64,000 nucleotides of DNA from Klebsiella phage KpLz-2_45. How positions within the stretch are numbered: the first letter of the stretch is position 1; every line of letters starts with the position of its first letter. The notes beneath the pieces are model-generated. The model was not told where the DNA came from and searched no databases. It saw nothing but the letters and a program-made list of their open reading frames with translations. Positions 1 to 64,000 of the stretch are shown here, piece after piece. A program made the position numbers and the translations under genes. The DNA lies in sequence record MN871446.1; one strand, given 5' to 3'.

Positions 1-66
1 TACGTTTGCCGATGGGACTTTCTGCGGAGCAATCGTTCCGGAAAAGAAGATAAATTCTTTGCCCAT
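1..66 (-). CDS. possible 5' end of a gene running out of the window (ATG at 66..64)
   Basis: An ATG opens a frame that stays open to position 1. The Shine-Dalgarno is weak. Only 22 codons are visible. Confidence 0.15.
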   Translation of the reverse strand, partial: MGKEFIFFSGTIAPQKVPSANV

Positions 67-169
67 CAAAATCGGTGTAGATTGAATAATCAGTAACGTC
101 TTCTTGTTCGCCAGGTTCAGCAAAACAAAAATCAATAACGTTCGCGGAGAGTAGCCAGAAAAACCGAAG

Positions 170-433
170 GTATTCCCGTAACAGATCGATATGAATAACA
201 GAGAACTCGCCGCCTTTGTTAATTTTTTCTATCAGCTCTTTAACCGGAACTTCAGAAGAGGGCGAACCAACACCGTGAAGATCTCCCAGAATTTCCCACG
301 CTGGATCGTTATCCCGTTGAACAAAAAGAAACTCTCCACTTTTCTCGTCATACATCACTGATGCCAACTCGGATTCGAGAAGTTTTAACCCTGCACGGTA
401 ATTCTCAATTAAAGAAGTTTCTGTGTTTTCCAT
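170..433 (-). CDS. hypothetical protein, 86 aa (MENTETSLIENYRAGLKLLESELASVMYDEKSGEF...HIDLLRE), not in the supplied ORF track
   Basis: Hand translation of the reverse complement gives a complete ATG-to-TAA frame with no internal stops. Its ATG abuts the stop of the upstream gene as TAAATG, indicating translational coupling. It keeps the same strand as all its neighbours. Confidence 0.45.
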
Positions 434-862
434 TTAAAATACCTCTATTTGCAAAAAGTTTTGATGTGGATTGACTTCTAGTTCAAACTGAACATCGTCA
501 TCTGAGATGTAACTCCCAAGATCAATTTTCTCAAAGAAAAATCGATAGATCGTTGGCCACCCGCAATAAACATCGATATGCTGAGAGAACTTCTCAAAGA
601 CCTCGTATAACCTATCTGGGTTGTCAGTAGGCGGGGGATCCTCAGCGCTGTCTGGGTAACAGGGCTCGATAAATTGGTGGTAGGCTTGCTCTGAAAACGC
701 CTGATGTAAAATTTTCCCAGCATACTTTGAATCTGCGTTTTCAGCGGTAAGAATGACCGCCCAGAAAAGGGCTGTCATGACGTAAATGCGGTCATCAGGA
801 TCCTTGATCTTCCGCAAACCCATCGAGAGTCTCTCCGGAATCCCCAAAATGAACGTTCCCAT
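434..862 (-). CDS. hypothetical protein
   Basis: ORF of 142 aa. It overlaps the upstream gene by 68 nt, so the true start is probably the internal Met at 778 (MTALFWAV...). Confidence 0.5.
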   Translation of the reverse strand: MGTFILGIPERLSMGLRKIKDPDDRIYVMTALFWAVILTAENADSKYAGKILHQAFSEQAYHQFIEPCYPDSAEDPPPTDNPDRLYEVFEKFSQHIDVYCGWPTIYRFFFEKIDLGSYISDDDVQFELEVNPHQNFLQIEVF

Positions 863-2000
863 CTTTTTCCTTTATCCTCATGATAAACGAGTAGCAATAA
901 CTGATCTTTCTGCCAAATCTCCGGAGATGATCACGGTCGAAAGAGTCAGTCACGTTAGGAATCAAACCCATAGACAAAAAGCTTTCGTCAAAGATTTCTA
1001 CGTCTTTACCGTAGTCAGAAAAGAAACCACGGAGATTGACTTCGAGACGCTCGATCAAACGAGTTATGTCTAGTTCAACTTCTGGTATCGTTAATCTAAG
1101 GTTAAGAACAAAGTCATTTTTGTCCAGCGTTAAAGAAGCTTCTAGTACAAAAGATTGATCCATTGTTAAATCGATAATCGATTGACCTTTTAACTCCATA
1201 ACGGAAATGTTCTGTAACGTTGTCTCGGAAATGTAGTCCGAGATTTTCCGTGAGAAAAAGCCGATGCTATCGATGTACTCTTTTTCCAACTTCCTCTTCA
1301 TTTCGTTGGTGAATGACAAAAGCTGATGATAAACCTCTACCGGTTTTCCTTTTACCGAGAATTTATTTACGTCAGCATCAGGTAAACAAAAGACGATTTC
1401 CTCGGACTTTTCGTCTCTGCTGGAAAAAATGTCCCAGGGGGAATTAAGGGTAACATACCCAAGATCATTAGATAACGTATCCATTATCCACTTTTTCCAA
1501 TGCCATTCAATGACAGAGCTATTCTGATCGTTAATAGACGATCGAATAATGGTTCGGATATCCGAACCATTCAGACCCGGGAAAGACTGAGTAAGTTGAA
1601 ACCTAATCGCATCTTCCCATTCCCATCCAAACGTAGGGATTTCTACCGTAATACGCCACAGACCCATGAAATCCCGCGTCAATGAAAACTTTACACTGTT
1701 TTCTGGGAATATTGAGTCCGCTTTATTTCTCAGTAAGATTCCTTCCTCCGTCGTTTGAACAAGCATATTTTGATTACTCGATAACAACTTACGTAACAAA
1801 GTTAAAGACTCTTCGCCGGGATAAAGTTGTTTTGCCATTTCTTCTTGGATTTCGTTTACTTTCTCCTTGACCAAATTGTCATCAATCACCGAGTAAGAAA
1901 GAGAAGACTTTCCTTTATTTTTTACTAAAACAAAATAGATCGAAGTCACGCCGGCACCAATTAATGCCAAGAGCCCTAACGCAAAAAGAATTTCAGCCAT
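795..2000 (-). CDS. membrane-anchored hypothetical protein (N-terminal transmembrane helix MAEILFALGLLALIGAGVTSIYFVLV)
   Basis: 401-aa ORF. The hydrophobic N-terminal helix is followed by a basic stretch (KNKGK). The ATG overlaps the upstream stop as ATGGCTGA. Confidence 0.6.
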   Translation of the reverse strand: MAEILFALGLLALIGAGVTSIYFVLVKNKGKSSLSYSVIDDNLVKEKVNEIQEEMAKQLYPGEESLTLLRKLLSSNQNMLVQTTEEGILLRNKADSIFPENSVKFSLTRDFMGLWRITVEIPTFGWEWEDAIRFQLTQSFPGLNGSDIRTIIRSSINDQNSSVIEWHWKKWIMDTLSNDLGYVTLNSPWDIFSSRDEKSEEIVFCLPDADVNKFSVKGKPVEVYHQLLSFTNEMKRKLEKEYIDSIGFFSRKISDYISETTLQNISVMELKGQSIIDLTMDQSFVLEASLTLDKNDFVLNLRLTIPEVELDITRLIERLEVNLRGFFSDYGKDVEIFDESFLSMGLIPNVTDSFDRDHLRRFGRKISYCYSFIMRIKEKDGNVHFGDSGETLDGFAEDQGS

Positions 2001-2184
2001 TTACTTTACCCTTTGAGAATTCAACGAATTCACCTGCGAACTGAATCAGCTCAGCACCGTTCGGTTGAGTATCGGTATTTAACATACCGGCTGCGACGAG
2101 GACATCGTATAATGCCTCGGCTAATAACTGACGCTGATGAAAAACATCAGCAGGATCATTATCGGGCAGATAGACTTTAGACAT
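1993..2184 (-). CDS. small hypothetical protein (63 aa)
   Basis: Fills the gap between its neighbours. Its stop overlaps the downstream ATG, indicating coupling. Confidence 0.4.
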   Translation of the reverse strand: MSKVYLPDNDPADVFHQRQLLAEALYDVLVAAGMLNTDTQPNGAELIQFAGEFVEFSKGKVNG

Positions 2185-2185
2185 G

Positions 2186-2674
2186 TTAAATTTCCTCTAT
2201 GATTGTGTTTTCATCCAATGTTGATGACAGAAGAACCAGTAAATGCCCTGCTGCCATTGATACATCATTACCTAAGGCTTTTATCACTACTAAGTTTATA
2301 AATTCCAAATTAACTCTGGGTAAGCCACCCCTGAGTTGTTTTACGACTTGATCCTTTACGTCTTGGGAAGTTAAGATCAATCTTTTGCGTTCTATCTTTA
2401 CCCTTACTTTCCCATAAGGATCTTTCTCAATACGAGTATTATTCTTCCTCATTGTGACGTTATTAACTGCTCCGGTTTTGACCGCTTTTATCGCGATTAA
2501 AATGGAAAATGTTTGATTAGAAGCTTCTTCGACAATTGCATTAGTTAACGTGGTAATATATTCTTCGGATATATTGCGTTTTGTAGAGGATGTACGTTTT
2601 CGATAAATAAGCAATCCTTTTGAGATAACAATAATTGCTAGTAATACTACCATTGTTATTCCAATAAAGTCCAC
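2186..2674 (-). CDS. membrane hypothetical protein (N-terminal transmembrane helix)
   Basis: 162-aa ORF. The N-terminus MDFIGITMVVLLAIIVISKGLLIY is hydrophobic. Confidence 0.55.
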   Translation of the reverse strand: MDFIGITMVVLLAIIVISKGLLIYRKRTSSTKRNISEEYITTLTNAIVEEASNQTFSILIAIKAVKTGAVNNVTMRKNNTRIEKDPYGKVRVKIERKRLILTSQDVKDQVVKQLRGGLPRVNLEFINLVVIKALGNDVSMAAGHLLVLLSSTLDENTIIEEI

Positions 2675-2691
2675 TTTCGTCCCCTCCGGAA

Positions 2692-3111
2692 TTAGTGCTT
2701 GTCTTTTACTACCACCGAGGCTTTCTCGGGGTCTGTGTCGTGCGCCAAAGAAATGTTTCCCAGATCTTCGCGGAAAGCGTAGTGCAGAACTGTCGTTGTT
2801 GCGTCATTTTGGGTGATATCTACAACGCCACTTTTCTCGTTCTGACTTTGGATCGTTAAATCAATACTTTCCCATTCAACGGTATCCAATTCACGATTAG
2901 ACGACAAGAACCAAACGTTATCGCCTACAGCCTCTTCATTGTCCATGAAAACGGCCAGATAACGTTCACCGGGAACTAAATGAGTGAAGCGATCACTGGC
3001 GATCCAGAAGGGGATGAGTTCATTACCAAATTTTAAGACGAGATTGGCTTGCTCGCCTTTGTCATTGAGAGGGACTTCGTTAGGATTCAATTCCATTTTA
3101 TTCTCCTCCAA
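2692..3111 (-). CDS. hypothetical protein
   Basis: 139-aa ORF, co-directional and tightly packed with its neighbours. Confidence 0.5.
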   Translation of the reverse strand: MEENKMELNPNEVPLNDKGEQANLVLKFGNELIPFWIASDRFTHLVPGERYLAVFMDNEEAVGDNVWFLSSNRELDTVEWESIDLTIQSQNEKSGVVDITQNDATTTVLHYAFREDLGNISLAHDTDPEKASVVVKDKH

Positions 3112-4015
3112 AAGATTGTTGTATGGCAGTACGAATATCGATGGTTGGGGGAGGAATGATTACATCCCAATCTAAATCGGGTCGTACTGCAATAAATGCA
3201 CTACGGCGTTTCTGTAGCTCTACTTTTAAAAGGTCGTCATCTTTAAAAAGGTATCCCTTCTCTAAGAGATCAAACACTTCTATTTCACCTACGCCGAATT
3301 CATCAACCAAAGCCCAGAATACTTCATAGCCTTTTACAGATAACCACCCGCCCGCTGACCCGCCATGTTCCTCCCAATCTAAATTACCGAGCTGATAAGC
3401 CACCCAAAAATAAACCGGCTGAGGTAATCTCGCCCAGATCTCCCCTCGTTTTTCATAAAGGTCTGTTGTATCCGTTTTAGTAGGGGAGACAGCACGTTTA
3501 CGCAAGGCGAGATGAGTCATGAATTTGAATAAGAACCACTTACTATTACGTTTAGCGGCGTCTGGGATACTGAGAGTCGGGGTGAAATCCCCGGGGACTT
3601 CGTCGTCGCCGTCCGGACAGATCTCAATATATTTTTCGACAAAAAGTATCGTGAGTTTACCCAAATTTGTTAAGTTCCCTTCGGGGGTAATAATACCCTG
3701 ACGAATCGCTGTTTCCGTGAAAAACTCCACGCCACCAGGGTACCCCATGTAATCCATTTTTGTCCCTGACACAACAGCATTAATCTGAGCTAACCAAAAT
3801 ACCTGTGCCTCGAAAGGCATACCGCAGCCGCAAAAACCGAGAACGTCGTAAAGGAAGTACTGCTTAGCATCGTCTAAAACTGTTTCCACTCCGTTAAGAA
3901 TAATGGGGGAATTATCTCCCCAATCCTCTTTTAGTTCGAAAGTTGGCGTTTCCAGCAATGGAATAATTGGATTTTTGCCACGGATATTGCCATATTTAAT
4001 TTCAATACTTTCCAT
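3098..4015 (-). CDS. hypothetical protein
   Basis: 305-aa ORF. Confidence 0.55.
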   Translation of the reverse strand: MESIEIKYGNIRGKNPIIPLLETPTFELKEDWGDNSPIILNGVETVLDDAKQYFLYDVLGFCGCGMPFEAQVFWLAQINAVVSGTKMDYMGYPGGVEFFTETAIRQGIITPEGNLTNLGKLTILFVEKYIEICPDGDDEVPGDFTPTLSIPDAAKRNSKWFLFKFMTHLALRKRAVSPTKTDTTDLYEKRGEIWARLPQPVYFWVAYQLGNLDWEEHGGSAGGWLSVKGYEVFWALVDEFGVGEIEVFDLLEKGYLFKDDDLLKVELQKRRSAFIAVRPDLDWDVIIPPPTIDIRTAIQQSFGGE

Positions 4016-4025
4016 CTTTTTTTCC

Positions 4026-4382
4026 TCAGTGCAGTTTTCTTTTATCTTCTTCGGTCAACCTATACCGCATCTTGATAGGTGGGTCATTATTGAATAAGGC
4101 GTCTAGCGTCACCGTTGTTTCGTCTTTATCCGTGACCCGAACCCATGTGAAAATATATTCCGAATCAGACTCGTTGATATATTTTAACACTCGCGCCATA
4201 AAGGGCATTTCAAGGTCTTCGTCACAAAACATCGGATTGATGTAAACTCCTATCGAAAGAGGGTCCTTTAAACGGGATAACAGGTAAACTTTCCCTATTT
4301 CCATTCCGGACGGACCGCCTTCCACGGGGTAAAAGTTGACATCGCCAACGTTGGATTTTAACACCATAATTGCTTCGCGCAT
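4026..4382 (-). CDS. hypothetical protein
   Basis: 118-aa ORF, preceded by a terminator hairpin and a Shine-Dalgarno AAAGGAGGG. Confidence 0.55.
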   Translation of the reverse strand: MREAIMVLKSNVGDVNFYPVEGGPSGMEIGKVYLLSRLKDPLSIGVYINPMFCDEDLEMPFMARVLKYINESDSEYIFTWVRVTDKDETTVTLDALFNNDPPIKMRYRLTEEDKRKLH

Positions 4383-4420
4383 AAATTAAACCCTCCTTTC
4401 ATTCAGAGCAATTGACGAGA

Positions 4421-4453
4421 AAATAAAAAAGGAGAGGCAAAAGCCTCTCCTCT
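4421..4453 (-). terminator. rho-independent terminator GGAGAGGC-AAAA-GCCTCTCC plus T-run (minus strand)
   Basis: Perfect 8-bp GC-rich stem. The plus-strand A-run at 4420-4430 becomes TTTTTTATTTT downstream on the minus strand. It sits between two minus-strand genes. Confidence 0.7.
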
Positions 4454-4456
4454 CAT

Positions 4457-4744
4457 TTAATGTCTTTTTTGCCGTATCCAAAGATTCTTAGTTGGAATCC
4501 AGATAGCAACAATTTCCCCATGAACATGTTTAACGCGCGCCCCTTCTGGCCATCTGGGAATTACTTTTGTAATCTCTTCAACTTCATGATACCAAAGACG
4601 ATCAGGCAAAGTAAAAGCCAAAACACGCAAGTAACCGTACTTCATGGAACTTTCTTTACCGTCTATGACCATTTCGATCCACTTCCCGGAATGTTCATAA
4701 CTTTCAAGAATTCCTATTTTTTCTACGGAATCAGAATCGCTCAT
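4457..4744 (-). CDS. hypothetical protein
   Basis: 95-aa ORF. Confidence 0.5.
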   Translation of the reverse strand: MSDSDSVEKIGILESYEHSGKWIEMVIDGKESSMKYGYLRVLAFTLPDRLWYHEVEEITKVIPRWPEGARVKHVHGEIVAIWIPTKNLWIRQKRH

Positions 4745-4756
4745 TTACACCTCTGG

Positions 4757-5197
4757 CTATTTTTCAGGCGGTAGGCCGTTATTAAAACGGTTCGCTTCCA
4801 TCACCGGGAGATTCGCTTCTGTCGGGACGTAGATCACTTGGTTCTTAGTTTGCTGTAAGCTATCTACCCAAAGGTAACGGAGATACGCTTCGTTGTTCTT
4901 CAAGCTGTCACCAATGATCTTGTTCGCCTTGGCGACACCGCCTGCACGAATAACCTCTGCCTCCGCCAAACTTTTAGCGGACTCTTTCTTAGCCTCTGCT
5001 TCCTGTACGGCGATCTGACGATCCTGCGTGGCTTTCATCAGAGCGGCTTTCCCCGCCATCCCCTGCTGCCAAACATTGTAGTACGGGCACCCCGCCATCA
5101 GCAGCACTATAAACGCAACAATGCCGATGGCCGCCCATTTACCCACCTTCTTTAATAACGACTTTACGTCGAAATCATTATCAGCGTAACGATTCAT
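4757..5197 (-). CDS. SPFH/band-7 (prohibitin/HflC-like) membrane protein
   Basis: N-terminal transmembrane helix (WAAIGIVAFIVLLMAG). The C-terminal region QDRQIAVQEAEAKKESAKSLAEAEVIRAGGVAKANKI...NEAYLRYLWVDSL matches the Ala/Glu-rich SPFH C-terminal helix. Confidence 0.5.
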   Translation of the reverse strand: MNRYADNDFDVKSLLKKVGKWAAIGIVAFIVLLMAGCPYYNVWQQGMAGKAALMKATQDRQIAVQEAEAKKESAKSLAEAEVIRAGGVAKANKIIGDSLKNNEAYLRYLWVDSLQQTKNQVIYVPTEANLPVMEANRFNNGLPPEK

Positions 5198-5227
5198 TTC
5201 TATTTCCTATTTTTTAAACCAGTAAAC

Positions 5228-5917
5228 TTATTTGTTGGTTTTGGTGATATACCACTTCCAAAGGCCGTAGAAAGCATTCATCAAGAATACTGCCCACTGT
5301 GCCACCTGCGCCCATGAACCCGGTTGATTAAGCGCCGGGATCACCCACAGATAAATCGTGACGCAGTTGATAATGATCCAGAGAATCCATTGTTCTGGCT
5401 GCTGCTTGATCATCATCCACATGGCGATGAGCGATGCGACTAAGCAGAACGCGTCTAATGCAGGAAACGGATCCTGCGTAGTTTTCAGGTATTCGGTCAG
5501 GCCATACCAGAAGATAACCCCAACAACCAGATAAGTTATCACGTCACGTAAAGTGATCGTTTTAACCGCTACGTCAGCTTTGGCTGGAGTTTTGCCCAGG
5601 TCTTTCGTCCAGTAATAAATACCGATAAACTGCATGGGAAGGTAAATAGCGTTCAACGCCGCATTGGCATAAAGGCCGGTATTGTACGAAACAATACCGT
5701 AGGTAATTACGCCAATCGTCCCCCAGTAATAATTAGAGACGCGACCCTTCGCCACCAGAATCACGCAGACGACGTTAGTCAGCGCTGCCGTGAATTCTAA
5801 CGGACTGGCTTGCCAGCTCCCTAATCCGACGACGATTAACGCTACGATCAGCCAAAAGTATTCGACTTTCTTCCAGTGCGCAAAGTCAGTGAAAGTTTTC
5901 ATTACCAATGAGTTCAT
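5228..5917 (-). CDS. pnuC: nicotinamide riboside transporter PnuC
   Basis: 229-aa polytopic membrane protein. It carries the PnuC signature blocks ...VILVAKGRVSNYYWGTIGVITYGIV... and ...WILWIIINCVTIYLW..., compared with E. coli PnuC SLEKISNYFFGLINV and WLLWVIINVISVV. Confidence 0.85.
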   Translation of the reverse strand: MNSLVMKTFTDFAHWKKVEYFWLIVALIVVGLGSWQASPLEFTAALTNVVCVILVAKGRVSNYYWGTIGVITYGIVSYNTGLYANAALNAIYLPMQFIGIYYWTKDLGKTPAKADVAVKTITLRDVITYLVVGVIFWYGLTEYLKTTQDPFPALDAFCLVASLIAMWMMIKQQPEQWILWIIINCVTIYLWVIPALNQPGSWAQVAQWAVFLMNAFYGLWKWYITKTNK

Positions 5918-6057
5918 CTATTAAATCCTTCGAGAAAAGTTGAGATGTAACTTGCGGATCTCAGATTAAGTTTGTCGCCAAATACAGCGTGGTAAAAGCG
6001 ATAGTTATCGCCTAACATCCGCTTTATTTTGCGTTGCGTACGCCGTTGTTGAGTCAT
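5914..6057 (-). CDS. possible small basic protein (47 aa, MTQQRRTQRKIKRMLGDNYRFYHAVFGDKLNLRSASYISTFLEGFNR)
   Basis: Occupies the 144-nt nadR-pnuC spacer. Its stop overlaps the pnuC ATG as ATGA. The Shine-Dalgarno is weak and there is no homology evidence. Confidence 0.25.
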   Translation of the reverse strand: MTQQRRTQRKIKRMLGDNYRFYHAVFGDKLNLRSASYISTFLEGFNR

Positions 6058-6061
6058 GAAA

Positions 6062-7273
6062 TCATCCACCCCAATCAGCGGGGTTCTGATGAGAACCAGC
6101 CTCGATGCTTTCTACCATACTCCAATCTTTATCAAAGTTACCACCGCTGGCAGCAGGAGGGAACTTATTTGGAATTTCTGGAGCGCTCTGGCCGGCAGTG
6201 CCGTTACCGGATAACAAGTTATCAACCGCTTCACGTGATTGATCTAAACGACCTTTGTAAGAGTCCCCTTTAATGAATACAGTGCGCCCCCATGGTGTTT
6301 GGTTTTTAAATTCCCAAAGCATTTGTTGGAAGAGACTCTCTGTTTTCTCGCGGTCAGGATTCAGCCGCAGACCATCATCGACCCATGGTACTTCCGGCGA
6401 AAGAATCAACACGAGATCGTAATGCTCTTCAGCCGCGATAGCAGAAACAATAGGGTTAGGTTTACCCTCGTACAGCCGATGGTAATATTCCGTAATGAAG
6501 GCGTTCGTATCGATGAAACAGAGTCGATTAGAAGTACGTAATGCTTCCTCCTCCAGCTCTTTGTGACGATACGCAATCAACGGGTAGTCAGAACTACGGA
6601 GAGTCGCTTCCGAACCCGCTAAGACCGTTTCACAGTACGTACGGCCGTACTCTTCAACCCAGCTGGTATTGTAGAGTTTGGCGAGGTTCTTGACGAGGGA
6701 ACTTTTCCCAGAACTCTCAACGCCTAATACGACCACCCGCAAACAATAATCTTTACGGACAATGCTCGGGAGATATTCCCAATGGTCGTAAAGGTTTTCA
6801 CGGATCATCGTGGCGGAGATGGGGACGCGGGTACGGTTACTGTCAACGATAACGTGTTCTACAAAACCGAGGTGCGTTTTGTATTTTTCATCGTAATCCA
6901 GCTCGCTACTGAAAATAGCAATGCTCTGCGCCTGACTGTGATTAGCTGCCAGTCTACCTGCCTCGTTGAAAATCTTAGCGCCGAGCAGAGCAGCGTATTC
7001 TTTCCAGCCGTTCGGGTATTCCGGTACAGAAGCCTCATCAATGAAATCGATCGTGACGTGCTCTGTATCCGCGTAAGTCTGTTGCAGCCAGCGCAGACGA
7101 TTCTTGAAATTGAGTACCTTTTGGTCTCGTGGCGATTGTTTATCCAGCCAACGTTGGTCGTGGGAAAGAATGACGAGGACATGCTTAGACTGCACAGCAG
7201 CCTCTGTGATTAAGTTGATGTGCCCCAACGTAAGGGGTGCGAATTTACCGATTACTACGCCTAAGTCAAACAT
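6062..7273 (-). CDS. nadR: NadR-like bifunctional NMN adenylyltransferase / ribosylnicotinamide kinase, lacking the N-terminal HTH repressor domain
   Basis: Motif GKFAPLTLGH is the nucleotidyltransferase (H/T)xGH motif. ISATMIRE is the ISxTxIR motif. VVVLGVESSGKSSLV is the kinase-domain Walker A. The NMNAT and RNK domains are collinear with E. coli NadR. An extra C-terminal tail of about 50 aa is present. Confidence 0.9.
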   Translation of the reverse strand: MFDLGVVIGKFAPLTLGHINLITEAAVQSKHVLVILSHDQRWLDKQSPRDQKVLNFKNRLRWLQQTYADTEHVTIDFIDEASVPEYPNGWKEYAALLGAKIFNEAGRLAANHSQAQSIAIFSSELDYDEKYKTHLGFVEHVIVDSNRTRVPISATMIRENLYDHWEYLPSIVRKDYCLRVVVLGVESSGKSSLVKNLAKLYNTSWVEEYGRTYCETVLAGSEATLRSSDYPLIAYRHKELEEEALRTSNRLCFIDTNAFITEYYHRLYEGKPNPIVSAIAAEEHYDLVLILSPEVPWVDDGLRLNPDREKTESLFQQMLWEFKNQTPWGRTVFIKGDSYKGRLDQSREAVDNLLSGNGTAGQSAPEIPNKFPPAASGGNFDKDWSMVESIEAGSHQNPADWGG

Positions 7274-7291
7274 CTGATATACCCTTCCTTA

Positions 7292-7606
7292 TTAGCCTAC
7301 GAAATGGTGATAAAGACGATGCAAGTCCCAGCCCTTATGATTCATCGCATTGAATCCCTGCTCATTCTTGACTACCACCTTGACGGCGTAGTCTTCCATC
7401 AGAAGGAAATCCCGCCCTGACTTAGAATGAATATCGCCATCGTAGACCGGACCATCTACAATCAGCTGGTTCATCGTGCCGATAACATGGCCAACGTCAT
7501 TCCGCTCGAGTAACATCGTCACGGTTTTCTCTAACTCGGCAGCGTACGCCATATCTACTTCTTCATCGGCATCTAGACCACAAATCTCAATAATCTGATT
7601 CAACAT
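7292..7606 (-). CDS. hypothetical protein (coupled upstream of nadR)
   Basis: 104-aa ORF, 18 nt upstream of nadR. The nadR Shine-Dalgarno lies inside the spacer. Confidence 0.5.
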   Translation of the reverse strand: MLNQIIEICGLDADEEVDMAYAAELEKTVTMLLERNDVGHVIGTMNQLIVDGPVYDGDIHSKSGRDFLLMEDYAVKVVVKNEQGFNAMNHKGWDLHRLYHHFVG

Positions 7607-7619
7607 GTTTTAGTTTCCT

Positions 7620-8012
7620 TTATTCGGTCCAGGGACGGAAAGTCCATGTACGAACTTTGTATTTACGATTATCAAAACGACGGCTACGGATATAGACCTC
7701 TACAGTTAAACTCGTTGCCGTTGGGGTGAGAAAAACAACCAGGTGTGCGGGTTCGTACTGGTACACCTCCGCTAAAGAAACAAACGCCGAGAACGGCAGA
7801 CTTTTCTTTTCAGCGGAACGGAGATTCCGATAGAGCAGTTTCACTGCGCGTTTAGCGAACACCTGGTCGTGGTAACTGGCGTGACGGAGACTTTTCCGAT
7901 TAGCGTTTAACTTCATCAGAAACAAACGCTTCTCCGCCCATGGGAGGTAATAGCTCAAACTGATCCCTGCCCCAGAAAACAATATTGCTGATAGTGTTTT
8001 CATTAACGCCAT
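7620..8012 (-). CDS. hypothetical basic protein
   Basis: 130-aa ORF. Confidence 0.5.
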   Translation of the reverse strand: MALMKTLSAILFSGAGISLSYYLPWAEKRLFLMKLNANRKSLRHASYHDQVFAKRAVKLLYRNLRSAEKKSLPFSAFVSLAEVYQYEPAHLVVFLTPTATSLTVEVYIRSRRFDNRKYKVRTWTFRPWTE

Positions 8013-8025
8013 TAATTTTCTTCTC

Positions 8026-8268
8026 CTATCGTATATCGTTGTTGTCTTTCTTGAACGGGTTATAGATGTTCAAGTACCAAACCAACCCGACGAATATTCC
8101 GATGCAGATAAAAGGCCATGCAATACCAATTGTCAAAACCTTCCAGATCTCCATACGGAGGACGACGCGGCGATACTTGGGGTTAACAATTGGTTTCCAA
8201 ACAATCATCAGAAACACAACCGCCCAGAGCGCCCCGCCGGCAGATATCAACATTCCCGCTGTACTCAT
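8026..8268 (-). CDS. small membrane protein (2 transmembrane helices)
   Basis: 80 aa with two hydrophobic helices. Confidence 0.5.
   Translation of the reverse strand: MSTAGMLISAGGALWAVVFLMIVWKPIVNPKYRRVVLRMEIWKVLTIGIAWPFICIGIFVGLVWYLNIYNPFKKDNNDIR
8058..8070 (-). promoter_or_regulatory. ACATCTATAAC motif variant, 46 nt upstream of the 8012 ATG
   Basis: Related to the ACATCTATAT(Y)AC motif. It lies in the 3' end of the upstream CDS. Confidence 0.25.
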
Positions 8269-8579
8269 GACTTCACACCTACCGTTAAAAGGAGGGTTCG
8301 CAGGTAATCCGCATCCGGGTTGAGTACAACACTGAACCGACTGTTGTCGTGAATCAGAATCAAATCACCAGGATAAAGAACTGCGGTGTGATTTCCGTCG
8401 TACACGAAATTCAAGGTCGCGTAATCTAACGCGTCTTGTTCAGGAAACCGTGGCGTGACGGGTGGTTCATTCAGGATATCGGCGGCGGGGTCGCCTGCCA
8501 GGATACGTAAGAACCCGTTGTACTCAGTCGGAACAATAGGGAGTTCCACATATTTCAGTTCAATCACGTGCGTTAACAT
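8265..8579 (-). CDS. hypothetical protein
   Basis: 104-aa ORF. A 4-nt overlap with the preceding gene indicates coupling. Confidence 0.5.
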   Translation of the reverse strand: MLTHVIELKYVELPIVPTEYNGFLRILAGDPAADILNEPPVTPRFPEQDALDYATLNFVYDGNHTAVLYPGDLILIHDNSRFSVVLNPDADYLRTLLLTVGVKS

Positions 8580-8596
8580 GATTCACCTCTTTATCG

Positions 8597-9091
8597 TTAG
8601 TTATTAAAGGATCGAAAGAATTCGTTGCCGTGTTTAACCCCGTCGAGAATGTCGTTACAGAGCTTTGGTATTTGTCTGATAACTAGGATATCCATAATCT
8701 TGAAATCGGCACAGTGGATAGCCCGGAGTTTTTCATAAGCGAGATCACCTTTAAGTGAACGCGTAATGCCGAGGAGATCACAGGTGTTTGTAACAGGGCA
8801 AAGAGAAAACCAACCTTGCTTTGCGTAGGTGTCAAAGTCCATGATTAGTTTTCTTAGACCGACTTCTTTAAACGGGTCATTACCCGCTGAGGGCCAGTTG
8901 ATAGCCCTGGTTAACGGGTGAAGCGAATTTAACCAGAGAACGAAAGGGTCCGACTCTTCATAGGTCGCGTTTTCAGGAGCAAGATTACTCAGCGCTGTTC
9001 CGTTACCAATGCCGCTAAATTGTTTCTGATTTTCCATCGTTACCTTATCCACACCCGTCGCAAAGACTTTACCAAAAAATTTAATAAGCAT
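8597..9091 (-). CDS. hypothetical protein
   Basis: 164-aa ORF. Confidence 0.5.
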   Translation of the reverse strand: MLIKFFGKVFATGVDKVTMENQKQFSGIGNGTALSNLAPENATYEESDPFVLWLNSLHPLTRAINWPSAGNDPFKEVGLRKLIMDFDTYAKQGWFSLCPVTNTCDLLGITRSLKGDLAYEKLRAIHCADFKIMDILVIRQIPKLCNDILDGVKHGNEFFRSFNN

Positions 9092-9351
9092 TAGAGCCCC
9101 TCGGTTGAGAACATTTTTAACCCGTGTCGATAGTGAACGCGGTTTTTCAATAGATGACCCATCTCAGCACATTTTTTCAGCCTGGTCGCAAGTAACGTTT
9201 TCCCCATCCGGCGTGGCGCTGAAATTGTGAGATTACTGTCTAAATCATCAAAATAGGGTTTGGATACTTTAATGAGGAAAATATGGTTGGCGGTGACGGA
9301 ACTTCTTTTCAGTTTCCCTCTCTGTATTTTCAAACATTTTTTCAAGGCCAT
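9091..9351 (-). CDS. hypothetical basic protein
   Basis: 86-aa ORF. A 1-nt TAATG overlap with the downstream gene indicates coupling. Confidence 0.45.
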   Translation of the reverse strand: MALKKCLKIQRGKLKRSSVTANHIFLIKVSKPYFDDLDSNLTISAPRRMGKTLLATRLKKCAEMGHLLKNRVHYRHGLKMFSTEGL

Positions 9352-9360
9352 AGCGTCTCC

Positions 9361-9486
9361 TTATTCTAGTGAATCATAGAGCTTCTTACCAATAGCAAAC
9401 AGTATCTTAAGTATCGCACCGGAGATGTACCAAGCACCACCGTAACAGAAGATTACGAAGATAACGATTTTCCATTCTACTGGCAT
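9361..9486 (-). CDS. small hydrophobic membrane protein, 41 aa (MPVEWKIVIFVIFCYGGAWYISGAILKILFAIGKKLYDSLE), below the ORF-track cutoff
   Basis: Strong Shine-Dalgarno CCGGAGGTGTACT-ATG. It sits in an otherwise empty 197-nt gap just downstream of a terminator hairpin. Transmembrane-like composition. Confidence 0.4.
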   Translation of the reverse strand: MPVEWKIVIFVIFCYGGAWYISGAILKILFAIGKKLYDSLE

Positions 9487-9500
9487 AGTACACCTCCGGT

Positions 9501-9545
9501 ATTTAAGAAATAATAACTGAGAGAGGGCATTATCCCTCTCTCAGT
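9501..9545 (-). terminator. terminator hairpin ACTGAGAGAGGG-CATTAT-CCCTCTCTCAGT plus T-rich tail
   Basis: 12-bp stem. Downstream on the minus strand is TATTATTTCTTAAAT. It follows the stop of the 9549..10175 gene. Confidence 0.6.
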
Positions 9546-9548
9546 CGG

Positions 9549-10175
9549 TCAATATAAGTTTTCGGAATAAAGTTCGTTGTTAATAATGATAACGTTGGGA
9601 CGTGTGGCGTTAATTTGTCCGGCGTGTTTCGCAATGACAAACGCGTCTTCTCGATTCCAATAACGATCCCATTGATCGATAAACCCTTGTCCGCTACCGT
9701 GCGGGAAATTGACAGGTTCTTCACCTGCCTTTGCTCGGAGGCGTTTGATCTCATCGCCGAGGATATGCTGTAGAAGCGAACCGTGGCGCGAAGAAGGAAT
9801 GACCAAAGGCTCTTCTTCTTTTAACCCCAGTGCTTCTCCGAGTCTTTCATTCGGTTTCACTGTTCCCCAGATATTTGCCGCTGAAACGATACGGACCTGA
9901 ACAAAGATACCTGGTGACGGCTCGTGTACGCAAATAGCCGGGAGGGTTGCTCTTTGTTCTTCAGTGAGTACTTCGTCATCAGCGTAGCCTTCCTCTTTAC
10001 GGAAATGAGATTCGGCTAATTGACACGACGCGAGGATATCCATGGCCAATTTGCGAGCAGAGTCGATATCAAACTCGTACTGCCCGCTCTTTAACTGAAT
10101 AACCTTATCATCGCGAATGTCGTAATCGCGGATATCTACTCGACTGTAGTCACCTTCATGAATCATTTTAGTCAT
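9549..10175 (-). CDS. hypothetical protein
   Basis: 208-aa ORF with no recognisable catalytic motif. Confidence 0.55.
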   Translation of the reverse strand: MTKMIHEGDYSRVDIRDYDIRDDKVIQLKSGQYEFDIDSARKLAMDILASCQLAESHFRKEEGYADDEVLTEEQRATLPAICVHEPSPGIFVQVRIVSAANIWGTVKPNERLGEALGLKEEEPLVIPSSRHGSLLQHILGDEIKRLRAKAGEEPVNFPHGSGQGFIDQWDRYWNREDAFVIAKHAGQINATRPNVIIINNELYSENLY

Positions 10176-10458
10176 TAAGATTCTTCCTCAAGGAAAGTTT
10201 CTGTCCCAGTTTGAGGGTGCGGATCGGAAGTTCGATTGACCCACACGCATTGGCGATAATGGTTCCTGTCGGTGTTCCGACCACCGCAGTGAATTCATCG
10301 GGATGTTTCTCAATCAACCCGATGCTGGCGGAGAACAGATCTTCATCGCGCGCGAGTAGATGTAAATCAGTTTCACTTACGATGTCGCCGATGTAAGGGT
10401 AATTTGGATTGCGGTCATAGGCGACAGTTGGAGACTGCTTGACTTTCTTTGCCGACAT
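10168..10458 (-). CDS. hypothetical protein
   Basis: 96-aa ORF overlapping both neighbours by a few nucleotides. Confidence 0.5.
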   Translation of the reverse strand: MSAKKVKQSPTVAYDRNPNYPYIGDIVSETDLHLLARDEDLFSASIGLIEKHPDEFTAVVGTPTGTIIANACGSIELPIRTLKLGQKLSLRKNLND

Positions 10459-10886
10459 TATTCCTTCCCTCCGGAGATAACCGAAAATGGGTTTGGTTTC
10501 TTAGTTTCTTTTACCGGTTCAGCGGGTTCGTCAGAACGCCCGTCAGCAGTGATGAGTTTTTGCGGGAGTTGAATCATCTGTTCCGGGTTATCAGGGTTAA
10601 ACATCTGAATGACGGACCCCCACGGGAAAGTGTCTGAGGCGAGTTTACCCCCGAAACGCCCTTCGAAGAACAACCCTTCGTCCAGTGAAGAAAGCTGACA
10701 GGAATGCGGAGAAACATTCAGTGTCAATACGTGATAACCCTGCATGTTAGGTACCGGTTTGACATATTGACGAAGAATGGGATTCACGGTGATTTCGGTA
10801 CCAAAGACCGTGATGTAAATACGACTGCCATTATCGATAAGCCAGCTATAACCTGCATCAAACAACGCTTTATTTAAAGAAGACAT
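10458..10886 (-). CDS. SspB-like protein (homolog of the ClpXP specificity-enhancing adaptor / stringent starvation protein B)
   Basis: Blocks shared with E. coli SspB: WLIDNGSRIYITV vs WLLDNQLTPHLVV; GYHVLTLNVSPHSCQLSSLDEGLFFEGRFGG vs GQIVLNIAPRAVGNLELANDEVRFNARFGG; SVIQMFNPDNP vs AVLAIYARENG. The C-terminal tail ...NPFSVISGGKE has no LRVVK-type ClpX-binding motif. Confidence 0.55.
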   Translation of the reverse strand: MSSLNKALFDAGYSWLIDNGSRIYITVFGTEITVNPILRQYVKPVPNMQGYHVLTLNVSPHSCQLSSLDEGLFFEGRFGGKLASDTFPWGSVIQMFNPDNPEQMIQLPQKLITADGRSDEPAEPVKETKKPNPFSVISGGKE

Positions 10887-10916
10887 GTGTTACTCCCGAT
10901 TGTTATTTAATTACCT

Positions 10917-11411
10917 TCACTCAGGTGATATAGATTTTAAAAGCCGTCGAGTTTCTTCCCAAAACTCCACTAACCATTCTCCGCTTTTAGGCGTAACAAC
11001 TTTAACGTCGTCTTCCCAGACACGCGCCCCTTTCTCCATTCGCCAATTACCGAAAACGTAGTAATGGGTAAAAGGTAGGGTTGAATTGACCAGCGCTTGG
11101 TATTGGTGTTTGTAAGTATTCAATTTCGCCAGATTAGCAGCTTTGATAATCGAGAGGAAATCGGGATGATGAACCACTTCCAGTTTCTTCCCAAATGCTT
11201 TCGCCTCGTTACCGTACAAGCCTCTGAGGTATTGGTGTTTAAAACCGGTTTTTGCGTAATACCAAAACCCTTCCATACTTTCAAAGTTTCCGTACTCAGG
11301 GTGAATGAAAGGTGTCTTTGGAAAGTGAGAGAGAAAGAACCCGAGACGGTTCTTGGACTTAGAGTAAATGTTGATGTGGTCAATACCGTCATTGTTTGGG
11401 TTCAAAGTCAT
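10917..11411 (-). CDS. NADAR (YbiA / DUF1768-like) domain protein
   Basis: INIYSKSKNRLGFFLSHFPKTP...ESMEGFWYYAKTG parallels YbiA INFYSTSDDYGDFSNF...TSEHYFQAQKF. IIKAANLAKLNTYKHQYQALVNST parallels ALRAKFEQHAELRALLLAT. The comparison relies on a recalled YbiA sequence. Confidence 0.45.
   Translation of the reverse strand: MTLNPNNDGIDHINIYSKSKNRLGFFLSHFPKTPFIHPEYGNFESMEGFWYYAKTGFKHQYLRGLYGNEAKAFGKKLEVVHHPDFLSIIKAANLAKLNTYKHQYQALVNSTLPFTHYYVFGNWRMEKGARVWEDDVKVVTPKSGEWLVEFWEETRRLLKSISPE
10925..10937 (-). promoter_or_regulatory. AAATCTATATCAC motif, 38 nt upstream of the 10886 ATG (the SspB-like gene)
   Basis: Intergenic, beginning 6 nt after the upstream stop codon. Confidence 0.35.
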
Positions 11412-11667
11412 CAGGTGCTACCTTCCTGTACGCGTAAGTTTTTCGGAGAATATGTTTTTTCATCGGGCCCCAATAATTATTTTTGATACGATAGATTAAA
11501 TGAAGTTGTTTAATCGTATAGTTGAACCGTCTTTCCGCTGTATCGAGGAATAATAACACAGGGGTCATCAATTTACGGGCTTTAACGATTTTTCTTTTAT
11601 TTGTCCATATGACTTTAATCAGAACTTGATTCAACAAGTTATTCAAATCGCTGTTATCTATCGCCAT
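11389..11667 (-). CDS. hypothetical basic protein
   Basis: 92-aa ORF overlapping the downstream gene by 23 nt. Confidence 0.4.
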   Translation of the reverse strand: MAIDNSDLNNLLNQVLIKVIWTNKRKIVKARKLMTPVLLFLDTAERRFNYTIKQLHLIYRIKNNYWGPMKKHILRKTYAYRKVAPDDFEPKQ

Positions 11668-11668
11668 T

Positions 11669-11896
11669 TTAGAACCCCGGTGTAGTTATCCAAAACCAAA
11701 CTTCTTCGTAGATACGAAAAAATGTCGGCCACAGCAGTAGAGTCGTTCCCAAAACAAATGCGAAATTGTTTATTTTTTTCTTTAGGGGTAATCTTCGAAA
11801 TAGATCAAGAATAAAAGACAGTATCATAAGGGCAAATAGTAAAGCAGCAAAAAGCAACATCCACTCCCCGACAACAGTGGTTGAGTAAAGGTTCAT
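11669..11896 (-). CDS. small membrane protein (2 transmembrane helices)
   Basis: The ORF track gives 11669..11971, which overlaps the upstream gene by 64 nt. The internal Met at 11896 (MNLYSTTVVGEWMLLFAALLF...) removes that overlap. Confidence 0.45.
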   Translation of the reverse strand: MNLYSTTVVGEWMLLFAALLFALMILSFILDLFRRLPLKKKINNFAFVLGTTLLLWPTFFRIYEEVWFWITTPGF

Positions 11897-11907
11897 TTTC
11901 TTACTCC

Positions 11908-12312
11908 CTAGCACCAGTAAAAGATAGACCCCAATACCACCAACGCAGCAATAATGAAGGTTAATACCCATTTATCGTGTAGAAAACTTCCTTTTGTTTT
12001 TCCCGCTGAAAAGGCTGGCTTCCCATCATTGAGTCGCCTTACGATCGTCTCTACTTCGTAATAGTAATTTTCATACCGGTCAGAAATACCCTTCTCGTCG
12101 TAAAGTGAACCGTCCATTTTATATCTTAACGGTAGAAGGTTACGTGATAGAATATAACCGTCACTGTTTTTTATCACTGCCCATTTCGGTTCAATGGAAG
12201 GACTAGTACGCGGAAACAGTTTAATATCGGGACTTCGTTTTGCTTCGAGAACAAAAAACTTAGGTTCCTTACTCTCTTCTATCTTTATATCCCCACCTAT
12301 TATTTCCACCAT
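11908..12312 (-). CDS. C-terminally membrane-anchored protein, paralog of 12300..12728
   Basis: Shares ...KWAVIKNSDGYILSRNLLPLRYKMDG... with ...SWVVVNINGAVISSNELPLCYPGPNG... in the next gene. C-terminal transmembrane helix. Confidence 0.5.
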   Translation of the reverse strand: MVEIIGGDIKIEESKEPKFFVLEAKRSPDIKLFPRTSPSIEPKWAVIKNSDGYILSRNLLPLRYKMDGSLYDEKGISDRYENYYYEVETIVRRLNDGKPAFSAGKTKGSFLHDKWVLTFIIAALVVLGSIFYWC

Positions 12313-12728
12313 ACCGTTATCCCCTGTTGAATGAGAAAACCGACAGAAAAAAGAAACCCTGCTAATAACATTCCCGCCGCCATTTGTAATAATGGACTTT
12401 GATTGAAAACGGCTTTAAACCGGTTCCATCGGGTATTATAGAAGTCTATTTCAAATCCTGCGATGACACGATCATTTAAACGCCCTGCTTCTTTTTCTGC
12501 ACCTTCTTTAAAACGATAAGCGAATAATTCCTGACAACCTAATGCATCGGCTAGGTTTCCGTTCGGCCCTGGGTAACACAACGGAAGTTCATTAGAAGAA
12601 ATGACTGCGCCGTTGATATTCACGACAACCCAACTCCCCTTTGCGTCAGGGTGTTCAATCGCTCGAAAGAATTTTCTTTCGATGTAATAAAATTGAGGGC
12701 CCGAAGGCCCTCTTTTATTTTTTTCCAA
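12300..12728 (-). CDS. C-terminally membrane-anchored protein, paralog of 11908..12312; start uncertain
   Basis: The track start at 12728 is a TTG. The first 15 codons lie across a terminator hairpin. A GTG at about 12629 preceded by AAGGGGAG is a more plausible start. Confidence 0.45.
   Translation of the reverse strand: MEKNKRGPSGPQFYYIERKFFRAIEHPDAKGSWVVVNINGAVISSNELPLCYPGPNGNLADALGCQELFAYRFKEGAEKEAGRLNDRVIAGFEIDFYNTRWNRFKAVFNQSPLLQMAAGMLLAGFLFSVGFLIQQGITVWWK
12690..12726. terminator. bidirectional terminator GAGGGCC-CGAA-GGCCCTC flanked by an A-run and a T-run
   Basis: 7-bp GC stem followed on the plus strand by TTTTATTTTTTT. On the minus strand it lies 37 nt after the dUTPase stop. Confidence 0.55.
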
Positions 12729-12749
12729 AAGGAACGTCCTCTTTAGAAC

Positions 12750-13337
12750 TTATTTAACGCCTGATGAACCAAAGCCGTTAGTTCCGCGTTCTGACGATGC
12801 GCTGAACGCGGTCACCTCTTTCAAGTCCAGGTGCCAGATCGGTACCACGATCAGTTGCGCGATACGGTCACCGGGGTTGATAGTGAACGGAACGTCAGAA
12901 CGGTTCCAGGCGGGGATACCGATGATATTTTGGTAGTCGCTGTCGATAATGCCTGTCAGGTTACCCAAAACAATTCCGTTCTTGTACCCTAACCCGGAGC
13001 GCGGATGGGTATTCAACATGAAGTTCGGGTTATTCAGGTGAATAGCAACACCGGAGGAAATCATCTTGCATTCTCCCGGATTCAGTACAACAGGTTCATC
13101 GATTGCCGCCCGCAGATCGACCGCAGCAGAACCAGGGGTCGCGTAGTCCAGTTTACCCCATTCGCTCTCATAACGCGAGTCATGGTAGATAATTTCTGCT
13201 GGGATGAACTGACGCGGATCCGGGTCCGCGATACGAAAACGCTGAACGGTATCAACGGTAGATCCCAGCTGGGAGTGGTGTACGATAGTCCCTGTTTCGG
13301 TCTTAAAATAATTCAGGATTTCTTTTGGCTCAGACAT
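12750..13337 (-). CDS. dut: dUTP diphosphatase (dUTPase) with an N-terminal extension of about 50 aa
   Basis: Motifs PGSAAVDLRA, RSGLGYKNGIVLGNLTGIIDSDYQ, PGDRIAQLIVVPI and SERGTNGFGSSG correspond to dUTPase motifs I-V. Confidence 0.9.
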   Translation of the reverse strand: MSEPKEILNYFKTETGTIVHHSQLGSTVDTVQRFRIADPDPRQFIPAEIIYHDSRYESEWGKLDYATPGSAAVDLRAAIDEPVVLNPGECKMISSGVAIHLNNPNFMLNTHPRSGLGYKNGIVLGNLTGIIDSDYQNIIGIPAWNRSDVPFTINPGDRIAQLIVVPIWHLDLKEVTAFSASSERGTNGFGSSGVK

Positions 13338-13392
13338 TTTTAAACTCTCTTAGGTTATTACGGTGATTAATCAAACAAAGTCGGTGTGCCGT

Positions 13393-13430
13393 TGAAAAAT
13401 ATAGCCGGGAGAGAGCCGTAGCTCTCTCCC
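13393..13430 (-). terminator. terminator GGGAGAGAGC-CGTA-GCTCTCTCCC plus T-run
   Basis: 10-bp stem. Downstream on the minus strand is GGCTATATTTTT. It follows the stop of tailspike A. Confidence 0.7.
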
Positions 13431-13437
13431 TAAACTA

Positions 13438-15507
13438 TTAAGCGGTTTCGTAATCAGTAATCTGACGACTGGTGTAAATGAACCGGTAAGGGTTAGGTTT
13501 GCTGTACTGTGCTACCGCACCGATCGGCGTATTGTAGAGATGAATCTCGCCGCTTCCATACGTTTGGAAGCTTGACTTCACGCCGTTGTCGTAACTACAG
13601 CTGTAGAAGTAAGATGCCCCTCTACCATAAACGTTAGAACCTACCGTATCTTTCCCGACGACGTACAACGCACCTTTAATACTGTCGGTGCTTTGGTTGC
13701 CGCTGGCGATCGTTTCGAGGTGAGCCACGAAGGTATTCAACCCGTACTCTTCGATAGGGTAACCGTCTACATTTCGGTAAGTCGATTTGAATCGAATCCC
13801 GGTTACACCCGGCCCCACTAATGACCCACGTTTTTGTCCATTACCCGAACCGAAGTGATTCTCAGATACGCAACTGACTTCGAGGAACGTACCTTGTACT
13901 CCCAACGGAATTGTCTGACGGTCACTGCCGTGATAGGTACCGTAAGTCCCGCCGTTACTGAAATGGCAATCTTGAGAGAAGACCTCAGCCCCGTAGTTGT
14001 TCAGACACGCCGTTGAACAGGTTCCGGTAACCTCCACGCCCTTCAACCATAAAGACGGTTTCGCGTTGATCGCCACAGACTCAGCGCCCAAACCAATGTC
14101 GGTGTCAGAGACTTTCACATTGGAAACGTAAATTGTGCTGTTCCCAGTGAAATTCAGTCCCGTGTTCTTCACGACAACTTTAACGTTACTGTCAGGCTTA
14201 CGGCTGTTCGACGTCTGGACAATGATCGCAGTGGACGTCACGCAGTAGCTTCCTACTGTGGCCACTACCGCAGCAGGACCGTCTACTTCCACTAAGCGTT
14301 TAGGTAACCCGTTACTGTCTAACGTGCCGTAGTCAAAGACACCGGCGATATTTAGACCTGTTGCTAAATATTGATAGACAACGTTAGAGTCGGAGTAAAG
14401 CGACCAGTTAGTGATCCCCAGATCGCCCGTAAAGGTCGGTACGGTGCCACCGGTGCCATAGATACCGATCTTACGGTCATTCACTGTACGTTGAACGAAG
14501 AACGGTTTAGAGCCCTTCACGACGATACTGGTGGCAATAGGCGATTTATCAATTGCAGCGTTAAGAGTTTTCAGTGGGTTAGCTTCACTTCCATCATTCC
14601 CGTCTGCACCGAGATCAGAGTCAACGTAGTAGACCATCCCGTAGGGGAAGTACCATTCGCTCAGATCAAAGTCGGTTGAGAATCGCATCAGTCCCTGGGC
14701 CAACGCTCCCTCGTAAGGGAAGACCGCAGCGAGTGGATCAAAAACCGCAGGGAGTTTAGGAACTACCGGCAAACAGTTATTTGCACTGTCGTAACTGGTC
14801 TCGTAAGAAGGACCGGTCAGTTCCAGTAATTGCCCAGCGCGGAAACGCGCCACTGTATTACCCGATTGTAGCGAACTTTGAGTCATTGACAACGATCCGT
14901 CATTCCCTAAAATAATCCCAGTATTCGCGGCAGTCGGTAAGAAACTCCCTTGTTTCCCAACCACAAAGTTTTCGCCGTTAATTCGGCTCTTCCCAGAGAG
15001 CGTAAAGGTTTTACCGTCTGACTGATAAAGTTGATACGGGGTGCGGAGCCAATCGCGAATCGTGGTTTCTTGACCGAAATAAACTTCGAGTGTCCCGATG
15101 TACATCAATGAAGTAGCAACGGTTTTCAGTGTAAAGACACCGATTGTGGTCGTCAACGCAGTGGGAATGAAGACTTCCTGTTTGATATCGGTCATGTCCA
15201 GCTGTAGGCCGTACAACGTATTCAAACGGGTAACGATATCTTCGGCCGTGAATATTCCGGCAGTAGACATGAACACCACGGGCTCGGTCAGGACTCTATT
15301 GAGATTGACCCGGTTGTAATCAAAGACTGCTGAATCACGGTAGTCACCTGCATCGGTCGCTACCGCGGTGATACGCGTGTTAAAATTCCCGGTCGTCAGG
15401 GCAGTGAGGTTGATGAAATCCAAATCGCTTTCTTTAAAAAAGGCACCGTACTGCGTGTTCAGCTGACGAACCAGAAGCGCTTTACTTTTTAACGAGAAAT
15501 CTGTCAT
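13438..15507 (-). CDS. tailspike / tail-fibre protein A (receptor-binding protein, probable capsule depolymerase); N-terminal domain paralogous to B
   Basis: 689 aa. The N-terminal 280 aa share ARFRAGQLLELTGPSYETSYDSANNCLPVVPKLP with GRFRNGRLLETLGVNGETSYDATGNLLPKVPMLP in B. Then comes a Gly/Ser/Thr/Asn-rich beta-helix-type repeat region starting ...YYVDSDLGADGNDGSEANPLKTLNAAI. A lies 16 nt downstream of B, consistent with an operon. Confidence 0.8.
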   Translation of the reverse strand: MTDFSLKSKALLVRQLNTQYGAFFKESDLDFINLTALTTGNFNTRITAVATDAGDYRDSAVFDYNRVNLNRVLTEPVVFMSTAGIFTAEDIVTRLNTLYGLQLDMTDIKQEVFIPTALTTTIGVFTLKTVATSLMYIGTLEVYFGQETTIRDWLRTPYQLYQSDGKTFTLSGKSRINGENFVVGKQGSFLPTAANTGIILGNDGSLSMTQSSLQSGNTVARFRAGQLLELTGPSYETSYDSANNCLPVVPKLPAVFDPLAAVFPYEGALAQGLMRFSTDFDLSEWYFPYGMVYYVDSDLGADGNDGSEANPLKTLNAAIDKSPIATSIVVKGSKPFFVQRTVNDRKIGIYGTGGTVPTFTGDLGITNWSLYSDSNVVYQYLATGLNIAGVFDYGTLDSNGLPKRLVEVDGPAAVVATVGSYCVTSTAIIVQTSNSRKPDSNVKVVVKNTGLNFTGNSTIYVSNVKVSDTDIGLGAESVAINAKPSLWLKGVEVTGTCSTACLNNYGAEVFSQDCHFSNGGTYGTYHGSDRQTIPLGVQGTFLEVSCVSENHFGSGNGQKRGSLVGPGVTGIRFKSTYRNVDGYPIEEYGLNTFVAHLETIASGNQSTDSIKGALYVVGKDTVGSNVYGRGASYFYSCSYDNGVKSSFQTYGSGEIHLYNTPIGAVAQYSKPNPYRFIYTSRQITDYETA

Positions 15508-15523
15508 TTTAAATTCGCCCCAG

Positions 15524-17584
15524 TTAAGCGGTATAAATGAATTGATACGGGGTCAGAAGCTGTGTGGCCGGTTTAGTGCCAATGTCGGTATCGAACAGGG
15601 CGATTTTCCCTACTCCGTTTGGAATGAACGAGAACGCCGAGTTATCCCCTTTACAACTCCAGTACTGAGCCGATGCAGCGGTCGTCGCATTCGCACCGGT
15701 GGTAAAGTGCGCCAGATTACTCAACGTGTTCGTCACGCTATTGGACTGGCAAGCGATATTCACCGAGAACGTTCCTTCACCGGAGTCTTTGACGTGAGAA
15801 CCGTCACAATGGCTGTATACGGAGTTCAGACGCAGGATTGTCCCGTACGCAGAGAGACCGGAGGCCGCAGAGGTATGGTTACTATCAAAACCGCAGTAGC
15901 TGACTGTTGCTCTATTCTCCACGATCCAATACTTACTGTTCATCGCAGGTAATACACGGTCACTGTTGTAACTGAATCCGCCACTGAAACCAAATTGTGC
16001 AACACAGTCTTGGTGTGCAACGTTATAACCGTAGCTTCCGAAGGATGGGCCCTTGAACGTCCACCCGAACCGACAGGCGTTCATGTACAGATACCCGTAG
16101 GTTCTCGGTGTGGTCATGTCTGCGATAAAGCCATTGTAGGAGAGATCAAAATTACATTTCTCCATGAACACGTTACCCGCATCGGCGACTGACCCTGAGA
16201 GCGTTTTTGCAATCAGGTAAACATTACTGTCTGGCTTGCGGCTATCGGTTAATCGAACGTAGACCCGATTATTGGTGTTGTCGATGTAATACGAGTGCGG
16301 AGTGTTCGCACAGTCAGCAATCGAGGTCTTAGCAGTCATTCTCCCGTACCCGGCATCGCTGTATACCGTTTTGTCTACCACGGCAGCAATGTCACTGATT
16401 TTACTGTACCAGGTGTTGGCATCGTACCCTGACCAATCAGTACTTTGACGGGTGGAGGTAAAGGTAGGGTTAACGTCACCGTAACCAATAATATCGACCG
16501 TACGTTGGCGAATAGTTTGTGTCCAGCCAGAGTCGGCATCGTAGTAAAGATCCGCGTAACCTTTTACGCGAATAACTCTGGCAGCAGGCAGTCGGTTTAT
16601 CGCACGACGGAAGGTTTTGAACGCAGTCGCTGCGGTCGAACCGTCATTGGTGTCGGAACCGTCTTTGACATCAACGAAGACCACTGTACCTGTACCGGCA
16701 CGTTTACTGGTGACGTCGAAACCCAGAGAGTAGGTCAATGTCCCCGCATTCAACGACGCTGTTAACCCTAACGTTTCAGGGATCACTGCAAGCTGAGACG
16801 GTAACATCGGCACTTTAGGAAGCAAGTTACCCGTGGCGTCGTAAGACGTTTCACCGTTGACTCCTAAGGTCTCCAGTAGACGACCATTGCGGAAGCGTCC
16901 TATCAACGTGTTCTTGCTGTTTGGGTGATAGTCGATTGCCGGGATAATATTCCCAGTAGGAGAAAGATAAAGCGCAGTTAACCCGGAACGTTGCGAAATA
17001 GTACGGCTGACGTCAACGATGTCTTTCCCAGCCAGTTTCCAGTGACCGCCTAAAAAGCTGAGGGTGTTATAGTCACTTCCCACGGTAAACTGTAGCGCAT
17101 TGAAATATTGGTAAACCGCCTCTTGTTTGCCGAGATAGATAGTTACGCTACCGGTGTACACGAGGTGATTATCTGCCACGCTGACTGTGATCTTTCTGAC
17201 GCCAGTGGCAATGTCATCTGGGCGATACGGGCCGTCTACGAGATCAGTGGTAGTTAGGGCGAGTTGGTATTTCTCGTTCAGGTACGGAATTAAATCAACG
17301 ATACGAGAAAGGGTATAGTCTTCCAGTTGACAGTAGGGTCGGGCCAATAGCGTTTTAAAGCTCAGGCGATTATACTGTAATGTTACACCGAGCGATTGCA
17401 GGGACGAGCCGTTAGTGACGTTAATCGTCGTATTCAAACCGTTAACAACGGTAGTGTTAACAGCGGGTGTACCTAACGAGATTGACGAAGTCGTGTACAT
17501 TGTCCCGTTTGCTTCGTTAATCAGGTCAACGGCAATCTGTTTTGGGGTCTGTTTTAAATCAACCATTTTCAATTCATCCCTCAT
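15524..17584 (-). CDS. tailspike / tail-fibre protein B
   Basis: 686 aa. The N-terminal domain is paralogous to A. The beta-helix entry is ...VFVDVKDGSDTNDGSTAATAFKTFRRAINRLP. Confidence 0.8.
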   Translation of the reverse strand: MRDELKMVDLKQTPKQIAVDLINEANGTMYTTSSISLGTPAVNTTVVNGLNTTINVTNGSSLQSLGVTLQYNRLSFKTLLARPYCQLEDYTLSRIVDLIPYLNEKYQLALTTTDLVDGPYRPDDIATGVRKITVSVADNHLVYTGSVTIYLGKQEAVYQYFNALQFTVGSDYNTLSFLGGHWKLAGKDIVDVSRTISQRSGLTALYLSPTGNIIPAIDYHPNSKNTLIGRFRNGRLLETLGVNGETSYDATGNLLPKVPMLPSQLAVIPETLGLTASLNAGTLTYSLGFDVTSKRAGTGTVVFVDVKDGSDTNDGSTAATAFKTFRRAINRLPAARVIRVKGYADLYYDADSGWTQTIRQRTVDIIGYGDVNPTFTSTRQSTDWSGYDANTWYSKISDIAAVVDKTVYSDAGYGRMTAKTSIADCANTPHSYYIDNTNNRVYVRLTDSRKPDSNVYLIAKTLSGSVADAGNVFMEKCNFDLSYNGFIADMTTPRTYGYLYMNACRFGWTFKGPSFGSYGYNVAHQDCVAQFGFSGGFSYNSDRVLPAMNSKYWIVENRATVSYCGFDSNHTSAASGLSAYGTILRLNSVYSHCDGSHVKDSGEGTFSVNIACQSNSVTNTLSNLAHFTTGANATTAASAQYWSCKGDNSAFSFIPNGVGKIALFDTDIGTKPATQLLTPYQFIYTA

Positions 17585-17607
17585 TATACGGGGCGGTTAA
17601 AGTACGA

Positions 17608-17617
17608 GTCATAGAAA
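17608..17617 (-). promoter_or_regulatory. TTTCTATGAC motif 23 nt upstream of the tailspike B ATG (candidate late promoter)
   Basis: Member of the conserved motif family found at fixed distance upstream of tailspike genes. Confidence 0.45.
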
Positions 17618-17688
17618 GGTTTTGGGACAAAAAAGAAAAGCGCGAGAAGGAGACAACAGGAGAAGAGAGCAGACGCTCTCTTCTCCTG
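17617..17688 (-). terminator. terminator CAGGAGAAGAGAGC-AGAC-GCTCTCTTCTCCTG plus T-run
   Basis: 14-bp stem. Downstream on the minus strand is CGCTTTTCTTTTTTGTCCC. It follows the acidic-protein gene. Confidence 0.65.
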
Positions 17689-17692
17689 GGAA

Positions 17693-18100
17693 TTATTCAT
17701 CGTCTTCGAAGTCTTCCGGTACAGATTGGTAATCGTCATCGTCGTAGTCGTCCCAATCCTCTTCCTCGCTGTCGTCAAGTTCATCGATGATCTTGTTGTC
17801 AGCTTCTTCCATGAACCAGCCTTTCTCAGCCAGTGTAGCAGCAAAGACGTTGTTCCCTTCTTCGATCAGCGTTTCGGTCACCGCCCCTGAGTCATTCTCA
17901 GTAACGGCAACCACCGTGAGTTCTTCGCCGTCAGCGGTCTTATCGTTGACATCCGTTTTATAGAGTTCAAACCCTAACTGTTCGTTGACACTTTCTAATG
18001 TTTCAGAAAGGTCGAGTGGGTCAACCGGACGGCCGTCGTTGTCGATGACTTCGAAAGTCTCTTCGTCGGTACTGAATTTCAGGATAGTGCGATTTGTCAT
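17693..18100 (-). CDS. highly acidic protein (Asp/Glu about one third of residues; C-terminus DELDDSEEEDWDDYDDDDYQSVPEDFEDDE), candidate DNA mimic
   Basis: 135-aa ORF with extreme D/E content and very few K/R residues. Confidence 0.6.
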   Translation of the reverse strand: MTNRTILKFSTDEETFEVIDNDGRPVDPLDLSETLESVNEQLGFELYKTDVNDKTADGEELTVVAVTENDSGAVTETLIEEGNNVFAATLAEKGWFMEEADNKIIDELDDSEEEDWDDYDDDDYQSVPEDFEDDE

Positions 18101-18426
18101 TTCCAGTCCTCCTGGGTGCGTTTAATAAAGAGTGCGTCAACGACAGTCAGATCGACAGGGATCAGCTCAGTCGCCGCATGGGGTTGTATAAAGTAAAGCG
18201 TCAGAGTTGTGTCGTTGGTGAGTTTTCCAACCACGTTGTAAAGAACACCGTTGTACATTCCGGATGTGCCGGTTTTCAGATTGAGTGCAACAATGAGTTG
18301 TCGTCCCAGTAAATCGCAGTTGTTACCAGGGTAAGTGTCGCGGAGTTTAAAGAGTACTCGACCCACCTTTTCTTGCCATTCTTTCATTAACACATTGAGA
18401 ATCGTTTCTCTTGTAATAACCTGCAT
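18097..18426 (-). CDS. hypothetical protein (start moved to MQVITRETIL...)
   Basis: The ORF track starts at 18534. The internal ATG at 18426 has a Shine-Dalgarno AAGGAAG at -6. A TTTCTATGAT motif sits 22-24 nt upstream. Confidence 0.5.
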   Translation of the reverse strand: MQVITRETILNVLMKEWQEKVGRVLFKLRDTYPGNNCDLLGRQLIVALNLKTGTSGMYNGVLYNVVGKLTNDTTLTLYFIQPHAATELIPVDLTVVDALFIKRTQEDWK

Positions 18427-18448
18427 CTTGTCTTCCTTATTGGTCGTT

Positions 18449-18458
18449 ATCATAGAAA
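18449..18458 (-). promoter_or_regulatory. TTTCTATGAT motif 22-24 nt upstream of the 18426 ATG
   Basis: Same motif and spacing as upstream of the tailspike genes. Confidence 0.4.
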
Positions 18459-18547
18459 GTTTACTTAAAAATAGATTTGGGGTAGTCAAGAAAAACAGGC
18501 GGTATATTGCTATGTTAACACCTAAAATGAACAAGGCATAAGTAGCG

Positions 18548-18760
18548 ATGAACTATTCAATCATTCCCACCACAGCGCAAAAGATTGTTGAGATTACCCG
18601 CAGTAAAATTGACCCGAATGCGGTCACGCTCATTTTCGAAGACGGGGCAAACGAAACATTTCTGGATTGGTTTGTCCAGAAACATAAACCAGCAATCGGT
18701 CGTTTTCTGGCCAAAGACACCGACGGTTTCCTGCACGTAGTAGACACGATCGACGCTTAA
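18548..18760 (+). CDS. small hypothetical protein (70 aa), an isolated plus-strand gene
   Basis: Good ORF followed by a strong bidirectional terminator. It is divergent from the 18426 gene. Confidence 0.5.
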   Translation: MNYSIIPTTAQKIVEITRSKIDPNAVTLIFEDGANETFLDWFVQKHKPAIGRFLAKDTDGFLHVVDTIDA

Positions 18761-18769
18761 AAGAACACA

Positions 18770-18820
18770 GAAAGGAAAGGGGTTAGTCCCCTTTCCTTTC
18801 TAGTCTATATTGTTTTTCAG
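18770..18820. terminator. bidirectional terminator GAAAGGAAAGGGG-TTAGT-CCCCTTTCCTTTC
   Basis: 13-bp stem with T-rich tracts on both sides. It separates convergent genes. Confidence 0.7.
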
Positions 18821-19045
18821 GATGTCTTCGGCAGGGTAGAAATGATCTTCTACGATTTTACCGAATTGATGGGCGCCAGTGAGTGCGTTTTCTACGGGGG
18901 TGATGTAAGCGGCTTTATTGTCCCACGGCGGGAGAAGCTCTGAGAGCAACAGTGCGGCTTCGTTTAATAAAGCTAGGTTCTCGTCAGGGACGAATGATAT
19001 TGTCTCTTGTAGGCTCTCTAAGAGCGCTATACGGGGAGTAAACAT
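18800..19045 (-). CDS. hypothetical protein
   Basis: 81-aa ORF with Shine-Dalgarno AAGGG. Confidence 0.5.
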   Translation of the reverse strand: MFTPRIALLESLQETISFVPDENLALLNEAALLLSELLPPWDNKAAYITPVENALTGAHQFGKIVEDHFYPAEDILKNNID

Positions 19046-19071
19046 AGTTGACCCTTAAAGGTGAAATAAGA

Positions 19072-19089
19072 CAGGGACCGAAGTCCCTG
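19072..19089 (-). promoter_or_regulatory. 5'-leader stem-loop CAGGGAC-UUCG-GUCCCUG (UUCG tetraloop), about 25 nt upstream of the 19045 ATG
   Basis: Perfect 7-bp stem with a canonical UUCG loop on the minus-strand transcript. Confidence 0.4.
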
Positions 19090-19187
19090 AACTTATAAAT
19101 TAAAATGAATGTCTCGTTATTAACCGGCACTGTGAGAAACGGTTAAATAGGAGTAATCGGAGGGTGTCTTATTTCCTCTTCACACTT

Positions 19188-19200
19188 GTAATATAGATGT
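19188..19200 (-). promoter_or_regulatory. ACATCTATATTAC motif (minus strand), 14 nt after the tailspike C stop
   Basis: One of four instances of A(C/A)ATCTATAT(C/T)AC located in intergenic regions upstream of minus-strand genes. Confidence 0.35.
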
Positions 19201-19215
19201 GAAAAAGAATCGAGA

Positions 19216-20943
19216 TTAAGTAATTTTCATCCACCAAATATCATTAATAAAATTCCCATCGATATCGGTGGTGGTAGTATTAGATCCCGACCCTTTCAAA
19301 ACAGTACCTGGCATAGTTTTAATCTTTCTTGCACTTGCAACGGACACTGGTGGTTGAGATGGAATATAACCGATTTTAGGATCGGTAATATTAACATTGG
19401 TGCACGTTCCTGCTAATTGCACGGCGGCAGCGGCGGCTGTAATGTCAGCTGCTGACCATACTTGTGAAAAAGCAACAACGTTAGTTAAAACAGTGGCTGC
19501 TTTACTGTAATTGACCGTGTCTGTTATAGGTTTAAGAATATTTAAACCGTCATTATATCTGGCGTAATAGACCGAGTCCTGAATAACTAATCGAGGAACT
19601 TCACCCTGTAACAACGGGAAATTATTATTACTAGCGAGGTATTTACTGGTTCGAGAAACGGTGTCAATAAAGACGCAGTTCCTGACCACATTGTTGTAAT
19701 TAATGTTACCAGAACGAATGTTGGTGCAATAGTCGTAACCGGAAGAAGGATATGGTAATCGTTGAATACCGTCATTGAAAAAGAACGAAAACTCAACAAC
19801 ATTGTTACCTTGGCCATTCCTTCGATCATAGAACCATTGCGCCTGTGTATAAGTGCCGGAATAGGGGGCGTACGCCGCTCGTGCTCCACCTTGTACACTT
19901 GTAGAAGAATTGCCCATAAATAGAATCGAGGCGCCATTGTTGAAGCCAATGATATTTCTTGCCACCGAATCCCACGTACAGTAATCAAAATCAATGATTT
20001 CATTATCGGTAACCGAAGGGTGCATACCACCGCCGAAAATGTTTTCAATCATGATTCGATTACAACGCCATGTCCAAAACCCCGCATCGGCATATAGCGT
20101 TTCAGTGTTCTCTAACGCGTTATCCCATCGGTATTTTGAATACGTAATATTCCGCATGACTGACTGATATTTGTCCACAACGTAGGCGGAGTTTAAAGAC
20201 TCCACGCCAGCAAACTGACAGCCTCCTTTTGAGATTCCTGTCATCTCAATATTCTCTACTTTGACCCCGCGAGAATAATACGTCCCTTTAGAGTTGTCAG
20301 TAATATCATCTGCTTTCCAATGGTTCCCCACGATGTTAATGGATCTCGCTACATTGAAAAATGAAGAATTTCTGACACCAAAAACATTCGCCCTATTTGT
20401 GGCGGCACCATCTAAACGTATATTGACGGCGGAATCATAGTCTTTATGATTTCCGCTTCTGCCAATCGGATCGCTAATAAATTTACAATTATCAATCCAT
20501 ACGTCGACATCAGTTTCCACAGTTACCGGTGGCAATTCAAACCAAATAAAACAGCTACTGTTATTATCGACCGAAACAAGATTGTTTCGGGCATAAAACT
20601 CTATTCCGCTGACGGTAACGCTTTGTACCTTACGTGCGGTCAAATGCATTGCACGATAGCTATACCCATCGAGCGCAGTGGCAGCTTTAAAATAGTCTGT
20701 GTTAATCCATTTTGGTTTTGGTCCAGTCCCATAACTTGTAATATAAGACATGGTCCCCGTTGTGTTGTACAAAGAGGTTAAGCCAAAATTAACGTTCTCA
20801 TAAATAGTTGTCCCTGCTTTTAGTGCAATAGTACAAGGGTGACTGAAACCTTGTGCAATCAATGCAGAAAACGTTTTAAATGGTGAGTCTTTTGTCCCCG
20901 TACCGTTCACTGATACGGTAGGATCAATGTAATAATAGTTCAT
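19216..20943 (-). CDS. tailspike / depolymerase-like protein C (no N-terminal anchor domain; beta-helix from residue 1)
   Basis: 575 aa. It starts straight in a pectate-lyase-like region MNYYYIDPTVSVNGTGTKDSPFKTFSALIAQ. It lies 9 nt downstream of D with Shine-Dalgarno GAGG, which points to co-translation with D and possible docking onto D. Confidence 0.75.
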   Translation of the reverse strand: MNYYYIDPTVSVNGTGTKDSPFKTFSALIAQGFSHPCTIALKAGTTIYENVNFGLTSLYNTTGTMSYITSYGTGPKPKWINTDYFKAATALDGYSYRAMHLTARKVQSVTVSGIEFYARNNLVSVDNNSSCFIWFELPPVTVETDVDVWIDNCKFISDPIGRSGNHKDYDSAVNIRLDGAATNRANVFGVRNSSFFNVARSINIVGNHWKADDITDNSKGTYYSRGVKVENIEMTGISKGGCQFAGVESLNSAYVVDKYQSVMRNITYSKYRWDNALENTETLYADAGFWTWRCNRIMIENIFGGGMHPSVTDNEIIDFDYCTWDSVARNIIGFNNGASILFMGNSSTSVQGGARAAYAPYSGTYTQAQWFYDRRNGQGNNVVEFSFFFNDGIQRLPYPSSGYDYCTNIRSGNINYNNVVRNCVFIDTVSRTSKYLASNNNFPLLQGEVPRLVIQDSVYYARYNDGLNILKPITDTVNYSKAATVLTNVVAFSQVWSAADITAAAAAVQLAGTCTNVNITDPKIGYIPSQPPVSVASARKIKTMPGTVLKGSGSNTTTTDIDGNFINDIWWMKIT

Positions 20944-20952
20944 CTAAACCTC

Positions 20953-22776
20953 TTAATTTGCGAGTTTTACCAACACGTCTATCCAAACTGCCGGGCCCAG
21001 ATCTACTGGGGAGCTACTCAACGCTTCTGTTACCGTGATCGCGTTAGTTGTTGTATTCAGTGTGGCAGTAGTAAGGACTTGCCTAACGCTAAACGCAAAT
21101 GTATGTGCAGTTGTATCCGTTGCACCAATAACGTATCGATAACTGTTAGCATTATTTGGTATCTGAGGTAGCCTTATCTGCCAAGGCATATCTGTCGCAA
21201 GATCAGCACCTGTGATCGTGAAATTAAGACTCGGTATTGTGCATGTTAATGAATCAACACCACTTTCAAAATTGGTGGCGTAACAAAAAGAAGAAACGAA
21301 TTTCTTAAAGGGAGCGGCATTGATAACCGAATCAGCCGGGTGGTTGTAATGACAACGCAATACAGCATAACCCTCTGGTACGTCAAAACTCGAACCATCA
21401 TTGAGTAACACGCGACGATAGTTTGACCCTGTATAGGCGGTGTTCGCCCAAATAATCCCTGCAGGGGTCGAACCACTGAGCGACGTCAATTGTGACCCGC
21501 CCATGTATTTATTCCAATTCCATGTGATCAAGTTTGCATTTCCGGAGTTCACGCAAGTAGAACTCAAATAAGTGGAATGCGCCGGAGTTCTTAGGTAGAA
21601 ATTCACCGTTCCGGTTGTTGTATCTTGAACCAAACCAATAACCGGTTGGAGGGCGTTTTTTACATCGCTATTATCCAACATCTTACCCGAACCAATCCCT
21701 GTAAAACGAACGTACTTATTAATGTTGTATTGAGTAAACGCGGTAACGACATCTGGTAAATTGACATCGAGAACATATGTCAAAACATTGCTATTTGTCG
21801 CGTTCCCAATATTAATTAAGCAGGAGAAACGTGCGCCGATAAGATTGGATGGGTTTACAATAGTTGCGAAATTAATGAAGTTAGCATTAGCACTGTCTAC
21901 GGTGAAGTAGGTGTCGTAAGAATTGGCCAGACTCCGTCCAATAGAATCAAGCTGAGCTAATTCTCTGACAGCTGTGCCGTTCGCCCAACTCCAACGATAA
22001 CGCCCAGCGTCAGTGAAAGGGACTAACCCTGTTTGGAGCGGAGAAACAGTAAAGATTCTTGGGAGATTTGTGGTTTTATCATAACTCCACATGATCGCTG
22101 GGGAGGTTTCATCATCCGCTTGGCCGTCTACAGGGAATCGCGCAATGACGTCTTGATAAGGACCTCTCCAGTAGCCTGTGCCTTCAGCAAAAGGTACATG
22201 AATGTTTCTTGCAGTTCGGTGTCCGTCAACGGTAGCTGAGGTTTTCAGTCTTCCGCGGTTATCAATGAGAATGGTACCCAGATTTTTCTTTCCGCCGAAG
22301 TTAATGCCAGCTACCGCTTGAATATCTTCAGGGGCCGGGTTGACGTCGTATTGACCTTTTACGCTCATTTGATCTTCAACGGAAATATCGTCAGAAGCAG
22401 AGGGCCCGTTTCCGTCAGTTGTTCCTTTATTATCAATTTCGCCCTTAAATTCCGCTAACAAATTTTCAACGACGCTCAAAGCCTGATCAATTACCCCAAG
22501 ATCTCTCCATGGGCCAACGTTAAAACTTCCTGTTGTCGTTACCAAGTTTAAAGTTCCATCTTGGTTTCTGGTGAAACTTTGCAACGTTCCCGTAGCTGAA
22601 ACTGTTTCGAAACAGTTGTTTGTATTAAAATCAAAAAGCACGTTTACATTGGAAAGGTCGACATTTGTCTCGAGTACCGCTATTTGATTTGTTTCTAATC
22701 CCAGTAGAGTACAAAGGTTACGAAGAATGATCTCTTTTGTTGTACTTCCGTTGGGTTGGACTAAACGATTTAACAT
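20953..22776 (-). CDS. tailspike / tail-fibre protein D (N-terminal domain paralogous to G)
   Basis: 607 aa. MLNRLVQPNGSTTKEIILRNLCTLLGLETNQIAVLETNVDLSNV resembles the G N-terminus MQTNFIQPSGTTS...LDKNVDLTIF. Confidence 0.75.
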   Translation of the reverse strand: MLNRLVQPNGSTTKEIILRNLCTLLGLETNQIAVLETNVDLSNVNVLFDFNTNNCFETVSATGTLQSFTRNQDGTLNLVTTTGSFNVGPWRDLGVIDQALSVVENLLAEFKGEIDNKGTTDGNGPSASDDISVEDQMSVKGQYDVNPAPEDIQAVAGINFGGKKNLGTILIDNRGRLKTSATVDGHRTARNIHVPFAEGTGYWRGPYQDVIARFPVDGQADDETSPAIMWSYDKTTNLPRIFTVSPLQTGLVPFTDAGRYRWSWANGTAVRELAQLDSIGRSLANSYDTYFTVDSANANFINFATIVNPSNLIGARFSCLINIGNATNSNVLTYVLDVNLPDVVTAFTQYNINKYVRFTGIGSGKMLDNSDVKNALQPVIGLVQDTTTGTVNFYLRTPAHSTYLSSTCVNSGNANLITWNWNKYMGGSQLTSLSGSTPAGIIWANTAYTGSNYRRVLLNDGSSFDVPEGYAVLRCHYNHPADSVINAAPFKKFVSSFCYATNFESGVDSLTCTIPSLNFTITGADLATDMPWQIRLPQIPNNANSYRYVIGATDTTAHTFAFSVRQVLTTATLNTTTNAITVTEALSSSPVDLGPAVWIDVLVKLAN

Positions 22777-22784
22777 GATTATTC

Positions 22785-22817
22785 CTTGTAGAAAGCCAGA
22801 GAGGGATTCCTCTCTGG
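22785..22817 (-). terminator. hairpin CCAGAGAGG-GATT-CCTCTCTGG between E and D
   Basis: 9-bp stem in the 46-nt E-D spacer. The T tail is weak, so it may act as an attenuator. Confidence 0.45.
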
Positions 22818-22822
22818 TGTTA

Positions 22823-25501
22823 TTATACCGTATAACGCCACGTCGAGTTCGTTAGCGTGACTGCGCCGGTGATCGTAATGTTGACCCTTTCTTGGTAATA
22901 CAGCACCAAGTTCAACGGGTAAGTACCCGCGGCTGTATAATTGTACAATATTTGGTCGTTCACTTTGATAACGCATGTACCACCAGAAGGGACAGTCAAA
23001 TCACCGTGGTACTTACCCGCGCGACGATAATTATAGACGTAGTCAACGCCTGTTAATGGTAGTGCGGTTGTCGTCAAATCAACATGGGTAGCGTCCCGCA
23101 TTCCAAAAGATGATTGTGTCCCGTCCCCATATCGAATACGTGAGTAGCTTGTTTGTGCGCTCTGGAAATACGCCAGTTGACTTTGTAGCTTAAGGTAAAT
23201 GACGTAATTAAAATTATTATCGTCCCATTTACAGTTCCGAGTACTAAAGAAGAAATTGGGATTAGGACTGTCTACACGGACGATGTACATCTGATCTTCG
23301 GTGAGGTTAGTCCACCCAGAATGGGTATTATAGAATTCGATATTATCGAGCGTCATTTTCCCGTAAAGAACAGTTGCGTCTACGTAGAACACAGGTTGCG
23401 CTGCGTAACCTCCAGCGTAGTAATCGAGATTGTAGAAGATCCCTTTCGAAATTGTGACAATACCAGTATCATTAGGTTGACCAATGCGTTGTCCGGTATA
23501 TTGTAACTTGGTCGTATCGTTAGTGACGTAGACCACTCTTGACATATACCAGCCCGTAATATCGGCAATGCCAACGTAAGCATTGTAGCCCATGCGAATA
23601 AACTCGCCAGGATAATACGCATTAACAAGGCCGATTGAAACACGGGAGTTACAGATTTCAATACAGTACGCGCCGGGGAGGGTTTGGGCAAGAGTCGGGC
23701 CGCCTTGGACACCAAAGATCTTGTTGATAGTGATCGCTGGAGTATCCCAAATTCTGACGTGAGGACCGCCGCCTGAACCTACTAACAGACTTCCTATCGT
23801 TACTGTTCCGCAAGTATCAATAATCAATCCACCTGTCGCCAGCAGCGGTGGGACAAAGTCTTCGTAATGTTCTAGTCCTACATCGTACATTTCTTTCAGA
23901 ACGGAAGCTTGGGAATTATTCTGCTCCCAAAGGTATTCAACTTTACCTAAGCCTGAACCAGTGTTTCGAAGATAGAACCCGCGACCCACTGTTTTGTTAT
24001 TCATCCTTAATGTACCAAGATTCTGAATGGACGGTAGGACGACGGTAAGATCTGGCCACTTCGCTGTTACATCGGTATAATTAGACTTCCCTAAGGAGTA
24101 AAGTACGGTTCCTGCGTAAGCACCTGCCGATATCTTAATATCCGGGGCGTTAACCATACTTTCCAGTCGTAACGCGTAGTTAGTGTCCACCAAGCCAGCA
24201 ATCTGTGCAGTGGTGTAATTATTGACTTGGAATGTCAGCGAGGTGTTGTCAATCTCAATATCGAACAGCGGACGGTTCGCTTGCACCACAAACCAACCCG
24301 CCCCTTGATCTAACGCATAACGCCCCGTAATACCGAAACGATCGCCGGAATTAGTTGGAAGAATCCACGACAGAGATTCAGGGAATGTTCCACAGCGAAT
24401 ATAATGGCGCTGAGCAAGGTAGACCACGCCTTTATCTAACCCGGTAATAATCGATTGCGGGTAACCGTTAGAGGAGAGTTGTCCGGCTGCTTTCAATGCA
24501 TTTTTAAATGCGGTATCTTGGGGTGCGGTGGTTTGGTCGTAACTCTTAACGCCTGCCCAGGCGAGCTTCACTACGTTCCCATTGATTCGACGTTTCCAAA
24601 GTCTGCCTAATTTATCAACAAGATGAACGCAGTCATCATCTGTTTTACTACCAGCTACGCTTTGTCGATCGAAAATCCCTTCCCCACCATCACCGGCGGT
24701 GCTGTAACCGTAAAGAGACAACGTGCTTGCATAACCCGTATAGTTGCGAAGATCAGCGTAATTCCCTGTACCGACCAGCCCTGCTCCATAGACGCTACTT
24801 AAATCAGCAGTAGCTACCCGCGCGCCTATGGCGGCCTCTACGGTGCCGCCTGCTGCCATTCCGATATTTGCAGCACCTGTCGGCCCGCTAAATAGACTGA
24901 GCAACGCTTCGTTGACTTTCTCAATGTCATCGCTACCAAAACAGATCGCTACTACGGTTTGATTTTCTTTTACTGGTGTAGCGAGTTTAAAGCTCAACAT
25001 ATCGCCAGCAACTAATTCAAAACCTACGTCTTTAAACTGACGCAAACCATCGACGTACACTTCCTGTACTGCGACATTCCCCGCTAAAGGAACCGTGAAG
25101 GTTTGCTCCCCGCCGTTACTTAACCCGCCATTATAAACCCACTGTACAATCGCCCCTTTATTCTTCAGAGCTTTATTCAACAGCGCGTAAGTACCGTAAG
25201 TGATTTGTTCACTATTAGCATTCAATAACGGGGTGGCGCCACCGGCACTGTTAACCCAGCCTTGAACATGCTCTTTAGTATCGTCAGTGTAAACAAAGAA
25301 CACATCGCCAGGAACCGTTGCCGAAACACCCGCCGCAGTACTCGAGTAGGCGTTCTCAAACATGATACTTTCACGTAACGCACGGAGTGTTGTTTTATAC
25401 GTGTCGTTTTCTTCTTTAACTTGAGCAATGGGGATAAACCCATTCTCTGAGGCTACCGACAAAGCCGGTAATTCGGTAATCTTTAAGCTAGACTTATCCA
25501 T
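22823..25501 (-). CDS. tailspike protein E (FENAY-type N-terminal anchor)
   Basis: 892 aa. The N-terminus KITELP...LRALRESIMFENAYSS...DVFFVYTDD is shared with H, I, J, K and L. Confidence 0.8.
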   Translation of the reverse strand: MDKSSLKITELPALSVASENGFIPIAQVKEENDTYKTTLRALRESIMFENAYSSTAAGVSATVPGDVFFVYTDDTKEHVQGWVNSAGGATPLLNANSEQITYGTYALLNKALKNKGAIVQWVYNGGLSNGGEQTFTVPLAGNVAVQEVYVDGLRQFKDVGFELVAGDMLSFKLATPVKENQTVVAICFGSDDIEKVNEALLSLFSGPTGAANIGMAAGGTVEAAIGARVATADLSSVYGAGLVGTGNYADLRNYTGYASTLSLYGYSTAGDGGEGIFDRQSVAGSKTDDDCVHLVDKLGRLWKRRINGNVVKLAWAGVKSYDQTTAPQDTAFKNALKAAGQLSSNGYPQSIITGLDKGVVYLAQRHYIRCGTFPESLSWILPTNSGDRFGITGRYALDQGAGWFVVQANRPLFDIEIDNTSLTFQVNNYTTAQIAGLVDTNYALRLESMVNAPDIKISAGAYAGTVLYSLGKSNYTDVTAKWPDLTVVLPSIQNLGTLRMNNKTVGRGFYLRNTGSGLGKVEYLWEQNNSQASVLKEMYDVGLEHYEDFVPPLLATGGLIIDTCGTVTIGSLLVGSGGGPHVRIWDTPAITINKIFGVQGGPTLAQTLPGAYCIEICNSRVSIGLVNAYYPGEFIRMGYNAYVGIADITGWYMSRVVYVTNDTTKLQYTGQRIGQPNDTGIVTISKGIFYNLDYYAGGYAAQPVFYVDATVLYGKMTLDNIEFYNTHSGWTNLTEDQMYIVRVDSPNPNFFFSTRNCKWDDNNFNYVIYLKLQSQLAYFQSAQTSYSRIRYGDGTQSSFGMRDATHVDLTTTALPLTGVDYVYNYRRAGKYHGDLTVPSGGTCVIKVNDQILYNYTAAGTYPLNLVLYYQERVNITITGAVTLTNSTWRYTV

Positions 25502-25544
25502 TTCGGTACCTGTATAGTCTGGGTAAATAAGAGGGTATCTAGAT

Positions 25545-25587
25545 CGTCATAAAAACACAAGAGTAGGGCCGATCGGCCCTACTCTCT
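25545..25587 (-). terminator. terminator AGAGTAGGGCC-GATC-GGCCCTACTCT followed by TGTGTTTTTATGAC
   Basis: 11-bp stem. The T-run contains the TTTTTATGAC motif, 44 nt upstream of the tailspike E ATG. Confidence 0.7.
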
Positions 25588-25600
25588 ATATTTTCAGCGC

Positions 25601-25810
25601 TTAACTTCCTTCTTCTTCAAAACGATTATAGGTTACCGATCTGGTGTCATCAATCAGTCCAGAGCTCTGAAGTGTCTGGTCAGCCAACATTAGGATAACG
25701 CTATCGTTGGTTTCCTCCGTCTCGAAGGTTGCTACCGCACCTTCTGAATGAGTAGAAGAAACCAAATAATTATTCTCTAATGCGGTTGTCGTAATATAAA
25801 AAGTTTTCAT
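25601..25810 (-). CDS. small hypothetical protein (69 aa) downstream of tailspike F
   Basis: ORF starting 4 nt after the tailspike F stop. Confidence 0.4.
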   Translation of the reverse strand: MKTFYITTTALENNYLVSSTHSEGAVATFETEETNDSVILMLADQTLQSSGLIDDTRSVTYNRFEEEGS

Positions 25811-25813
25811 GTC

Positions 25814-27796
25814 TTAACCTATCAAAAGTCGGTCACAAGTAACCGTCGGATTTTTTAATGTTATCGTCCCCACGAAACCGGTAATACGCAACCCGACTCT
25901 AGCAAATTGCATAGGGTTTGTTGTGTTAGTGTACGAGTTGGCCACTACTGCTTGAGTACAAAAACCTTGATAAGCCCCTAATAAATTATTAGCAGTCGCT
26001 AAAGCGCCGACATCAACGGCTGCGCTGTATACGGTTGATGTTGTTTTATCGGCAATCGCGGTGCTGTTCAGTGTTAAAGTGCTATGGACCTCAACACCGC
26101 ACGATACGTTCACGTTACCTGTCAAAGCACTGTCAACGATAATAGAACCTAACGCACGGAATTTATCATAAGGTAATAGATCGAATGGCATAGAGCACAT
26201 GATATAAAAGACACTACTTGTTGATGCAGATGTTACAGAGATACCCTGTAAATTGTCGGTAGGATCAACTGCCGAGTAGGTCCATGCGCCGTTTACATTA
26301 TACCAGCCGTATGAATCCGCAGTATTGATATTTGTCGAATATGCCGACCCAGCCGTCCCAGAAAATCTATTGGTGCTAATAACCCGTTCATCTGTTGCTG
26401 TAGGGTTAAATTTGGCAAGGAAAATACTAGCGGAAGTTAAGACGTCTTCTTTCGACTTTTGCCAGTCGACATCAATAGCATTATTAGCCGGCGCTCCGTT
26501 AATAATCAAAGATTGATATCCGGTTGTAGCCTGTAAAAAGGTCTCGTTACCCATGAATACTCGGGTTTCTTTGTCTATATTTACATAGCTGTTAATAGTA
26601 GAAGAGAAAAACCAAGTTCTATTCCATACCGTTTGTCCGGTACGTAAGTCAATTACGCACCCAGTGAAATTTATCTTTTTCCCTTGTTTTGGGTATAGTG
26701 TTGAGTTAACAACATTAACCAACATTCCTTGGACGCCTTCGATATGACATCTATCAAAAACAATATTAGCATTCCCACTTTTAGTGATTTTCACCATATC
26801 ACCGGTAGGGTAATCTAGCGAACAGTTAGAAAAGAACATTTCGAATGCGTTGTTTTCAATGTAGATTAAATCTGAATCTGAATCTGCGATAGTGGCATTA
26901 TCGAAAGTAAGTTTTTCCCCAGAGTTTGTCTTGCTATCGCCGAGTATAGCAATCGCATAATTATTACGACCTAAATGAAATGTCGAGAACGTATTGATGT
27001 AGTTATCGACGGGGTTAATCTTGATTCCATAAAAGAAACCCAGTGACTGAAAGTTGTTAATTGTGGCGCCACGAACATCGATAAAACCAGAAACTGAATT
27101 TCCGATTGTAATTCCTGCATTACTGGTTCTAGCGGCGCCAGTAGGGTGCGTCAATGTTAACCTGCCACCAACAAAAATAGAACGTTCGGATTCCCATAAT
27201 AAAACTTGTCTTGCCCTAACAGTACTGGTGAAAAGTGTATCTAATAAAGTAGGGAAATGACTGTTATCAATCACAATACCGTCGGTATTAGTGACCCCGT
27301 AGAAATCGAAATAAGTATCCGATTCCATTTTTAAGGTGACGAATGACGGAAGATAAATTGTACCCGACAGAGCGTACCTATTTGCGCCAAATTTTATTGC
27401 GGGGATTTTGATAGTGGTCGTAAAATTAATAATTCCTAATGCAGTGCTATACTTGATAGCGAGGTCGGTAGCAATTTTATTAATGCACGCCGAGAGATCT
27501 GTAAAACCTGGCTTCCCTAATAAGAAAAGTGGGTTGTAACCCTCTGAAAGATCAGCCCTCCAAAACTTTCCAGTGACTGACAAAAAGAGAGAATAGCCAT
27601 CATCTACAGCACTAGAAAGGGTGTCATCGTAATAGAGGACTTCGTTTAATACAGGACCGCCTGTGAATGCACGCTGAAGAATCACACTTTGTCCACTAAC
27701 CCAGGGTTTAAAACTACGTAAATCGTCAAGAGTACTGAGTACAACTCTTGAATATTCGCCGTTACTGCCTCGCGGTTTATTAAAATCAGTTAACAT
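25814..27796 (-). CDS. tailspike / depolymerase-like protein F (no FENAY anchor; starts with the shared LRSFKPW..GQ domain)
   Basis: 660 aa. LSTLDDLRSFKPWVSGQSVILQRAF is homologous to internal domains of G, H, K and L. Confidence 0.75.
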   Translation of the reverse strand: MLTDFNKPRGSNGEYSRVVLSTLDDLRSFKPWVSGQSVILQRAFTGGPVLNEVLYYDDTLSSAVDDGYSLFLSVTGKFWRADLSEGYNPLFLLGKPGFTDLSACINKIATDLAIKYSTALGIINFTTTIKIPAIKFGANRYALSGTIYLPSFVTLKMESDTYFDFYGVTNTDGIVIDNSHFPTLLDTLFTSTVRARQVLLWESERSIFVGGRLTLTHPTGAARTSNAGITIGNSVSGFIDVRGATINNFQSLGFFYGIKINPVDNYINTFSTFHLGRNNYAIAILGDSKTNSGEKLTFDNATIADSDSDLIYIENNAFEMFFSNCSLDYPTGDMVKITKSGNANIVFDRCHIEGVQGMLVNVVNSTLYPKQGKKINFTGCVIDLRTGQTVWNRTWFFSSTINSYVNIDKETRVFMGNETFLQATTGYQSLIINGAPANNAIDVDWQKSKEDVLTSASIFLAKFNPTATDERVISTNRFSGTAGSAYSTNINTADSYGWYNVNGAWTYSAVDPTDNLQGISVTSASTSSVFYIMCSMPFDLLPYDKFRALGSIIVDSALTGNVNVSCGVEVHSTLTLNSTAIADKTTSTVYSAAVDVGALATANNLLGAYQGFCTQAVVANSYTNTTNPMQFARVGLRITGFVGTITLKNPTVTCDRLLIG

Positions 27797-27823
27797 TGCC
27801 TATACCTCAGAATTGAAAGACTA

Positions 27824-27863
27824 AGTCATAGAAAAATCAGAGGAGGTCATGTACCTCCTCTGA
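27824..27863 (-). terminator. terminator TCAGAGGAGGT-CATGT-ACCTCCTCTGA followed by TTTTTCTATGAC
   Basis: 11-bp stem. The motif lies 28 nt upstream of the tailspike F ATG, which has Shine-Dalgarno GAGG. Confidence 0.7.
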
Positions 27864-27874
27864 TTAATTTGTTA

Positions 27875-30145
27875 TTATTCGTTAATGAACCAAAAAACAG
27901 GTAACTTAACGAAAACGGAACCAGTAAAACCGGTTAAGTTAATAGAAAGGCTAAGCTGATCCGCATAACTGGCTTTTCTAACTACCATCGGGAACGCTAT
28001 ATAACCAACATCCGATAAACCGGTGATCGTTTTTTTCTTCGTAAAATGTGTATCTGTCGAAATAGGGGTTCCGTTATCAGTGGCTATAAGTGCCCTACTC
28101 TCTGTCACTGTTGCAACGCTTCCTGAGACAGTCCCCGCATAGGTCGGGTAATCTAAATACTTAATTGTGTTGTAAACGCTCAATCCACTAGTGTAGTCCG
28201 ATCCTTGTTTGATGGAAATAACTGACGCTAAAATAGGATTCAAAAGACCGTTTGAGGTTACTCTTTTCATCAGCTCAAGCGTTGTTATATTACTGGTTGC
28301 AGTACTATTTATTTTTACAGTAACATAGCCGTCGTCATCTAAAGCAGCTAATTTGGTGATAGTGACTCCAGCGCCTGTGAAACTAAATTTAATCTGTGAT
28401 TGGGAATCTGTTTGGTTTATCATATCGGTATCTGTAGCAACCGAATTAAAATAGTGTCGCCATCCCATAATCGACTGTTGATAATCCCCGATCAGAGGAG
28501 TTAATGAACGTAAAACCCCGGACGGGTGAATTGTATTATATCCGCCTTTTACTACGCAGACAAACTGATCTCCGGTCCCATCACCGTAGTCGCCGCCTTT
28601 GTTAGTTTGACCGGTTAAAGAATAATACGGGGACCAATATTCATTAGGTAACTCCCATGCGCATGAATCAAAGGTCACACCTAAATCTTTATCTGGTGCT
28701 GAAATCATTTGGCGAACATAACTCGCTCTGAAAGTACTAGAATAGTAAGCAGATTTAAAATTATTAGGGTAAATAAAAGTCCCGAGGAACTCAAAAATAT
28801 TACGAATATTCCAAGTGCTATTCGTAAACATTTGGGTTTTTTCTGGCTGGTTAATTAATTTCCCCCCGAACCCTTCAATCCAACCCCTTTCCATTCTGAC
28901 CCTAACCCCGGAACTATATTTATTACATTTGAAAACATCGCCATCGGTATAATCAAGGCTACAATCCACGATAGAAATTATCCCGGCCCTGTCAAAGAGG
29001 AAATGAGCCAATGTAGTGTTCCCGATAACTCCATTTTTGAATACTATTTTTTCCCCTGAATTTATCGGAGTGTCGTTACTTTCAAAAAAGACTCCGGCTA
29101 CGCAATCTGCAATGTTAAAATCTGAAAAAGTATTGCAATAAAAGTTAATGTAATTAATTCTGATCCCGTACTTAAAGCCTTTCACGCGGAAGTTCTTGAT
29201 ATTTAAATCGCGAACCGACATTGGTGAAGTACCATATGTCGCTAACCTTATTCCCGCTCCAGTTGTTGTATCTTTACCTGGGCCTAAAATAAAGAAAGAC
29301 CCGCCATTAGCGTTAAAGAAATTCGACCCCTGAGTATCGACGAAATTACTATCCGGCATCTGGCCAGCTGCAACACCAGTGATACCTTCATTCGTGATAA
29401 CGATCGCGTCATCGTTTGTTAGAGAAGTGACTAAATAAATATTCCCATAAGAGACTAAAGAAAAGAACGAGGGGATTTTAACTTGTTTCTCTAGCACGTA
29501 TTTATCAGAAAACTGAGGAAAGAAAATCTGAGTGCTAACACCGAAAGTATTCTTGTTAGCGGAAACTTTGGCGGTAGTAAAATCAACAATTTTTTGGATT
29601 GCGGCTCCTGTACCCGTACCGTCGCTTTTCACTCCGGCCAAACGAATATCTACCCCTTTAGAGACATCAACTTTCCAACGGGCACCTTTGGGAGTCACCA
29701 TAATTGAGAAGTCATTATCAGCGGAAGCAACGTCGCTAGAATCATAATTGGCAATAATATTGATTAGCGGACCGCCTTGTACAGCACGCTCTAAAATAAT
29801 TTTTTGCCCTGCGTACCACGGCTCAAATTTTCTGAGGTCGGCAATCGTCGCGATAGAAACGGTTGTCAACGCTGCGGGAAACGCCGCTCCCTGGAATACC
29901 CCTTTATCAGTCGTTATCGTCGCCACGGTACCGCTGATACTGATCCCTGAAACAACCCCCGTGACGGCACTGACGTTGAAGATTTCTTTTGACGCTGGAT
30001 CAACGCCGAAAGAAAAAATGGTCAGGTCTACATTTTTATCGAGTGTAGCAATACTACTCAACGGGATATTTAATAACTGAGAGAACATTTCTGCGCTTGA
30101 CTGAACAGACGTCGTTCCGGATGGTTGGATGAAATTGGTTTGCAT
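27875..30145 (-). CDS. tailspike / tail-fibre protein G
   Basis: 756 aa. Its N-terminus resembles D. It carries the shared domain IADLRKFEPWYAGQKIILERAVQGG. Confidence 0.75.
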   Translation of the reverse strand: MQTNFIQPSGTTSVQSSAEMFSQLLNIPLSSIATLDKNVDLTIFSFGVDPASKEIFNVSAVTGVVSGISISGTVATITTDKGVFQGAAFPAALTTVSIATIADLRKFEPWYAGQKIILERAVQGGPLINIIANYDSSDVASADNDFSIMVTPKGARWKVDVSKGVDIRLAGVKSDGTGTGAAIQKIVDFTTAKVSANKNTFGVSTQIFFPQFSDKYVLEKQVKIPSFFSLVSYGNIYLVTSLTNDDAIVITNEGITGVAAGQMPDSNFVDTQGSNFFNANGGSFFILGPGKDTTTGAGIRLATYGTSPMSVRDLNIKNFRVKGFKYGIRINYINFYCNTFSDFNIADCVAGVFFESNDTPINSGEKIVFKNGVIGNTTLAHFLFDRAGIISIVDCSLDYTDGDVFKCNKYSSGVRVRMERGWIEGFGGKLINQPEKTQMFTNSTWNIRNIFEFLGTFIYPNNFKSAYYSSTFRASYVRQMISAPDKDLGVTFDSCAWELPNEYWSPYYSLTGQTNKGGDYGDGTGDQFVCVVKGGYNTIHPSGVLRSLTPLIGDYQQSIMGWRHYFNSVATDTDMINQTDSQSQIKFSFTGAGVTITKLAALDDDGYVTVKINSTATSNITTLELMKRVTSNGLLNPILASVISIKQGSDYTSGLSVYNTIKYLDYPTYAGTVSGSVATVTESRALIATDNGTPISTDTHFTKKKTITGLSDVGYIAFPMVVRKASYADQLSLSINLTGFTGSVFVKLPVFWFINE

Positions 30146-30167
30146 TTAATTGAATTCCTTTAGGCAT

Positions 30168-30209
30168 CAAGAAAGAATAAAAGAGGGAAAGGTTTTCCTT
30201 TCCCTCTTT
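30168..30209 (-). terminator. terminator AAAGAGGGAAAGG-TTTT-CCTTTCCCTCTTT plus T-run
   Basis: 13-bp stem. Downstream on the minus strand is TTATTCTTTCTTGATGCC, a degenerate version of the TATG motif. It sits between the 30213 gene and tailspike G. Confidence 0.65.
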
Positions 30210-30212
30210 ACG

Positions 30213-30515
30213 TTAACTACCGAGTGTAGCGCCTAACAATAAAGCCAGCTCGCTCTCGGCTTGTTGCAAAATCTTTTCCCCATCCGTCGTCTCAGTCAGG
30301 ATTTTAAAGGTCGTTTCTCCCGGAGAAAATTCATCTGCTTCAATACTGAAATAAACTTCCGCGGTATCTCCGACAAATTTCCCGCCGTAGTTTATGCTCA
30401 GCGCAGTGTATGTTAAAGAAATTGTTCTTGGAATAGGGTTGCTGAACATCCCGAATTCTTCGACAGATTCTTTAACAAAGACCTCTTTCGTTATTGTAAA
30501 ACTCATTGTGAGCAT
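30213..30515 (-). CDS. hypothetical protein (100 aa) downstream of tailspike H
   Basis: ORF starting 4 nt after the tailspike H stop. Confidence 0.45.
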   Translation of the reverse strand: MLTMSFTITKEVFVKESVEEFGMFSNPIPRTISLTYTALSINYGGKFVGDTAEVYFSIEADEFSPGETTFKILTETTDGEKILQQAESELALLLGATLGS

Positions 30516-30518
30516 TCC

Positions 30519-33191
30519 TTAGAGTTGAGTGATTTCAATTTCAATCCCGTAGACATTCCCCGCAACAGCAGTATCGGTGTTTTGGGACGTCCCGCGATAT
30601 AAGGCTGGAGGGATAACAATGTCAAAACACTGTCCATTGTTTGCTGAGAAATATCCCGCTTGCATACCCATGTAGGTTTGTGCATAAATCGTGTTTGTCG
30701 TGAAAGACGAATAAGGAGATAATGTCGTCGTATAAACACTATTTGACAGCGTAGTCTCTGCTTTTAATTTTTCGTGTTCAATGACCGAAGCAACATAACT
30801 TTGACCCTGGGTACTAACAGTATACGTTCTACTGTTGACGTGGTTAGAGCCATTTATTCTGATTTCAACCTTGAAGGTACTGTTCACGGGCAAATTCGTG
30901 ACCCTGATAATTCCGTTATCAGTTGTAGCCGTTGCTGTTGAGGTTAGGCTGGTTCGATAACATATACGGGCTCCCTTGGTCTGGATTGGGGAACGCGCAC
31001 CGTATGGCGAATTGCCGTAGTTACAGCGCCCATATGTATACGTACTCCCATCAGATGTCGGGTACGCAAGATTATCCCAGGCCGGATAACTGTTAACATT
31101 ACCCGCTGTAGGAACAATAAGGACTCCGTCCGTATAGCCGAATTGGTTATCATCATTTTGCCATCTAACATCAACGCAACTGTTCAATGTTTCCGTAACG
31201 AAGGTTCTGACCAACGTACCGAAGTTAGATTGTTTAAGGCCATCAAAACGGGTTTGTACTTCTCCCTGCACAAAACCAGAATAAGCCCTGACGTAGAAAA
31301 TTATTTGGGGATCGTTCGCATAAGTTACCCCTATCCAGCCGCCAACATCGAAATGACTAGAGTACATGAAGGCGCGATCAACGTTATTACCGCCACCTAA
31401 AACAACGGCTTTCGATGCCTTCCCTACCCCAGAACCAAAGTTAAAATAATAACGTTTAACTGTTGTACCGTAGAAACTTTGCCACGCCGATTTCGAATAA
31501 AAGAGGATACCTTGTAAGCAGTGACGAATGTTTAAGTTCTCTGCATAGAAGTTCTCTGTCCAAGAAATCTCGTTACAAACCACGACGGCCGCCGAAAGAA
31601 CATAACCATGTGCATGGAAGTTCTTGAGTTCATTACCCCAACCATCTGCGAACCGGACAAAGTGAAGCGGATTGACCGTATCGGTGCAATAAGCGTAAAT
31701 TCCGGACAGTTTACCTGGGTTCCAACAAGGAGCCCCTGCTACGGTATTGAAGAATTTAATACCGTAGGTTTCCCCACCTGTCTTAAACTTATGATTTAAC
31801 TGGACAGAATCCATCCCCGTCCCATCACCGCCACGAATGTGCAATGGGCATTTGGTGACGTCAACTGCGACGCTGCCATAAAACGTGTACATGGTATTGG
31901 AAGGTGGGATAGTAATCAATGTGATATTTTTCAGGCGACTGAATGCTACGGCAGCGGTAAGTGCGTTCGTAATATCAGAGCCTGCAATCACTCCGTAATT
32001 AGCGAGGTTGATTTCGTTATTGATAACAATACGTTCCCAATAATACCCGGTACCGGAAGCAATTGAACCACCGTCATCAACTCCCGCGGCGAGATGACCG
32101 ATAAAATAACCTGCTCCAGAAACACTTCCGGAGTAATAACCTTTCAGGTAGATCTTTTCTCCCTCAAAGGCAGGTTTACGTGACCGTAATGCATCAAAAG
32201 ATTCTACGCCGTAAAATCCCTGTGCGACTTGATCAAGGTTGATACCATAACTAGTGTTAATTTTGGTCGCACCAGTGCTGAGCGCTAACGTTGCCAACAC
32301 TTCCGCCGGCGTACCCGATACACTGACGGTAATCTCCGCACGGGAGCCGCCCAGAATGACTTCGACAATGTCATTCGTACTGAGTGCCTTCGCCAGCGAA
32401 ATAGTAGTGCTGTTCAATACCTCAAAGTGTTTGTTCAAGATCTGGCGGCTACCGTTAATGTAGATAGCAGTGACGGTCTTAAACGACCACGGCGGCGTTA
32501 ATGTCGTTTCACCGCCTACTGCTGCACCGTCGTTATACAACCAGGAAACATTAACATAATCAGTGATACCCGGTTCTACAGGTGTAACAGGCGTACCCGG
32601 ATAAGGGCGCGTGTATAATACAACAGTTGCACCTGCTGTCAATGGTCCTGCTAGTTTGACTTTGTTGGTTTCATTATCAAAAGTATAGTTGGTCCCTTTA
32701 ATCTGATGACTTCCGTTAAGGAACATTTCACCTATATCGAAACAATCAAAAGGGATCCCAATCTCAGTTTCACCGCCGACAGCAGAACCGTTATTGTACA
32801 CGTAAGAGACGTAAGAAGTATACGCACCAAACTGACCACCGCCAATCAATTTCCCGGTACCGTAAATGACCGCTGTACCGTTTTTGTATAAAGCGGTAGC
32901 AGAAGCTCCATTGACGTTAACGAAGGCTGCTACGTAGTGCCGAGTGTCGTCTGTGAAGACGTAGAAAATCTCGTCTTTAACGGTATTGGAAATACCGTTT
33001 GCGATGGACGAGTAAGCGTTTTCAAATAAAAGATTAGCACGGATGTCATTAAGAGAAACGCGATAAGTTTCGTTCGTTTGCCCCGCTAATGCGACGGGTA
33101 AAACTGCAGATTCAGGGACTTTCCCTGTACTGACTAATTCAGAAATCTTTTTGCTGTAATTGCTCATTGCAAGAAACCTCGTCTTAGGCAA
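30519..33191 (-). CDS. tailspike protein H (FENAY-type anchor); start ambiguous
   Basis: 890 aa by the ORF track, but the codon at 33191..33189 is TTG. The first ATG (MSNYSKKISEL..., at 33167) has GAGG 11 nt upstream. Contains KISEL...LFENAYSS...IFYVFTDD and the shared domain ALRSRKPAFEGEKIYLKGYYSGSVSGAGYFIG. Confidence 0.8.
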   Translation of the reverse strand: MPKTRFLAMSNYSKKISELVSTGKVPESAVLPVALAGQTNETYRVSLNDIRANLLFENAYSSIANGISNTVKDEIFYVFTDDTRHYVAAFVNVNGASATALYKNGTAVIYGTGKLIGGGQFGAYTSYVSYVYNNGSAVGGETEIGIPFDCFDIGEMFLNGSHQIKGTNYTFDNETNKVKLAGPLTAGATVVLYTRPYPGTPVTPVEPGITDYVNVSWLYNDGAAVGGETTLTPPWSFKTVTAIYINGSRQILNKHFEVLNSTTISLAKALSTNDIVEVILGGSRAEITVSVSGTPAEVLATLALSTGATKINTSYGINLDQVAQGFYGVESFDALRSRKPAFEGEKIYLKGYYSGSVSGAGYFIGHLAAGVDDGGSIASGTGYYWERIVINNEINLANYGVIAGSDITNALTAAVAFSRLKNITLITIPPSNTMYTFYGSVAVDVTKCPLHIRGGDGTGMDSVQLNHKFKTGGETYGIKFFNTVAGAPCWNPGKLSGIYAYCTDTVNPLHFVRFADGWGNELKNFHAHGYVLSAAVVVCNEISWTENFYAENLNIRHCLQGILFYSKSAWQSFYGTTVKRYYFNFGSGVGKASKAVVLGGGNNVDRAFMYSSHFDVGGWIGVTYANDPQIIFYVRAYSGFVQGEVQTRFDGLKQSNFGTLVRTFVTETLNSCVDVRWQNDDNQFGYTDGVLIVPTAGNVNSYPAWDNLAYPTSDGSTYTYGRCNYGNSPYGARSPIQTKGARICYRTSLTSTATATTDNGIIRVTNLPVNSTFKVEIRINGSNHVNSRTYTVSTQGQSYVASVIEHEKLKAETTLSNSVYTTTLSPYSSFTTNTIYAQTYMGMQAGYFSANNGQCFDIVIPPALYRGTSQNTDTAVAGNVYGIEIEITQL

Positions 33192-33203
33192 TGGGGAGGA
33201 AAA

Positions 33204-33250
33204 TAGTCATAGGAAAACAAATAGAGAGGAGCCAAAAGGCTCCTCTCTAT
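33204..33250 (-). terminator. terminator ATAGAGAGGAGCC-AAAA-GGCTCCTCTCTAT followed by TTGTTTTCCTATGAC
   Basis: 13-bp stem, with the motif immediately 3' of it on the minus strand. Confidence 0.7.
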
Positions 33251-33274
33251 AGTTTAAGATCTAGGATGTTATCA

Positions 33275-34999
33275 TTAATTTTGTTCGTACCACTTACCAT
33301 TAAAATAGTTAAACGTAACAATTTCATTTAAAGTAAGAGTGCGAGATGCGGATCCTTTCAAAACAATGGTGCTGTTATTGGCTAACGTAACGTTAGTATT
33401 CGCTGCATGGACCTTGATCTCTTGGGTATTGACGCCCCCAGTAAAGTTAGTTATTGTAGTAGCGGAACTCATGTTAAGGTACAAATAAGAAATACCATCA
33501 ACGGCTAAAGTGGTGCCCGATGTAAAAACCATGGATTTTTTAGACATGTTAAAAGGGCTGCCTAAATAATCATTGTTCTTATATTTTTGAGTACCTACTG
33601 CGGCTTGTACGTTTGGGGCGACCCAGTTATTCCATTGACTGTTAGATGAAGTTGTATCGTTAATCCCGTATCTTGGTGTAGTGCCATCTTGAGAATAAAC
33701 GCCAGCACCGACAAAAGTATTCAAAACACCGGAGACCGAGAAGCCATCATGGGTGTTAGCTGCGGCGGAACCGATACCAATTGCAGTAGGGTTACTGAAA
33801 GTGTTCGTTGAGCCAGTAACAACGAAACCATCACCCATACATCTATCTGCACGCGCCCCTGAAAAACGAGACCGCGTGCCATCGACGTAAATCCCGATTT
33901 CACCAAACTCACCGATAGTATCAGTGATGAAATGATTACTACCGCCGATCCTGAGAGCAACTGCCAATTTATTACCAGCTATAGTACTAAAACCACTTTG
34001 TCCATTAGCTTCGATTCTGAATAAGAAATGATCTGTCCCTAATATATCAACTGCCCCTTTCAATGTAGTGAAATTAGCTCTGTCATACATTGTGTTTAAA
34101 ACAATGATGTCCTGGATTACACAAGCTATAGAGCTAGAGAGGAGGCGTATACCTTGATTCTTTGTACTGTTAACGCCTACATGACTAATTACACAATTGC
34201 CTGAGGCTACTTCTATTCCACAGTCCAAATTAGCCGAACCAATAATAGTTATATTTCTGATGGCTGAGCTATAACCATTAACTACAATACCGCGACCAGA
34301 ATGTGTACACTTAATCGCAGAAGGATCATTCTGTGAATAATTACGCATTCCGTTGATACCAGAAAGATGGTGTCCAGAAGGAATTATAATTTCTTTGCCA
34401 GAGATCCATAACCCTTCGGAAATTTCACAATGGGTCGCGTCAGAAAGAACTTCATTGATCAAGTCACCAAAATCATCGGTGCTAACTCTTAACTTAATAT
34501 CATTGTACTTATTTTTTGTAACTGCGCGAGCTAGTTCAAATTTAGAACCATTACGCATGTCCGATAAAGTAGGTAAATAAAGTCCACCTACGTAATCCGC
34601 AAAACGTAAACTATCAACATCGGATGATAAGGTGGTCGGTAATGTTGCAATTGAACGCACTTGTCTACTTGTTGGTAATCTGACTTGTTCATTGTCATAA
34701 CCCAGAATAGGATTAGCCACACCACTATTATTTTGGTATTGCAACACCCACAATTTCGCCGCGCTTTCATAGACGAAAAATACGTCCCCTGACGCGGTTC
34801 CGTTCAGGCCCGCATCCACAGACAGGAAAGCGTTCTCGAAACCCAGCGTTTGACGAAGGTCGTTAATTTTGGTGGATTTAGTGAAAGGAACCCCTGCACT
34901 GGTTTTGGCGTTAATCGGGACGACGTCATTCTCTTTGATGACGCCTGCGTCACCGAGTTCAGAAATTTTGATTCCGATAGAATCTGAAGTCTTAGGCAT
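33275..34999 (-). CDS. tailspike protein I (FENAY-type anchor)
   Basis: 574 aa. KISELGDAG...LRQTLGFENAFLS...DVFFVYESAA. Confidence 0.8.
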   Translation of the reverse strand: MPKTSDSIGIKISELGDAGVIKENDVVPINAKTSAGVPFTKSTKINDLRQTLGFENAFLSVDAGLNGTASGDVFFVYESAAKLWVLQYQNNSGVANPILGYDNEQVRLPTSRQVRSIATLPTTLSSDVDSLRFADYVGGLYLPTLSDMRNGSKFELARAVTKNKYNDIKLRVSTDDFGDLINEVLSDATHCEISEGLWISGKEIIIPSGHHLSGINGMRNYSQNDPSAIKCTHSGRGIVVNGYSSAIRNITIIGSANLDCGIEVASGNCVISHVGVNSTKNQGIRLLSSSIACVIQDIIVLNTMYDRANFTTLKGAVDILGTDHFLFRIEANGQSGFSTIAGNKLAVALRIGGSNHFITDTIGEFGEIGIYVDGTRSRFSGARADRCMGDGFVVTGSTNTFSNPTAIGIGSAAANTHDGFSVSGVLNTFVGAGVYSQDGTTPRYGINDTTSSNSQWNNWVAPNVQAAVGTQKYKNNDYLGSPFNMSKKSMVFTSGTTLAVDGISYLYLNMSSATTITNFTGGVNTQEIKVHAANTNVTLANNSTIVLKGSASRTLTLNEIVTFNYFNGKWYEQN

Positions 35000-35021
35000 T
35001 ATACTACCCTCAAGTGAAAGA

Positions 35022-35075
35022 ATCTCATACGAAACAAAAGAGAAGAGGGTCGTAGCCCTCTTCTCTTTTTTAGAT
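35022..35075. terminator. terminator AGAGAAGAGGG-TCGTA-CCCTCTTCTCT, T-runs on both sides; minus strand continues TTTTGTTTCGTATGAG
   Basis: 11-bp stem. The motif lies 24 nt upstream of the tailspike I ATG. Confidence 0.7.
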
Positions 35076-37288
35076 TACCAACTAGAAAGAGCAGCTCTTA
35101 CCCAAGTATTAGTTGCAATACAAACGTAGTAATAACTACTATCAGCCGCCCATTGTCCTACAGTACCGGGAGCTGTTGCATTAGCAGGTACTGCGACTTT
35201 AACGCCAACTGGATTCCCTGCCACGGTAACGGCTCTTGAAAAATAACCATCCCGCCACTGAAGAGCACTTGTCCCAAAATCATAAAGGTTCGTCGCATTA
35301 GGGACTACTGTCCCCATGAAGTTGAACTGACTGGCGCCTCCGTTAGCAACAAAATTCATACCGGATAAATAACTGGTTAATGTCATCGGTCCGGTGTTAC
35401 CAAGTAAGATTCTACCCCCTAAAGTCGTGTTACCGTAAGGATAAAAATCCAGTCTCCTGTCTCCACTTGTAGTGTTATTATTTCCTATTTGGAGAATATT
35501 ACCACTGGAGATAGAGGCTGTTGTTTTAATAAGGTAACCGCTTATCGTCCCATCCTGAGCCACCGAAAGAATAGGTGTTGTCGGGTTGAAAGCACCATCT
35601 GTATTGGTGTAATAAATAGAAAGGGCGCTGTTATTATCGCTATCCACATCGATAATAAATTTTCTCGTCGCTACTTTGACGTCGTTAATGATCAGGCCGC
35701 TAGTAATTCTTCTCGTAAAGTTATTGATGGCGCAGTTTATCAGCTGATAAGCTCTTTTACCTTGTGTACTAGCGCTGACGTCAAAGATAGGGGCTACTGT
35801 AGAGTTACCGGAAACTTCAGAGAATGCGCTGGAGAAATAACAGCTATCGAAAACACGCCCGGTATTAGTACTTGTACCAAATCTAATCATTGGTACGTGG
35901 ACAGCGCTGTCATAACCAACTGCGGACTTCCTTAAAGTTTGGAAAGTACATCCAGTGAATTTAATAATCCCTTGGTTGATGAATCCTAATTCGTAAGTGC
36001 CCGCTGAATCTGTTCCGCCAGAACCATTATCGGTAAAAATTACTGTATCGAAATTAAACTGCGTACCGCCGCCCAAATTAAACCATTTTGCACCGTAGAA
36101 GTGAGTCTCAATATGACCGCCTTCAAATTTAATGTTGTGGTGCGTACTGGAGGTAGGAGTTGGGTCTACTTTAATAGCTACGTAGTTTTTAGTGTACGTC
36201 GTTTCAATGTGTGGCCTGATGAACACAATGTTGTTGGAGTTGTCCGTGGCCTGAGGTAAGAAATGAATCCCTGTCGCAGGATTGTTTGTATCATTATCAT
36301 CAACGGCAACAAACCCAGTCATGTAGATACAGTCGAAAACCGCATCGTAACACTGACCGAATGTTAAAGCTTTAGTGGGCGACATGAAGTTAAGGTTTGA
36401 AAATCTTCCACCAACAGCCATTGAGTTAGCGGTTACTTCACTTCCGAGTTTAATGTAATAAGCAAAAATGCCCGGTTCTTTAATAAACGTTAACCCGTCC
36501 ATTTCAAGGCGCCCGCCCGTGAAAGTAAAGAGAAAATCTTTATTCACGTTAGAAGAAATATAAGCACCTTTTCCTAGAATCCTAAACCTTGGTTTTCCAG
36601 TCTCATAGCTGATAGCGCTTAAGTCTTTAACTATTTTACTGTCGAGTCGATATTTACCTGGCGGGAAAAATAACCACCCCGAGGCATATCGTTGAGCGTT
36701 AGAGATATTGATTTCTTTTTGATAAATACATTTATCTATTGCTGCGCTAACTGCCGGAGACCAATCCCAAGTAGAGGGGTCATTAGGATTATCTTTTTTG
36801 GTGACTAGACTTGAAAACTCCCAAATATTGATAGGTAGGCTATTTAATGCTTTAGCCGCGCTCTCCGCGCTTAACTCGATCTCTTTACGTTGATAGCCAA
36901 CTTCATCAGCTCCATTATTAGACATAATTCCATCAACGTCACCACGTATTACTTTTATACCGTAACCGGTATAATTAATTTTAGCAGTACCGTCCGAGTT
37001 AAAAATCTGTTCTGCAACTCCGTTGCGGTTGACATATGCTTTAACTGTCGTTTTTTCTGCATCGACATAAACGTAGAAAATTTGATTAGGGACAGTACCC
37101 GCAAGACCCGCTACTGTCGTAGTGAATGCGTTTTCGAAATTTAGCAGGGAGCGTAAATCAGAAATCTCCATCGCTTTAGATTCGGTTATTCCCGCTTCAT
37201 TCTGAGCGATAAATACGACATCAGAATCATTTACCGGTTTCGATGGTCGATCCATTTCACTGAGTTTTACAAAGATCTCACTGGCCAT
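35075..37288 (-). CDS. tailspike protein J (FENAY-type anchor)
   Basis: 737 aa. MASEIFVKLSEM...LRSLLNFENAFTT...QIFYVYVDAE. Confidence 0.8.
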   Translation of the reverse strand: MASEIFVKLSEMDRPSKPVNDSDVVFIAQNEAGITESKAMEISDLRSLLNFENAFTTTVAGLAGTVPNQIFYVYVDAEKTTVKAYVNRNGVAEQIFNSDGTAKINYTGYGIKVIRGDVDGIMSNNGADEVGYQRKEIELSAESAAKALNSLPINIWEFSSLVTKKDNPNDPSTWDWSPAVSAAIDKCIYQKEINISNAQRYASGWLFFPPGKYRLDSKIVKDLSAISYETGKPRFRILGKGAYISSNVNKDFLFTFTGGRLEMDGLTFIKEPGIFAYYIKLGSEVTANSMAVGGRFSNLNFMSPTKALTFGQCYDAVFDCIYMTGFVAVDDNDTNNPATGIHFLPQATDNSNNIVFIRPHIETTYTKNYVAIKVDPTPTSSTHHNIKFEGGHIETHFYGAKWFNLGGGTQFNFDTVIFTDNGSGGTDSAGTYELGFINQGIIKFTGCTFQTLRKSAVGYDSAVHVPMIRFGTSTNTGRVFDSCYFSSAFSEVSGNSTVAPIFDVSASTQGKRAYQLINCAINNFTRRITSGLIINDVKVATRKFIIDVDSDNNSALSIYYTNTDGAFNPTTPILSVAQDGTISGYLIKTTASISSGNILQIGNNNTTSGDRRLDFYPYGNTTLGGRILLGNTGPMTLTSYLSGMNFVANGGASQFNFMGTVVPNATNLYDFGTSALQWRDGYFSRAVTVAGNPVGVKVAVPANATAPGTVGQWAADSSYYYVCIATNTWVRAALSSW

Positions 37289-37320
37289 AATTGTACCTTA
37301 CTTTGTCTCTAATAGTCAAT

Positions 37321-37336
37321 TGTACATACGATTGAC
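37321..37336 (-). promoter_or_regulatory. TCAATCGTATGTAC motif variant, 33 nt upstream of the tailspike J ATG
   Basis: Shares the CGTATG core with the motifs at I, K and L. It sits in the divergent J/K intergenic region. Confidence 0.35.
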
Positions 37337-37373
37337 AGCTTGAAAGAATACGTTTCGGTTTATTATACATTAA

Positions 37374-37420
37374 CTAGAGAAGGATGCGGAAAAGCTCCTC
37401 TCTTTTTTGTTTCGTATGAC
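37374..37420 (+). promoter_or_regulatory. imperfect hairpin AGAGAAGGATGCGG-AAAA-GCTCCTCTCT followed by TTTTTTGTTTCGTATGAC
   Basis: Plus-strand copy of the hairpin-plus-motif cassette. The motif lies 27 nt upstream of the tailspike K ATG at 37448. Confidence 0.55.
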
Positions 37421-37447
37421 CATTTTTATTTACGTTGGAGTTGTGAA

Positions 37448-39493
37448 ATGACCGATATCACTGCATTGAAAATCTCTGAACTATCGCCCAGTTCTAATCC
37501 GTCAGAGAATGCGTTTCTTCCGCTCTCAGAAGCGAACGGAATCGCTTCTGAAAAAGTCAGTATTGGTACCCTCAGAGAAACGTTAGGTTTTGAGAACGCG
37601 TACAGCACGATTGCTGGCGCGCTCAATGTAACTACGGAAGGGAATGTTTTCTTTGTTTACGAAGACAGTACGCGAGACTATGTTTTGGGGTATGTAAACC
37701 AAGGGAACGGAACCTATTCTGCATTAATGTCAGACAGTACGACACAAGTTCGCTACGCGACGAATGCGCATATTGTCAACTCTTTATTCATGTTACAAGG
37801 AGTAGAAAGTTTCGATGCGTTACGTACCCTCAAACCGTGGTACGAAGGACAACGTGTCACGTTGAAGAGTTACTACAAAGACGGGGTTACGGGTGCTGGT
37901 ATCTTCATTGCGCGTTTAGGAGTAAATGCAGATGACAACGGCACGATTGCCGCGGGGAACGGATTCTACTGGCAACGGATTATTTCTGATAAGTTGTCTT
38001 TTGAGGACTTTGGTGCAGTCGGGGGCGGCGTACTGGACGATACTAGTAATATTCAAAAAGCGGTCAACTACTGTGCCAAAAATGGCATTGCACTAACGTG
38101 TTTAGGGAAAGTATACGCGGTCAGTACCGTAAATTTCCCAACCGATTTAGTGATCGATATGCGTAATGCAGTACTTTTGTCGCTGCCCTCTGTTACGACG
38201 GGTTATACCTTAACAATCAGCGGCTATTTGTCACCTGCGGCTAATCCAGGGAAATTTGATAATATTCGCGTTCAGCGTACCTTAATTAATACTCATCAAC
38301 CCGACACTAACAGTGTCGTAGACGGCGTGTCATTTGGTGTCGATGCGCACAATATTTCCTTCTACAATCTTAAGGTCTCTGGGTTTAGGGACGGGGTTTG
38401 TTTTAACGGGAAGAGTGCTTACCTCATTCGTTTATACAGCCCAATCATCGGACAATGTTGGCGCCGAGGGATGGCCTTTTATGCGAATACTGATTCTAAT
38501 GAGAACGTGACTATTTACGGTGGCGTGATTGCAGATTGTTGTAATTTTACTTTCGACGGTACCGGGCTCTACTTATCAGGGAGTGCCTCGAGTATCGATG
38601 TCAGGTTCTTTGGAACCAGTTTTGATTATTGCGACATCTCAGTTGATATTTATCAGTCTAACGTCGAGCTCCACGGTTGTCACTTGGAAAACAATAACAA
38701 CAACCCTCATATTCGACTTTCGTACACCTCAACCAAAAACCAACCCTATCTGATCATGAAAGGGGGAACAATGGGCGGCGGACCGAACGCGAACTCGTGG
38801 AGCGGTATTCCGATAGAAAATAGTACGGGTCGCCCTTACCTCGTCTTCATTACTAACACTGGCGGTGCCCACGTAGATATTGATGGAACTGACACCAGTA
38901 AATACATGACAGGAGTCAGGAGAACTACCGAGATCGTAGGTGTAGAAGGGGATAACTACCAGTTGATCGGGACCTTAAGGGTGAGGAACAAAATGACCTC
39001 TGGAAACATGGATAACGCCAGCCGCCCCATGCGACCTTGTAGTGCTCTTAACGTGATTCTGATCAACCAGTATCAAACTGCCGCATGGACACCGAGTTAC
39101 ACTAACGCAGACCTAACTTATACGATTGATACTACGAATTACTCTAACCCTAATTCACCGCACTCACGAAAAATTACACAAGGAAGCGTACGTAACGTCT
39201 CTTACTGGCAGGACGTGACACTGCGCGGCGGAGATATCTTCCACGCGGAGGCCGAAATCAAAATTACTTCGTTGACGGCTGGTTACGTCGCACTTCGAGT
39301 GGATTTTTACGACTCTGCCGGGAACGTAATACAATCGTCAATCAAATCTGTATCTGCGGTGACGACCGATTGGAATAACGTGTGGGTCTGGTTACGTGCG
39401 CCAAACGGTACAGTCAAGGCAAAAGTTCAAGAGTACTTAAACGGCTTTGTTGGAACAGCATATTTCACCAATGAACACGTTTGGATTTCTTAA
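37448..39493 (+). CDS. tailspike protein K (FENAY-type anchor); start moved from 37340
   Basis: The track start at 37340 extends across the upstream hairpin and motif. The ATG at 37448 (MTDITALKISEL...) has a Shine-Dalgarno GGAG and matches the other anchors. Contains FDALRTLKPWYEGQRVTLKSYY. Confidence 0.8.
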   Translation: MTDITALKISELSPSSNPSENAFLPLSEANGIASEKVSIGTLRETLGFENAYSTIAGALNVTTEGNVFFVYEDSTRDYVLGYVNQGNGTYSALMSDSTTQVRYATNAHIVNSLFMLQGVESFDALRTLKPWYEGQRVTLKSYYKDGVTGAGIFIARLGVNADDNGTIAAGNGFYWQRIISDKLSFEDFGAVGGGVLDDTSNIQKAVNYCAKNGIALTCLGKVYAVSTVNFPTDLVIDMRNAVLLSLPSVTTGYTLTISGYLSPAANPGKFDNIRVQRTLINTHQPDTNSVVDGVSFGVDAHNISFYNLKVSGFRDGVCFNGKSAYLIRLYSPIIGQCWRRGMAFYANTDSNENVTIYGGVIADCCNFTFDGTGLYLSGSASSIDVRFFGTSFDYCDISVDIYQSNVELHGCHLENNNNNPHIRLSYTSTKNQPYLIMKGGTMGGGPNANSWSGIPIENSTGRPYLVFITNTGGAHVDIDGTDTSKYMTGVRRTTEIVGVEGDNYQLIGTLRVRNKMTSGNMDNASRPMRPCSALNVILINQYQTAAWTPSYTNADLTYTIDTTNYSNPNSPHSRKITQGSVRNVSYWQDVTLRGGDIFHAEAEIKITSLTAGYVALRVDFYDSAGNVIQSSIKSVSAVTTDWNNVWVWLRAPNGTVKAKVQEYLNGFVGTAYFTNEHVWIS

Positions 39494-39506
39494 GAAGGAA
39501 CTCACT

Positions 39507-39728
39507 ATGTTTCAAGTAGGCGACACCGTTCGCATCCTTTCTTGTCAAACTCGAGAAGACTTAGTTGGGAAAGAAACGACCATCAGTGCACTGGACGCTA
39601 AACTGAAAGATTTGGCTTGGGCAGATATCTACGGAATGGATCAATATATTTCGGTGGTCATCGATACCGATGCACGGTTTATTGCGGCTCAATTGGAACT
39701 CGTAGCCAGTGACATTGAAGGCTCTTAA
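39507..39728 (+). CDS. small hypothetical protein (73 aa; MFQVGDTVRILS...)
   Basis: Shine-Dalgarno AAGGA. The start lies 13 nt after the tailspike K stop. The track start at 39447 overlaps tailspike K. Confidence 0.4.
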   Translation: MFQVGDTVRILSCQTREDLVGKETTISALDAKLKDLAWADIYGMDQYISVVIDTDARFIAAQLELVASDIEGS

Positions 39729-39734
39729 GTTATA

Positions 39735-39780
39735 GGCAATGAGGGGACCTAAGTCCCCTCATTGCCTTGTTTCGTATGAC
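39735..39780 (+). terminator. terminator GGCAATGAGGGGAC-CTAA-GTCCCCTCATTGCC followed by TTGTTTCGTATGAC
   Basis: Perfect 14-bp stem. The motif lies 24 nt upstream of the tailspike L ATG at 39805. Confidence 0.7.
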
Positions 39781-39804
39781 AATCCTCTTTCAGGAATAAA
39801 AAAC

Positions 39805-41763
39805 ATGTCTAATGAAACACAGAAAATTAGCGAGTTGCTCAATACGTCCATCATTTCAGAGAACACTATTCTTCCCGTAGTTGCTGCTGAAGGTGAGACC
39901 AATTCCATCGATATTATCACTTTACGCTCGGCGTTGTTATTTGATAAAGCGTTTGAGACTAACGCAGCGGGTAATGCAGCGACTAGTAAAAACGATTCTT
40001 ATTTTGTTTATACCGATGCCACCAAAACAGCCGTATTGGGCTGGATGAACCAAGGCGGGGATTCTTACTCGCCTCTCCTCGATATTAATGGTGCACAAAT
40101 CCGTTTTATTGCAGGTCAAACTATTCGAGGTCTGGATTATTTCACAAATGGAGTTAACTCGTTTGCGGATCTGAGAACACTGACTCCGTTGTATTCCGGG
40201 CAACGCATTAAATTAAAGGCTTGGACAGCGGGAGAAAAGACAGGCGGCGGTGAATTTATTGCTGTCTTCGGAACTGCGACTGACGATGCGGGCACTATCG
40301 CGGCCGGAAACGGCTTTTATTGGGAAAGAGTGATCAATGGTGGGCTAAATCCAGAGATGTTTGGTGCTATCGGAAACGGTGTAGTTGACGACAGTAATAG
40401 TTTATCTAAATTTCTACTGGCTTTAGCAAATAGAGCCAAATATTTAACCCCAATAACATTTGTTCCGGCCATAGGTTATCTCAACGGTATCTATAGAATA
40501 ACAAAGACTATTACTGTAGATGGCGGTAAAGTAAGATTAACTACCAACACTGTTGGTTGCATCTTTTGTGACCCTACAGGGACTTACGAAAGTACCGGAT
40601 GTATTAAAGTAACCAATAATTACCTTAACTCTGCTTTTGTTGGACAGTACGCAGCACTATTTGAAAATATTTCTTTCGTCAGTACAGGAAGAACACTCAC
40701 CGCAATTTACGCTGTGAGGGGAGATGCTGTGAGCGGTAATAACGGTGCGTGTCTTCATAATGTTTTTAAATGTTCGTTTAAAGGCTTCAGTAAAATTTTT
40801 ACACATGGACCTGGCGGTTGGGGTTGGAACTGGGCAGGTTGTCAATTTTCTGATAGTACCAATTTGATGGTAATTGAGGATCAAGACGACACTTATGAAA
40901 GGCATAGTTTTGATGGATGTATTTTCCAAAACGGAGGGGTTGCATTTACAATAAATAACCCCGATGGGAAAGTCTATTGGAAAAATGGTTCTATGGACTA
41001 CTGCACCGGCGCAGCTACAATTACCGCCGGTTTCATAGAACTTAATGGTCATTTCGAGTGGACAGCCAGAACCGTAGATTTCATTACACTTTTATCAAGT
41101 AATGCGGCTGCTTCTATCTCGGGTGCAATGTTTATTCGTAACAATACTTCTGGTTCTACCTATTACGTCATTAATCAATACCAAGATAAGCAAGTAAAAG
41201 TAGATAATTTGGTCGTTATATCTGACGGTAATTACATTGCCAATGGAGTACTCTCAAATAGAGAGTTGTTAAAGGGAACAATTTTTGCGCAGAACGACGC
41301 GTCTAAATCTGTGCTCTATCACTCCTCTGATGAAAATCTGATATCGGGAACTACGTCTTACCCTCAAGTAACTTTAACTAACACCACTCAGTTTTCTTAT
41401 TCGGTGGCTGATGGTTCTTTGACGATTAGTTGTTCTGCGGGCGGACAAAGTGGTTTTCTTTACTTAGATGTCCCGGTAAATAATAAAAAATTCTACGCTT
41501 ATAAAATGACGGCGAGTAATACGTCTAATGGTTCTGTGTTCCTAGAAAAAACCGTATTGAATGCAAATAAAGATACGATAAGAACCGATACCAGTTCAGG
41601 TACTACCAGCTGGGCAGCAGGCTCTAGTTCGGTGGCAGGAGGTACTGTGACTCTTTTATCTTTACCTGCGGCGGCGGCTTTTATACGAATTAGATTTAAT
41701 CTCTCAAGTATGACAACAGGAAGTACGTTTACTATCAGTTCATTGAAAACTTTCACTTTTTAA
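39805..41763 (+). CDS. tailspike protein L (FENAY-like anchor); start moved from 39739
   Basis: The track start lies inside the terminator stem. MSNETQKISELLNTS... matches the anchor family. Contains FADLRTLTPLYSGQRIKLKAW. Confidence 0.8.
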   Translation: MSNETQKISELLNTSIISENTILPVVAAEGETNSIDIITLRSALLFDKAFETNAAGNAATSKNDSYFVYTDATKTAVLGWMNQGGDSYSPLLDINGAQIRFIAGQTIRGLDYFTNGVNSFADLRTLTPLYSGQRIKLKAWTAGEKTGGGEFIAVFGTATDDAGTIAAGNGFYWERVINGGLNPEMFGAIGNGVVDDSNSLSKFLLALANRAKYLTPITFVPAIGYLNGIYRITKTITVDGGKVRLTTNTVGCIFCDPTGTYESTGCIKVTNNYLNSAFVGQYAALFENISFVSTGRTLTAIYAVRGDAVSGNNGACLHNVFKCSFKGFSKIFTHGPGGWGWNWAGCQFSDSTNLMVIEDQDDTYERHSFDGCIFQNGGVAFTINNPDGKVYWKNGSMDYCTGAATITAGFIELNGHFEWTARTVDFITLLSSNAAASISGAMFIRNNTSGSTYYVINQYQDKQVKVDNLVVISDGNYIANGVLSNRELLKGTIFAQNDASKSVLYHSSDENLISGTTSYPQVTLTNTTQFSYSVADGSLTISCSAGGQSGFLYLDVPVNNKKFYAYKMTASNTSNGSVFLEKTVLNANKDTIRTDTSSGTTSWAAGSSSVAGGTVTLLSLPAAAAFIRIRFNLSSMTTGSTFTISSLKTFTF

Positions 41764-41770
41764 CAGACAT

Positions 41771-41812
41771 AGACAGAGGAGCAGAAGCTCCTCTGTCTTA
41801 TTTTCTTTATTC
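41771..41812. terminator. bidirectional terminator AGACAGAGGAGC-AGAA-GCTCCTCTGTCT plus TATTTTCTTTATT
   Basis: 12-bp stem between convergent genes: tailspike L on the plus strand and the 41807 gene on the minus strand. Confidence 0.7.
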
Positions 41813-42373
41813 GTCGGTTTGTTCAACCAAAATGAATTTGCTGTCTTCGGTGTTAATCGCTTTACCGGATTCGGTAAGCAGAGAACCACGAGGAATCTTA
41901 CTACCGCCACTACACGTGACGTCAAGGTTACCTGACCAAACGTGACTATTATAAGTCGTACCAGCTTTGGTCTGGATAGTCACAACCGCGGTTTCTCCGG
42001 ACGGAATGAACGGCAGGTAATCGTCCGCATTCGCAATATCTTCAACGTCAATATAGAGACTGTATTTTGCTTTGATCAACGGTAAAAGATCAGCGATTGT
42101 CGATGCTGTTTCCGGCAGGACTAAAGTAGGGCCAACCGACGCCATCAGTTTGTTCAGTTCGATACGGGTGTAAGTAAAGGTCTTACTCCCGGTTACCGGA
42201 GAACGACCTGTAACGAGCACGGAGACACGATCTTCTGTACCCGGTACCGTAGAACCAGTGATGTTACCAAAGCTCAGGTAGCTGGCGTTGAGCGGCGTAG
42301 TGAGGTTATTCTGCTGACTGATCAGATCAGCGAGAATCTCGTATTTGGGACGACCGAATAAATCGACGTACAT
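41807..42373 (-). CDS. hypothetical protein (possible tail-associated)
   Basis: 188-aa ORF. Confidence 0.5.
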   Translation of the reverse strand: MYVDLFGRPKYEILADLISQQNNLTTPLNASYLSFGNITGSTVPGTEDRVSVLVTGRSPVTGSKTFTYTRIELNKLMASVGPTLVLPETASTIADLLPLIKAKYSLYIDVEDIANADDYLPFIPSGETAVVTIQTKAGTTYNSHVWSGNLDVTCSGGSKIPRGSLLTESGKAINTEDSKFILVEQTDE

Positions 42374-42422
42374 TGTGTATACTCCATCTTAATTTTGTAA
42401 GCTTACACAGTAATGCGTGCTA

Positions 42423-42881
42423 TCACCAAATCGGCTCGCCACGATCAATAAACTGAATTCTTTCTTTTCTACAGAGTTTTTCTAAGATATCTTTTAAGAG
42501 GTGACGATGACAGAAGCAGTCGTGTTTACAATAGCAGGCTAAACAAATTCGTTCCTGATTAATCAACCACAGCCACGGTTCCGGATTTTTGATAAACCGT
42601 TCACGGGTCAACCGGTAATAGATATCAACGTATTCCGCTTCACTGACAATGCCTTGCTTAAATGGCCAGAGTAATTCTGGAGTGGGTGCAAAGTCTTTTA
42701 TTCCGCTTTTTAAGGTGGTATCGACAAAGACAATATCCAGTCCTTCCCAAACTCGCCAATCTGGTATTCTGCCTGTCCATACTTCGAGTTGCTTGAATGA
42801 ACGAAACATCTCTCCTCCGTTCAATGAAACCAAAAAAAACAATGAGACGATTAACCTGCTTAGGTCAAAAGACCTAAGCAT
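42423..42881 (-). CDS. hypothetical protein with a C-terminal Cys/His cluster (CLACYCKHDCFCHRH)
   Basis: 152-aa ORF. The C-terminus looks like a metal-binding cluster. Confidence 0.5.
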   Translation of the reverse strand: MLRSFDLSRLIVSLFFLVSLNGGEMFRSFKQLEVWTGRIPDWRVWEGLDIVFVDTTLKSGIKDFAPTPELLWPFKQGIVSEAEYVDIYYRLTRERFIKNPEPWLWLINQERICLACYCKHDCFCHRHLLKDILEKLCRKERIQFIDRGEPIW

Positions 42882-43395
42882 AGAAGTTTAACCATTCCAG
42901 AAAACGCCGGCTGCGTTTTTCGATATTCCCCTCAACTGGGTATCTTGATGCGTAATCTTCGTTGAGGGTCAGCGGATAAAACTCCGGGTCTCTCTCGGTG
43001 GCGTACATTAAATGGAGTACGTAATGCCGAGTCCCGTAAACGTCCAGGAAGGTCCAGAGTACATAACGTTGAAATGCGTGCTTAAACGTATCCAGTCTCA
43101 GCTTTTTGAACAGTCGATAAAATTCCGTGATATCGATTTTAAGCGCTTCGAGACTGGTGACCTGCACCGGGACACCGAGTTGAAGCGATAACCGGAATCC
43201 CCGGCAACGATATTCCCTCGCATTCATTCCCAGATATTCAATGATCAGTTTAGACCCGATGCGTTTATACGTTATATCCGTGGTCGCACGTGTCGTTTCA
43301 CCTACACGTCTACCGAAGGTGGTGGTGTCAATTCGATATTTTGCCAGGTCTTCTACGGCTTTCAGAAAGGACAATTTACTGACTTTGAGGCGCAT
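42874..43395 (-). CDS. hypothetical protein
   Basis: 173-aa ORF. Confidence 0.5.
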   Translation of the reverse strand: MRLKVSKLSFLKAVEDLAKYRIDTTTFGRRVGETTRATTDITYKRIGSKLIIEYLGMNAREYRCRGFRLSLQLGVPVQVTSLEALKIDITEFYRLFKKLRLDTFKHAFQRYVLWTFLDVYGTRHYVLHLMYATERDPEFYPLTLNEDYASRYPVEGNIEKRSRRFLEWLNFYA

Positions 43396-43407
43396 AGTTT
43401 CTCTCTT

Positions 43408-43443
43408 CGAAAAATAAAAGAAAGAGAGGCCAGCGCCTCTCTT
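43408..43443 (-). terminator. terminator AAGAGAGGC-CAGC-GCCTCTCTT plus T-run (repeat copy 1)
   Basis: Downstream on the minus strand is TTCTTTTATTTTTCG. The element is near-identical to the one at 46926..46963. Confidence 0.7.
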
Positions 43444-43448
43444 GATAA

Positions 43449-44000
43449 TTACGCTCTGACCTGTTTCAGCCAGGCGTCGTCGAGACCCGCTACTGCCGCG
43501 GTTTTACGATTAACGTACTCGGTCAGGTCTGGGTCGTGGCGCGTCACCAGGAAATGGAGGGCACGCAGACCGGCTAACCAGAAATCGGTTTCGAGGAATT
43601 TGTATTCGCACGCCGGATGCAGGACAGTGAATTCCCAGCATTCCGCTTCATCAGATTCCGTTTCCGTCACGTTACGGTATTTGATCTGGCCGCTGGTTGA
43701 TTCCAGATAACGGTTAACGGCATGGATTGACAATGCGTGACCTTTAGGGACATCGAAGCCCAAACCGATGAACAGTGAATGAGTCAGAGACATCTTGGAG
43801 ATACGATCAACGTAATCTTCGTGTTTGGTGATGATCTCTTCTTTGCTCAGCGGGGTTTCGCCGTCTTTGATGATTTCCGGGTAAGAGGAATCAACCAGCA
43901 CGAAGTCTTCGTGTTTGAAATCCTTCAGGACTTCCTGTTTCATTTCGCTGTCAATAGCTGCGGCGGCAGAGATTGCTTCGTTTACAACGGTGTTTTCCAT
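43449..44000 (-). CDS. hypothetical protein
   Basis: 183-aa ORF. Confidence 0.55.
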   Translation of the reverse strand: MENTVVNEAISAAAAIDSEMKQEVLKDFKHEDFVLVDSSYPEIIKDGETPLSKEEIITKHEDYVDRISKMSLTHSLFIGLGFDVPKGHALSIHAVNRYLESTSGQIKYRNVTETESDEAECWEFTVLHPACEYKFLETDFWLAGLRALHFLVTRHDPDLTEYVNRKTAAVAGLDDAWLKQVRA

Positions 44001-44017
44001 TTGATAATTAACCTAAT

Positions 44018-44053
44018 TGAAAGAAAAGAAAAAGCGGGGAATTTCCCCGCTTT
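44018..44053 (-). terminator. terminator AAAGCGGGGA-ATTT-CCCCGCTTT plus TTTTTCTTTTCTTTC
   Basis: 9-10 bp stem with a long T-rich tail on the minus strand. Confidence 0.7.
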
Positions 44054-44076
44054 ATTAAACTACCTGGCCGCCGAAA

Positions 44077-44538
44077 TTAATCGGACAGTTCGGAAGTTTT
44101 GGATTCGATCATACGGCGAACTGCGACGTGATCTTCGCGCTCTTTACGGCGATACGCCACGGTCACCGACGGGTCTTTCATGGTGCCGTCAGCCTTTTTA
44201 CCGGTCGGCGGAGTATAGTTAACCGCAACGCCTGTTTTACCCGTCTGGATAACACCCCAAACGCGTTTGGTGTCGCGATGAGTTTTCAGGTGATCGATGG
44301 CTTTAGGGCCGGCGTTATGCAGCAGCGCAGTAGCGAACAGGCTTTCATATTCCTGAACCGCTTCGATCTTGTCTTTGATATCCGCCGGCGCGTTATCCAT
44401 GAAACAGTCTACGCCTTCTTTCTGCGAGATGGTTCCATGTTCTGAGACGAAAATGCTGTCGCCGATTTTAGCGGAAAGGTCCAGTACCTCTTTAGAAATT
44501 TCCAGTACGGTTTCTTTCTTTTCTTTTACATCTGACAT
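44077..44538 (-). CDS. hypothetical protein
   Basis: 153-aa ORF with Shine-Dalgarno GAGG. Confidence 0.55.
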   Translation of the reverse strand: MSDVKEKKETVLEISKEVLDLSAKIGDSIFVSEHGTISQKEGVDCFMDNAPADIKDKIEAVQEYESLFATALLHNAGPKAIDHLKTHRDTKRVWGVIQTGKTGVAVNYTPPTGKKADGTMKDPSVTVAYRRKEREDHVAVRRMIESKTSELSD

Positions 44539-44675
44539 TTGTATTTCCTCAATTGAGTGTGTTTCGATGAGATTAATGAGAACTGCAGTTCTACTACTTC
44601 ACTATCGACCGATGATCAGTTCGGCGCGATGGGAATTTTATCTTTAGCGCCGAGTATCTTTGAGTTTAACTCAAC

Positions 44676-45074
44676 TTACTCAGCTTCTTTCTGTCCTTGG
44701 AGTTTCCACCGCGGGATTGAAGGGTTCGTAGAAGCTTCGATATAATCTACGAGGGCCGTGTTTACGTAAAAAAGATTACGATAAACATAAACCCAATCAA
44801 TCGATACGCGTCTGTACTCTTTAGCACCTTTATTAGAAATAAGATGCCCTGTTTCGGAGATAATGCACGAGATAGCTCGAGTTAATTCAAAATCGTTAAT
44901 TTTGCTATCAAGTACCCGAACTGACGCTATTACTTGTTCAAGTAATTTAAGATGCGCGAACTGGCCAAAGCGTCCTTCGGGTAGAATAATAAAGTCAGCT
45001 ACCCGAAGACGGAGATCAGCTACCTGGTTTATAGCTGTAATAAAATCGTTTTGAACGGAATTTTCTTCAAGCAT
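44676..45074 (-). CDS. hypothetical protein
   Basis: 132-aa ORF with Shine-Dalgarno AAGGAG. Confidence 0.5.
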   Translation of the reverse strand: MLEENSVQNDFITAINQVADLRLRVADFIILPEGRFGQFAHLKLLEQVIASVRVLDSKINDFELTRAISCIISETGHLISNKGAKEYRRVSIDWVYVYRNLFYVNTALVDYIEASTNPSIPRWKLQGQKEAE

Positions 45075-45097
45075 GTCTCACTCCTTTTAATGATTGA

Positions 45098-45141
45098 AAG
45101 GTAGATTTCTCTACCTTATTTCAATAGAGTGATATAGATGT
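45098..45141 (-). promoter_or_regulatory. ACATCTATATCAC motif (plus coordinates 45129..45141), then hairpin AAGGTAGA-TTTC-TCTACCTT, then Shine-Dalgarno and ATG
   Basis: The motif lies 5 nt after the upstream gene's stop. The hairpin lies 23 nt before the ATG at 45074. Confidence 0.4.
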
Positions 45142-45145
45142 TAAA

Positions 45146-45877
45146 TTAGTTTGAAATGGCACCGAGACATTCAAACAGATAGCCGGTCATGAATTCTGCC
45201 GAGGTAGGCTTCGTGTATTGGCCGGTGCTGTTATCGGAACGGATAATAGTTTGGTAGATGTTACCAAACGTCGTGGCGTTACTGTCGTCAAATAACACCT
45301 TAAACAGCCCCTGATGGATCGCAGCGTAAAGGTCAGTAGCTTTTACCGCTTCCGTTACAAAGTCGCTCACAAAGCTGTCTACTTCGTTATACTGATCAAC
45401 AAGTAACGGGTGAGCGTTCTTCAGGAGGAAGTAAAACTCTTTCGCCAACGACGTCAGTAATTCACTCCGTTTGTCTTCATTACTGAGGTAGATTTTATAC
45501 AGCTCATTACTGTAACCGGTCACCCAATTGGTACCGACAGTACGCGCTTCTTCGCGGAATTTCGTTTCCGGTTTCAGGTAATATCCGATCCCTTCGGTCA
45601 GGGAAAGGTAGGTCAGTGCATCTGGGTTATCGATCGGCGCATTCAGGTAAAGGACATTTCCTTCAACGCGATACGTTTCAACGCTCGGGTCGATGACGAT
45701 TTCCACGTTTTCGAGTTGATACTTTTCACCGATAGCATGGACGCCGTACACGAAGACTTGACCCGGGACAATCACTCCTTCGATAGTTTCCTTCACCGCC
45801 TGTGCTAAAGCAACTAGACGTTGGGTTTCACTGGCGTTGAGACCCTTGATGCCGTTGAGCAGACTAGATGGTTGCAT
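45146..45877 (-). CDS. hypothetical protein (possible structural)
   Basis: 243-aa ORF. Confidence 0.55.
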   Translation of the reverse strand: MQPSSLLNGIKGLNASETQRLVALAQAVKETIEGVIVPGQVFVYGVHAIGEKYQLENVEIVIDPSVETYRVEGNVLYLNAPIDNPDALTYLSLTEGIGYYLKPETKFREEARTVGTNWVTGYSNELYKIYLSNEDKRSELLTSLAKEFYFLLKNAHPLLVDQYNEVDSFVSDFVTEAVKATDLYAAIHQGLFKVLFDDSNATTFGNIYQTIIRSDNSTGQYTKPTSAEFMTGYLFECLGAISN

Positions 45878-45946
45878 GGCTACACCTCAATAAGTTTTAC
45901 GTTTACATAGTAGGAACGGTAACTGTAAGGTTTGAAATGTTACAGC

Positions 45947-45977
45947 ATAGAGAGGAGGGCGTCTGCCCTCCTCTCAT
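45947..45977 (-). terminator. stem-loop TAGAGAGGAGGGC-GTCT-GCCCTCCTCTCA
   Basis: 12-13 bp GC stem, 5 nt after the stop of the small ORF 45982..46143. On the minus strand it is followed by TATGCTG. Confidence 0.5.
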
Positions 45978-45981
45978 CTGG

Positions 45982-46143
45982 TTAATGTCTCTGCGGTTTA
46001 TTTGTCGGCGTAGGAAGTGTTACTCCTTTAAACCGACATTCTTTGTAAACATTGCGTAAAAAGCGTTGGCGGTCTTCTTCACGTTGTTTCTCGATTCGTT
46101 CGTCACCAGGGAATCTGGCGATATAGCAGGGGCGTTTCACCAT
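45982..46143 (-). CDS. small basic protein, 53 aa (MVKRPCYIARFPGDERIEKQREEDRQRFLRNVYKECRFKGVTLPTPTNKPQRH), below the ORF-track cutoff
   Basis: Shine-Dalgarno AAGGTG at -8. The stop is followed within 5 nt by a strong hairpin. It occupies an otherwise empty 304-nt gap. Confidence 0.35.
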   Translation of the reverse strand: MVKRPCYIARFPGDERIEKQREEDRQRFLRNVYKECRFKGVTLPTPTNKPQRH

Positions 46144-46181
46144 AGCGTTCACCTTTTGTTCATGTGGGCTTTACCGGCCCG

Positions 46182-46859
46182 TTAGACAGTCGGGTTACTC
46201 TTGCTCGTTATCCACTGACTCGCAAGTGTTTTGAGTGATCCGCCGCGATCGACGAAGACACTCAAATTACTGTTGTCAGTGTAGACTACATTGCGGTCTT
46301 CGCTATTGACGGTAGCGGAGACAATGACATGGTTTCCTTTCACAAGTGCATTTTCGCTTATGATAGTACGAAGCGTGTAACCCACGATATCAATAAGATC
46401 AGACAACTGCTTATAGCGGTATTGTCCATCGTTGGTTGTGTCCTCTTCGTAGTCAGTACGTAAGGATTCGAATAAATAGTATCCTACCCACAGCGATGCC
46501 ACCGCGTAGATACTCGGGTTAAAAACGTTGTCGAGTCGGGGAAGGAGACTATAGTGGTACAAAGTCGTCACGCCGTAACCCAGATTTGCCAACATGTTAA
46601 GAACAAATCCATCCGGGAGGGCGTTGATCTTGGCGTCAATTCCTGGAAATTTAGTTCCCAGGTGACTGATAAGACGGGAGCGTACTTCCGTTTCTCGCAT
46701 ATTGATTGGCCAAGATAAAATAGGAACTTGCTTAAACGGTTTATTCTCGCCTGCAAAATCCGAAGCACTCGGCGTTCTTGTCCAAGGAGTTAATAACTCA
46801 ATCGACTGGATAATAGCAGGGAGCGTACTGTCGTCGTAAATTCCAACTGAAGTGGGCAT
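46182..46859 (-). CDS. hypothetical protein
   Basis: 225-aa ORF. Confidence 0.55.
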   Translation of the reverse strand: MPTSVGIYDDSTLPAIIQSIELLTPWTRTPSASDFAGENKPFKQVPILSWPINMRETEVRSRLISHLGTKFPGIDAKINALPDGFVLNMLANLGYGVTTLYHYSLLPRLDNVFNPSIYAVASLWVGYYLFESLRTDYEEDTTNDGQYRYKQLSDLIDIVGYTLRTIISENALVKGNHVIVSATVNSEDRNVVYTDNSNLSVFVDRGGSLKTLASQWITSKSNPTV

Positions 46860-46925
46860 GATAAATCCTCTCTTCGTAATAAGTGTCTCTTAAATTAAAT
46901 CAGATTTTAAGTATTATCATAAAAC

Positions 46926-46963
46926 TAAGAAAATAAAAGAAAGAGAGGCCAACGCCTCTCTTT
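46926..46963 (-). terminator. terminator AAAGAGAGGC-CAAC-GCCTCTCTTT plus T-run (repeat copy 2), followed by TTTTATGAT
   Basis: Downstream on the minus strand is TTCTTTTATTTTCTTAGTTTTATGATAATAC. Confidence 0.7.
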
Positions 46964-46968
46964 TCTAT

Positions 46969-47715
46969 TTACCAACGTGCAACCAGACCACTTTTCCCGG
47001 AAAGTAAGGTAGCGCGATCTAAGTTACGAATCGCATCAATCGTCCCTTTAAAACTGGACTCTACCGAAACCAGACTTTTATCTTCCGCCATACTACGAAT
47101 GATTGCCGGTTGAACCGGAACCACCAACGCCGATTCGCAAGACGGCGACATGTATTTGTTCGCAACAGAAAGACCCGGTTCGTTAACGAGATCCCAGGTG
47201 ATGATGTTATCAACGTACTTACGTACCTTCCCGCCCACGACTCTGTCGGTCGCCATGCTGCGAATACTGAAGGCCAGATTCTCGTCCGGGTTAGCCATGA
47301 TTTTATCAAAGTCATCACGACGTGCACCAGTAGAACAGACTTCGCCCATGATCGCGCAAATGCGCTGACCATTCGGTAACACGAAGTTCGGTACTACCCA
47401 AACTTTACGGATATGGATCGCCCAGTTCCGCTCATCAATCGTGTGGATGCGCTGAATGAACTTACGGTAGTCAGGGTAGTCATACTCTTTTGGATGACCC
47501 CACTCACCACGCAAATACCCTTCGTTAATCCGCTTCTGGAACAAGCCGTTTGCAGCGAGGATACGTTCTACACGCTGCTGGTCATAAACTGCCCCGATGC
47601 TGTTATCAAACTCTAACGCACCCAGGATAACTTCCAGGTAGTTATTATCGAGGCGTTTAATGTTACCGACCCGGTTCACTCCTTTCAGCGCCGTTACTTC
47701 AAATGACATTCCCAT
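46969..47715 (-). CDS. hypothetical protein (start moved to MGMSFEVTALKG...)
   Basis: The track start at 47823 overlaps the upstream gene by 104 nt. The ATG at 47715 lies 4 nt after the upstream stop. Confidence 0.5.
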   Translation of the reverse strand: MGMSFEVTALKGVNRVGNIKRLDNNYLEVILGALEFDNSIGAVYDQQRVERILAANGLFQKRINEGYLRGEWGHPKEYDYPDYRKFIQRIHTIDERNWAIHIRKVWVVPNFVLPNGQRICAIMGEVCSTGARRDDFDKIMANPDENLAFSIRSMATDRVVGGKVRKYVDNIITWDLVNEPGLSVANKYMSPSCESALVVPVQPAIIRSMAEDKSLVSVESSFKGTIDAIRNLDRATLLSGKSGLVARW

Positions 47716-47719
47716 GATT

Positions 47720-48445
47720 TCACCATCGTACAATATTAGAGAAACTCGACTCATACGAAAGCAGTCCCGCCTTGCGTTCCTTGGCAGCGTTGAATTCTGT
47801 CTTCGATAACGGGAACATCTCAACTTGGCTTTGGTCGAACGGCTCTTCTTTGTACCGTTCTAGCGCAGGGAGCACCATCTGATAATACCCGCGTTTCAAC
47901 GAAAAGAACGGCGAGAACTTTAAGGACGGACCCGTCACCTCAATGAGGATTCGGGTTTCAATACTTTTCTGGTAGTCATCTTTGATCAAACGAAGTTCGT
48001 CGATAAAACACTTCCCGACGACCCGCGCTGGGTAGGGTTGGTCTTCCTGATCGACATTCACTAACCAACGTTCTTCTGACCACTCTGCCATCGGGCAGAT
48101 AGATTTCCCTGGTCGCAAAGAACCCTCTACATCAATGGCGTAGATCGTATAGCCACCGAGCCATGTGTCATCACCCGCGCAGTGGGCTTTACTGTCGAGA
48201 AAGTCCCGTAACGCGACACCGTATCCTCGCAGACAATCCACCACAGTGATTCCGGTACAAACCCGTTTCACACTTTCATCTTCTCCCGCCATCGTCCGTT
48301 GAATTTCACGCGGAACGAAAACGTCGATCTTTGGATTAGGCGAGATATGATAAAGGACGCGGTGGTGCGTATCGACCTGTAAGGCGTTGATGGCGTGCTC
48401 TTGCTGTTTACGGACGAAAGCAGTTAACCGTTCAAATGGTGACAT
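47720..48445 (-). CDS. hypothetical protein
   Basis: 241-aa ORF. Confidence 0.55.
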   Translation of the reverse strand: MSPFERLTAFVRKQQEHAINALQVDTHHRVLYHISPNPKIDVFVPREIQRTMAGEDESVKRVCTGITVVDCLRGYGVALRDFLDSKAHCAGDDTWLGGYTIYAIDVEGSLRPGKSICPMAEWSEERWLVNVDQEDQPYPARVVGKCFIDELRLIKDDYQKSIETRILIEVTGPSLKFSPFFSLKRGYYQMVLPALERYKEEPFDQSQVEMFPLSKTEFNAAKERKAGLLSYESSFSNIVRW

Positions 48446-48447
48446 AC

Positions 48448-49173
48448 TTACGCCCTCAAGAGTCGTTCAATCGGCTGCGTGACTTCGTTAGGGTTCACAA
48501 TCGCCGAATCCAAGCCATCGCCAGTGTAGCTCCCTGAGATCTTCGCTGTGGTATCAGACGAACCATCAATTACGTTACGTAACGGAATCCACGTGAACGG
48601 CGTTGTTTTGAGTTCGTTGTAGCTGAAGAGTTTCTCACGAAGTGGGACTTTACGGTCATGCGATAAACGCGCAATCTGTGCGATAATCATCTCGCCGATG
48701 GTCGGGGTCGCCACCAATTGCGTACCGGTGTATTTTTTCGTTTCTTCAAAGAACCCGCTGAGCGAGATATAGTTGTAGAAGAATGGGATTCTTCCTCGGG
48801 CCAGAATCTCTTCAAACAGGTAATAAAGAAGGGTGTTGTCTTTGACCAGGTTCAAGTTTTTGATCACGGTACTACCGGGAGTAAAATGGAAGTCGTAATA
48901 GCTCCGACCTTGGTACTCTAACTGACGAATTTCAGCCGGGGCGATTTCCATCATACTGGGTGTGGTTGAAACTGCGTATTCACCCGCTTCGTTACAGATC
49001 GCAAAGAAGCCGATGATCATAATACGCTTACCCATACTGATCAATTGTTTTGCGCGAAAGGACTCTTGGATCACAATCCGGCAGCCGGTCGTAGTGACCA
49101 GACTGCCGTTTGGGAGTTCACGTAACGTCGCTTTCATCGCATCAGGTTTATGTTTCCACTGAGCGATATCCAC
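48448..49173 (-). CDS. hypothetical protein
   Basis: 241-aa ORF. Confidence 0.55.
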   Translation of the reverse strand: MDIAQWKHKPDAMKATLRELPNGSLVTTTGCRIVIQESFRAKQLISMGKRIMIIGFFAICNEAGEYAVSTTPSMMEIAPAEIRQLEYQGRSYYDFHFTPGSTVIKNLNLVKDNTLLYYLFEEILARGRIPFFYNYISLSGFFEETKKYTGTQLVATPTIGEMIIAQIARLSHDRKVPLREKLFSYNELKTTPFTWIPLRNVIDGSSDTTAKISGSYTGDGLDSAIVNPNEVTQPIERLLRA

Positions 49174-49184
49174 ACTCGACTCCT

Positions 49185-50717
49185 TTAAGCTACCGTAACA
49201 TCATCCGCTTCGATGATACCGATCTTTTCCGCTGCACTGAAACTCAGGACGTCAAAGTTGGCCACTAACCATTTCGCCAGGTAACGTACCGCGGCGGTAT
49301 AGGCTGCGGTAGTCCCGTCTTCCTGATTCTCTTGCATCTCCGTTTCCACGATGTCGATAATGTCCTCGGCATCGATAAAGGTGAAGATGTGCTGGCAGAC
49401 TTTCTGTTTGACTAACTCGAACAGGTTCGGGTCGTTGTCAATGTTCCAGTTAACGTAAAACTTACCGGACTTGAGATCTTCAATCACCCGTGCCATCGCT
49501 TCTTCTTTACTGAAGCCACCCGGGAGTTGGTCATCGTTCAGTTCACCCAGCGCTGCTGAAAGTTCCGGTACGAAACAGTTAGATAGGCGTTTAAGGAACG
49601 TGTCGCGCGAATAACGTTGACGTTGCACTTCGAGTGCCTGCCAGCGTTTAAGGTTCAGTTCATTATTGGACAGGAACTGGGTCAGTAAACGCTGACCGCC
49701 TTTCGGGTCTAGAACGCCGCCAATCACGCTCTCCGGGGTTAAACCCTGGCTGAGCCCCTGACGGTAGACCGGGCCGAATACAACGATCTCTGCGTCTTCT
49801 GAGGTCGTTGCAATCTGACTTTTACCGGTGAAGCGAATCACCAGCTGTCCACGACGACTGCAACCGCTGAGCCAACCCAGGCCGTTCTGAATCAGGTAGC
49901 CGTACTGGAGTTTCATCGCGTTGATCGTCGCGTTGAATTCCGGTAAGGTTAACCCGGTACCCGGCAGCGGGTCTTGACTAAAGCTGTCAATCAGGAAATA
50001 GGTAATAATACCCAGATCAGTCATTGACGCATCGGTAAAGGTACCAACACAACGCTGGCCTTCTTTCTGCTGCACTAAACCAGCAATGAACCGGGTCACC
50101 GGACAAACCGGTACAACCGTCTCGTTACGGAAGAGGACGTTGTAGATTGCAACAACGGTATCGGCGCCGTATTTCGCAATAGCATCCGCTAACCCGTCGT
50201 CCAGTTCGCTCACACCGGTCTTCATTCCGTCAATCAGATCGACGTCAGTTTTTTCCGGGGCATTTTTGATTCGGGTAAACAGCGGCGCATTCGGTTTGTA
50301 CTGACCGAACGTATCGATGACGTACGGGTTGTAGATGATCGGCGACGGGTCGTATTGAGTGATGGTGAACTCTTTCGGTTCCACACCCTTCATGCGATCG
50401 AGGATCTTCCCGGTAACGTCGCTGATCAACGGAACAACGGTGTTACGGACATACCCGATCTGACGCAGTAACGCTCCGCCGACTACCTCTGCTGCACCGG
50501 CCACCGCTCCTTCGTGCGGTTCCGCCATCCCAATGGTACGCTGGGCGTTGTTGAACAACACCGCGTCGTAGTTCTCCATGGACGGTTTATGGCTCTGGAA
50601 GAGCGGTAAAGATTCGGCCACCGGACTAAACATCACGCTACCGGTGCGCGGGAAAAGAAACAGTCCTTCATTACTGACGACCGTTTTCGCCAAGGCGATA
50701 GATTTTTTATTTAACAT
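49185..50717 (-). CDS. hypothetical protein (510 aa; probable virion/structural)
   Basis: Large ORF with no motif recognised. Confidence 0.55.
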   Translation of the reverse strand: MLNKKSIALAKTVVSNEGLFLFPRTGSVMFSPVAESLPLFQSHKPSMENYDAVLFNNAQRTIGMAEPHEGAVAGAAEVVGGALLRQIGYVRNTVVPLISDVTGKILDRMKGVEPKEFTITQYDPSPIIYNPYVIDTFGQYKPNAPLFTRIKNAPEKTDVDLIDGMKTGVSELDDGLADAIAKYGADTVVAIYNVLFRNETVVPVCPVTRFIAGLVQQKEGQRCVGTFTDASMTDLGIITYFLIDSFSQDPLPGTGLTLPEFNATINAMKLQYGYLIQNGLGWLSGCSRRGQLVIRFTGKSQIATTSEDAEIVVFGPVYRQGLSQGLTPESVIGGVLDPKGGQRLLTQFLSNNELNLKRWQALEVQRQRYSRDTFLKRLSNCFVPELSAALGELNDDQLPGGFSKEEAMARVIEDLKSGKFYVNWNIDNDPNLFELVKQKVCQHIFTFIDAEDIIDIVETEMQENQEDGTTAAYTAAVRYLAKWLVANFDVLSFSAAEKIGIIEADDVTVA

Positions 50718-50908
50718 TACACGATCCCCTCTTGAACACGACGCGCGGCGATGGCAGCACCAATGGCGGCGGCCAGGTCTTCTTCGATGTTAGCGCCATC
50801 GGGGATTCTGAGGTCTTCGCTACGGGCATCAAGCATAATGCGACGCCCTACTTCGAGAATATTGGCGACGCTAGTCTGCGCAATTTCCTGTAAACCTTCG
50901 TTATTCAT
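50717..50908 (-). CDS. small hypothetical protein (63 aa, Ala-rich)
   Basis: ORF with a 1-nt overlap with the downstream gene. Confidence 0.35.
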   Translation of the reverse strand: MNNEGLQEIAQTSVANILEVGRRIMLDARSEDLRIPDGANIEEDLAAAIGAAIAARRVQEGIV

Positions 50909-50983
50909 CTTCTTAACCTTATTTTACAAAGCGCTTTGAAAAGTAGGGAATCAGGGCGAGTACGTTTCTCGCCCTGTGGTCAG

Positions 50984-53900
50984 TTACTGTTCATTATCGT
51001 AGGCTTTCAGCATCTCCTGCTGAATGTTTTCAATAAGAACGTTACCCATCCCAAGGAGTAATGCGGAGTTTACGATACGTGCGTTGATCGCGCGATACGA
51101 GAACTGAAGGTCGATGTCCCACGGTTCTCCGCCAGGCAGTACAGGGTTACGTGTACGGCAAATACCGTTATACACACCACTTACCACCGACTTCTTCTGG
51201 TTACCCACCACCAGTTTATCGCCGTCCCCCATACCACGCTGATGCGTGATATAAATACGAATCGCCATCATATCAATCTCTAACGGCAAACCGTCGATCC
51301 GGCTCGGCGTGAAGACCTGTCCGGTCGGACTCGTTTCTTGCTTGAGTACCTTGACGTTTTTCGCACGAATCGCGTCGTATTTATCCGCCACCTTACGAAC
51401 CGAATCCGACATGTCCTCTTTCTCACCGAAATAGAACACCTCAATCTTCTCAACCGTTCCTACGTGTTTTGCACGAGGGGCTGGGTTACCGAGTCGCGCT
51501 AAGGTTTCCATAGAACTGGCATCAAAGTAATCAAAGTTCGCTGAGATTTCGTCTTCGATAAACGCGAGGGTGTCGTCGATGTCAACGTGTTGTCCTTCGC
51601 TCACCAAATTACGGATTGCCTGATTAAAGTTCACCATCAGGACACGGGTATGCGTCACCAACGTCGCCATCTTCTTAGAGAGCCGTTCTGAAATCAGACT
51701 GGCGTCTTCGAAGGTGTTGTTGTTTTCCATCAACGCGATGTTTGTGGTGATCCCGTTCTTGAACGCGACCTGACCTGGCTCACGCCAGTCTTTCGCAAAG
51801 AACCCCGGATGGTAAGCGATAATGGTATCCTTCTTCACGCTCGCACCGACTTCCAGATCACAACGCATCTCATGCGGGACGGTATGACCTGTCACGATAC
51901 CGAACTTACGTCCAATCTCGATACGGTCTTCACCGAGCGCGGGATCATCGTATTTCACGACAACGTAATTCTTTCCTTTCTCTGTTACCACGCCCTGACC
52001 TTTTGCGCTGGCAGCGAAAAGATCATCATTACGGTGGGCCATCATTAACTCGTAACCCGTGCGGATATAACCGAGGTCATCTCCTACACTGCTTATTTTG
52101 TGGCTACTCTGAATACCGATAAAGTTAACGCGCTTCGGGTCGTCATAAGTCGCAAAGGGTGATACCAATGCGCTAGTAGAAAGGATATTACTAAACCCTT
52201 TCTCTTTACTCAGGTCTTTCTCAGTCCGTGCTGTACCACGTAAACTGGTGAGGTTAGGGTTCGCTGACAGGAAGCAGTTAATCCCAACGTCGCCGTTATC
52301 CACCGAGGATTCAGAACGAATACCAATATCACTCGGATGGAACGCACGGGTACGTCTCGTCATGGAACGCTTACCGCGGCCGCCAGTACCGGAATAAGTC
52401 AGGTTCTCTTTCTCTTTCAGGTTTTGGATAGGGTTAGAATCTTCTACCAGAGAAACAGAGGGATCTTTCTGTATCGCGGACAATACCTCGAACGGTGGGA
52501 AATCCAAAGACGCCCTTGAACTGAGGTTACTGGAAGATTGTCTCCGGACGGCTTCTGAGAAGGTACGGTAGACCGCTCCTGCCATACGCTCGTAACCTTT
52601 GAATAACGAGCCCTCTGAACTCAGGTCACTCGGGTATTCATCGGTCGCCAAGTAAAAGGCGGCTTTCTTCAACAGCGGGATGAACGTGGTGGGTTCGTTC
52701 ATCATCTCCAGGTTCTCTTCTGCGATCGGGTCGATAAAGATTGCATTAAGGTTAGTGAACTCGTAGAGATAGCGTCCTGATAACTGCATGTCAGAAAGCA
52801 GTGCGTTGTAGTTGTCCCGATTGTCCAGTTCTGCAACAGAATAGTTTTTCAGGGCAGCCTTCCACAGAAGCAACGAAGCGTAGATCAAGACATCAGGGTG
52901 TGTCTTTCTTGGGATACGCCAGATCTCATCGGCAAAGACGATCTCGAAGGTATTCGGGTCGGGTTGTACACGCGCCCCTTTCGTTCTCCGTTCCGGCTGA
53001 ATCTCTAACCCTTCTACCATCTGACTGAATCCTTCCAGATAAGCCAATACAATGGCTAACGGGAACTCTTGTCCTAAGATAGAGATTGTCACCAATTCAT
53101 TCGGACGGTCATCTGGGTTAGCTCCAAGGAGTTTTGCGATATGCCCGAGGTTGTCAGCACCGGCGCGCAGGTAACCCTCTTTATCCATCGTGACCGTAGT
53201 TTTCCCGCGTTTTCCTACTGGGATATCCGTTGTTCCATTCCAATCCGGGAAATTTTTCTTGATGTTCTCGTAGTCGAAAATAAACTGTATGCCCACTGCC
53301 TCAAACGAGATGACCTCTTTGGCGATAGCCGAATAGGTTCTGGGCACCGGTTGGGAATCTTTGAACGAGTTACCGTAAACAATTTCCGTCATGATCGGCG
53401 GGTTAGTTAACGCCGCGCGGTTCATGGCATCTTTAAGCCACTCTCCGTAATCGTAACGACGTTTATCGCTGCGGTCGACAAACAGCTTGCCGTAATACGT
53501 GGACAGCGCTACGGTCGATGGAGAGATCTTACGGATGGGTTTATCAAAACGCAATTTGCGCATGAAGTATTTAATCCCACCGATTTTATATTTCCCATTT
53601 TTATCGATGACCGGTAACTGGAAACGAACCGTAGAAGGCGCGCCTTTAACCGGCGAGATTTTCACCGTGTAATCGTAAAGGTCATTTAACGCATCGACTT
53701 GGCGTTCCACTTTAAAGTCGGTAATGGCAAACCCGGCTTTCTGGAAATTAAGGATTAAATTGATCACGTCCTTTTGCATGACTTCTTTAACGTACTTTTG
53801 ATCGAAGTCGATCAAGGTACTTTTTAACATGCTTTTATCTTTGACGTGGGTAATATCCTCGATGACCTTCGGTTCAAAATTCCAGACGACTTCTTTCGGG

Positions 53901-55471
53901 ATCTGTCGGTAGTCTTCCAGCGAAACGCTTTCGTTGAACGGGGAAGGAATAACCTTGTAACTTTCGGCCAAACGAAGATGACGCTTGTACTCGGCATTGC
54001 TAATCAGCCCTTTACTCAGGAGCGATTCTGCTTGGGTTCGAATCCCTGAAACCAAAGGCGATTCCTGAACCGCTTCTTGCGGTGGGTCGATAATGACCTC
54101 TGCGTCAATGTCAGGGGCAGCAACCAGACGAACAGCGCGAGGCGGTTCAGTGGTCTCAATCTCCTCAGTGACGCTCTTAAAGGCATCAACTAACTGCGTA
54201 CGAAGACCGGGTTTCCCTTGGTTAATCTTTTCCCTGAGCGCTTTGACTGTGGTGGTTTTAACGACAGGTTCTTCTGGGTTGTTTTCTTGGGTTTCTGTTT
54301 CCGTTGTTTCCACCACAACCGTTTCTTCCGCGTCACCGGTGATCTCGAGGATTTCACTTTCCCCGGTATTCTCATCCGGGATAGTTTCTTCGATGGTGAC
54401 CTGTTCCTGCACACCGGTCAGCAATTTCAGCGCAGTGATGTGTTGTAGCATCAATCGGGAGATCTGTGCGTAAGCATCGCCTTTCGGGTTAGTTTCTGAT
54501 TTGGTCCATTGGTGAAGCAGGCCCAGATTCAGAACCGTGAATTTCCCCATTCGCATAAAGACGAAATTAATCTTGCTGTAATGTTCGACCGGGATCATGT
54601 TCAACAGCGAGTTTTCCCGTTTCTCAGCAAGCCACTGCCAGAGGTCTTGAATAAAGAGCGCATCGTCATTCTGGAAATACCCGAGACGAATACGATTCAT
54701 CTCTTCCAGTGAAACACCGGACGCCGCAATGAAACTGTCGTCGCTTTCAAAGCCCAGCGCTGACTCATCAAATGCCTCTCGCGCCACGTCAGCCGGTAAC
54801 TCACTCGATAACCCTGGCATATGGAGATCGAAGACATCTGCGTACGAGAGGGCAACGGGACGTGCTCGGAGCTGATTCTGATACGCATTGAGGATAGGGA
54901 TACCCGCATCCTCAACTGAAATGTTTAACTGCATCTTCGTTGGGAGTTCATCCGGGACATTGACCAGAATAAACTGATGGCGGTCAGAATGTTCAGCGTA
55001 GAACTTAGCCTGTCCGTATAACGTAGCGAGCAGGTTTTGGAAACGCCAGAATCGGGCCATCGGTAACGGCAGGTAACGCCACTGCATGGGGATGAGCGAG
55101 TAGTTGGCGACAATCGCAGCGTTACGGTCGTCTAATGCTCTGGCGATATCGGTAACCCGACGGAAACCACGGCGCTTTTGCAACCACGTCCGTTTTAGGT
55201 TAGCAACATTGAACGCTCCTTTCCGACGAGGACTGCCGTTAAAGAGTGTCATTTCCGTAATGTTATCGGCGTAGGGACGTAGTCTTTCTTTTTGGATTGC
55301 GAAGAACGTCTCGTCAGGACCTAAGTCAGTGGCATTACTGGGAAGATAATGGACGATGCTATTCTTAGGGAGAATAAAGTTCTCGACATTGAACGCTCTT
55401 GGGTTAGCCAGTCGCGTTTTATTACGTGTCCCGTAGGACATGTAAAATTGCTGGTATTGAATATTACTCAT
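50984..55471 (-). CDS. multisubunit-type RNA polymerase beta-like subunit
   Basis: 1495 aa. The C-terminal third carries ...NNNTFEDASLISERL... (the beta GYNFED(A/S)I region) and ...GMGDGDKLVVGNQKKSVVSGVY... (the beta GDKxxxRHGNKGV region) in the correct order. Confidence 0.65.
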   Translation of the reverse strand: MSNIQYQQFYMSYGTRNKTRLANPRAFNVENFILPKNSIVHYLPSNATDLGPDETFFAIQKERLRPYADNITEMTLFNGSPRRKGAFNVANLKRTWLQKRRGFRRVTDIARALDDRNAAIVANYSLIPMQWRYLPLPMARFWRFQNLLATLYGQAKFYAEHSDRHQFILVNVPDELPTKMQLNISVEDAGIPILNAYQNQLRARPVALSYADVFDLHMPGLSSELPADVAREAFDESALGFESDDSFIAASGVSLEEMNRIRLGYFQNDDALFIQDLWQWLAEKRENSLLNMIPVEHYSKINFVFMRMGKFTVLNLGLLHQWTKSETNPKGDAYAQISRLMLQHITALKLLTGVQEQVTIEETIPDENTGESEILEITGDAEETVVVETTETETQENNPEEPVVKTTTVKALREKINQGKPGLRTQLVDAFKSVTEEIETTEPPRAVRLVAAPDIDAEVIIDPPQEAVQESPLVSGIRTQAESLLSKGLISNAEYKRHLRLAESYKVIPSPFNESVSLEDYRQIPKEVVWNFEPKVIEDITHVKDKSMLKSTLIDFDQKYVKEVMQKDVINLILNFQKAGFAITDFKVERQVDALNDLYDYTVKISPVKGAPSTVRFQLPVIDKNGKYKIGGIKYFMRKLRFDKPIRKISPSTVALSTYYGKLFVDRSDKRRYDYGEWLKDAMNRAALTNPPIMTEIVYGNSFKDSQPVPRTYSAIAKEVISFEAVGIQFIFDYENIKKNFPDWNGTTDIPVGKRGKTTVTMDKEGYLRAGADNLGHIAKLLGANPDDRPNELVTISILGQEFPLAIVLAYLEGFSQMVEGLEIQPERRTKGARVQPDPNTFEIVFADEIWRIPRKTHPDVLIYASLLLWKAALKNYSVAELDNRDNYNALLSDMQLSGRYLYEFTNLNAIFIDPIAEENLEMMNEPTTFIPLLKKAAFYLATDEYPSDLSSEGSLFKGYERMAGAVYRTFSEAVRRQSSSNLSSRASLDFPPFEVLSAIQKDPSVSLVEDSNPIQNLKEKENLTYSGTGGRGKRSMTRRTRAFHPSDIGIRSESSVDNGDVGINCFLSANPNLTSLRGTARTEKDLSKEKGFSNILSTSALVSPFATYDDPKRVNFIGIQSSHKISSVGDDLGYIRTGYELMMAHRNDDLFAASAKGQGVVTEKGKNYVVVKYDDPALGEDRIEIGRKFGIVTGHTVPHEMRCDLEVGASVKKDTIIAYHPGFFAKDWREPGQVAFKNGITTNIALMENNNTFEDASLISERLSKKMATLVTHTRVLMVNFNQAIRNLVSEGQHVDIDDTLAFIEDEISANFDYFDASSMETLARLGNPAPRAKHVGTVEKIEVFYFGEKEDMSDSVRKVADKYDAIRAKNVKVLKQETSPTGQVFTPSRIDGLPLEIDMMAIRIYITHQRGMGDGDKLVVGNQKKSVVSGVYNGICRTRNPVLPGGEPWDIDLQFSYRAINARIVNSALLLGMGNVLIENIQQEMLKAYDNEQ

Positions 55472-55486
55472 TGCAGAGAAACTCCT

Positions 55487-57118
55487 TTAAGCTTCACCAG
55501 TAATGTTACGTAAGACTAATTGTACGTTATCAACATCCGCGCTCTTAGAGAGAGTACCGCGGGAAGAGAGGAACCATTCTTTACGACCTTTTAGCATTTC
55601 GTATTCAGCAATAGAATCCGAGGCATAGATCGCTGTAAAGGTACAACGGTCGCCATCGAAGTCGGCACCCAATGGAGAGAGATAGCTGACGCCTATCCCC
55701 ATAGAGTTAACGTACTCTACCGATTTGCTTTGATCAGGGAATTCGAAACAAATGAAATCGTCACCCAGTCTCCGCCAGTCGTGGCCGAGTTCAGCTTTTA
55801 CGCTAGAAACAATAGTCGGTTTGCAGTAAATGTTTGCTATGAAAGTCGACCCTTGTCCTGTAACAGGGTAACGAGTCACTACGCCTGCTAACTTACCCCA
55901 TTCACGATACCCGGACAGGTAATAAAGCGAGGTCATGTTAATCGGGCTAACAAACCGCTTATCAAAACCCGCTGGGAGTTCGTTGATATCAGCGAAGAAC
56001 CGGAACCCTTCTTCACCCCAATAGAGCAGTCCTAAGTAATAACCGTCTATTAAAATTGGTTTATTTCTGAAAGCCGGGGTTTTATAGCGGGTGATCTGGG
56101 CATCTAAACCGTCACGGGTTGTCCAACGTTCAACGGCCTCCGGGGAGGGCTGTACGTATTCAGCACGGAGAGTTTTGGGGTTCGTCAAACGGATTTCATC
56201 TTCGCTGTTACCCGAGAAAACTTCACCTAGCCAACCTGAGCGTAAGAAATAGCGTGTCTTAGGCAGGACCGCTTTGATGGTCTGGTAGAGCCCTAACTGA
56301 ACGTGGTTGATCCCTGGCGTATTCGTTTCACCGATCCGAGTCCCTGTGATCTTCATTGGCGAAATAACGTTTGCTGTACCGTTAATGATTTTACGTGACG
56401 CCCATTTCGCAGCCGCAAAACCTTTCTTTCCTTTAATCATGTTAAAGATACTTTCGAATATCTCGTTGAACTGTCGTTGTAATTGTAAACGACTGTTATT
56501 GATTAAAGGGTCTTCAGAAGGCTCACGACCCATCTCCAGACTGTTGGAGATTGAGATGATAGAACGATAGAATTTGTTGATTTCGTCTTCACTCGTACGC
56601 CCTGAGGTTTCTACCATCAGATCACGCAGACCTGCCGGCATGACCAGGACTTTATCAGTCAGCGCTTTGTCTTTATTTTTGTTGATGAGCTTCACGCGGA
56701 GATTACGGAGTTCGGAATCGCCTTCTTCTAATTTCAAATCGGGGAAATGACGTACAAAAAAGGAGAAGCCGGTTTCGCCCTCCATTTCGTTGCTGGGTTC
56801 GAAATCGAAGGTTTCTGTGTTAAAGACGGCATAACGTCGCCCTTCCAGAATATCCAAATAAAGACGTTTTAATGAACCGAGTCGTTTATAAACGAGCGGG
56901 TGAAAAACACGGGTATGGAGTTCGATATAACTGAAACGCCCATCGCGTTCAGGTGAACCTAAGGGACCGAATGTTTCTACTGAGAATAAACCGTCCTTAT
57001 GGAAATTACGGGTACCGGTTTCAAAGATCTCGGTCGTACTGGTCGGTCGCATACTCCGTATCAGTTGAGGGGTTAAATCCATGAGGAAGATATTGAATGG
57101 GATATCGTTAGTACGCAT
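55487..57118 (-). CDS. RNA polymerase beta-prime N-terminal-like fragment (split msRNAP subunit)
   Basis: 543 aa ending ...YLSPLGADFDGDRCTFTAIYASDS.... This is the beta-prime NADFDGD catalytic Mg-binding motif, at the expected position for an N-terminal beta-prime piece. Confidence 0.65.
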   Translation of the reverse strand: MRTNDIPFNIFLMDLTPQLIRSMRPTSTTEIFETGTRNFHKDGLFSVETFGPLGSPERDGRFSYIELHTRVFHPLVYKRLGSLKRLYLDILEGRRYAVFNTETFDFEPSNEMEGETGFSFFVRHFPDLKLEEGDSELRNLRVKLINKNKDKALTDKVLVMPAGLRDLMVETSGRTSEDEINKFYRSIISISNSLEMGREPSEDPLINNSRLQLQRQFNEIFESIFNMIKGKKGFAAAKWASRKIINGTANVISPMKITGTRIGETNTPGINHVQLGLYQTIKAVLPKTRYFLRSGWLGEVFSGNSEDEIRLTNPKTLRAEYVQPSPEAVERWTTRDGLDAQITRYKTPAFRNKPILIDGYYLGLLYWGEEGFRFFADINELPAGFDKRFVSPINMTSLYYLSGYREWGKLAGVVTRYPVTGQGSTFIANIYCKPTIVSSVKAELGHDWRRLGDDFICFEFPDQSKSVEYVNSMGIGVSYLSPLGADFDGDRCTFTAIYASDSIAEYEMLKGRKEWFLSSRGTLSKSADVDNVQLVLRNITGEA

Positions 57119-57162
57119 TGTCTAATCCTGTTAACAGACGATTAACCTTTTAAGGGAACAAA

Positions 57163-60100
57163 ATGGCCAAAAGAGAAAAAATAGATCTGGATCGTTTTGA
57201 CGATTTTGATCTCGAAGATAATTGGGGCATGGACAAAGAACCTCAAAGTGCGAAAGACGGAAGCGGTAAACGCGAGGCTGTAAAAAAGGCAGGAAAGACC
57301 GTTCTCCGTGAGATGGGGAAAACGACCTTTACCAGTCAGATGGCGAAAACCATCCTGAAAGAGGCCATGCCGCGTTCTTTCACTACAACCTTAGATAACG
57401 TTGATAAAGGTTTAATCGACGTTCGATCGCTTTACGCTGACGTCCGTAAAGATGCCGCCCCGATGCTGCGAGAAATGAAAGCGTTGGGTCGTACCGTCAA
57501 CCGTCTTGTTCCTACACCGTATCAGAAAAAGATCGATGCGTTTCTGACGAGAAACAACGGGACAGATAAATCAGGTTCTCAACTGGCAGCGCTCAATATT
57601 GAAGACGCAGCGGTACTCCAGTCGTTAGCTCAAGTCTTCAATCAAGACGATGACAAACCGAAGCAGATGAGCCCTGAGGAACTGACTGAGAAACTGACCG
57701 ATCAGCAGTATAAAATAAAACTGGGTACGGCCATTGCGAGTATCCAGAATCTCCTGGCGAAGCAGACCGCTTATCAGTTTGGTGCACAGCGTGCATTTCA
57801 AAAGAAAAGTATGGAGCTTCAAATTCGACAGCTGATGGTTTCGCGTGCCCATTTAGACGTGGCACAGAAGTCTGCGGTTGAAACCTCCAACCTGCTCAGA
57901 AGCGTTGTCGAAAACACCGCGTTACCTGACGTAGTAAAACAGCACCGTTCGGAAGAATTCCTTCGGATGGGCCGTGAGAAAATCTTTGGTCGCATCCAAC
58001 AGTCAATGTACGACTGGACGAGTAATTATCGTAACCAGTTCAAAGACCGTGCGAAACAAGCCATTAACGACAGAATGCAAAAACTCACTATGGGTTTTTC
58101 AATGGCCAACGATTCTCTCGAACAGCTCGAGGCGCAACGGGAATTACTGGCGTCAATGGGTGTCACCCCGGAGGAGTTTTTAGCAGGGGCAGCAGGGAAC
58201 TGGGGTGCGTTACAAATCGGTAAACGTATCGGAAAACGCATTAATAAAAGTGCGCCTTCGCTACGTCGATTGGACGGTACATTCCAGGGCGTCAACTACC
58301 TCTTTAACAACAAAGAACGTTTAGCGTCAGATTGGGGAAATTCCGGTTACCGTTACGGGAAATGGTATAATCCCATCGAGAACTTTGTTAAAGACACCTT
58401 ACGTGGCGGTTACCGTGACGAAGGCGTAGTTCGCGCCGGAGGATTGGGGAACGGAGAAAAAATCTCGACTGTAGACGAGCGTAAACTCAGCTATATGGAA
58501 GAGATGTCCGGGTACCTGTCCCGAATCTTACATAGTATCGACGTCCTCAGGACGGGCGATAATAACACGCAGCGCACGGTTTTCAACCGTCAGAAGGGCA
58601 TTTTTACCTCCTTTAATGAATCGGTGGCGTCGACGCGTCAGGCGTTGATTAAAGACACCGATATCAATTCACAGCGTGAGAATATTAATCGTCTTATCGA
58701 GAACATCGATAACAACAACCGGTTATCTCCCGACGCTAAAGGTAAAATTTCTGATCACCTGATGACAAGGGCAAGAACCTCGAAAGCCTTTAACCCGGCA
58801 GCCCTAGCTAATGAGAAAATCTCAGGGTTATCCCGTGACGACCAACGCCTTTGGCAAGGACTGATGGCGAAACGTTATGGACTGAAACTGAACGAGAAAA
58901 GTGAATGGTCGCTTAACCCGTTCTCTTCTTCAAACGTTAACCTTAATATCGATGCCGGTCAGTATAACTACGCCTCTAACCAAACGCAGGGTATCTTTAA
59001 TCGTGCCCATGCGTTAGCGCAAACCGGTAACCTTGAAGAACTGATCTCAGAAGGCGCAGTGGTCTTTAAGAACGGTAATTGGGAAGTTAACCCAGACTAT
59101 TACGGTTCACGCGTATCTGGTAAACCTTCACCGGGTAACAACGACTCGACTAACCCTAACGACATGGGTCCACATCGTCCTCGTAACCCACCGCCGGGTA
59201 CCCCGCCTATCACTGAACTCCGTCGCTTCGGACAAGATTGGACCAACCCGAATTCGGTTAACTTTAATCTTAACGGGAACCAACAAAATTCTTTCGGGAC
59301 GGCGTTAGCGGAACAAACCGATAGAATCCTTGAGTCCATGAAACACTCTCAGTTGTTCTGGGATGAGCAAATGGCCAGAATAGAGGCACAGCTTACCGCG
59401 CTGGAAGGGTGCTGTCTCAACGGAGGAGGTGGCGGTGGTCAAGGTGGCCAAGGCGGTGATACTGGCGATCAAGGCGGGCGTCGTCGTTTCTCACGGAACT
59501 GGGCTAAACGCGGGCTCCGTGCGGGTATCGGCGGTATTCGTCGTGGTGTGAAAGGGATGTGGGATCTTGGCGGTTTACCGCTTAAAGCAGCAGGAGAGAT
59601 CTTTAAGCGAGTACGTCGCCCGGCTTTCAATGCAGCGATGACGATCGGTACCTTTGGCCTGAATAAAGTCTTAGGTTTCGGGATGCAGGCGTTTGAGAAA
59701 GTTCAAGACGGCTATATCGCGACGGCACAGGGTTTAAAGAAAGTCATTGAAAAAGAAGGACTGGCAGCGGGTCGTTACGTTGACCAAGCCACCGGGAAGG
59801 TTATCAAGAAACTTTCTGACGTACGGGGCGCAGTCTGGGACGTGGTAAATAACACTCAGGTCCTGACCGACGACGAAGCGAGACGGGGTTTGTTTAACGC
59901 CGCAGGAAACCGCATTAAGACATCCTTTAACAAAGTACTCGGTGCGGTGGGGAGTCTATTAAACGGAAGGTTTACCCCTTATCATTTACTCAAAGGTGCT
60001 GCAGGCGGATTAGGGAAAGGTCTCTTTTCCTTATTCGGTCGCTTACCAGATATTTACGTGCTCGGAGAAATGAAACCGCGTCTCTACGCCAGTAAGTTGG

Positions 60101-63100
60101 CGAATGGGGAATATTTCTCGATGCGTACTGGGAAAGTCATCAAGAAACTTTCCGATATTGACGGTGACGTCGGGGTGATTGACCCTCGCACCAGAACCAT
60201 GACACCTGTACTTTCTGCTGAGGATGCTGCTAAAGGATTGGTTGATAAGAATGGCCGTAGCGTTCGTACTGGACTGGCTAAACTTACGGGGATGATCGGC
60301 AACGGTCTCCGCGGGGTGGGCGGTTTACTTACAACCCCGTTTAAGATTTTAAATGGACTGAAAAACGGTGCGATTAATTTAGCTTCTAACGGTTTGAGTG
60401 CAGTAGGCGGTGTTTTAAATAGGGGCTTGAATACAGGGATAGGATTCTCTGGCGGGTCGACACCGTGGCTAAAACGTATCTATCGACTCTTAGTTAATCA
60501 GTTCACCGGGAAAGATCCACTTGACGGCCTCGATACCGAAACAGGTAGTGTTTCGGGTATCAAGAATCGCTTAACGGGCGGGTTCGAGAAACTCAAGAAT
60601 CGTACCGGAAGTTGGTGGCAGCGTCTTCAGAAAAAGAAACCGGAAGAGACCAAACCTGAACACGCTGAGAAAGCGGCGAAGGAAGGGGGTGGTTGGGGTA
60701 AACTGATCTGGGCCGCTATCACGGGAGTTGGTGCCATTGTCGGGAAAATTGCAACCGGATTCGGGAATTTCTGGAAATGGATCAAAGAACTTCCTCGCTG
60801 GATAAGCGGTGCGAAAGCGTTAGATGCTGCTGGGGATTTGGCAGGGGATGTAGCAGGCTCAGGAGGTAGGAGAGGCGGTCTGCTACGTAGAACCGGTAAC
60901 GTACTGAAGAAAGTCGGGAAAGGGGCGCTAGGGGTTGCGGGCTTCTTAGGAAGAGGGTTATTTAGCGGAGTCGGAATGTTAGCAAGGGGCGCCGCGGTAG
61001 CGGCAGGGTCATTGCTCTCTGCGCCTGTTCTGGTCACAGCGGCGGTAGCTGCGGGTGTAGGTTATCTGATTTATAAAGGATACCAAGCCTACAAGAACAG
61101 AATGACATCGCTGAGAAACTACCGTGCAGCACAGTACGGCGTCAACCCGAAAGACAGTGACCGGGCGGGTAAAGTACTTGCATTAGAAGAAGCGGTTCTG
61201 AAAAACAGTCAGATCTCAGGGCAAGGGAAACTCAAGATTGGTTCGTTACCTTTCCAAGAGTTACTGAGTGCCTTTGATGTTGAGATCACTGACCAGCGTA
61301 GTGTACAGCGTTGGACACGATGGTATCAGATGCGTTTCGTTCCAGTCTTTACCCGTAACGTTGAAACACTTTATCGGATGGACCCTAAAGCTAAAATCAC
61401 CGAGAGTGAATTCCTGAAACCGAGTCAACGAGGGGACTTCGCTAAAGCCACTTTCATTGCATCCGGCGGAAAAGAATCTCCTTATCTGGTCTCTGACTCG
61501 CCATTCCCTAATATGTCTTCAGTAACAGGTGATCGGTTTGTTGCCGGTTTCCGTGACCAGGTCATTGCTGAGTTTGCGGAAGCAGAGAAAAAGGCGATCG
61601 CCTCGGGCGAGAAGAAACTGGTCACTGCTTCAGACGTGAAGCAACCGAAGGGAATCGAATTACTGAACAAAAAGGCACAGGAAGCACAAGCCAATAATGC
61701 TAACCGGACAGTAAATCCAACAACCGATCTCTACTATTCACCGGGCGATACCCGGAAAGGGCTAACTTCCCTGACCGGCGATAAGCGCAAGGATGAATTG
61801 ATCGAGATGGGGAACCGCATTGATGACCTGACCTCGATACGTGTTAAACTTTACGGTTTACGCGAGCTGTTGAAAGGGGACGTTAACGCCTTACTCGCAT
61901 TAGAGACTGAGGCGTTGAAATTCATTCGATACGGTGATAAAGGAGTAGCCCTCTGGACAGGGAACAGCGAACAGTTCTTCGCTAACTGGAACGGTCAATT
62001 CGGTATTAACAGTAATAACGCCAATGAAAAGGCACAGTGGCTATTCTGGTTCACGAAACGTTTCCTACCTGTCTTCTTGAACTTCTGTTCTGAAAGCAAT
62101 TTCATCGCGCCTAATAGTTCGCCGATGGTCGCATGGAAGAAACTGAACGCGAGCGATCTCCTGAAGATTGCAAACTTCATGAACAGCGCGACGACCGAGG
62201 TCAATGGCGGGAAAGTCTCAGTCTGGACCATTAAAGCGTCACCGTGGCCTAACCGCTTCTCAAACACGGACAGTAGTGTTATTCAGTCTAACCTGGATGC
62301 ATTACGTCTCGAAGGGAAAAAGGAAGTTTACCAAGAGAAAGTGAAGACAGAAGCGGAAATCGCCAAGATGACCTTTGATGGTAAAGCGCTTCGTAACTCG
62401 TCACTGGGTAACAAGATTGCTGACCTTTATAGCGATAACCGTGCGTTAACCGCCGATACGCGAGGACGCGCTACTGGCGCTAACGGTGTCGGTGTTTACG
62501 GTCAACGTGTGGGTTCAATGGGAACCTCCTTTGAACGTTCGGAAGCGGGTAGCAGTTTCACGGATACCAACTTACTGCATTCCGGTGAAGGTACCGGCGG
62601 GTCGATTAATGATATCCCTGATCCGAAAGGAGACGGTTGGGATAACGTGAAAGATTCGATTGCAGCAGTGGCTAAGATGGTCGGCGTTGATGCCGGTTCA
62701 TTGGCGGCAATGGTGGCGCAGGAATCTCGCTTTGAGATTCGGGCGAAGAACGGTAACTCTTCGGCAGCAGGACTCGGTCAGTTCCTTGATGGAACCTGGA
62801 AAGAGATTCTCCCTACTCTTGTTAAGAAATATGGTGTGAACCCGAATACGTCTCAGTATGACCCACGTGCGTCGTTATTGGCCACGGCGGAATACATGAA
62901 ACAGAACGCGAAGATCATCGGTGACATTGGTAGACCATTGACGACCACTGATATCTATATGGCGCACTTCTTAGGGCCAGGGGGTGCAAGGAACGTACTG
63001 CGTGTACCGACCAACACACCGATTCAATCGGCGATGGGTGATAGGTATGCTGCAGTCGCGAGAGCGAACCCTGAGATCTTTAAGAACGTCAGGACGACGG

Positions 63101-63756
63101 GCGACCTTGTAGCGAGTCTTGGTGGTTATCTCTCCAGAAACGGTGGGCAATACGCGCAGCTGGCGAACGGGATGACAGGGAAGGCTGGACCAGCCGTTCC
63201 GGGTGGGGGAAGTGATGCGGTCAGTACCAGTGCCCCGAAAGAGACAGAGACAACTCCGCCTGTTGCACCATCGACGGGATCAAACACTATCGTCAGCAAT
63301 CCGGCGAAAGGTGAGATGCCTGTCGGTAGTACGACAAGTACGTCTGTCACGACAAGGGGGACCGATACGGTCACACCGGCAACGACCCGAACCACGGATA
63401 GCCGTGACGCTAAAGCATTGGCTCAGCAGGCAGTACAGCGCGAGAACACTGCGGAAGCTAATCGCATTGCTGTGGCAGCATCCAGAAAACAATCAGCTGA
63501 AACGGCGAGTACGACAAGTACATGGGCCGACACGTTGAATGAACAGCTTGAGACGCAGAAATCTATGGACAGTACGTTGAAGTTGATCAAAGGTCTTCTG
63601 GAGAAAGGGGTGCCGGTAACCGGTGGGGAAAATAATTCTTCCCCTAAGACCAATCCTAACAGCAGCGAATTAAGAGGGAAAGATATCAGTACGGGGAGTC
63701 GAGGGAAACAACCTTTTGAACCGTTCGATACGAGTATCTCGCAGAACTTTCGTTAA
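57163..63756 (+). CDS. giant virion-associated protein (2197 aa) with a C-terminal lytic transglycosylase (SLT) domain
   Basis: Residues around 1830-1950 read VGVDAGSLAAMVAQESRFEIRAKNGNSSAAGLGQFLDGTWKEIL...YDPRASLLATAEYMKQNA...TDIYMAHFLGPGGA. This covers the ES-F catalytic Glu motif, the AGLGQF motif and the Y motif. Also present: a Gly-rich tract GGGGGGQGGQGGDTGDQGG, an internal duplication (TGKVIKKLSD appears twice) and a Ser/Thr-rich tail. Confidence 0.8.
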   Translation: MAKREKIDLDRFDDFDLEDNWGMDKEPQSAKDGSGKREAVKKAGKTVLREMGKTTFTSQMAKTILKEAMPRSFTTTLDNVDKGLIDVRSLYADVRKDAAPMLREMKALGRTVNRLVPTPYQKKIDAFLTRNNGTDKSGSQLAALNIEDAAVLQSLAQVFNQDDDKPKQMSPEELTEKLTDQQYKIKLGTAIASIQNLLAKQTAYQFGAQRAFQKKSMELQIRQLMVSRAHLDVAQKSAVETSNLLRSVVENTALPDVVKQHRSEEFLRMGREKIFGRIQQSMYDWTSNYRNQFKDRAKQAINDRMQKLTMGFSMANDSLEQLEAQRELLASMGVTPEEFLAGAAGNWGALQIGKRIGKRINKSAPSLRRLDGTFQGVNYLFNNKERLASDWGNSGYRYGKWYNPIENFVKDTLRGGYRDEGVVRAGGLGNGEKISTVDERKLSYMEEMSGYLSRILHSIDVLRTGDNNTQRTVFNRQKGIFTSFNESVASTRQALIKDTDINSQRENINRLIENIDNNNRLSPDAKGKISDHLMTRARTSKAFNPAALANEKISGLSRDDQRLWQGLMAKRYGLKLNEKSEWSLNPFSSSNVNLNIDAGQYNYASNQTQGIFNRAHALAQTGNLEELISEGAVVFKNGNWEVNPDYYGSRVSGKPSPGNNDSTNPNDMGPHRPRNPPPGTPPITELRRFGQDWTNPNSVNFNLNGNQQNSFGTALAEQTDRILESMKHSQLFWDEQMARIEAQLTALEGCCLNGGGGGGQGGQGGDTGDQGGRRRFSRNWAKRGLRAGIGGIRRGVKGMWDLGGLPLKAAGEIFKRVRRPAFNAAMTIGTFGLNKVLGFGMQAFEKVQDGYIATAQGLKKVIEKEGLAAGRYVDQATGKVIKKLSDVRGAVWDVVNNTQVLTDDEARRGLFNAAGNRIKTSFNKVLGAVGSLLNGRFTPYHLLKGAAGGLGKGLFSLFGRLPDIYVLGEMKPRLYASKLANGEYFSMRTGKVIKKLSDIDGDVGVIDPRTRTMTPVLSAEDAAKGLVDKNGRSVRTGLAKLTGMIGNGLRGVGGLLTTPFKILNGLKNGAINLASNGLSAVGGVLNRGLNTGIGFSGGSTPWLKRIYRLLVNQFTGKDPLDGLDTETGSVSGIKNRLTGGFEKLKNRTGSWWQRLQKKKPEETKPEHAEKAAKEGGGWGKLIWAAITGVGAIVGKIATGFGNFWKWIKELPRWISGAKALDAAGDLAGDVAGSGGRRGGLLRRTGNVLKKVGKGALGVAGFLGRGLFSGVGMLARGAAVAAGSLLSAPVLVTAAVAAGVGYLIYKGYQAYKNRMTSLRNYRAAQYGVNPKDSDRAGKVLALEEAVLKNSQISGQGKLKIGSLPFQELLSAFDVEITDQRSVQRWTRWYQMRFVPVFTRNVETLYRMDPKAKITESEFLKPSQRGDFAKATFIASGGKESPYLVSDSPFPNMSSVTGDRFVAGFRDQVIAEFAEAEKKAIASGEKKLVTASDVKQPKGIELLNKKAQEAQANNANRTVNPTTDLYYSPGDTRKGLTSLTGDKRKDELIEMGNRIDDLTSIRVKLYGLRELLKGDVNALLALETEALKFIRYGDKGVALWTGNSEQFFANWNGQFGINSNNANEKAQWLFWFTKRFLPVFLNFCSESNFIAPNSSPMVAWKKLNASDLLKIANFMNSATTEVNGGKVSVWTIKASPWPNRFSNTDSSVIQSNLDALRLEGKKEVYQEKVKTEAEIAKMTFDGKALRNSSLGNKIADLYSDNRALTADTRGRATGANGVGVYGQRVGSMGTSFERSEAGSSFTDTNLLHSGEGTGGSINDIPDPKGDGWDNVKDSIAAVAKMVGVDAGSLAAMVAQESRFEIRAKNGNSSAAGLGQFLDGTWKEILPTLVKKYGVNPNTSQYDPRASLLATAEYMKQNAKIIGDIGRPLTTTDIYMAHFLGPGGARNVLRVPTNTPIQSAMGDRYAAVARANPEIFKNVRTTGDLVASLGGYLSRNGGQYAQLANGMTGKAGPAVPGGGSDAVSTSAPKETETTPPVAPSTGSNTIVSNPAKGEMPVGSTTSTSVTTRGTDTVTPATTRTTDSRDAKALAQQAVQRENTAEANRIAVAASRKQSAETASTTSTWADTLNEQLETQKSMDSTLKLIKGLLEKGVPVTGGENNSSPKTNPNSSELRGKDISTGSRGKQPFEPFDTSISQNFR

Positions 63757-63762
63757 CTAAAT

Positions 63763-63790
63763 TGGGGAGAGAAATCTCCCCTTATTTTTA
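63763..63790 (+). terminator. terminator GGGGAGA-GAAA-TCTCCCC plus TTATTTTTA
   Basis: 7-bp stem with a GNRA loop, 7 nt after the giant gene's stop and followed by a T-run. Confidence 0.65.
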
Positions 63791-63801
63791 AAGGAACAGA
63801 A

Positions 63802-64000
63802 ATGGCGACATTAGATACAGTAACTGACGATAGCTGGACGCGTCAGGCATTCTTACTTCCTGCCGATGCGGTTGATGATGACGACATTTATTACCGTAAC
63901 CACTCCAGCGCCTATTTTAAATACACCGATACTACGTTGGGCGGAAACTGGGCATTGAATGCACCACCCCAACCCTGTCTCTTTTCAGACCCTGTCTTAG
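63802..64000 (+). CDS. hypothetical protein, 5' part (MATLDTVTDDSWTRQAF...), runs out of the window
   Basis: ATG with Shine-Dalgarno AAAGGAAC. The frame is open to the window end. Confidence 0.45.
   Translation, partial: MATLDTVTDDSWTRQAFLLPADAVDDDDIYYRNHSSAYFKYTDTTLGGNWALNAPPQPCLFSDPVL

Follow-up and report, generated by a model that had tools for sequence, protein, structure and literature searches.

In the 64-kb stretch of phage DNA analysed here (the window), a GC-rich hairpin with a T-run and a short box containing TATG recur before tailspike genes. This raises the question of whether they form one signal or two, and by which polymerase they would be read. The first-pass annotation had taken them as a terminator hairpin plus a candidate late promoter, placed at a fixed distance before the tailspike genes. 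The reading that we favour, with a probability of about 0.75, is that of two separable signals standing back to back: the terminator of the upstream gene and, for the next gene, a promoter of the type used by the non-virion RNA polymerase of phage phiKZ.

Hairpins and boxes before the tailspike genes

The boxes listed in the first-pass annotation for B, E, F, H, I, K, L and the small gene 18097-18426 were all found at their positions (Table 1). Hairpin and T-run lie directly before the box at six sites (E, F, H, I, K and L); the abutment also claimed for B fails, as 39 nt separate its hairpin from its box. A hairpin had been assigned to all eight genes. Strong hairpins precede B, E, F, H, I and L, with energies of -21 to -30 kcal/mol and z-scores against shuffles of -5.5 to -7.7 (a wider set of window hairpins spans -17 to -30 kcal/mol and z -3.7 to -7.7), but that of K is weak, being imperfect and decayed, and the small gene has none. 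The hairpins have the anatomy of intrinsic terminators, with a GC-rich stem-loop and a T-run located downstream of a co-oriented gene's stop codon.

The distance from the end of the box to the start codon ranges from 22 to 44 nt and is thus not fixed. For B and H it was measured to the start codons annotated in relatives, which fit the ribosome-binding site; the first in-frame ATG of B is missing in FBKp24. With these codons a distance of 22-28 nt is found in five of the eight cases, and the six originally counted are reached only with the first ATG of B.

Four tailspike genes (A, C, D and G) have no box. A follows B after a gap of 16 nt and C follows D after 9 nt, both without a signal of their own. 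The hairpins before D and G read as terminators or attenuators only: the tail of the D hairpin has no TATG and reads CTTTCTACAAGG, and TATG is likewise absent downstream of the G hairpin, here and in FBKp24. The claim that each tailspike gene is insulated by a terminator-promoter unit thus fits the cassettes but not these four genes. Degenerate boxes had also been proposed upstream of G, J and D, of which only that of J has the TATG core, followed at +2 by T rather than A; its counterpart in FBKp24 keeps TATG and is labelled 'promoter' in MW394391.

Table 1. Hairpins and boxes in the window. Hairpin energies are in kcal/mol, followed by z; start sites (+1) are predictions, placed at the G of TATG.
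Feature	Positions	Strand	Hairpin (energy; z)	Box	Predicted +1	Box end to start codon (nt)	Gene and context
B hairpin	17657-17688	-	14-bp stem (-26.7; -7.3)				terminator-like, after gene 17693-18100
B box	17608-17617	-		TTTCTATGAC	17610	41	before tailspike B (15524-17566)
18449 box	18449-18458	-		TTTCTATGAT		22	before small gene 18097-18426; divergent context, without hairpin
D hairpin	22796-22817	-	(-16.8; -5.2)				before tailspike D
Cassette E	25546-25586	-	25559-25586 (-23.8; -6.4), T-run	TTTTTATGAC 25546-25555	25548	44	tailspike E (22823-25501)
Cassette F	27825-27865	-	27835-27865 (-21.2; -6.8), into box	TTTCTATGAC 27825-27834	27827	28	tailspike F (25814-27796)
G hairpin	30180-30209	-	(-20.1; -4.2)				before tailspike G
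Cassette H	33206-33250	-	33221-33250 (-25.9; -7.3), TTGTT	TTTCCTATGAC 33206-33216	33208	38	tailspike H (30519-33167)
Cassette I	35024-35071	-	35036-35069 (-22.1; -5.5)	TTTCGTATGAG 35024-35034	35026	24	tailspike I (33275-34999)
J element	37315-37336	-	palindrome GTCAAT-N10-ATTGAC	CGTATGTAC in loop			36 nt before start codon of tailspike J (35075-37288)
Cassette K	37374-37420	+	37374-37403 (-12), T-run	TTTCGTATGAC 37410-37420	37418	27	tailspike K (37448-39493); divergent from J
Cassette L	39734-39780	+	39734-39767 (-30.2; -7.7), TG	TTTCGTATGAC 39770-39780	39778	24	tailspike L (39805-41763)
Bidirectional terminator hairpin	41771-41798	.					between convergent genes L and 41807-42373
46916 cassette	46916-46963	-	46940-46963	TTTTATGAT 46916-46924			before gene 46182-46859
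47750 box	47750-47760	-		TTTCGTATGAG			34 nt before head maturation protease gene (46969-47715); without hairpin

Placement of the box

A search with the regular expression TTT[CT]N?TATGA on both strands gave nine distinct sites in the 64 kb. Each of the nine precedes a start codon by 22-44 nt in sense orientation, a target space of about 2% of the sequence; none was found antisense or deep within genes. The possibility, raised in the first-pass annotation, that the box is equally common in coding regions on both strands is thus not borne out. By count alone the enrichment in the window is weak (6 found and 1.8 expected; 4 and 2.2), and the pattern is significant because of its placement. The invariance of the TATG core in the nine window sites and in 46 cassettes from related phages is partly circular, since the sites behind the motif logo were selected with the regular expression. 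A test anchored on hairpins is independent of that expression: TATGA occurs in 6 of 29 hairpin tails in the window, whereas shuffled tails average 0.9 and at least six were seen in 1 of 5000 shuffles.

In MJ359, a 300-kb relative with 98.8% identity to the window over 18 kb, the same expression gave 16 matches, none of them antisense. Across this genome TATG peaks at 20-44 nt before start codons (53 against about 22 expected). Where a co-oriented gene start follows, 18 of 46 hairpin tails contain TATG, compared with 7.8 in shuffles preserving tail composition, and none of 2000 shuffles reached 18. Without such a gene start the MJ359 tails show no significant excess (12 of 66 against 9.3; 414 of 2000 shuffles reach 12). 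The base following TATG is A in 11 of 17 scorable tandem cases of the first group, whereas 11 of 12 in the second have T or C there.

Conservation and separability of hairpin and box

We compared 46 tailspike cassettes (31 distinct cores) from seven related phages, down to about 77% identity. Their stems vary and covary, while TATGA and the T-rich stretch from -8 to -4 are retained, and TTTCG-TATGAC is constant across the seven phages although hairpin sequences differ. The box of cassette E is unchanged in six relatives with varying stems, and the stem of cassette F has compensatory changes at 6 of 13 pairs in the eight versions compared. FBKp24 and Centimanus share the TTTCTATGA part of the B box but follow it with A, not C, and both retain TATGA at the 18449 site despite diverged flanks.

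A strong hairpin is located directly upstream of the box in 34 of 38 tandem cassettes; the remaining four are B-type, with a more distant hairpin. At divergent junctions, where there is no upstream transcript to stop, the hairpin is weak or absent in seven of eight cassettes, whereas the box is retained in all. Mean hairpin energies are -21.9 kcal/mol in tandem and -9.5 kcal/mol in divergent context (Mann-Whitney p = 0.001). The orthologues of cassette K in FBKp24 and Centimanus, where the preceding gene is co-oriented, have hairpins of -25 to -26 kcal/mol. Because hairpins are lost at divergent junctions and boxes are kept, we assign the hairpin to the upstream gene as its terminator and the box to the downstream gene as its promoter. 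A hairpin-dependent promoter of the N4 virion polymerase type was considered and rejected, as the box stands without a hairpin at divergent junctions, at 18449 and at 47750, and the B hairpin is 39 nt away.

Comparison with phiKZ

The source of the window is a Klebsiella jumbo phage that forms a nucleus and belongs to the phiKp24 (Maaswegvirus) group; genes for the nuclear shell protein and for PhuZ are present in close relatives. Transcription in phiKZ-type phages is independent of the host polymerase (PMC4666361), and the late promoters of phiKZ are used by a five-subunit non-virion RNA polymerase (Ceyssens 2014; Yakunina 2015, PMC4666361). The likeness to these promoters, to which the first-pass annotation had pointed, agrees with the literature: they consist of 5'-TATG-3' with G as +1, and the polymerase requires all four bases in vitro (PMC4666361). 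The non-template-strand TATG is read by a pocket in gp123 (PMC12809450).

All five phiKZ subunits (PDB 7OGP chains) have full-length homologues in MJ359, with E-values of 3.5e-65 (gp55), 2.6e-31 (gp68), 4.2e-77 (gp71-73), 4.6e-67 (gp74) and 1.5e-59 (gp123). These genes lie outside the window, and we infer their presence in the window phage from relatives about 99% identical over 18 kb. In the gp123 homologue of MJ359, 7 of the 14 residues contacting TATG are identical and 4 are conservatively replaced, while Ser330, Lys190 and Tyr399 are changed; with 14 contact residues, this conservation is not significant over the background of 30% whole-protein identity (p = 0.09).

The elements described here share with phiKZ late promoters an invariant TATG core that stands a leader's length ahead of genes, virion genes among them (tailspikes, head protease and, in MJ359, terminase), the five encoded polymerase subunit homologues (seen in MJ359) and an AT-rich second motif on other, presumably early, genes. 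They differ in a longer conserved stretch, T-rich from -8 to -4 (TTTCG) with A at +2 and C at +3, whereas phiKZ promoters, in which substitutions at -4 and +2 matter little, show no conservation outside TATG. Since the tailspike genes are paralogous and have a common N-terminal module, the extended similarity (TTTCG, AC) may be partly inherited rather than selected. Judged by its sequence, the box closely resembles the phiKZ element; a TATG promoter would be a signal of the expected kind, newly seen in the phiKp24 group. In other lytic phages, late genes can be separated by terminator-promoter junctions, a compact stop signal with a start signal right behind it, which yield short transcription units. 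The junctions proposed here differ from those in polymerase family and in promoter logic, the recognised element overlapping the start site.

Proposed function of the cassettes

In the preferred reading, the GC-rich hairpin and T-run would act as an intrinsic-type terminator for the gene ending just upstream. The box, TTT(C/T)(G/C)-TATG-A(C), would be the promoter of the next gene, used by the phage's phiKZ-type non-virion RNA polymerase. If the enzyme works as it does in phiKZ, the beta-lobe pocket of its gp123 homologue would bind the non-template TATG and the G would be the first transcribed base, leaving a leader of about 24-46 nt (about 43 nt predicted for B) on the mRNA, with the ribosome-binding site in it. 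We infer start site, acting polymerase and late timing at the boxes, the label 'late' being used because the downstream genes in the window are virion genes (tail fibres and spikes and the head protease). The literature searched contained no data on transcription starts or 3' ends for the phiKp24 group. The resulting short transcription units would be J; I; H with a small gene; F with a small gene; E; K; L; and B-A. D-C and G, which have no box, would need read-through or another signal.

This arrangement would provide a first, testable transcription map for the cluster of receptor-binding genes in phiKp24-type Klebsiella jumbo phages, which are under study for therapy and for their many capsule depolymerases. 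As TATG is too short to define a late promoter in phiKZ, the longer TTTCG-TATG-AC box, which can be found by sequence alone, offers candidates for extra determinants. The borders of exchangeable tailspike modules also fall at the cassettes, so that depolymerases might be swapped without disturbing expression.

Alternative explanations

The TATG tail might instead belong to a terminator specific to the phage polymerase, perhaps through pausing by the TATG pocket, and correspond to the phiKZ hairpin with TTAT(G/T)YYGT. Terminators of phiKZ mapped by ONT-cappable-seq have the common motif BCCYCCCCHWWDGGGRRGGBYTTATKYYGT (Putzeys 2024, PMC10914365), which includes TTATKYYGT; like the cassettes, they combine a GC-rich hairpin with a T-rich tail containing TATG. 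At 100-150 kb of phiKZ, 13 of 38 hairpin tails contain TATG (5.7 in shuffles; 6 of 2000 reach 13), and in the window the hairpin at 45942-45975(-) runs directly into TATGCTGT. However, the MJ359 tails without a co-oriented downstream gene are not enriched in TATG, the box lacks an adjoining hairpin at divergent junctions, at B, 18449 and 47750, and the convergent-junction terminators at 41771-41798 (on both sides) and 18769-18801 have no TATG. The cassettes also differ from phiKZ terminators in stem polarity, with a purine-rich 5' arm (AGAGAGG) opposed to a pyrimidine-rich one (CCYCCCC), in the tail (TATGAC compared with TATG(T/C)(T/C)GT) and in spacing, TATG lying a variable 4-10 nt past the stem and, in phiKZ, at 0-3 nt in 12 of the 13 tails. 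By 5' arm and spacing the tailspike hairpins fall outside the conserved phiKZ terminator motif; only 45942-45975 has the TATGCTGT tail. We regard a purely terminating role as improbable.

We give equally little credence to a dual role, in which the same pocket would set the start and also catch the box past the hairpin, pausing the polymerase and aiding termination. If true, hairpin, T-run and TATG would form a stop-and-restart module that passes the polymerase from gene to gene, which would account for the adjacency of hairpin and TATG in phiKZ and for TATG within its mapped terminator motif.

Slightly less probable still is a non-transcriptional box of 11-16 nt, retained through tailspike paralogy or as a homology arm for module swapping between phages. 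Between the window and six relatives, blocks of similarity end at -9 to +48 nt from the G of TATG at E, H, I, K and L, and the N-terminal module phrog_27731 is common to E, H, I, J, K and L. This reading is compatible with promoter function, though, and a recombination site needs no strict placement on the sense strand at leader distance. Leaders and hairpins have diverged beyond recognition among paralogous cassettes around a constant box, and TATGA boxes precede unrelated genes (the protease, 46182-46859, and the terminase and virion proteins of MJ359).

A host sigma-70 element, with ATGAC as a -35-like hexamer, is very unlikely: ATGACT at 17612 is paired with TATAAT 18 nt downstream in a consensus scan, but such -35/-10 sites (16-18 nt apart) are not enriched (39 found and 33.5 in shuffles; 36 and 30), the scan pairs only B with a -10 hexamer (I has TATAAT 19 nt downstream by eye), the TATAAT of B and I overlaps the first ATG, no such hexamer is present at H, K and L, and phiKZ-type phages do not depend on the host polymerase (PMC4666361). 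Just as unlikely is a role in RNA, as a processing site, an mRNA-end signal or the initiation codon of a very short upstream frame, since the frames of 2-12 codons opened by the box ATG vary in length, are unconserved and have a T-run in place of a ribosome-binding site, and an Rfam search of the window gave no matches.

Sites outside the tailspike cluster

The box is not specific to tailspikes but also precedes the head protease gene and gene 46182-46859. The latter cassette has TATG at the equivalent place in FBKp24; the box at 47750 lies within the upstream gene, at its 3' end. In MJ359 the pattern is also found upstream of the terminase and several virion structural proteins. Overall, the TATG motif is associated with annotated structural genes (odds ratio 4.2, p = 7e-4); for a looser motif (two pyrimidines, N, TATG) with the tailspike cluster left out, the difference is not significant (4/22 against 18/154). 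TATAT(C/T)AC-N3-ATTGAA occurs upstream of no annotated structural gene and, as a separate motif, would fit a phiKZ-like scheme of early and later promoters. A candidate site at 9373 is replaced by TATAAT in Centimanus.

Placement of the TATGA box

The box TTT(C/T)(N)TATGA, a candidate promoter element, was searched for in the window with the regular expression TTT[CT]N?TATGA. Nine distinct sites were found. The eight reported in the first-pass annotation, upstream of the tailspike genes B, E, F, H, I, K and L and of the 18426 gene, could all be confirmed; the ninth is listed in the table. All nine are on the coding strand of the next gene, with 22-44 nt between the end of the motif and the start codon. 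A spacing of 22-28 nt had been proposed for six of the eight and applies to five, the distances being 41 nt for B and 38 nt for H if translation starts at the codons supported by a ribosome-binding site and by the annotation of the relatives. The enrichment in raw counts is weak (6 versus 1.8 expected, and 4 versus 2.2). As no antisense or deep-intragenic match to the regular expression occurs in the window, the significance of the motif rests on its placement. In the 300 kb genome of the relative MJ359, none of the 16 matches is antisense. Further, TATG shows a genome-wide peak 20-44 nt before the start codons of MJ359 (53 versus about 22 expected); for TATG sites without a hairpin, the upstream peak is smaller, about two-fold.

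Two TATG sites of the window were dropped as candidates: 11823-11828 is inside a small unannotated reading frame, and 9373-9378, a weak candidate in the comparison with FBKp24 and Centimanus, is not kept in Centimanus. In the apparent intergenic gaps 9352-9548 and 11668-11907 there are small reading frames that have ribosome-binding sites of their own, and the former gap has an annotated 126-nt gene in relatives. A promoter role is doubtful for the TATGAT copies at 9373 and 11823, which are in or next to such small frames.

Positions and E-values of features in the window and in MJ359
Feature	Position	Strand	Remarks
Ninth box	47750-47760	-	before head maturation protease
D hairpin	22796-22817	-	stable, no TATG box
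G hairpin	30180-30209	-	stable, no TATG box; G counterpart in FBKp24 likewise
J palindrome GTCAAT-N10-ATTGAC	37315-37336	-	TATG in loop; divergent J-K spacer
Hairpin GAGAGGAGGGCAGACGCCCTCCTCTC, then directly TATGCTGT	45942-45975	-	window
TATAT(C/T)AC-N3-(A/G)TTGAA motif	45129-45136, 19188-19195, 10925-10932	-	window
Genes with AATATATACAT(C/G)AAAAAAA upstream	MJ359 13272-13811, 33509-34762, 292074-293531	-	
Beta-like polymerase genes	50984-55471, 55487-57118	-	among virion genes in window
gp55 homologue	MJ359		E-value 3.5e-65
gp68 homologue	MJ359		E-value 2.6e-31
gp71-73 homologue	MJ359		E-value 4.2e-77
gp74 homologue	MJ359		E-value 4.6e-67
gp123 homologue	MJ359		E-value 1.5e-59

Conservation in related phages

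At window positions 42000-60000, identity is 99.1% with Klebsiella phage LPKP23 and 98.8% with vB_kp_MJ359; for vB_KpM_FBKp24 (phiKp24, genus Maaswegvirus) and vB_KpM_Centimanus it is about 77%. The tailspike region (17000-40000) is a mosaic, of which any single relative shares only 9-64%. Blocks similar to six relatives are found at 24900-25590, 32017-33250, 34658-35041, from 37409 onward and from 39775 onward. Each covers the box, the leader and the tailspike gene's initial 340-1200 nt, and stops at TATG or no more than about 50 nt away from it; the exchanged portion is the variable C-terminal part and sometimes also the hairpin.

Upstream of tailspike genes, 46 cassettes (hairpin, T-run and box) with 31 distinct cores were collected from seven phages: the window, FBKp24, MJ359, KpZh_1, KpYy_2_45, LPKP23 and Centimanus. 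The stems diverge widely, between paralogous as well as orthologous positions, and one family with eight versions has compensatory double changes at six of 13 stem pairs. Constant are the T-rich stretch, TATGA and usually the next C. The sites were chosen by regular expression, which makes the invariance of the core in a logo partly circular; the hairpin-anchored test described below and a survey of TATGA upstream of long open reading frames are free of this circularity. Outside the cluster, TATG before genes 45146-45877, 46182-46859 and 18097-18426 and before the protease gene has kept its position in FBKp24 or Centimanus despite diverged flanks. A scan of IMG/VR for TTGTTTCGTATGAC gave only single matches on unrelated contigs. 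Chance alone predicts as much for a 14-mer in a collection of this size, and the scan is uninformative on the spread of the cassette.

The box might have been kept by inheritance, the genes being paralogous, or as a recombination arm. These tailspike genes have a common N-terminal module, and the similarity blocks shared with relatives end -9 to +48 nt from the G of TATG at E, H, I, K and L. Both the same box before unrelated genes and the strict rule of strand and spacing are left unexplained by such a history, which can coexist with a promoter function.

Relation of hairpin and box

Folding energies of -21 to -30 kcal/mol (z -5.5 to -7.7) were obtained for the hairpins upstream of B, E, F, H, I and L. 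The description of hairpin and motif as abutting has to be corrected for B, where 39 nt lie between them, and the hairpin reported at K is decayed (-12 kcal/mol). Among the motifs described as degenerate, J has a TATG core (CGTATGTAC), while D and G have a hairpin with no TATG after it; these two genes could be expressed by read-through of a weak terminator or from another signal. The proposed insulation of each tailspike gene does not extend to A and C, which lie 16 and 9 nt behind B and D, respectively, and lack a signal of their own.

For the hairpin-anchored test, all terminator-like hairpin tails were searched for TATG and TATGA within the next 24 nt, with a shuffle of each tail as control. 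These shuffles replaced a uniform-frequency null which, with hairpin tails being rich in T and A, made the enrichment look too strong; the TATG enrichment that it gave where no gene follows was lost with the per-tail shuffles. In the window, TATGA occurs in 6 of 29 tails (0.9 expected; 1 of 5000 shuffles reaches 6) and TATG in 8 of 29 (4.0 expected; 180 of 5000 reach 8). In MJ359, TATG was found in 18 of the 46 tails with a co-oriented gene start within 90 nt (7.8 expected; 0 of 2000 shuffles reach 18), while tails without such a gene start revealed no excess (12/66 versus 9.3; 414 of 2000 reach 12). TATG is followed by A in 11 of 17 scorable tails with a gene start, and by T or C in 11 of 12 without. 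The terminators of convergent genes in the window (41771-41798 and 18769-18801) lack TATG.

These numbers bear on the possibility that the TATG tail is part of the terminator and not of a promoter. The mapped terminator motif of phiKZ is a hairpin followed by TTATKYYGT (PMC10914365), and hairpin and TATG are adjacent in 13/38 cases versus 5.7 in the 100-150 kb region of phiKZ. In this phage, this explanation fails on the hairpins without a downstream gene, and the box is also present without a hairpin. One hairpin of the window does run into TATGCTGT, the tail of the conserved phiKZ terminator motif; this tail is kept in MJ359 and has a related form, TATGCTCT, in FBKp24. A second TATG precedes gene 45146-45877, 28 nt from its start.

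Thirty-eight of the 46 cassettes follow a co-oriented gene and eight are at divergent junctions. A strong hairpin (-17 kcal/mol or lower) is present in the 55 nt before TATG in 34 of the 38 tandem cassettes, the remaining four being B-type with the hairpin further away. At divergent junctions, the hairpin is weak or absent in seven of eight cassettes (-1.4 to -14.3 kcal/mol), whereas the box is kept in all eight (Mann-Whitney p = 0.001). The K-type gene illustrates this: in FBKp24 and Centimanus it follows a co-oriented gene and has a perfect hairpin (-25 to -26 kcal/mol), whereas in the window, LPKP23, KpYy_2_45 and KpZh_1, with a divergent neighbour, its hairpin is decayed or missing. From this contrast we infer that the hairpin would serve the upstream gene and the box the downstream gene. 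The probability that the cassettes, as predicted from sequence, combine a terminator with a phage-polymerase promoter is put at about three in four.

Phage RNA polymerases

The late promoters of phiKZ are defined only by TATG, with G as +1; the purified non-virion polymerase requires every one of these bases in order to transcribe, and the host polymerase makes no use of such promoters (PMC4666361). The proposed parallel to phiKZ, with a TATG late promoter and a polymerase of its own, is borne out by that study and by full-length homologues of all five phiKZ non-virion subunits in MJ359. As in phiKZ, the gene for the gp123 homologue follows the major head gene at a distance of three genes. MJ359 103262-104629, annotated as 'RNA polymerase beta subunit', had no PDB match and was rejected as gp123 homologue. 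Among the 14 TATG-contact residues of gp123, seven are identical (S144, F151, K158, H331, S334, S402, Q466), four conservatively replaced (H185Y, N186Q, N398T, Y406F) and three not conserved (p = 0.09 versus 30% overall identity), which is compatible with, and not proof of, the same TATG recognition. Against the box being a sigma-70 promoter element, sigma-70 promoters were not enriched in a scan of the window. A search for known RNA families in the window gave no Rfam match.

The phage is a nucleus-forming, phiKZ-like jumbo phage; MJ359 has genes for a nuclear shell protein, PhuZ tubulin and several split RNA polymerase beta-like proteins. The two beta-like proteins encoded in the window at 50984-57118 (minus strand) have 543 and 1495 residues. 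The larger has weak matches, to bacterial beta subunits only, and none to the phiKZ non-virion chains, and thus is presumably a virion polymerase subunit; both genes are taken to encode the virion enzyme. Divergent from them, 57163-63756 (plus strand) encodes a 2197-residue protein annotated as tail fibre in MJ359.

Comparison with known signals and further motifs

The cassettes are best filed with the phiKZ-type promoters and terminators. They differ from their phiKZ counterparts in the longer conserved box, as nothing past TATG is conserved in phiKZ, and in the stem polarity, which is reversed compared with phiKZ terminators. According to a review, phiKZ-type promoters are not predictable from sequence (PMC7598289). 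The GenBank record of FBKp24 annotates the hairpins as terminators and leaves the TATGAC boxes unannotated; its only two 'promoter' features in the tailspike region are in the divergent J-K spacer. Stem and TATG of the J palindrome are kept in FBKp24 and annotated there as 'promoter' (16822-16844 of L001, a stretch of the record). Two phiKp24 papers (PMC8386662, PMC9700779) contain no promoter analysis, and none of the papers listed by a literature search on Maaswegvirus, Centimanus, LPKP23 and MJ359 concerns transcription by title or abstract.

In MJ359, TATGA-type boxes are found upstream of the terminase gene, of genes for several virion proteins and of all tailspike units. A looser motif, pyrimidine-pyrimidine-N-TATG, shows an overall link with annotated structural genes (odds ratio 4.2, p = 7e-4). 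Because this link vanishes once the tailspike cluster is removed, 'late' timing is deduced from gene function. The box may be a broader mark of non-virion polymerase promoters, with TTTCG-TATGAC as its tailspike flavour.

The motif TATAT(C/T)AC-N3-(A/G)TTGAA has about 20 intergenic copies in MJ359 (L002-L007); it is sense-specific and stronger than the TATG box. Ribosome-binding sites aside, TATAT(C/T)AC is the most enriched 6-mer family upstream of genes. The full motif occurs before annotated structural genes in 0/52 cases versus 19/314. It could be an early promoter read by the virion polymerase, like the AT-rich early element of phiKZ-type phages. The element AATATATACAT(C/G)AAAAAAA, absent from the window, is conserved about 25 nt upstream of a TTTTATG/CTTATG box at three minus-strand genes of MJ359 (L002, L007) and may be a middle-type promoter.
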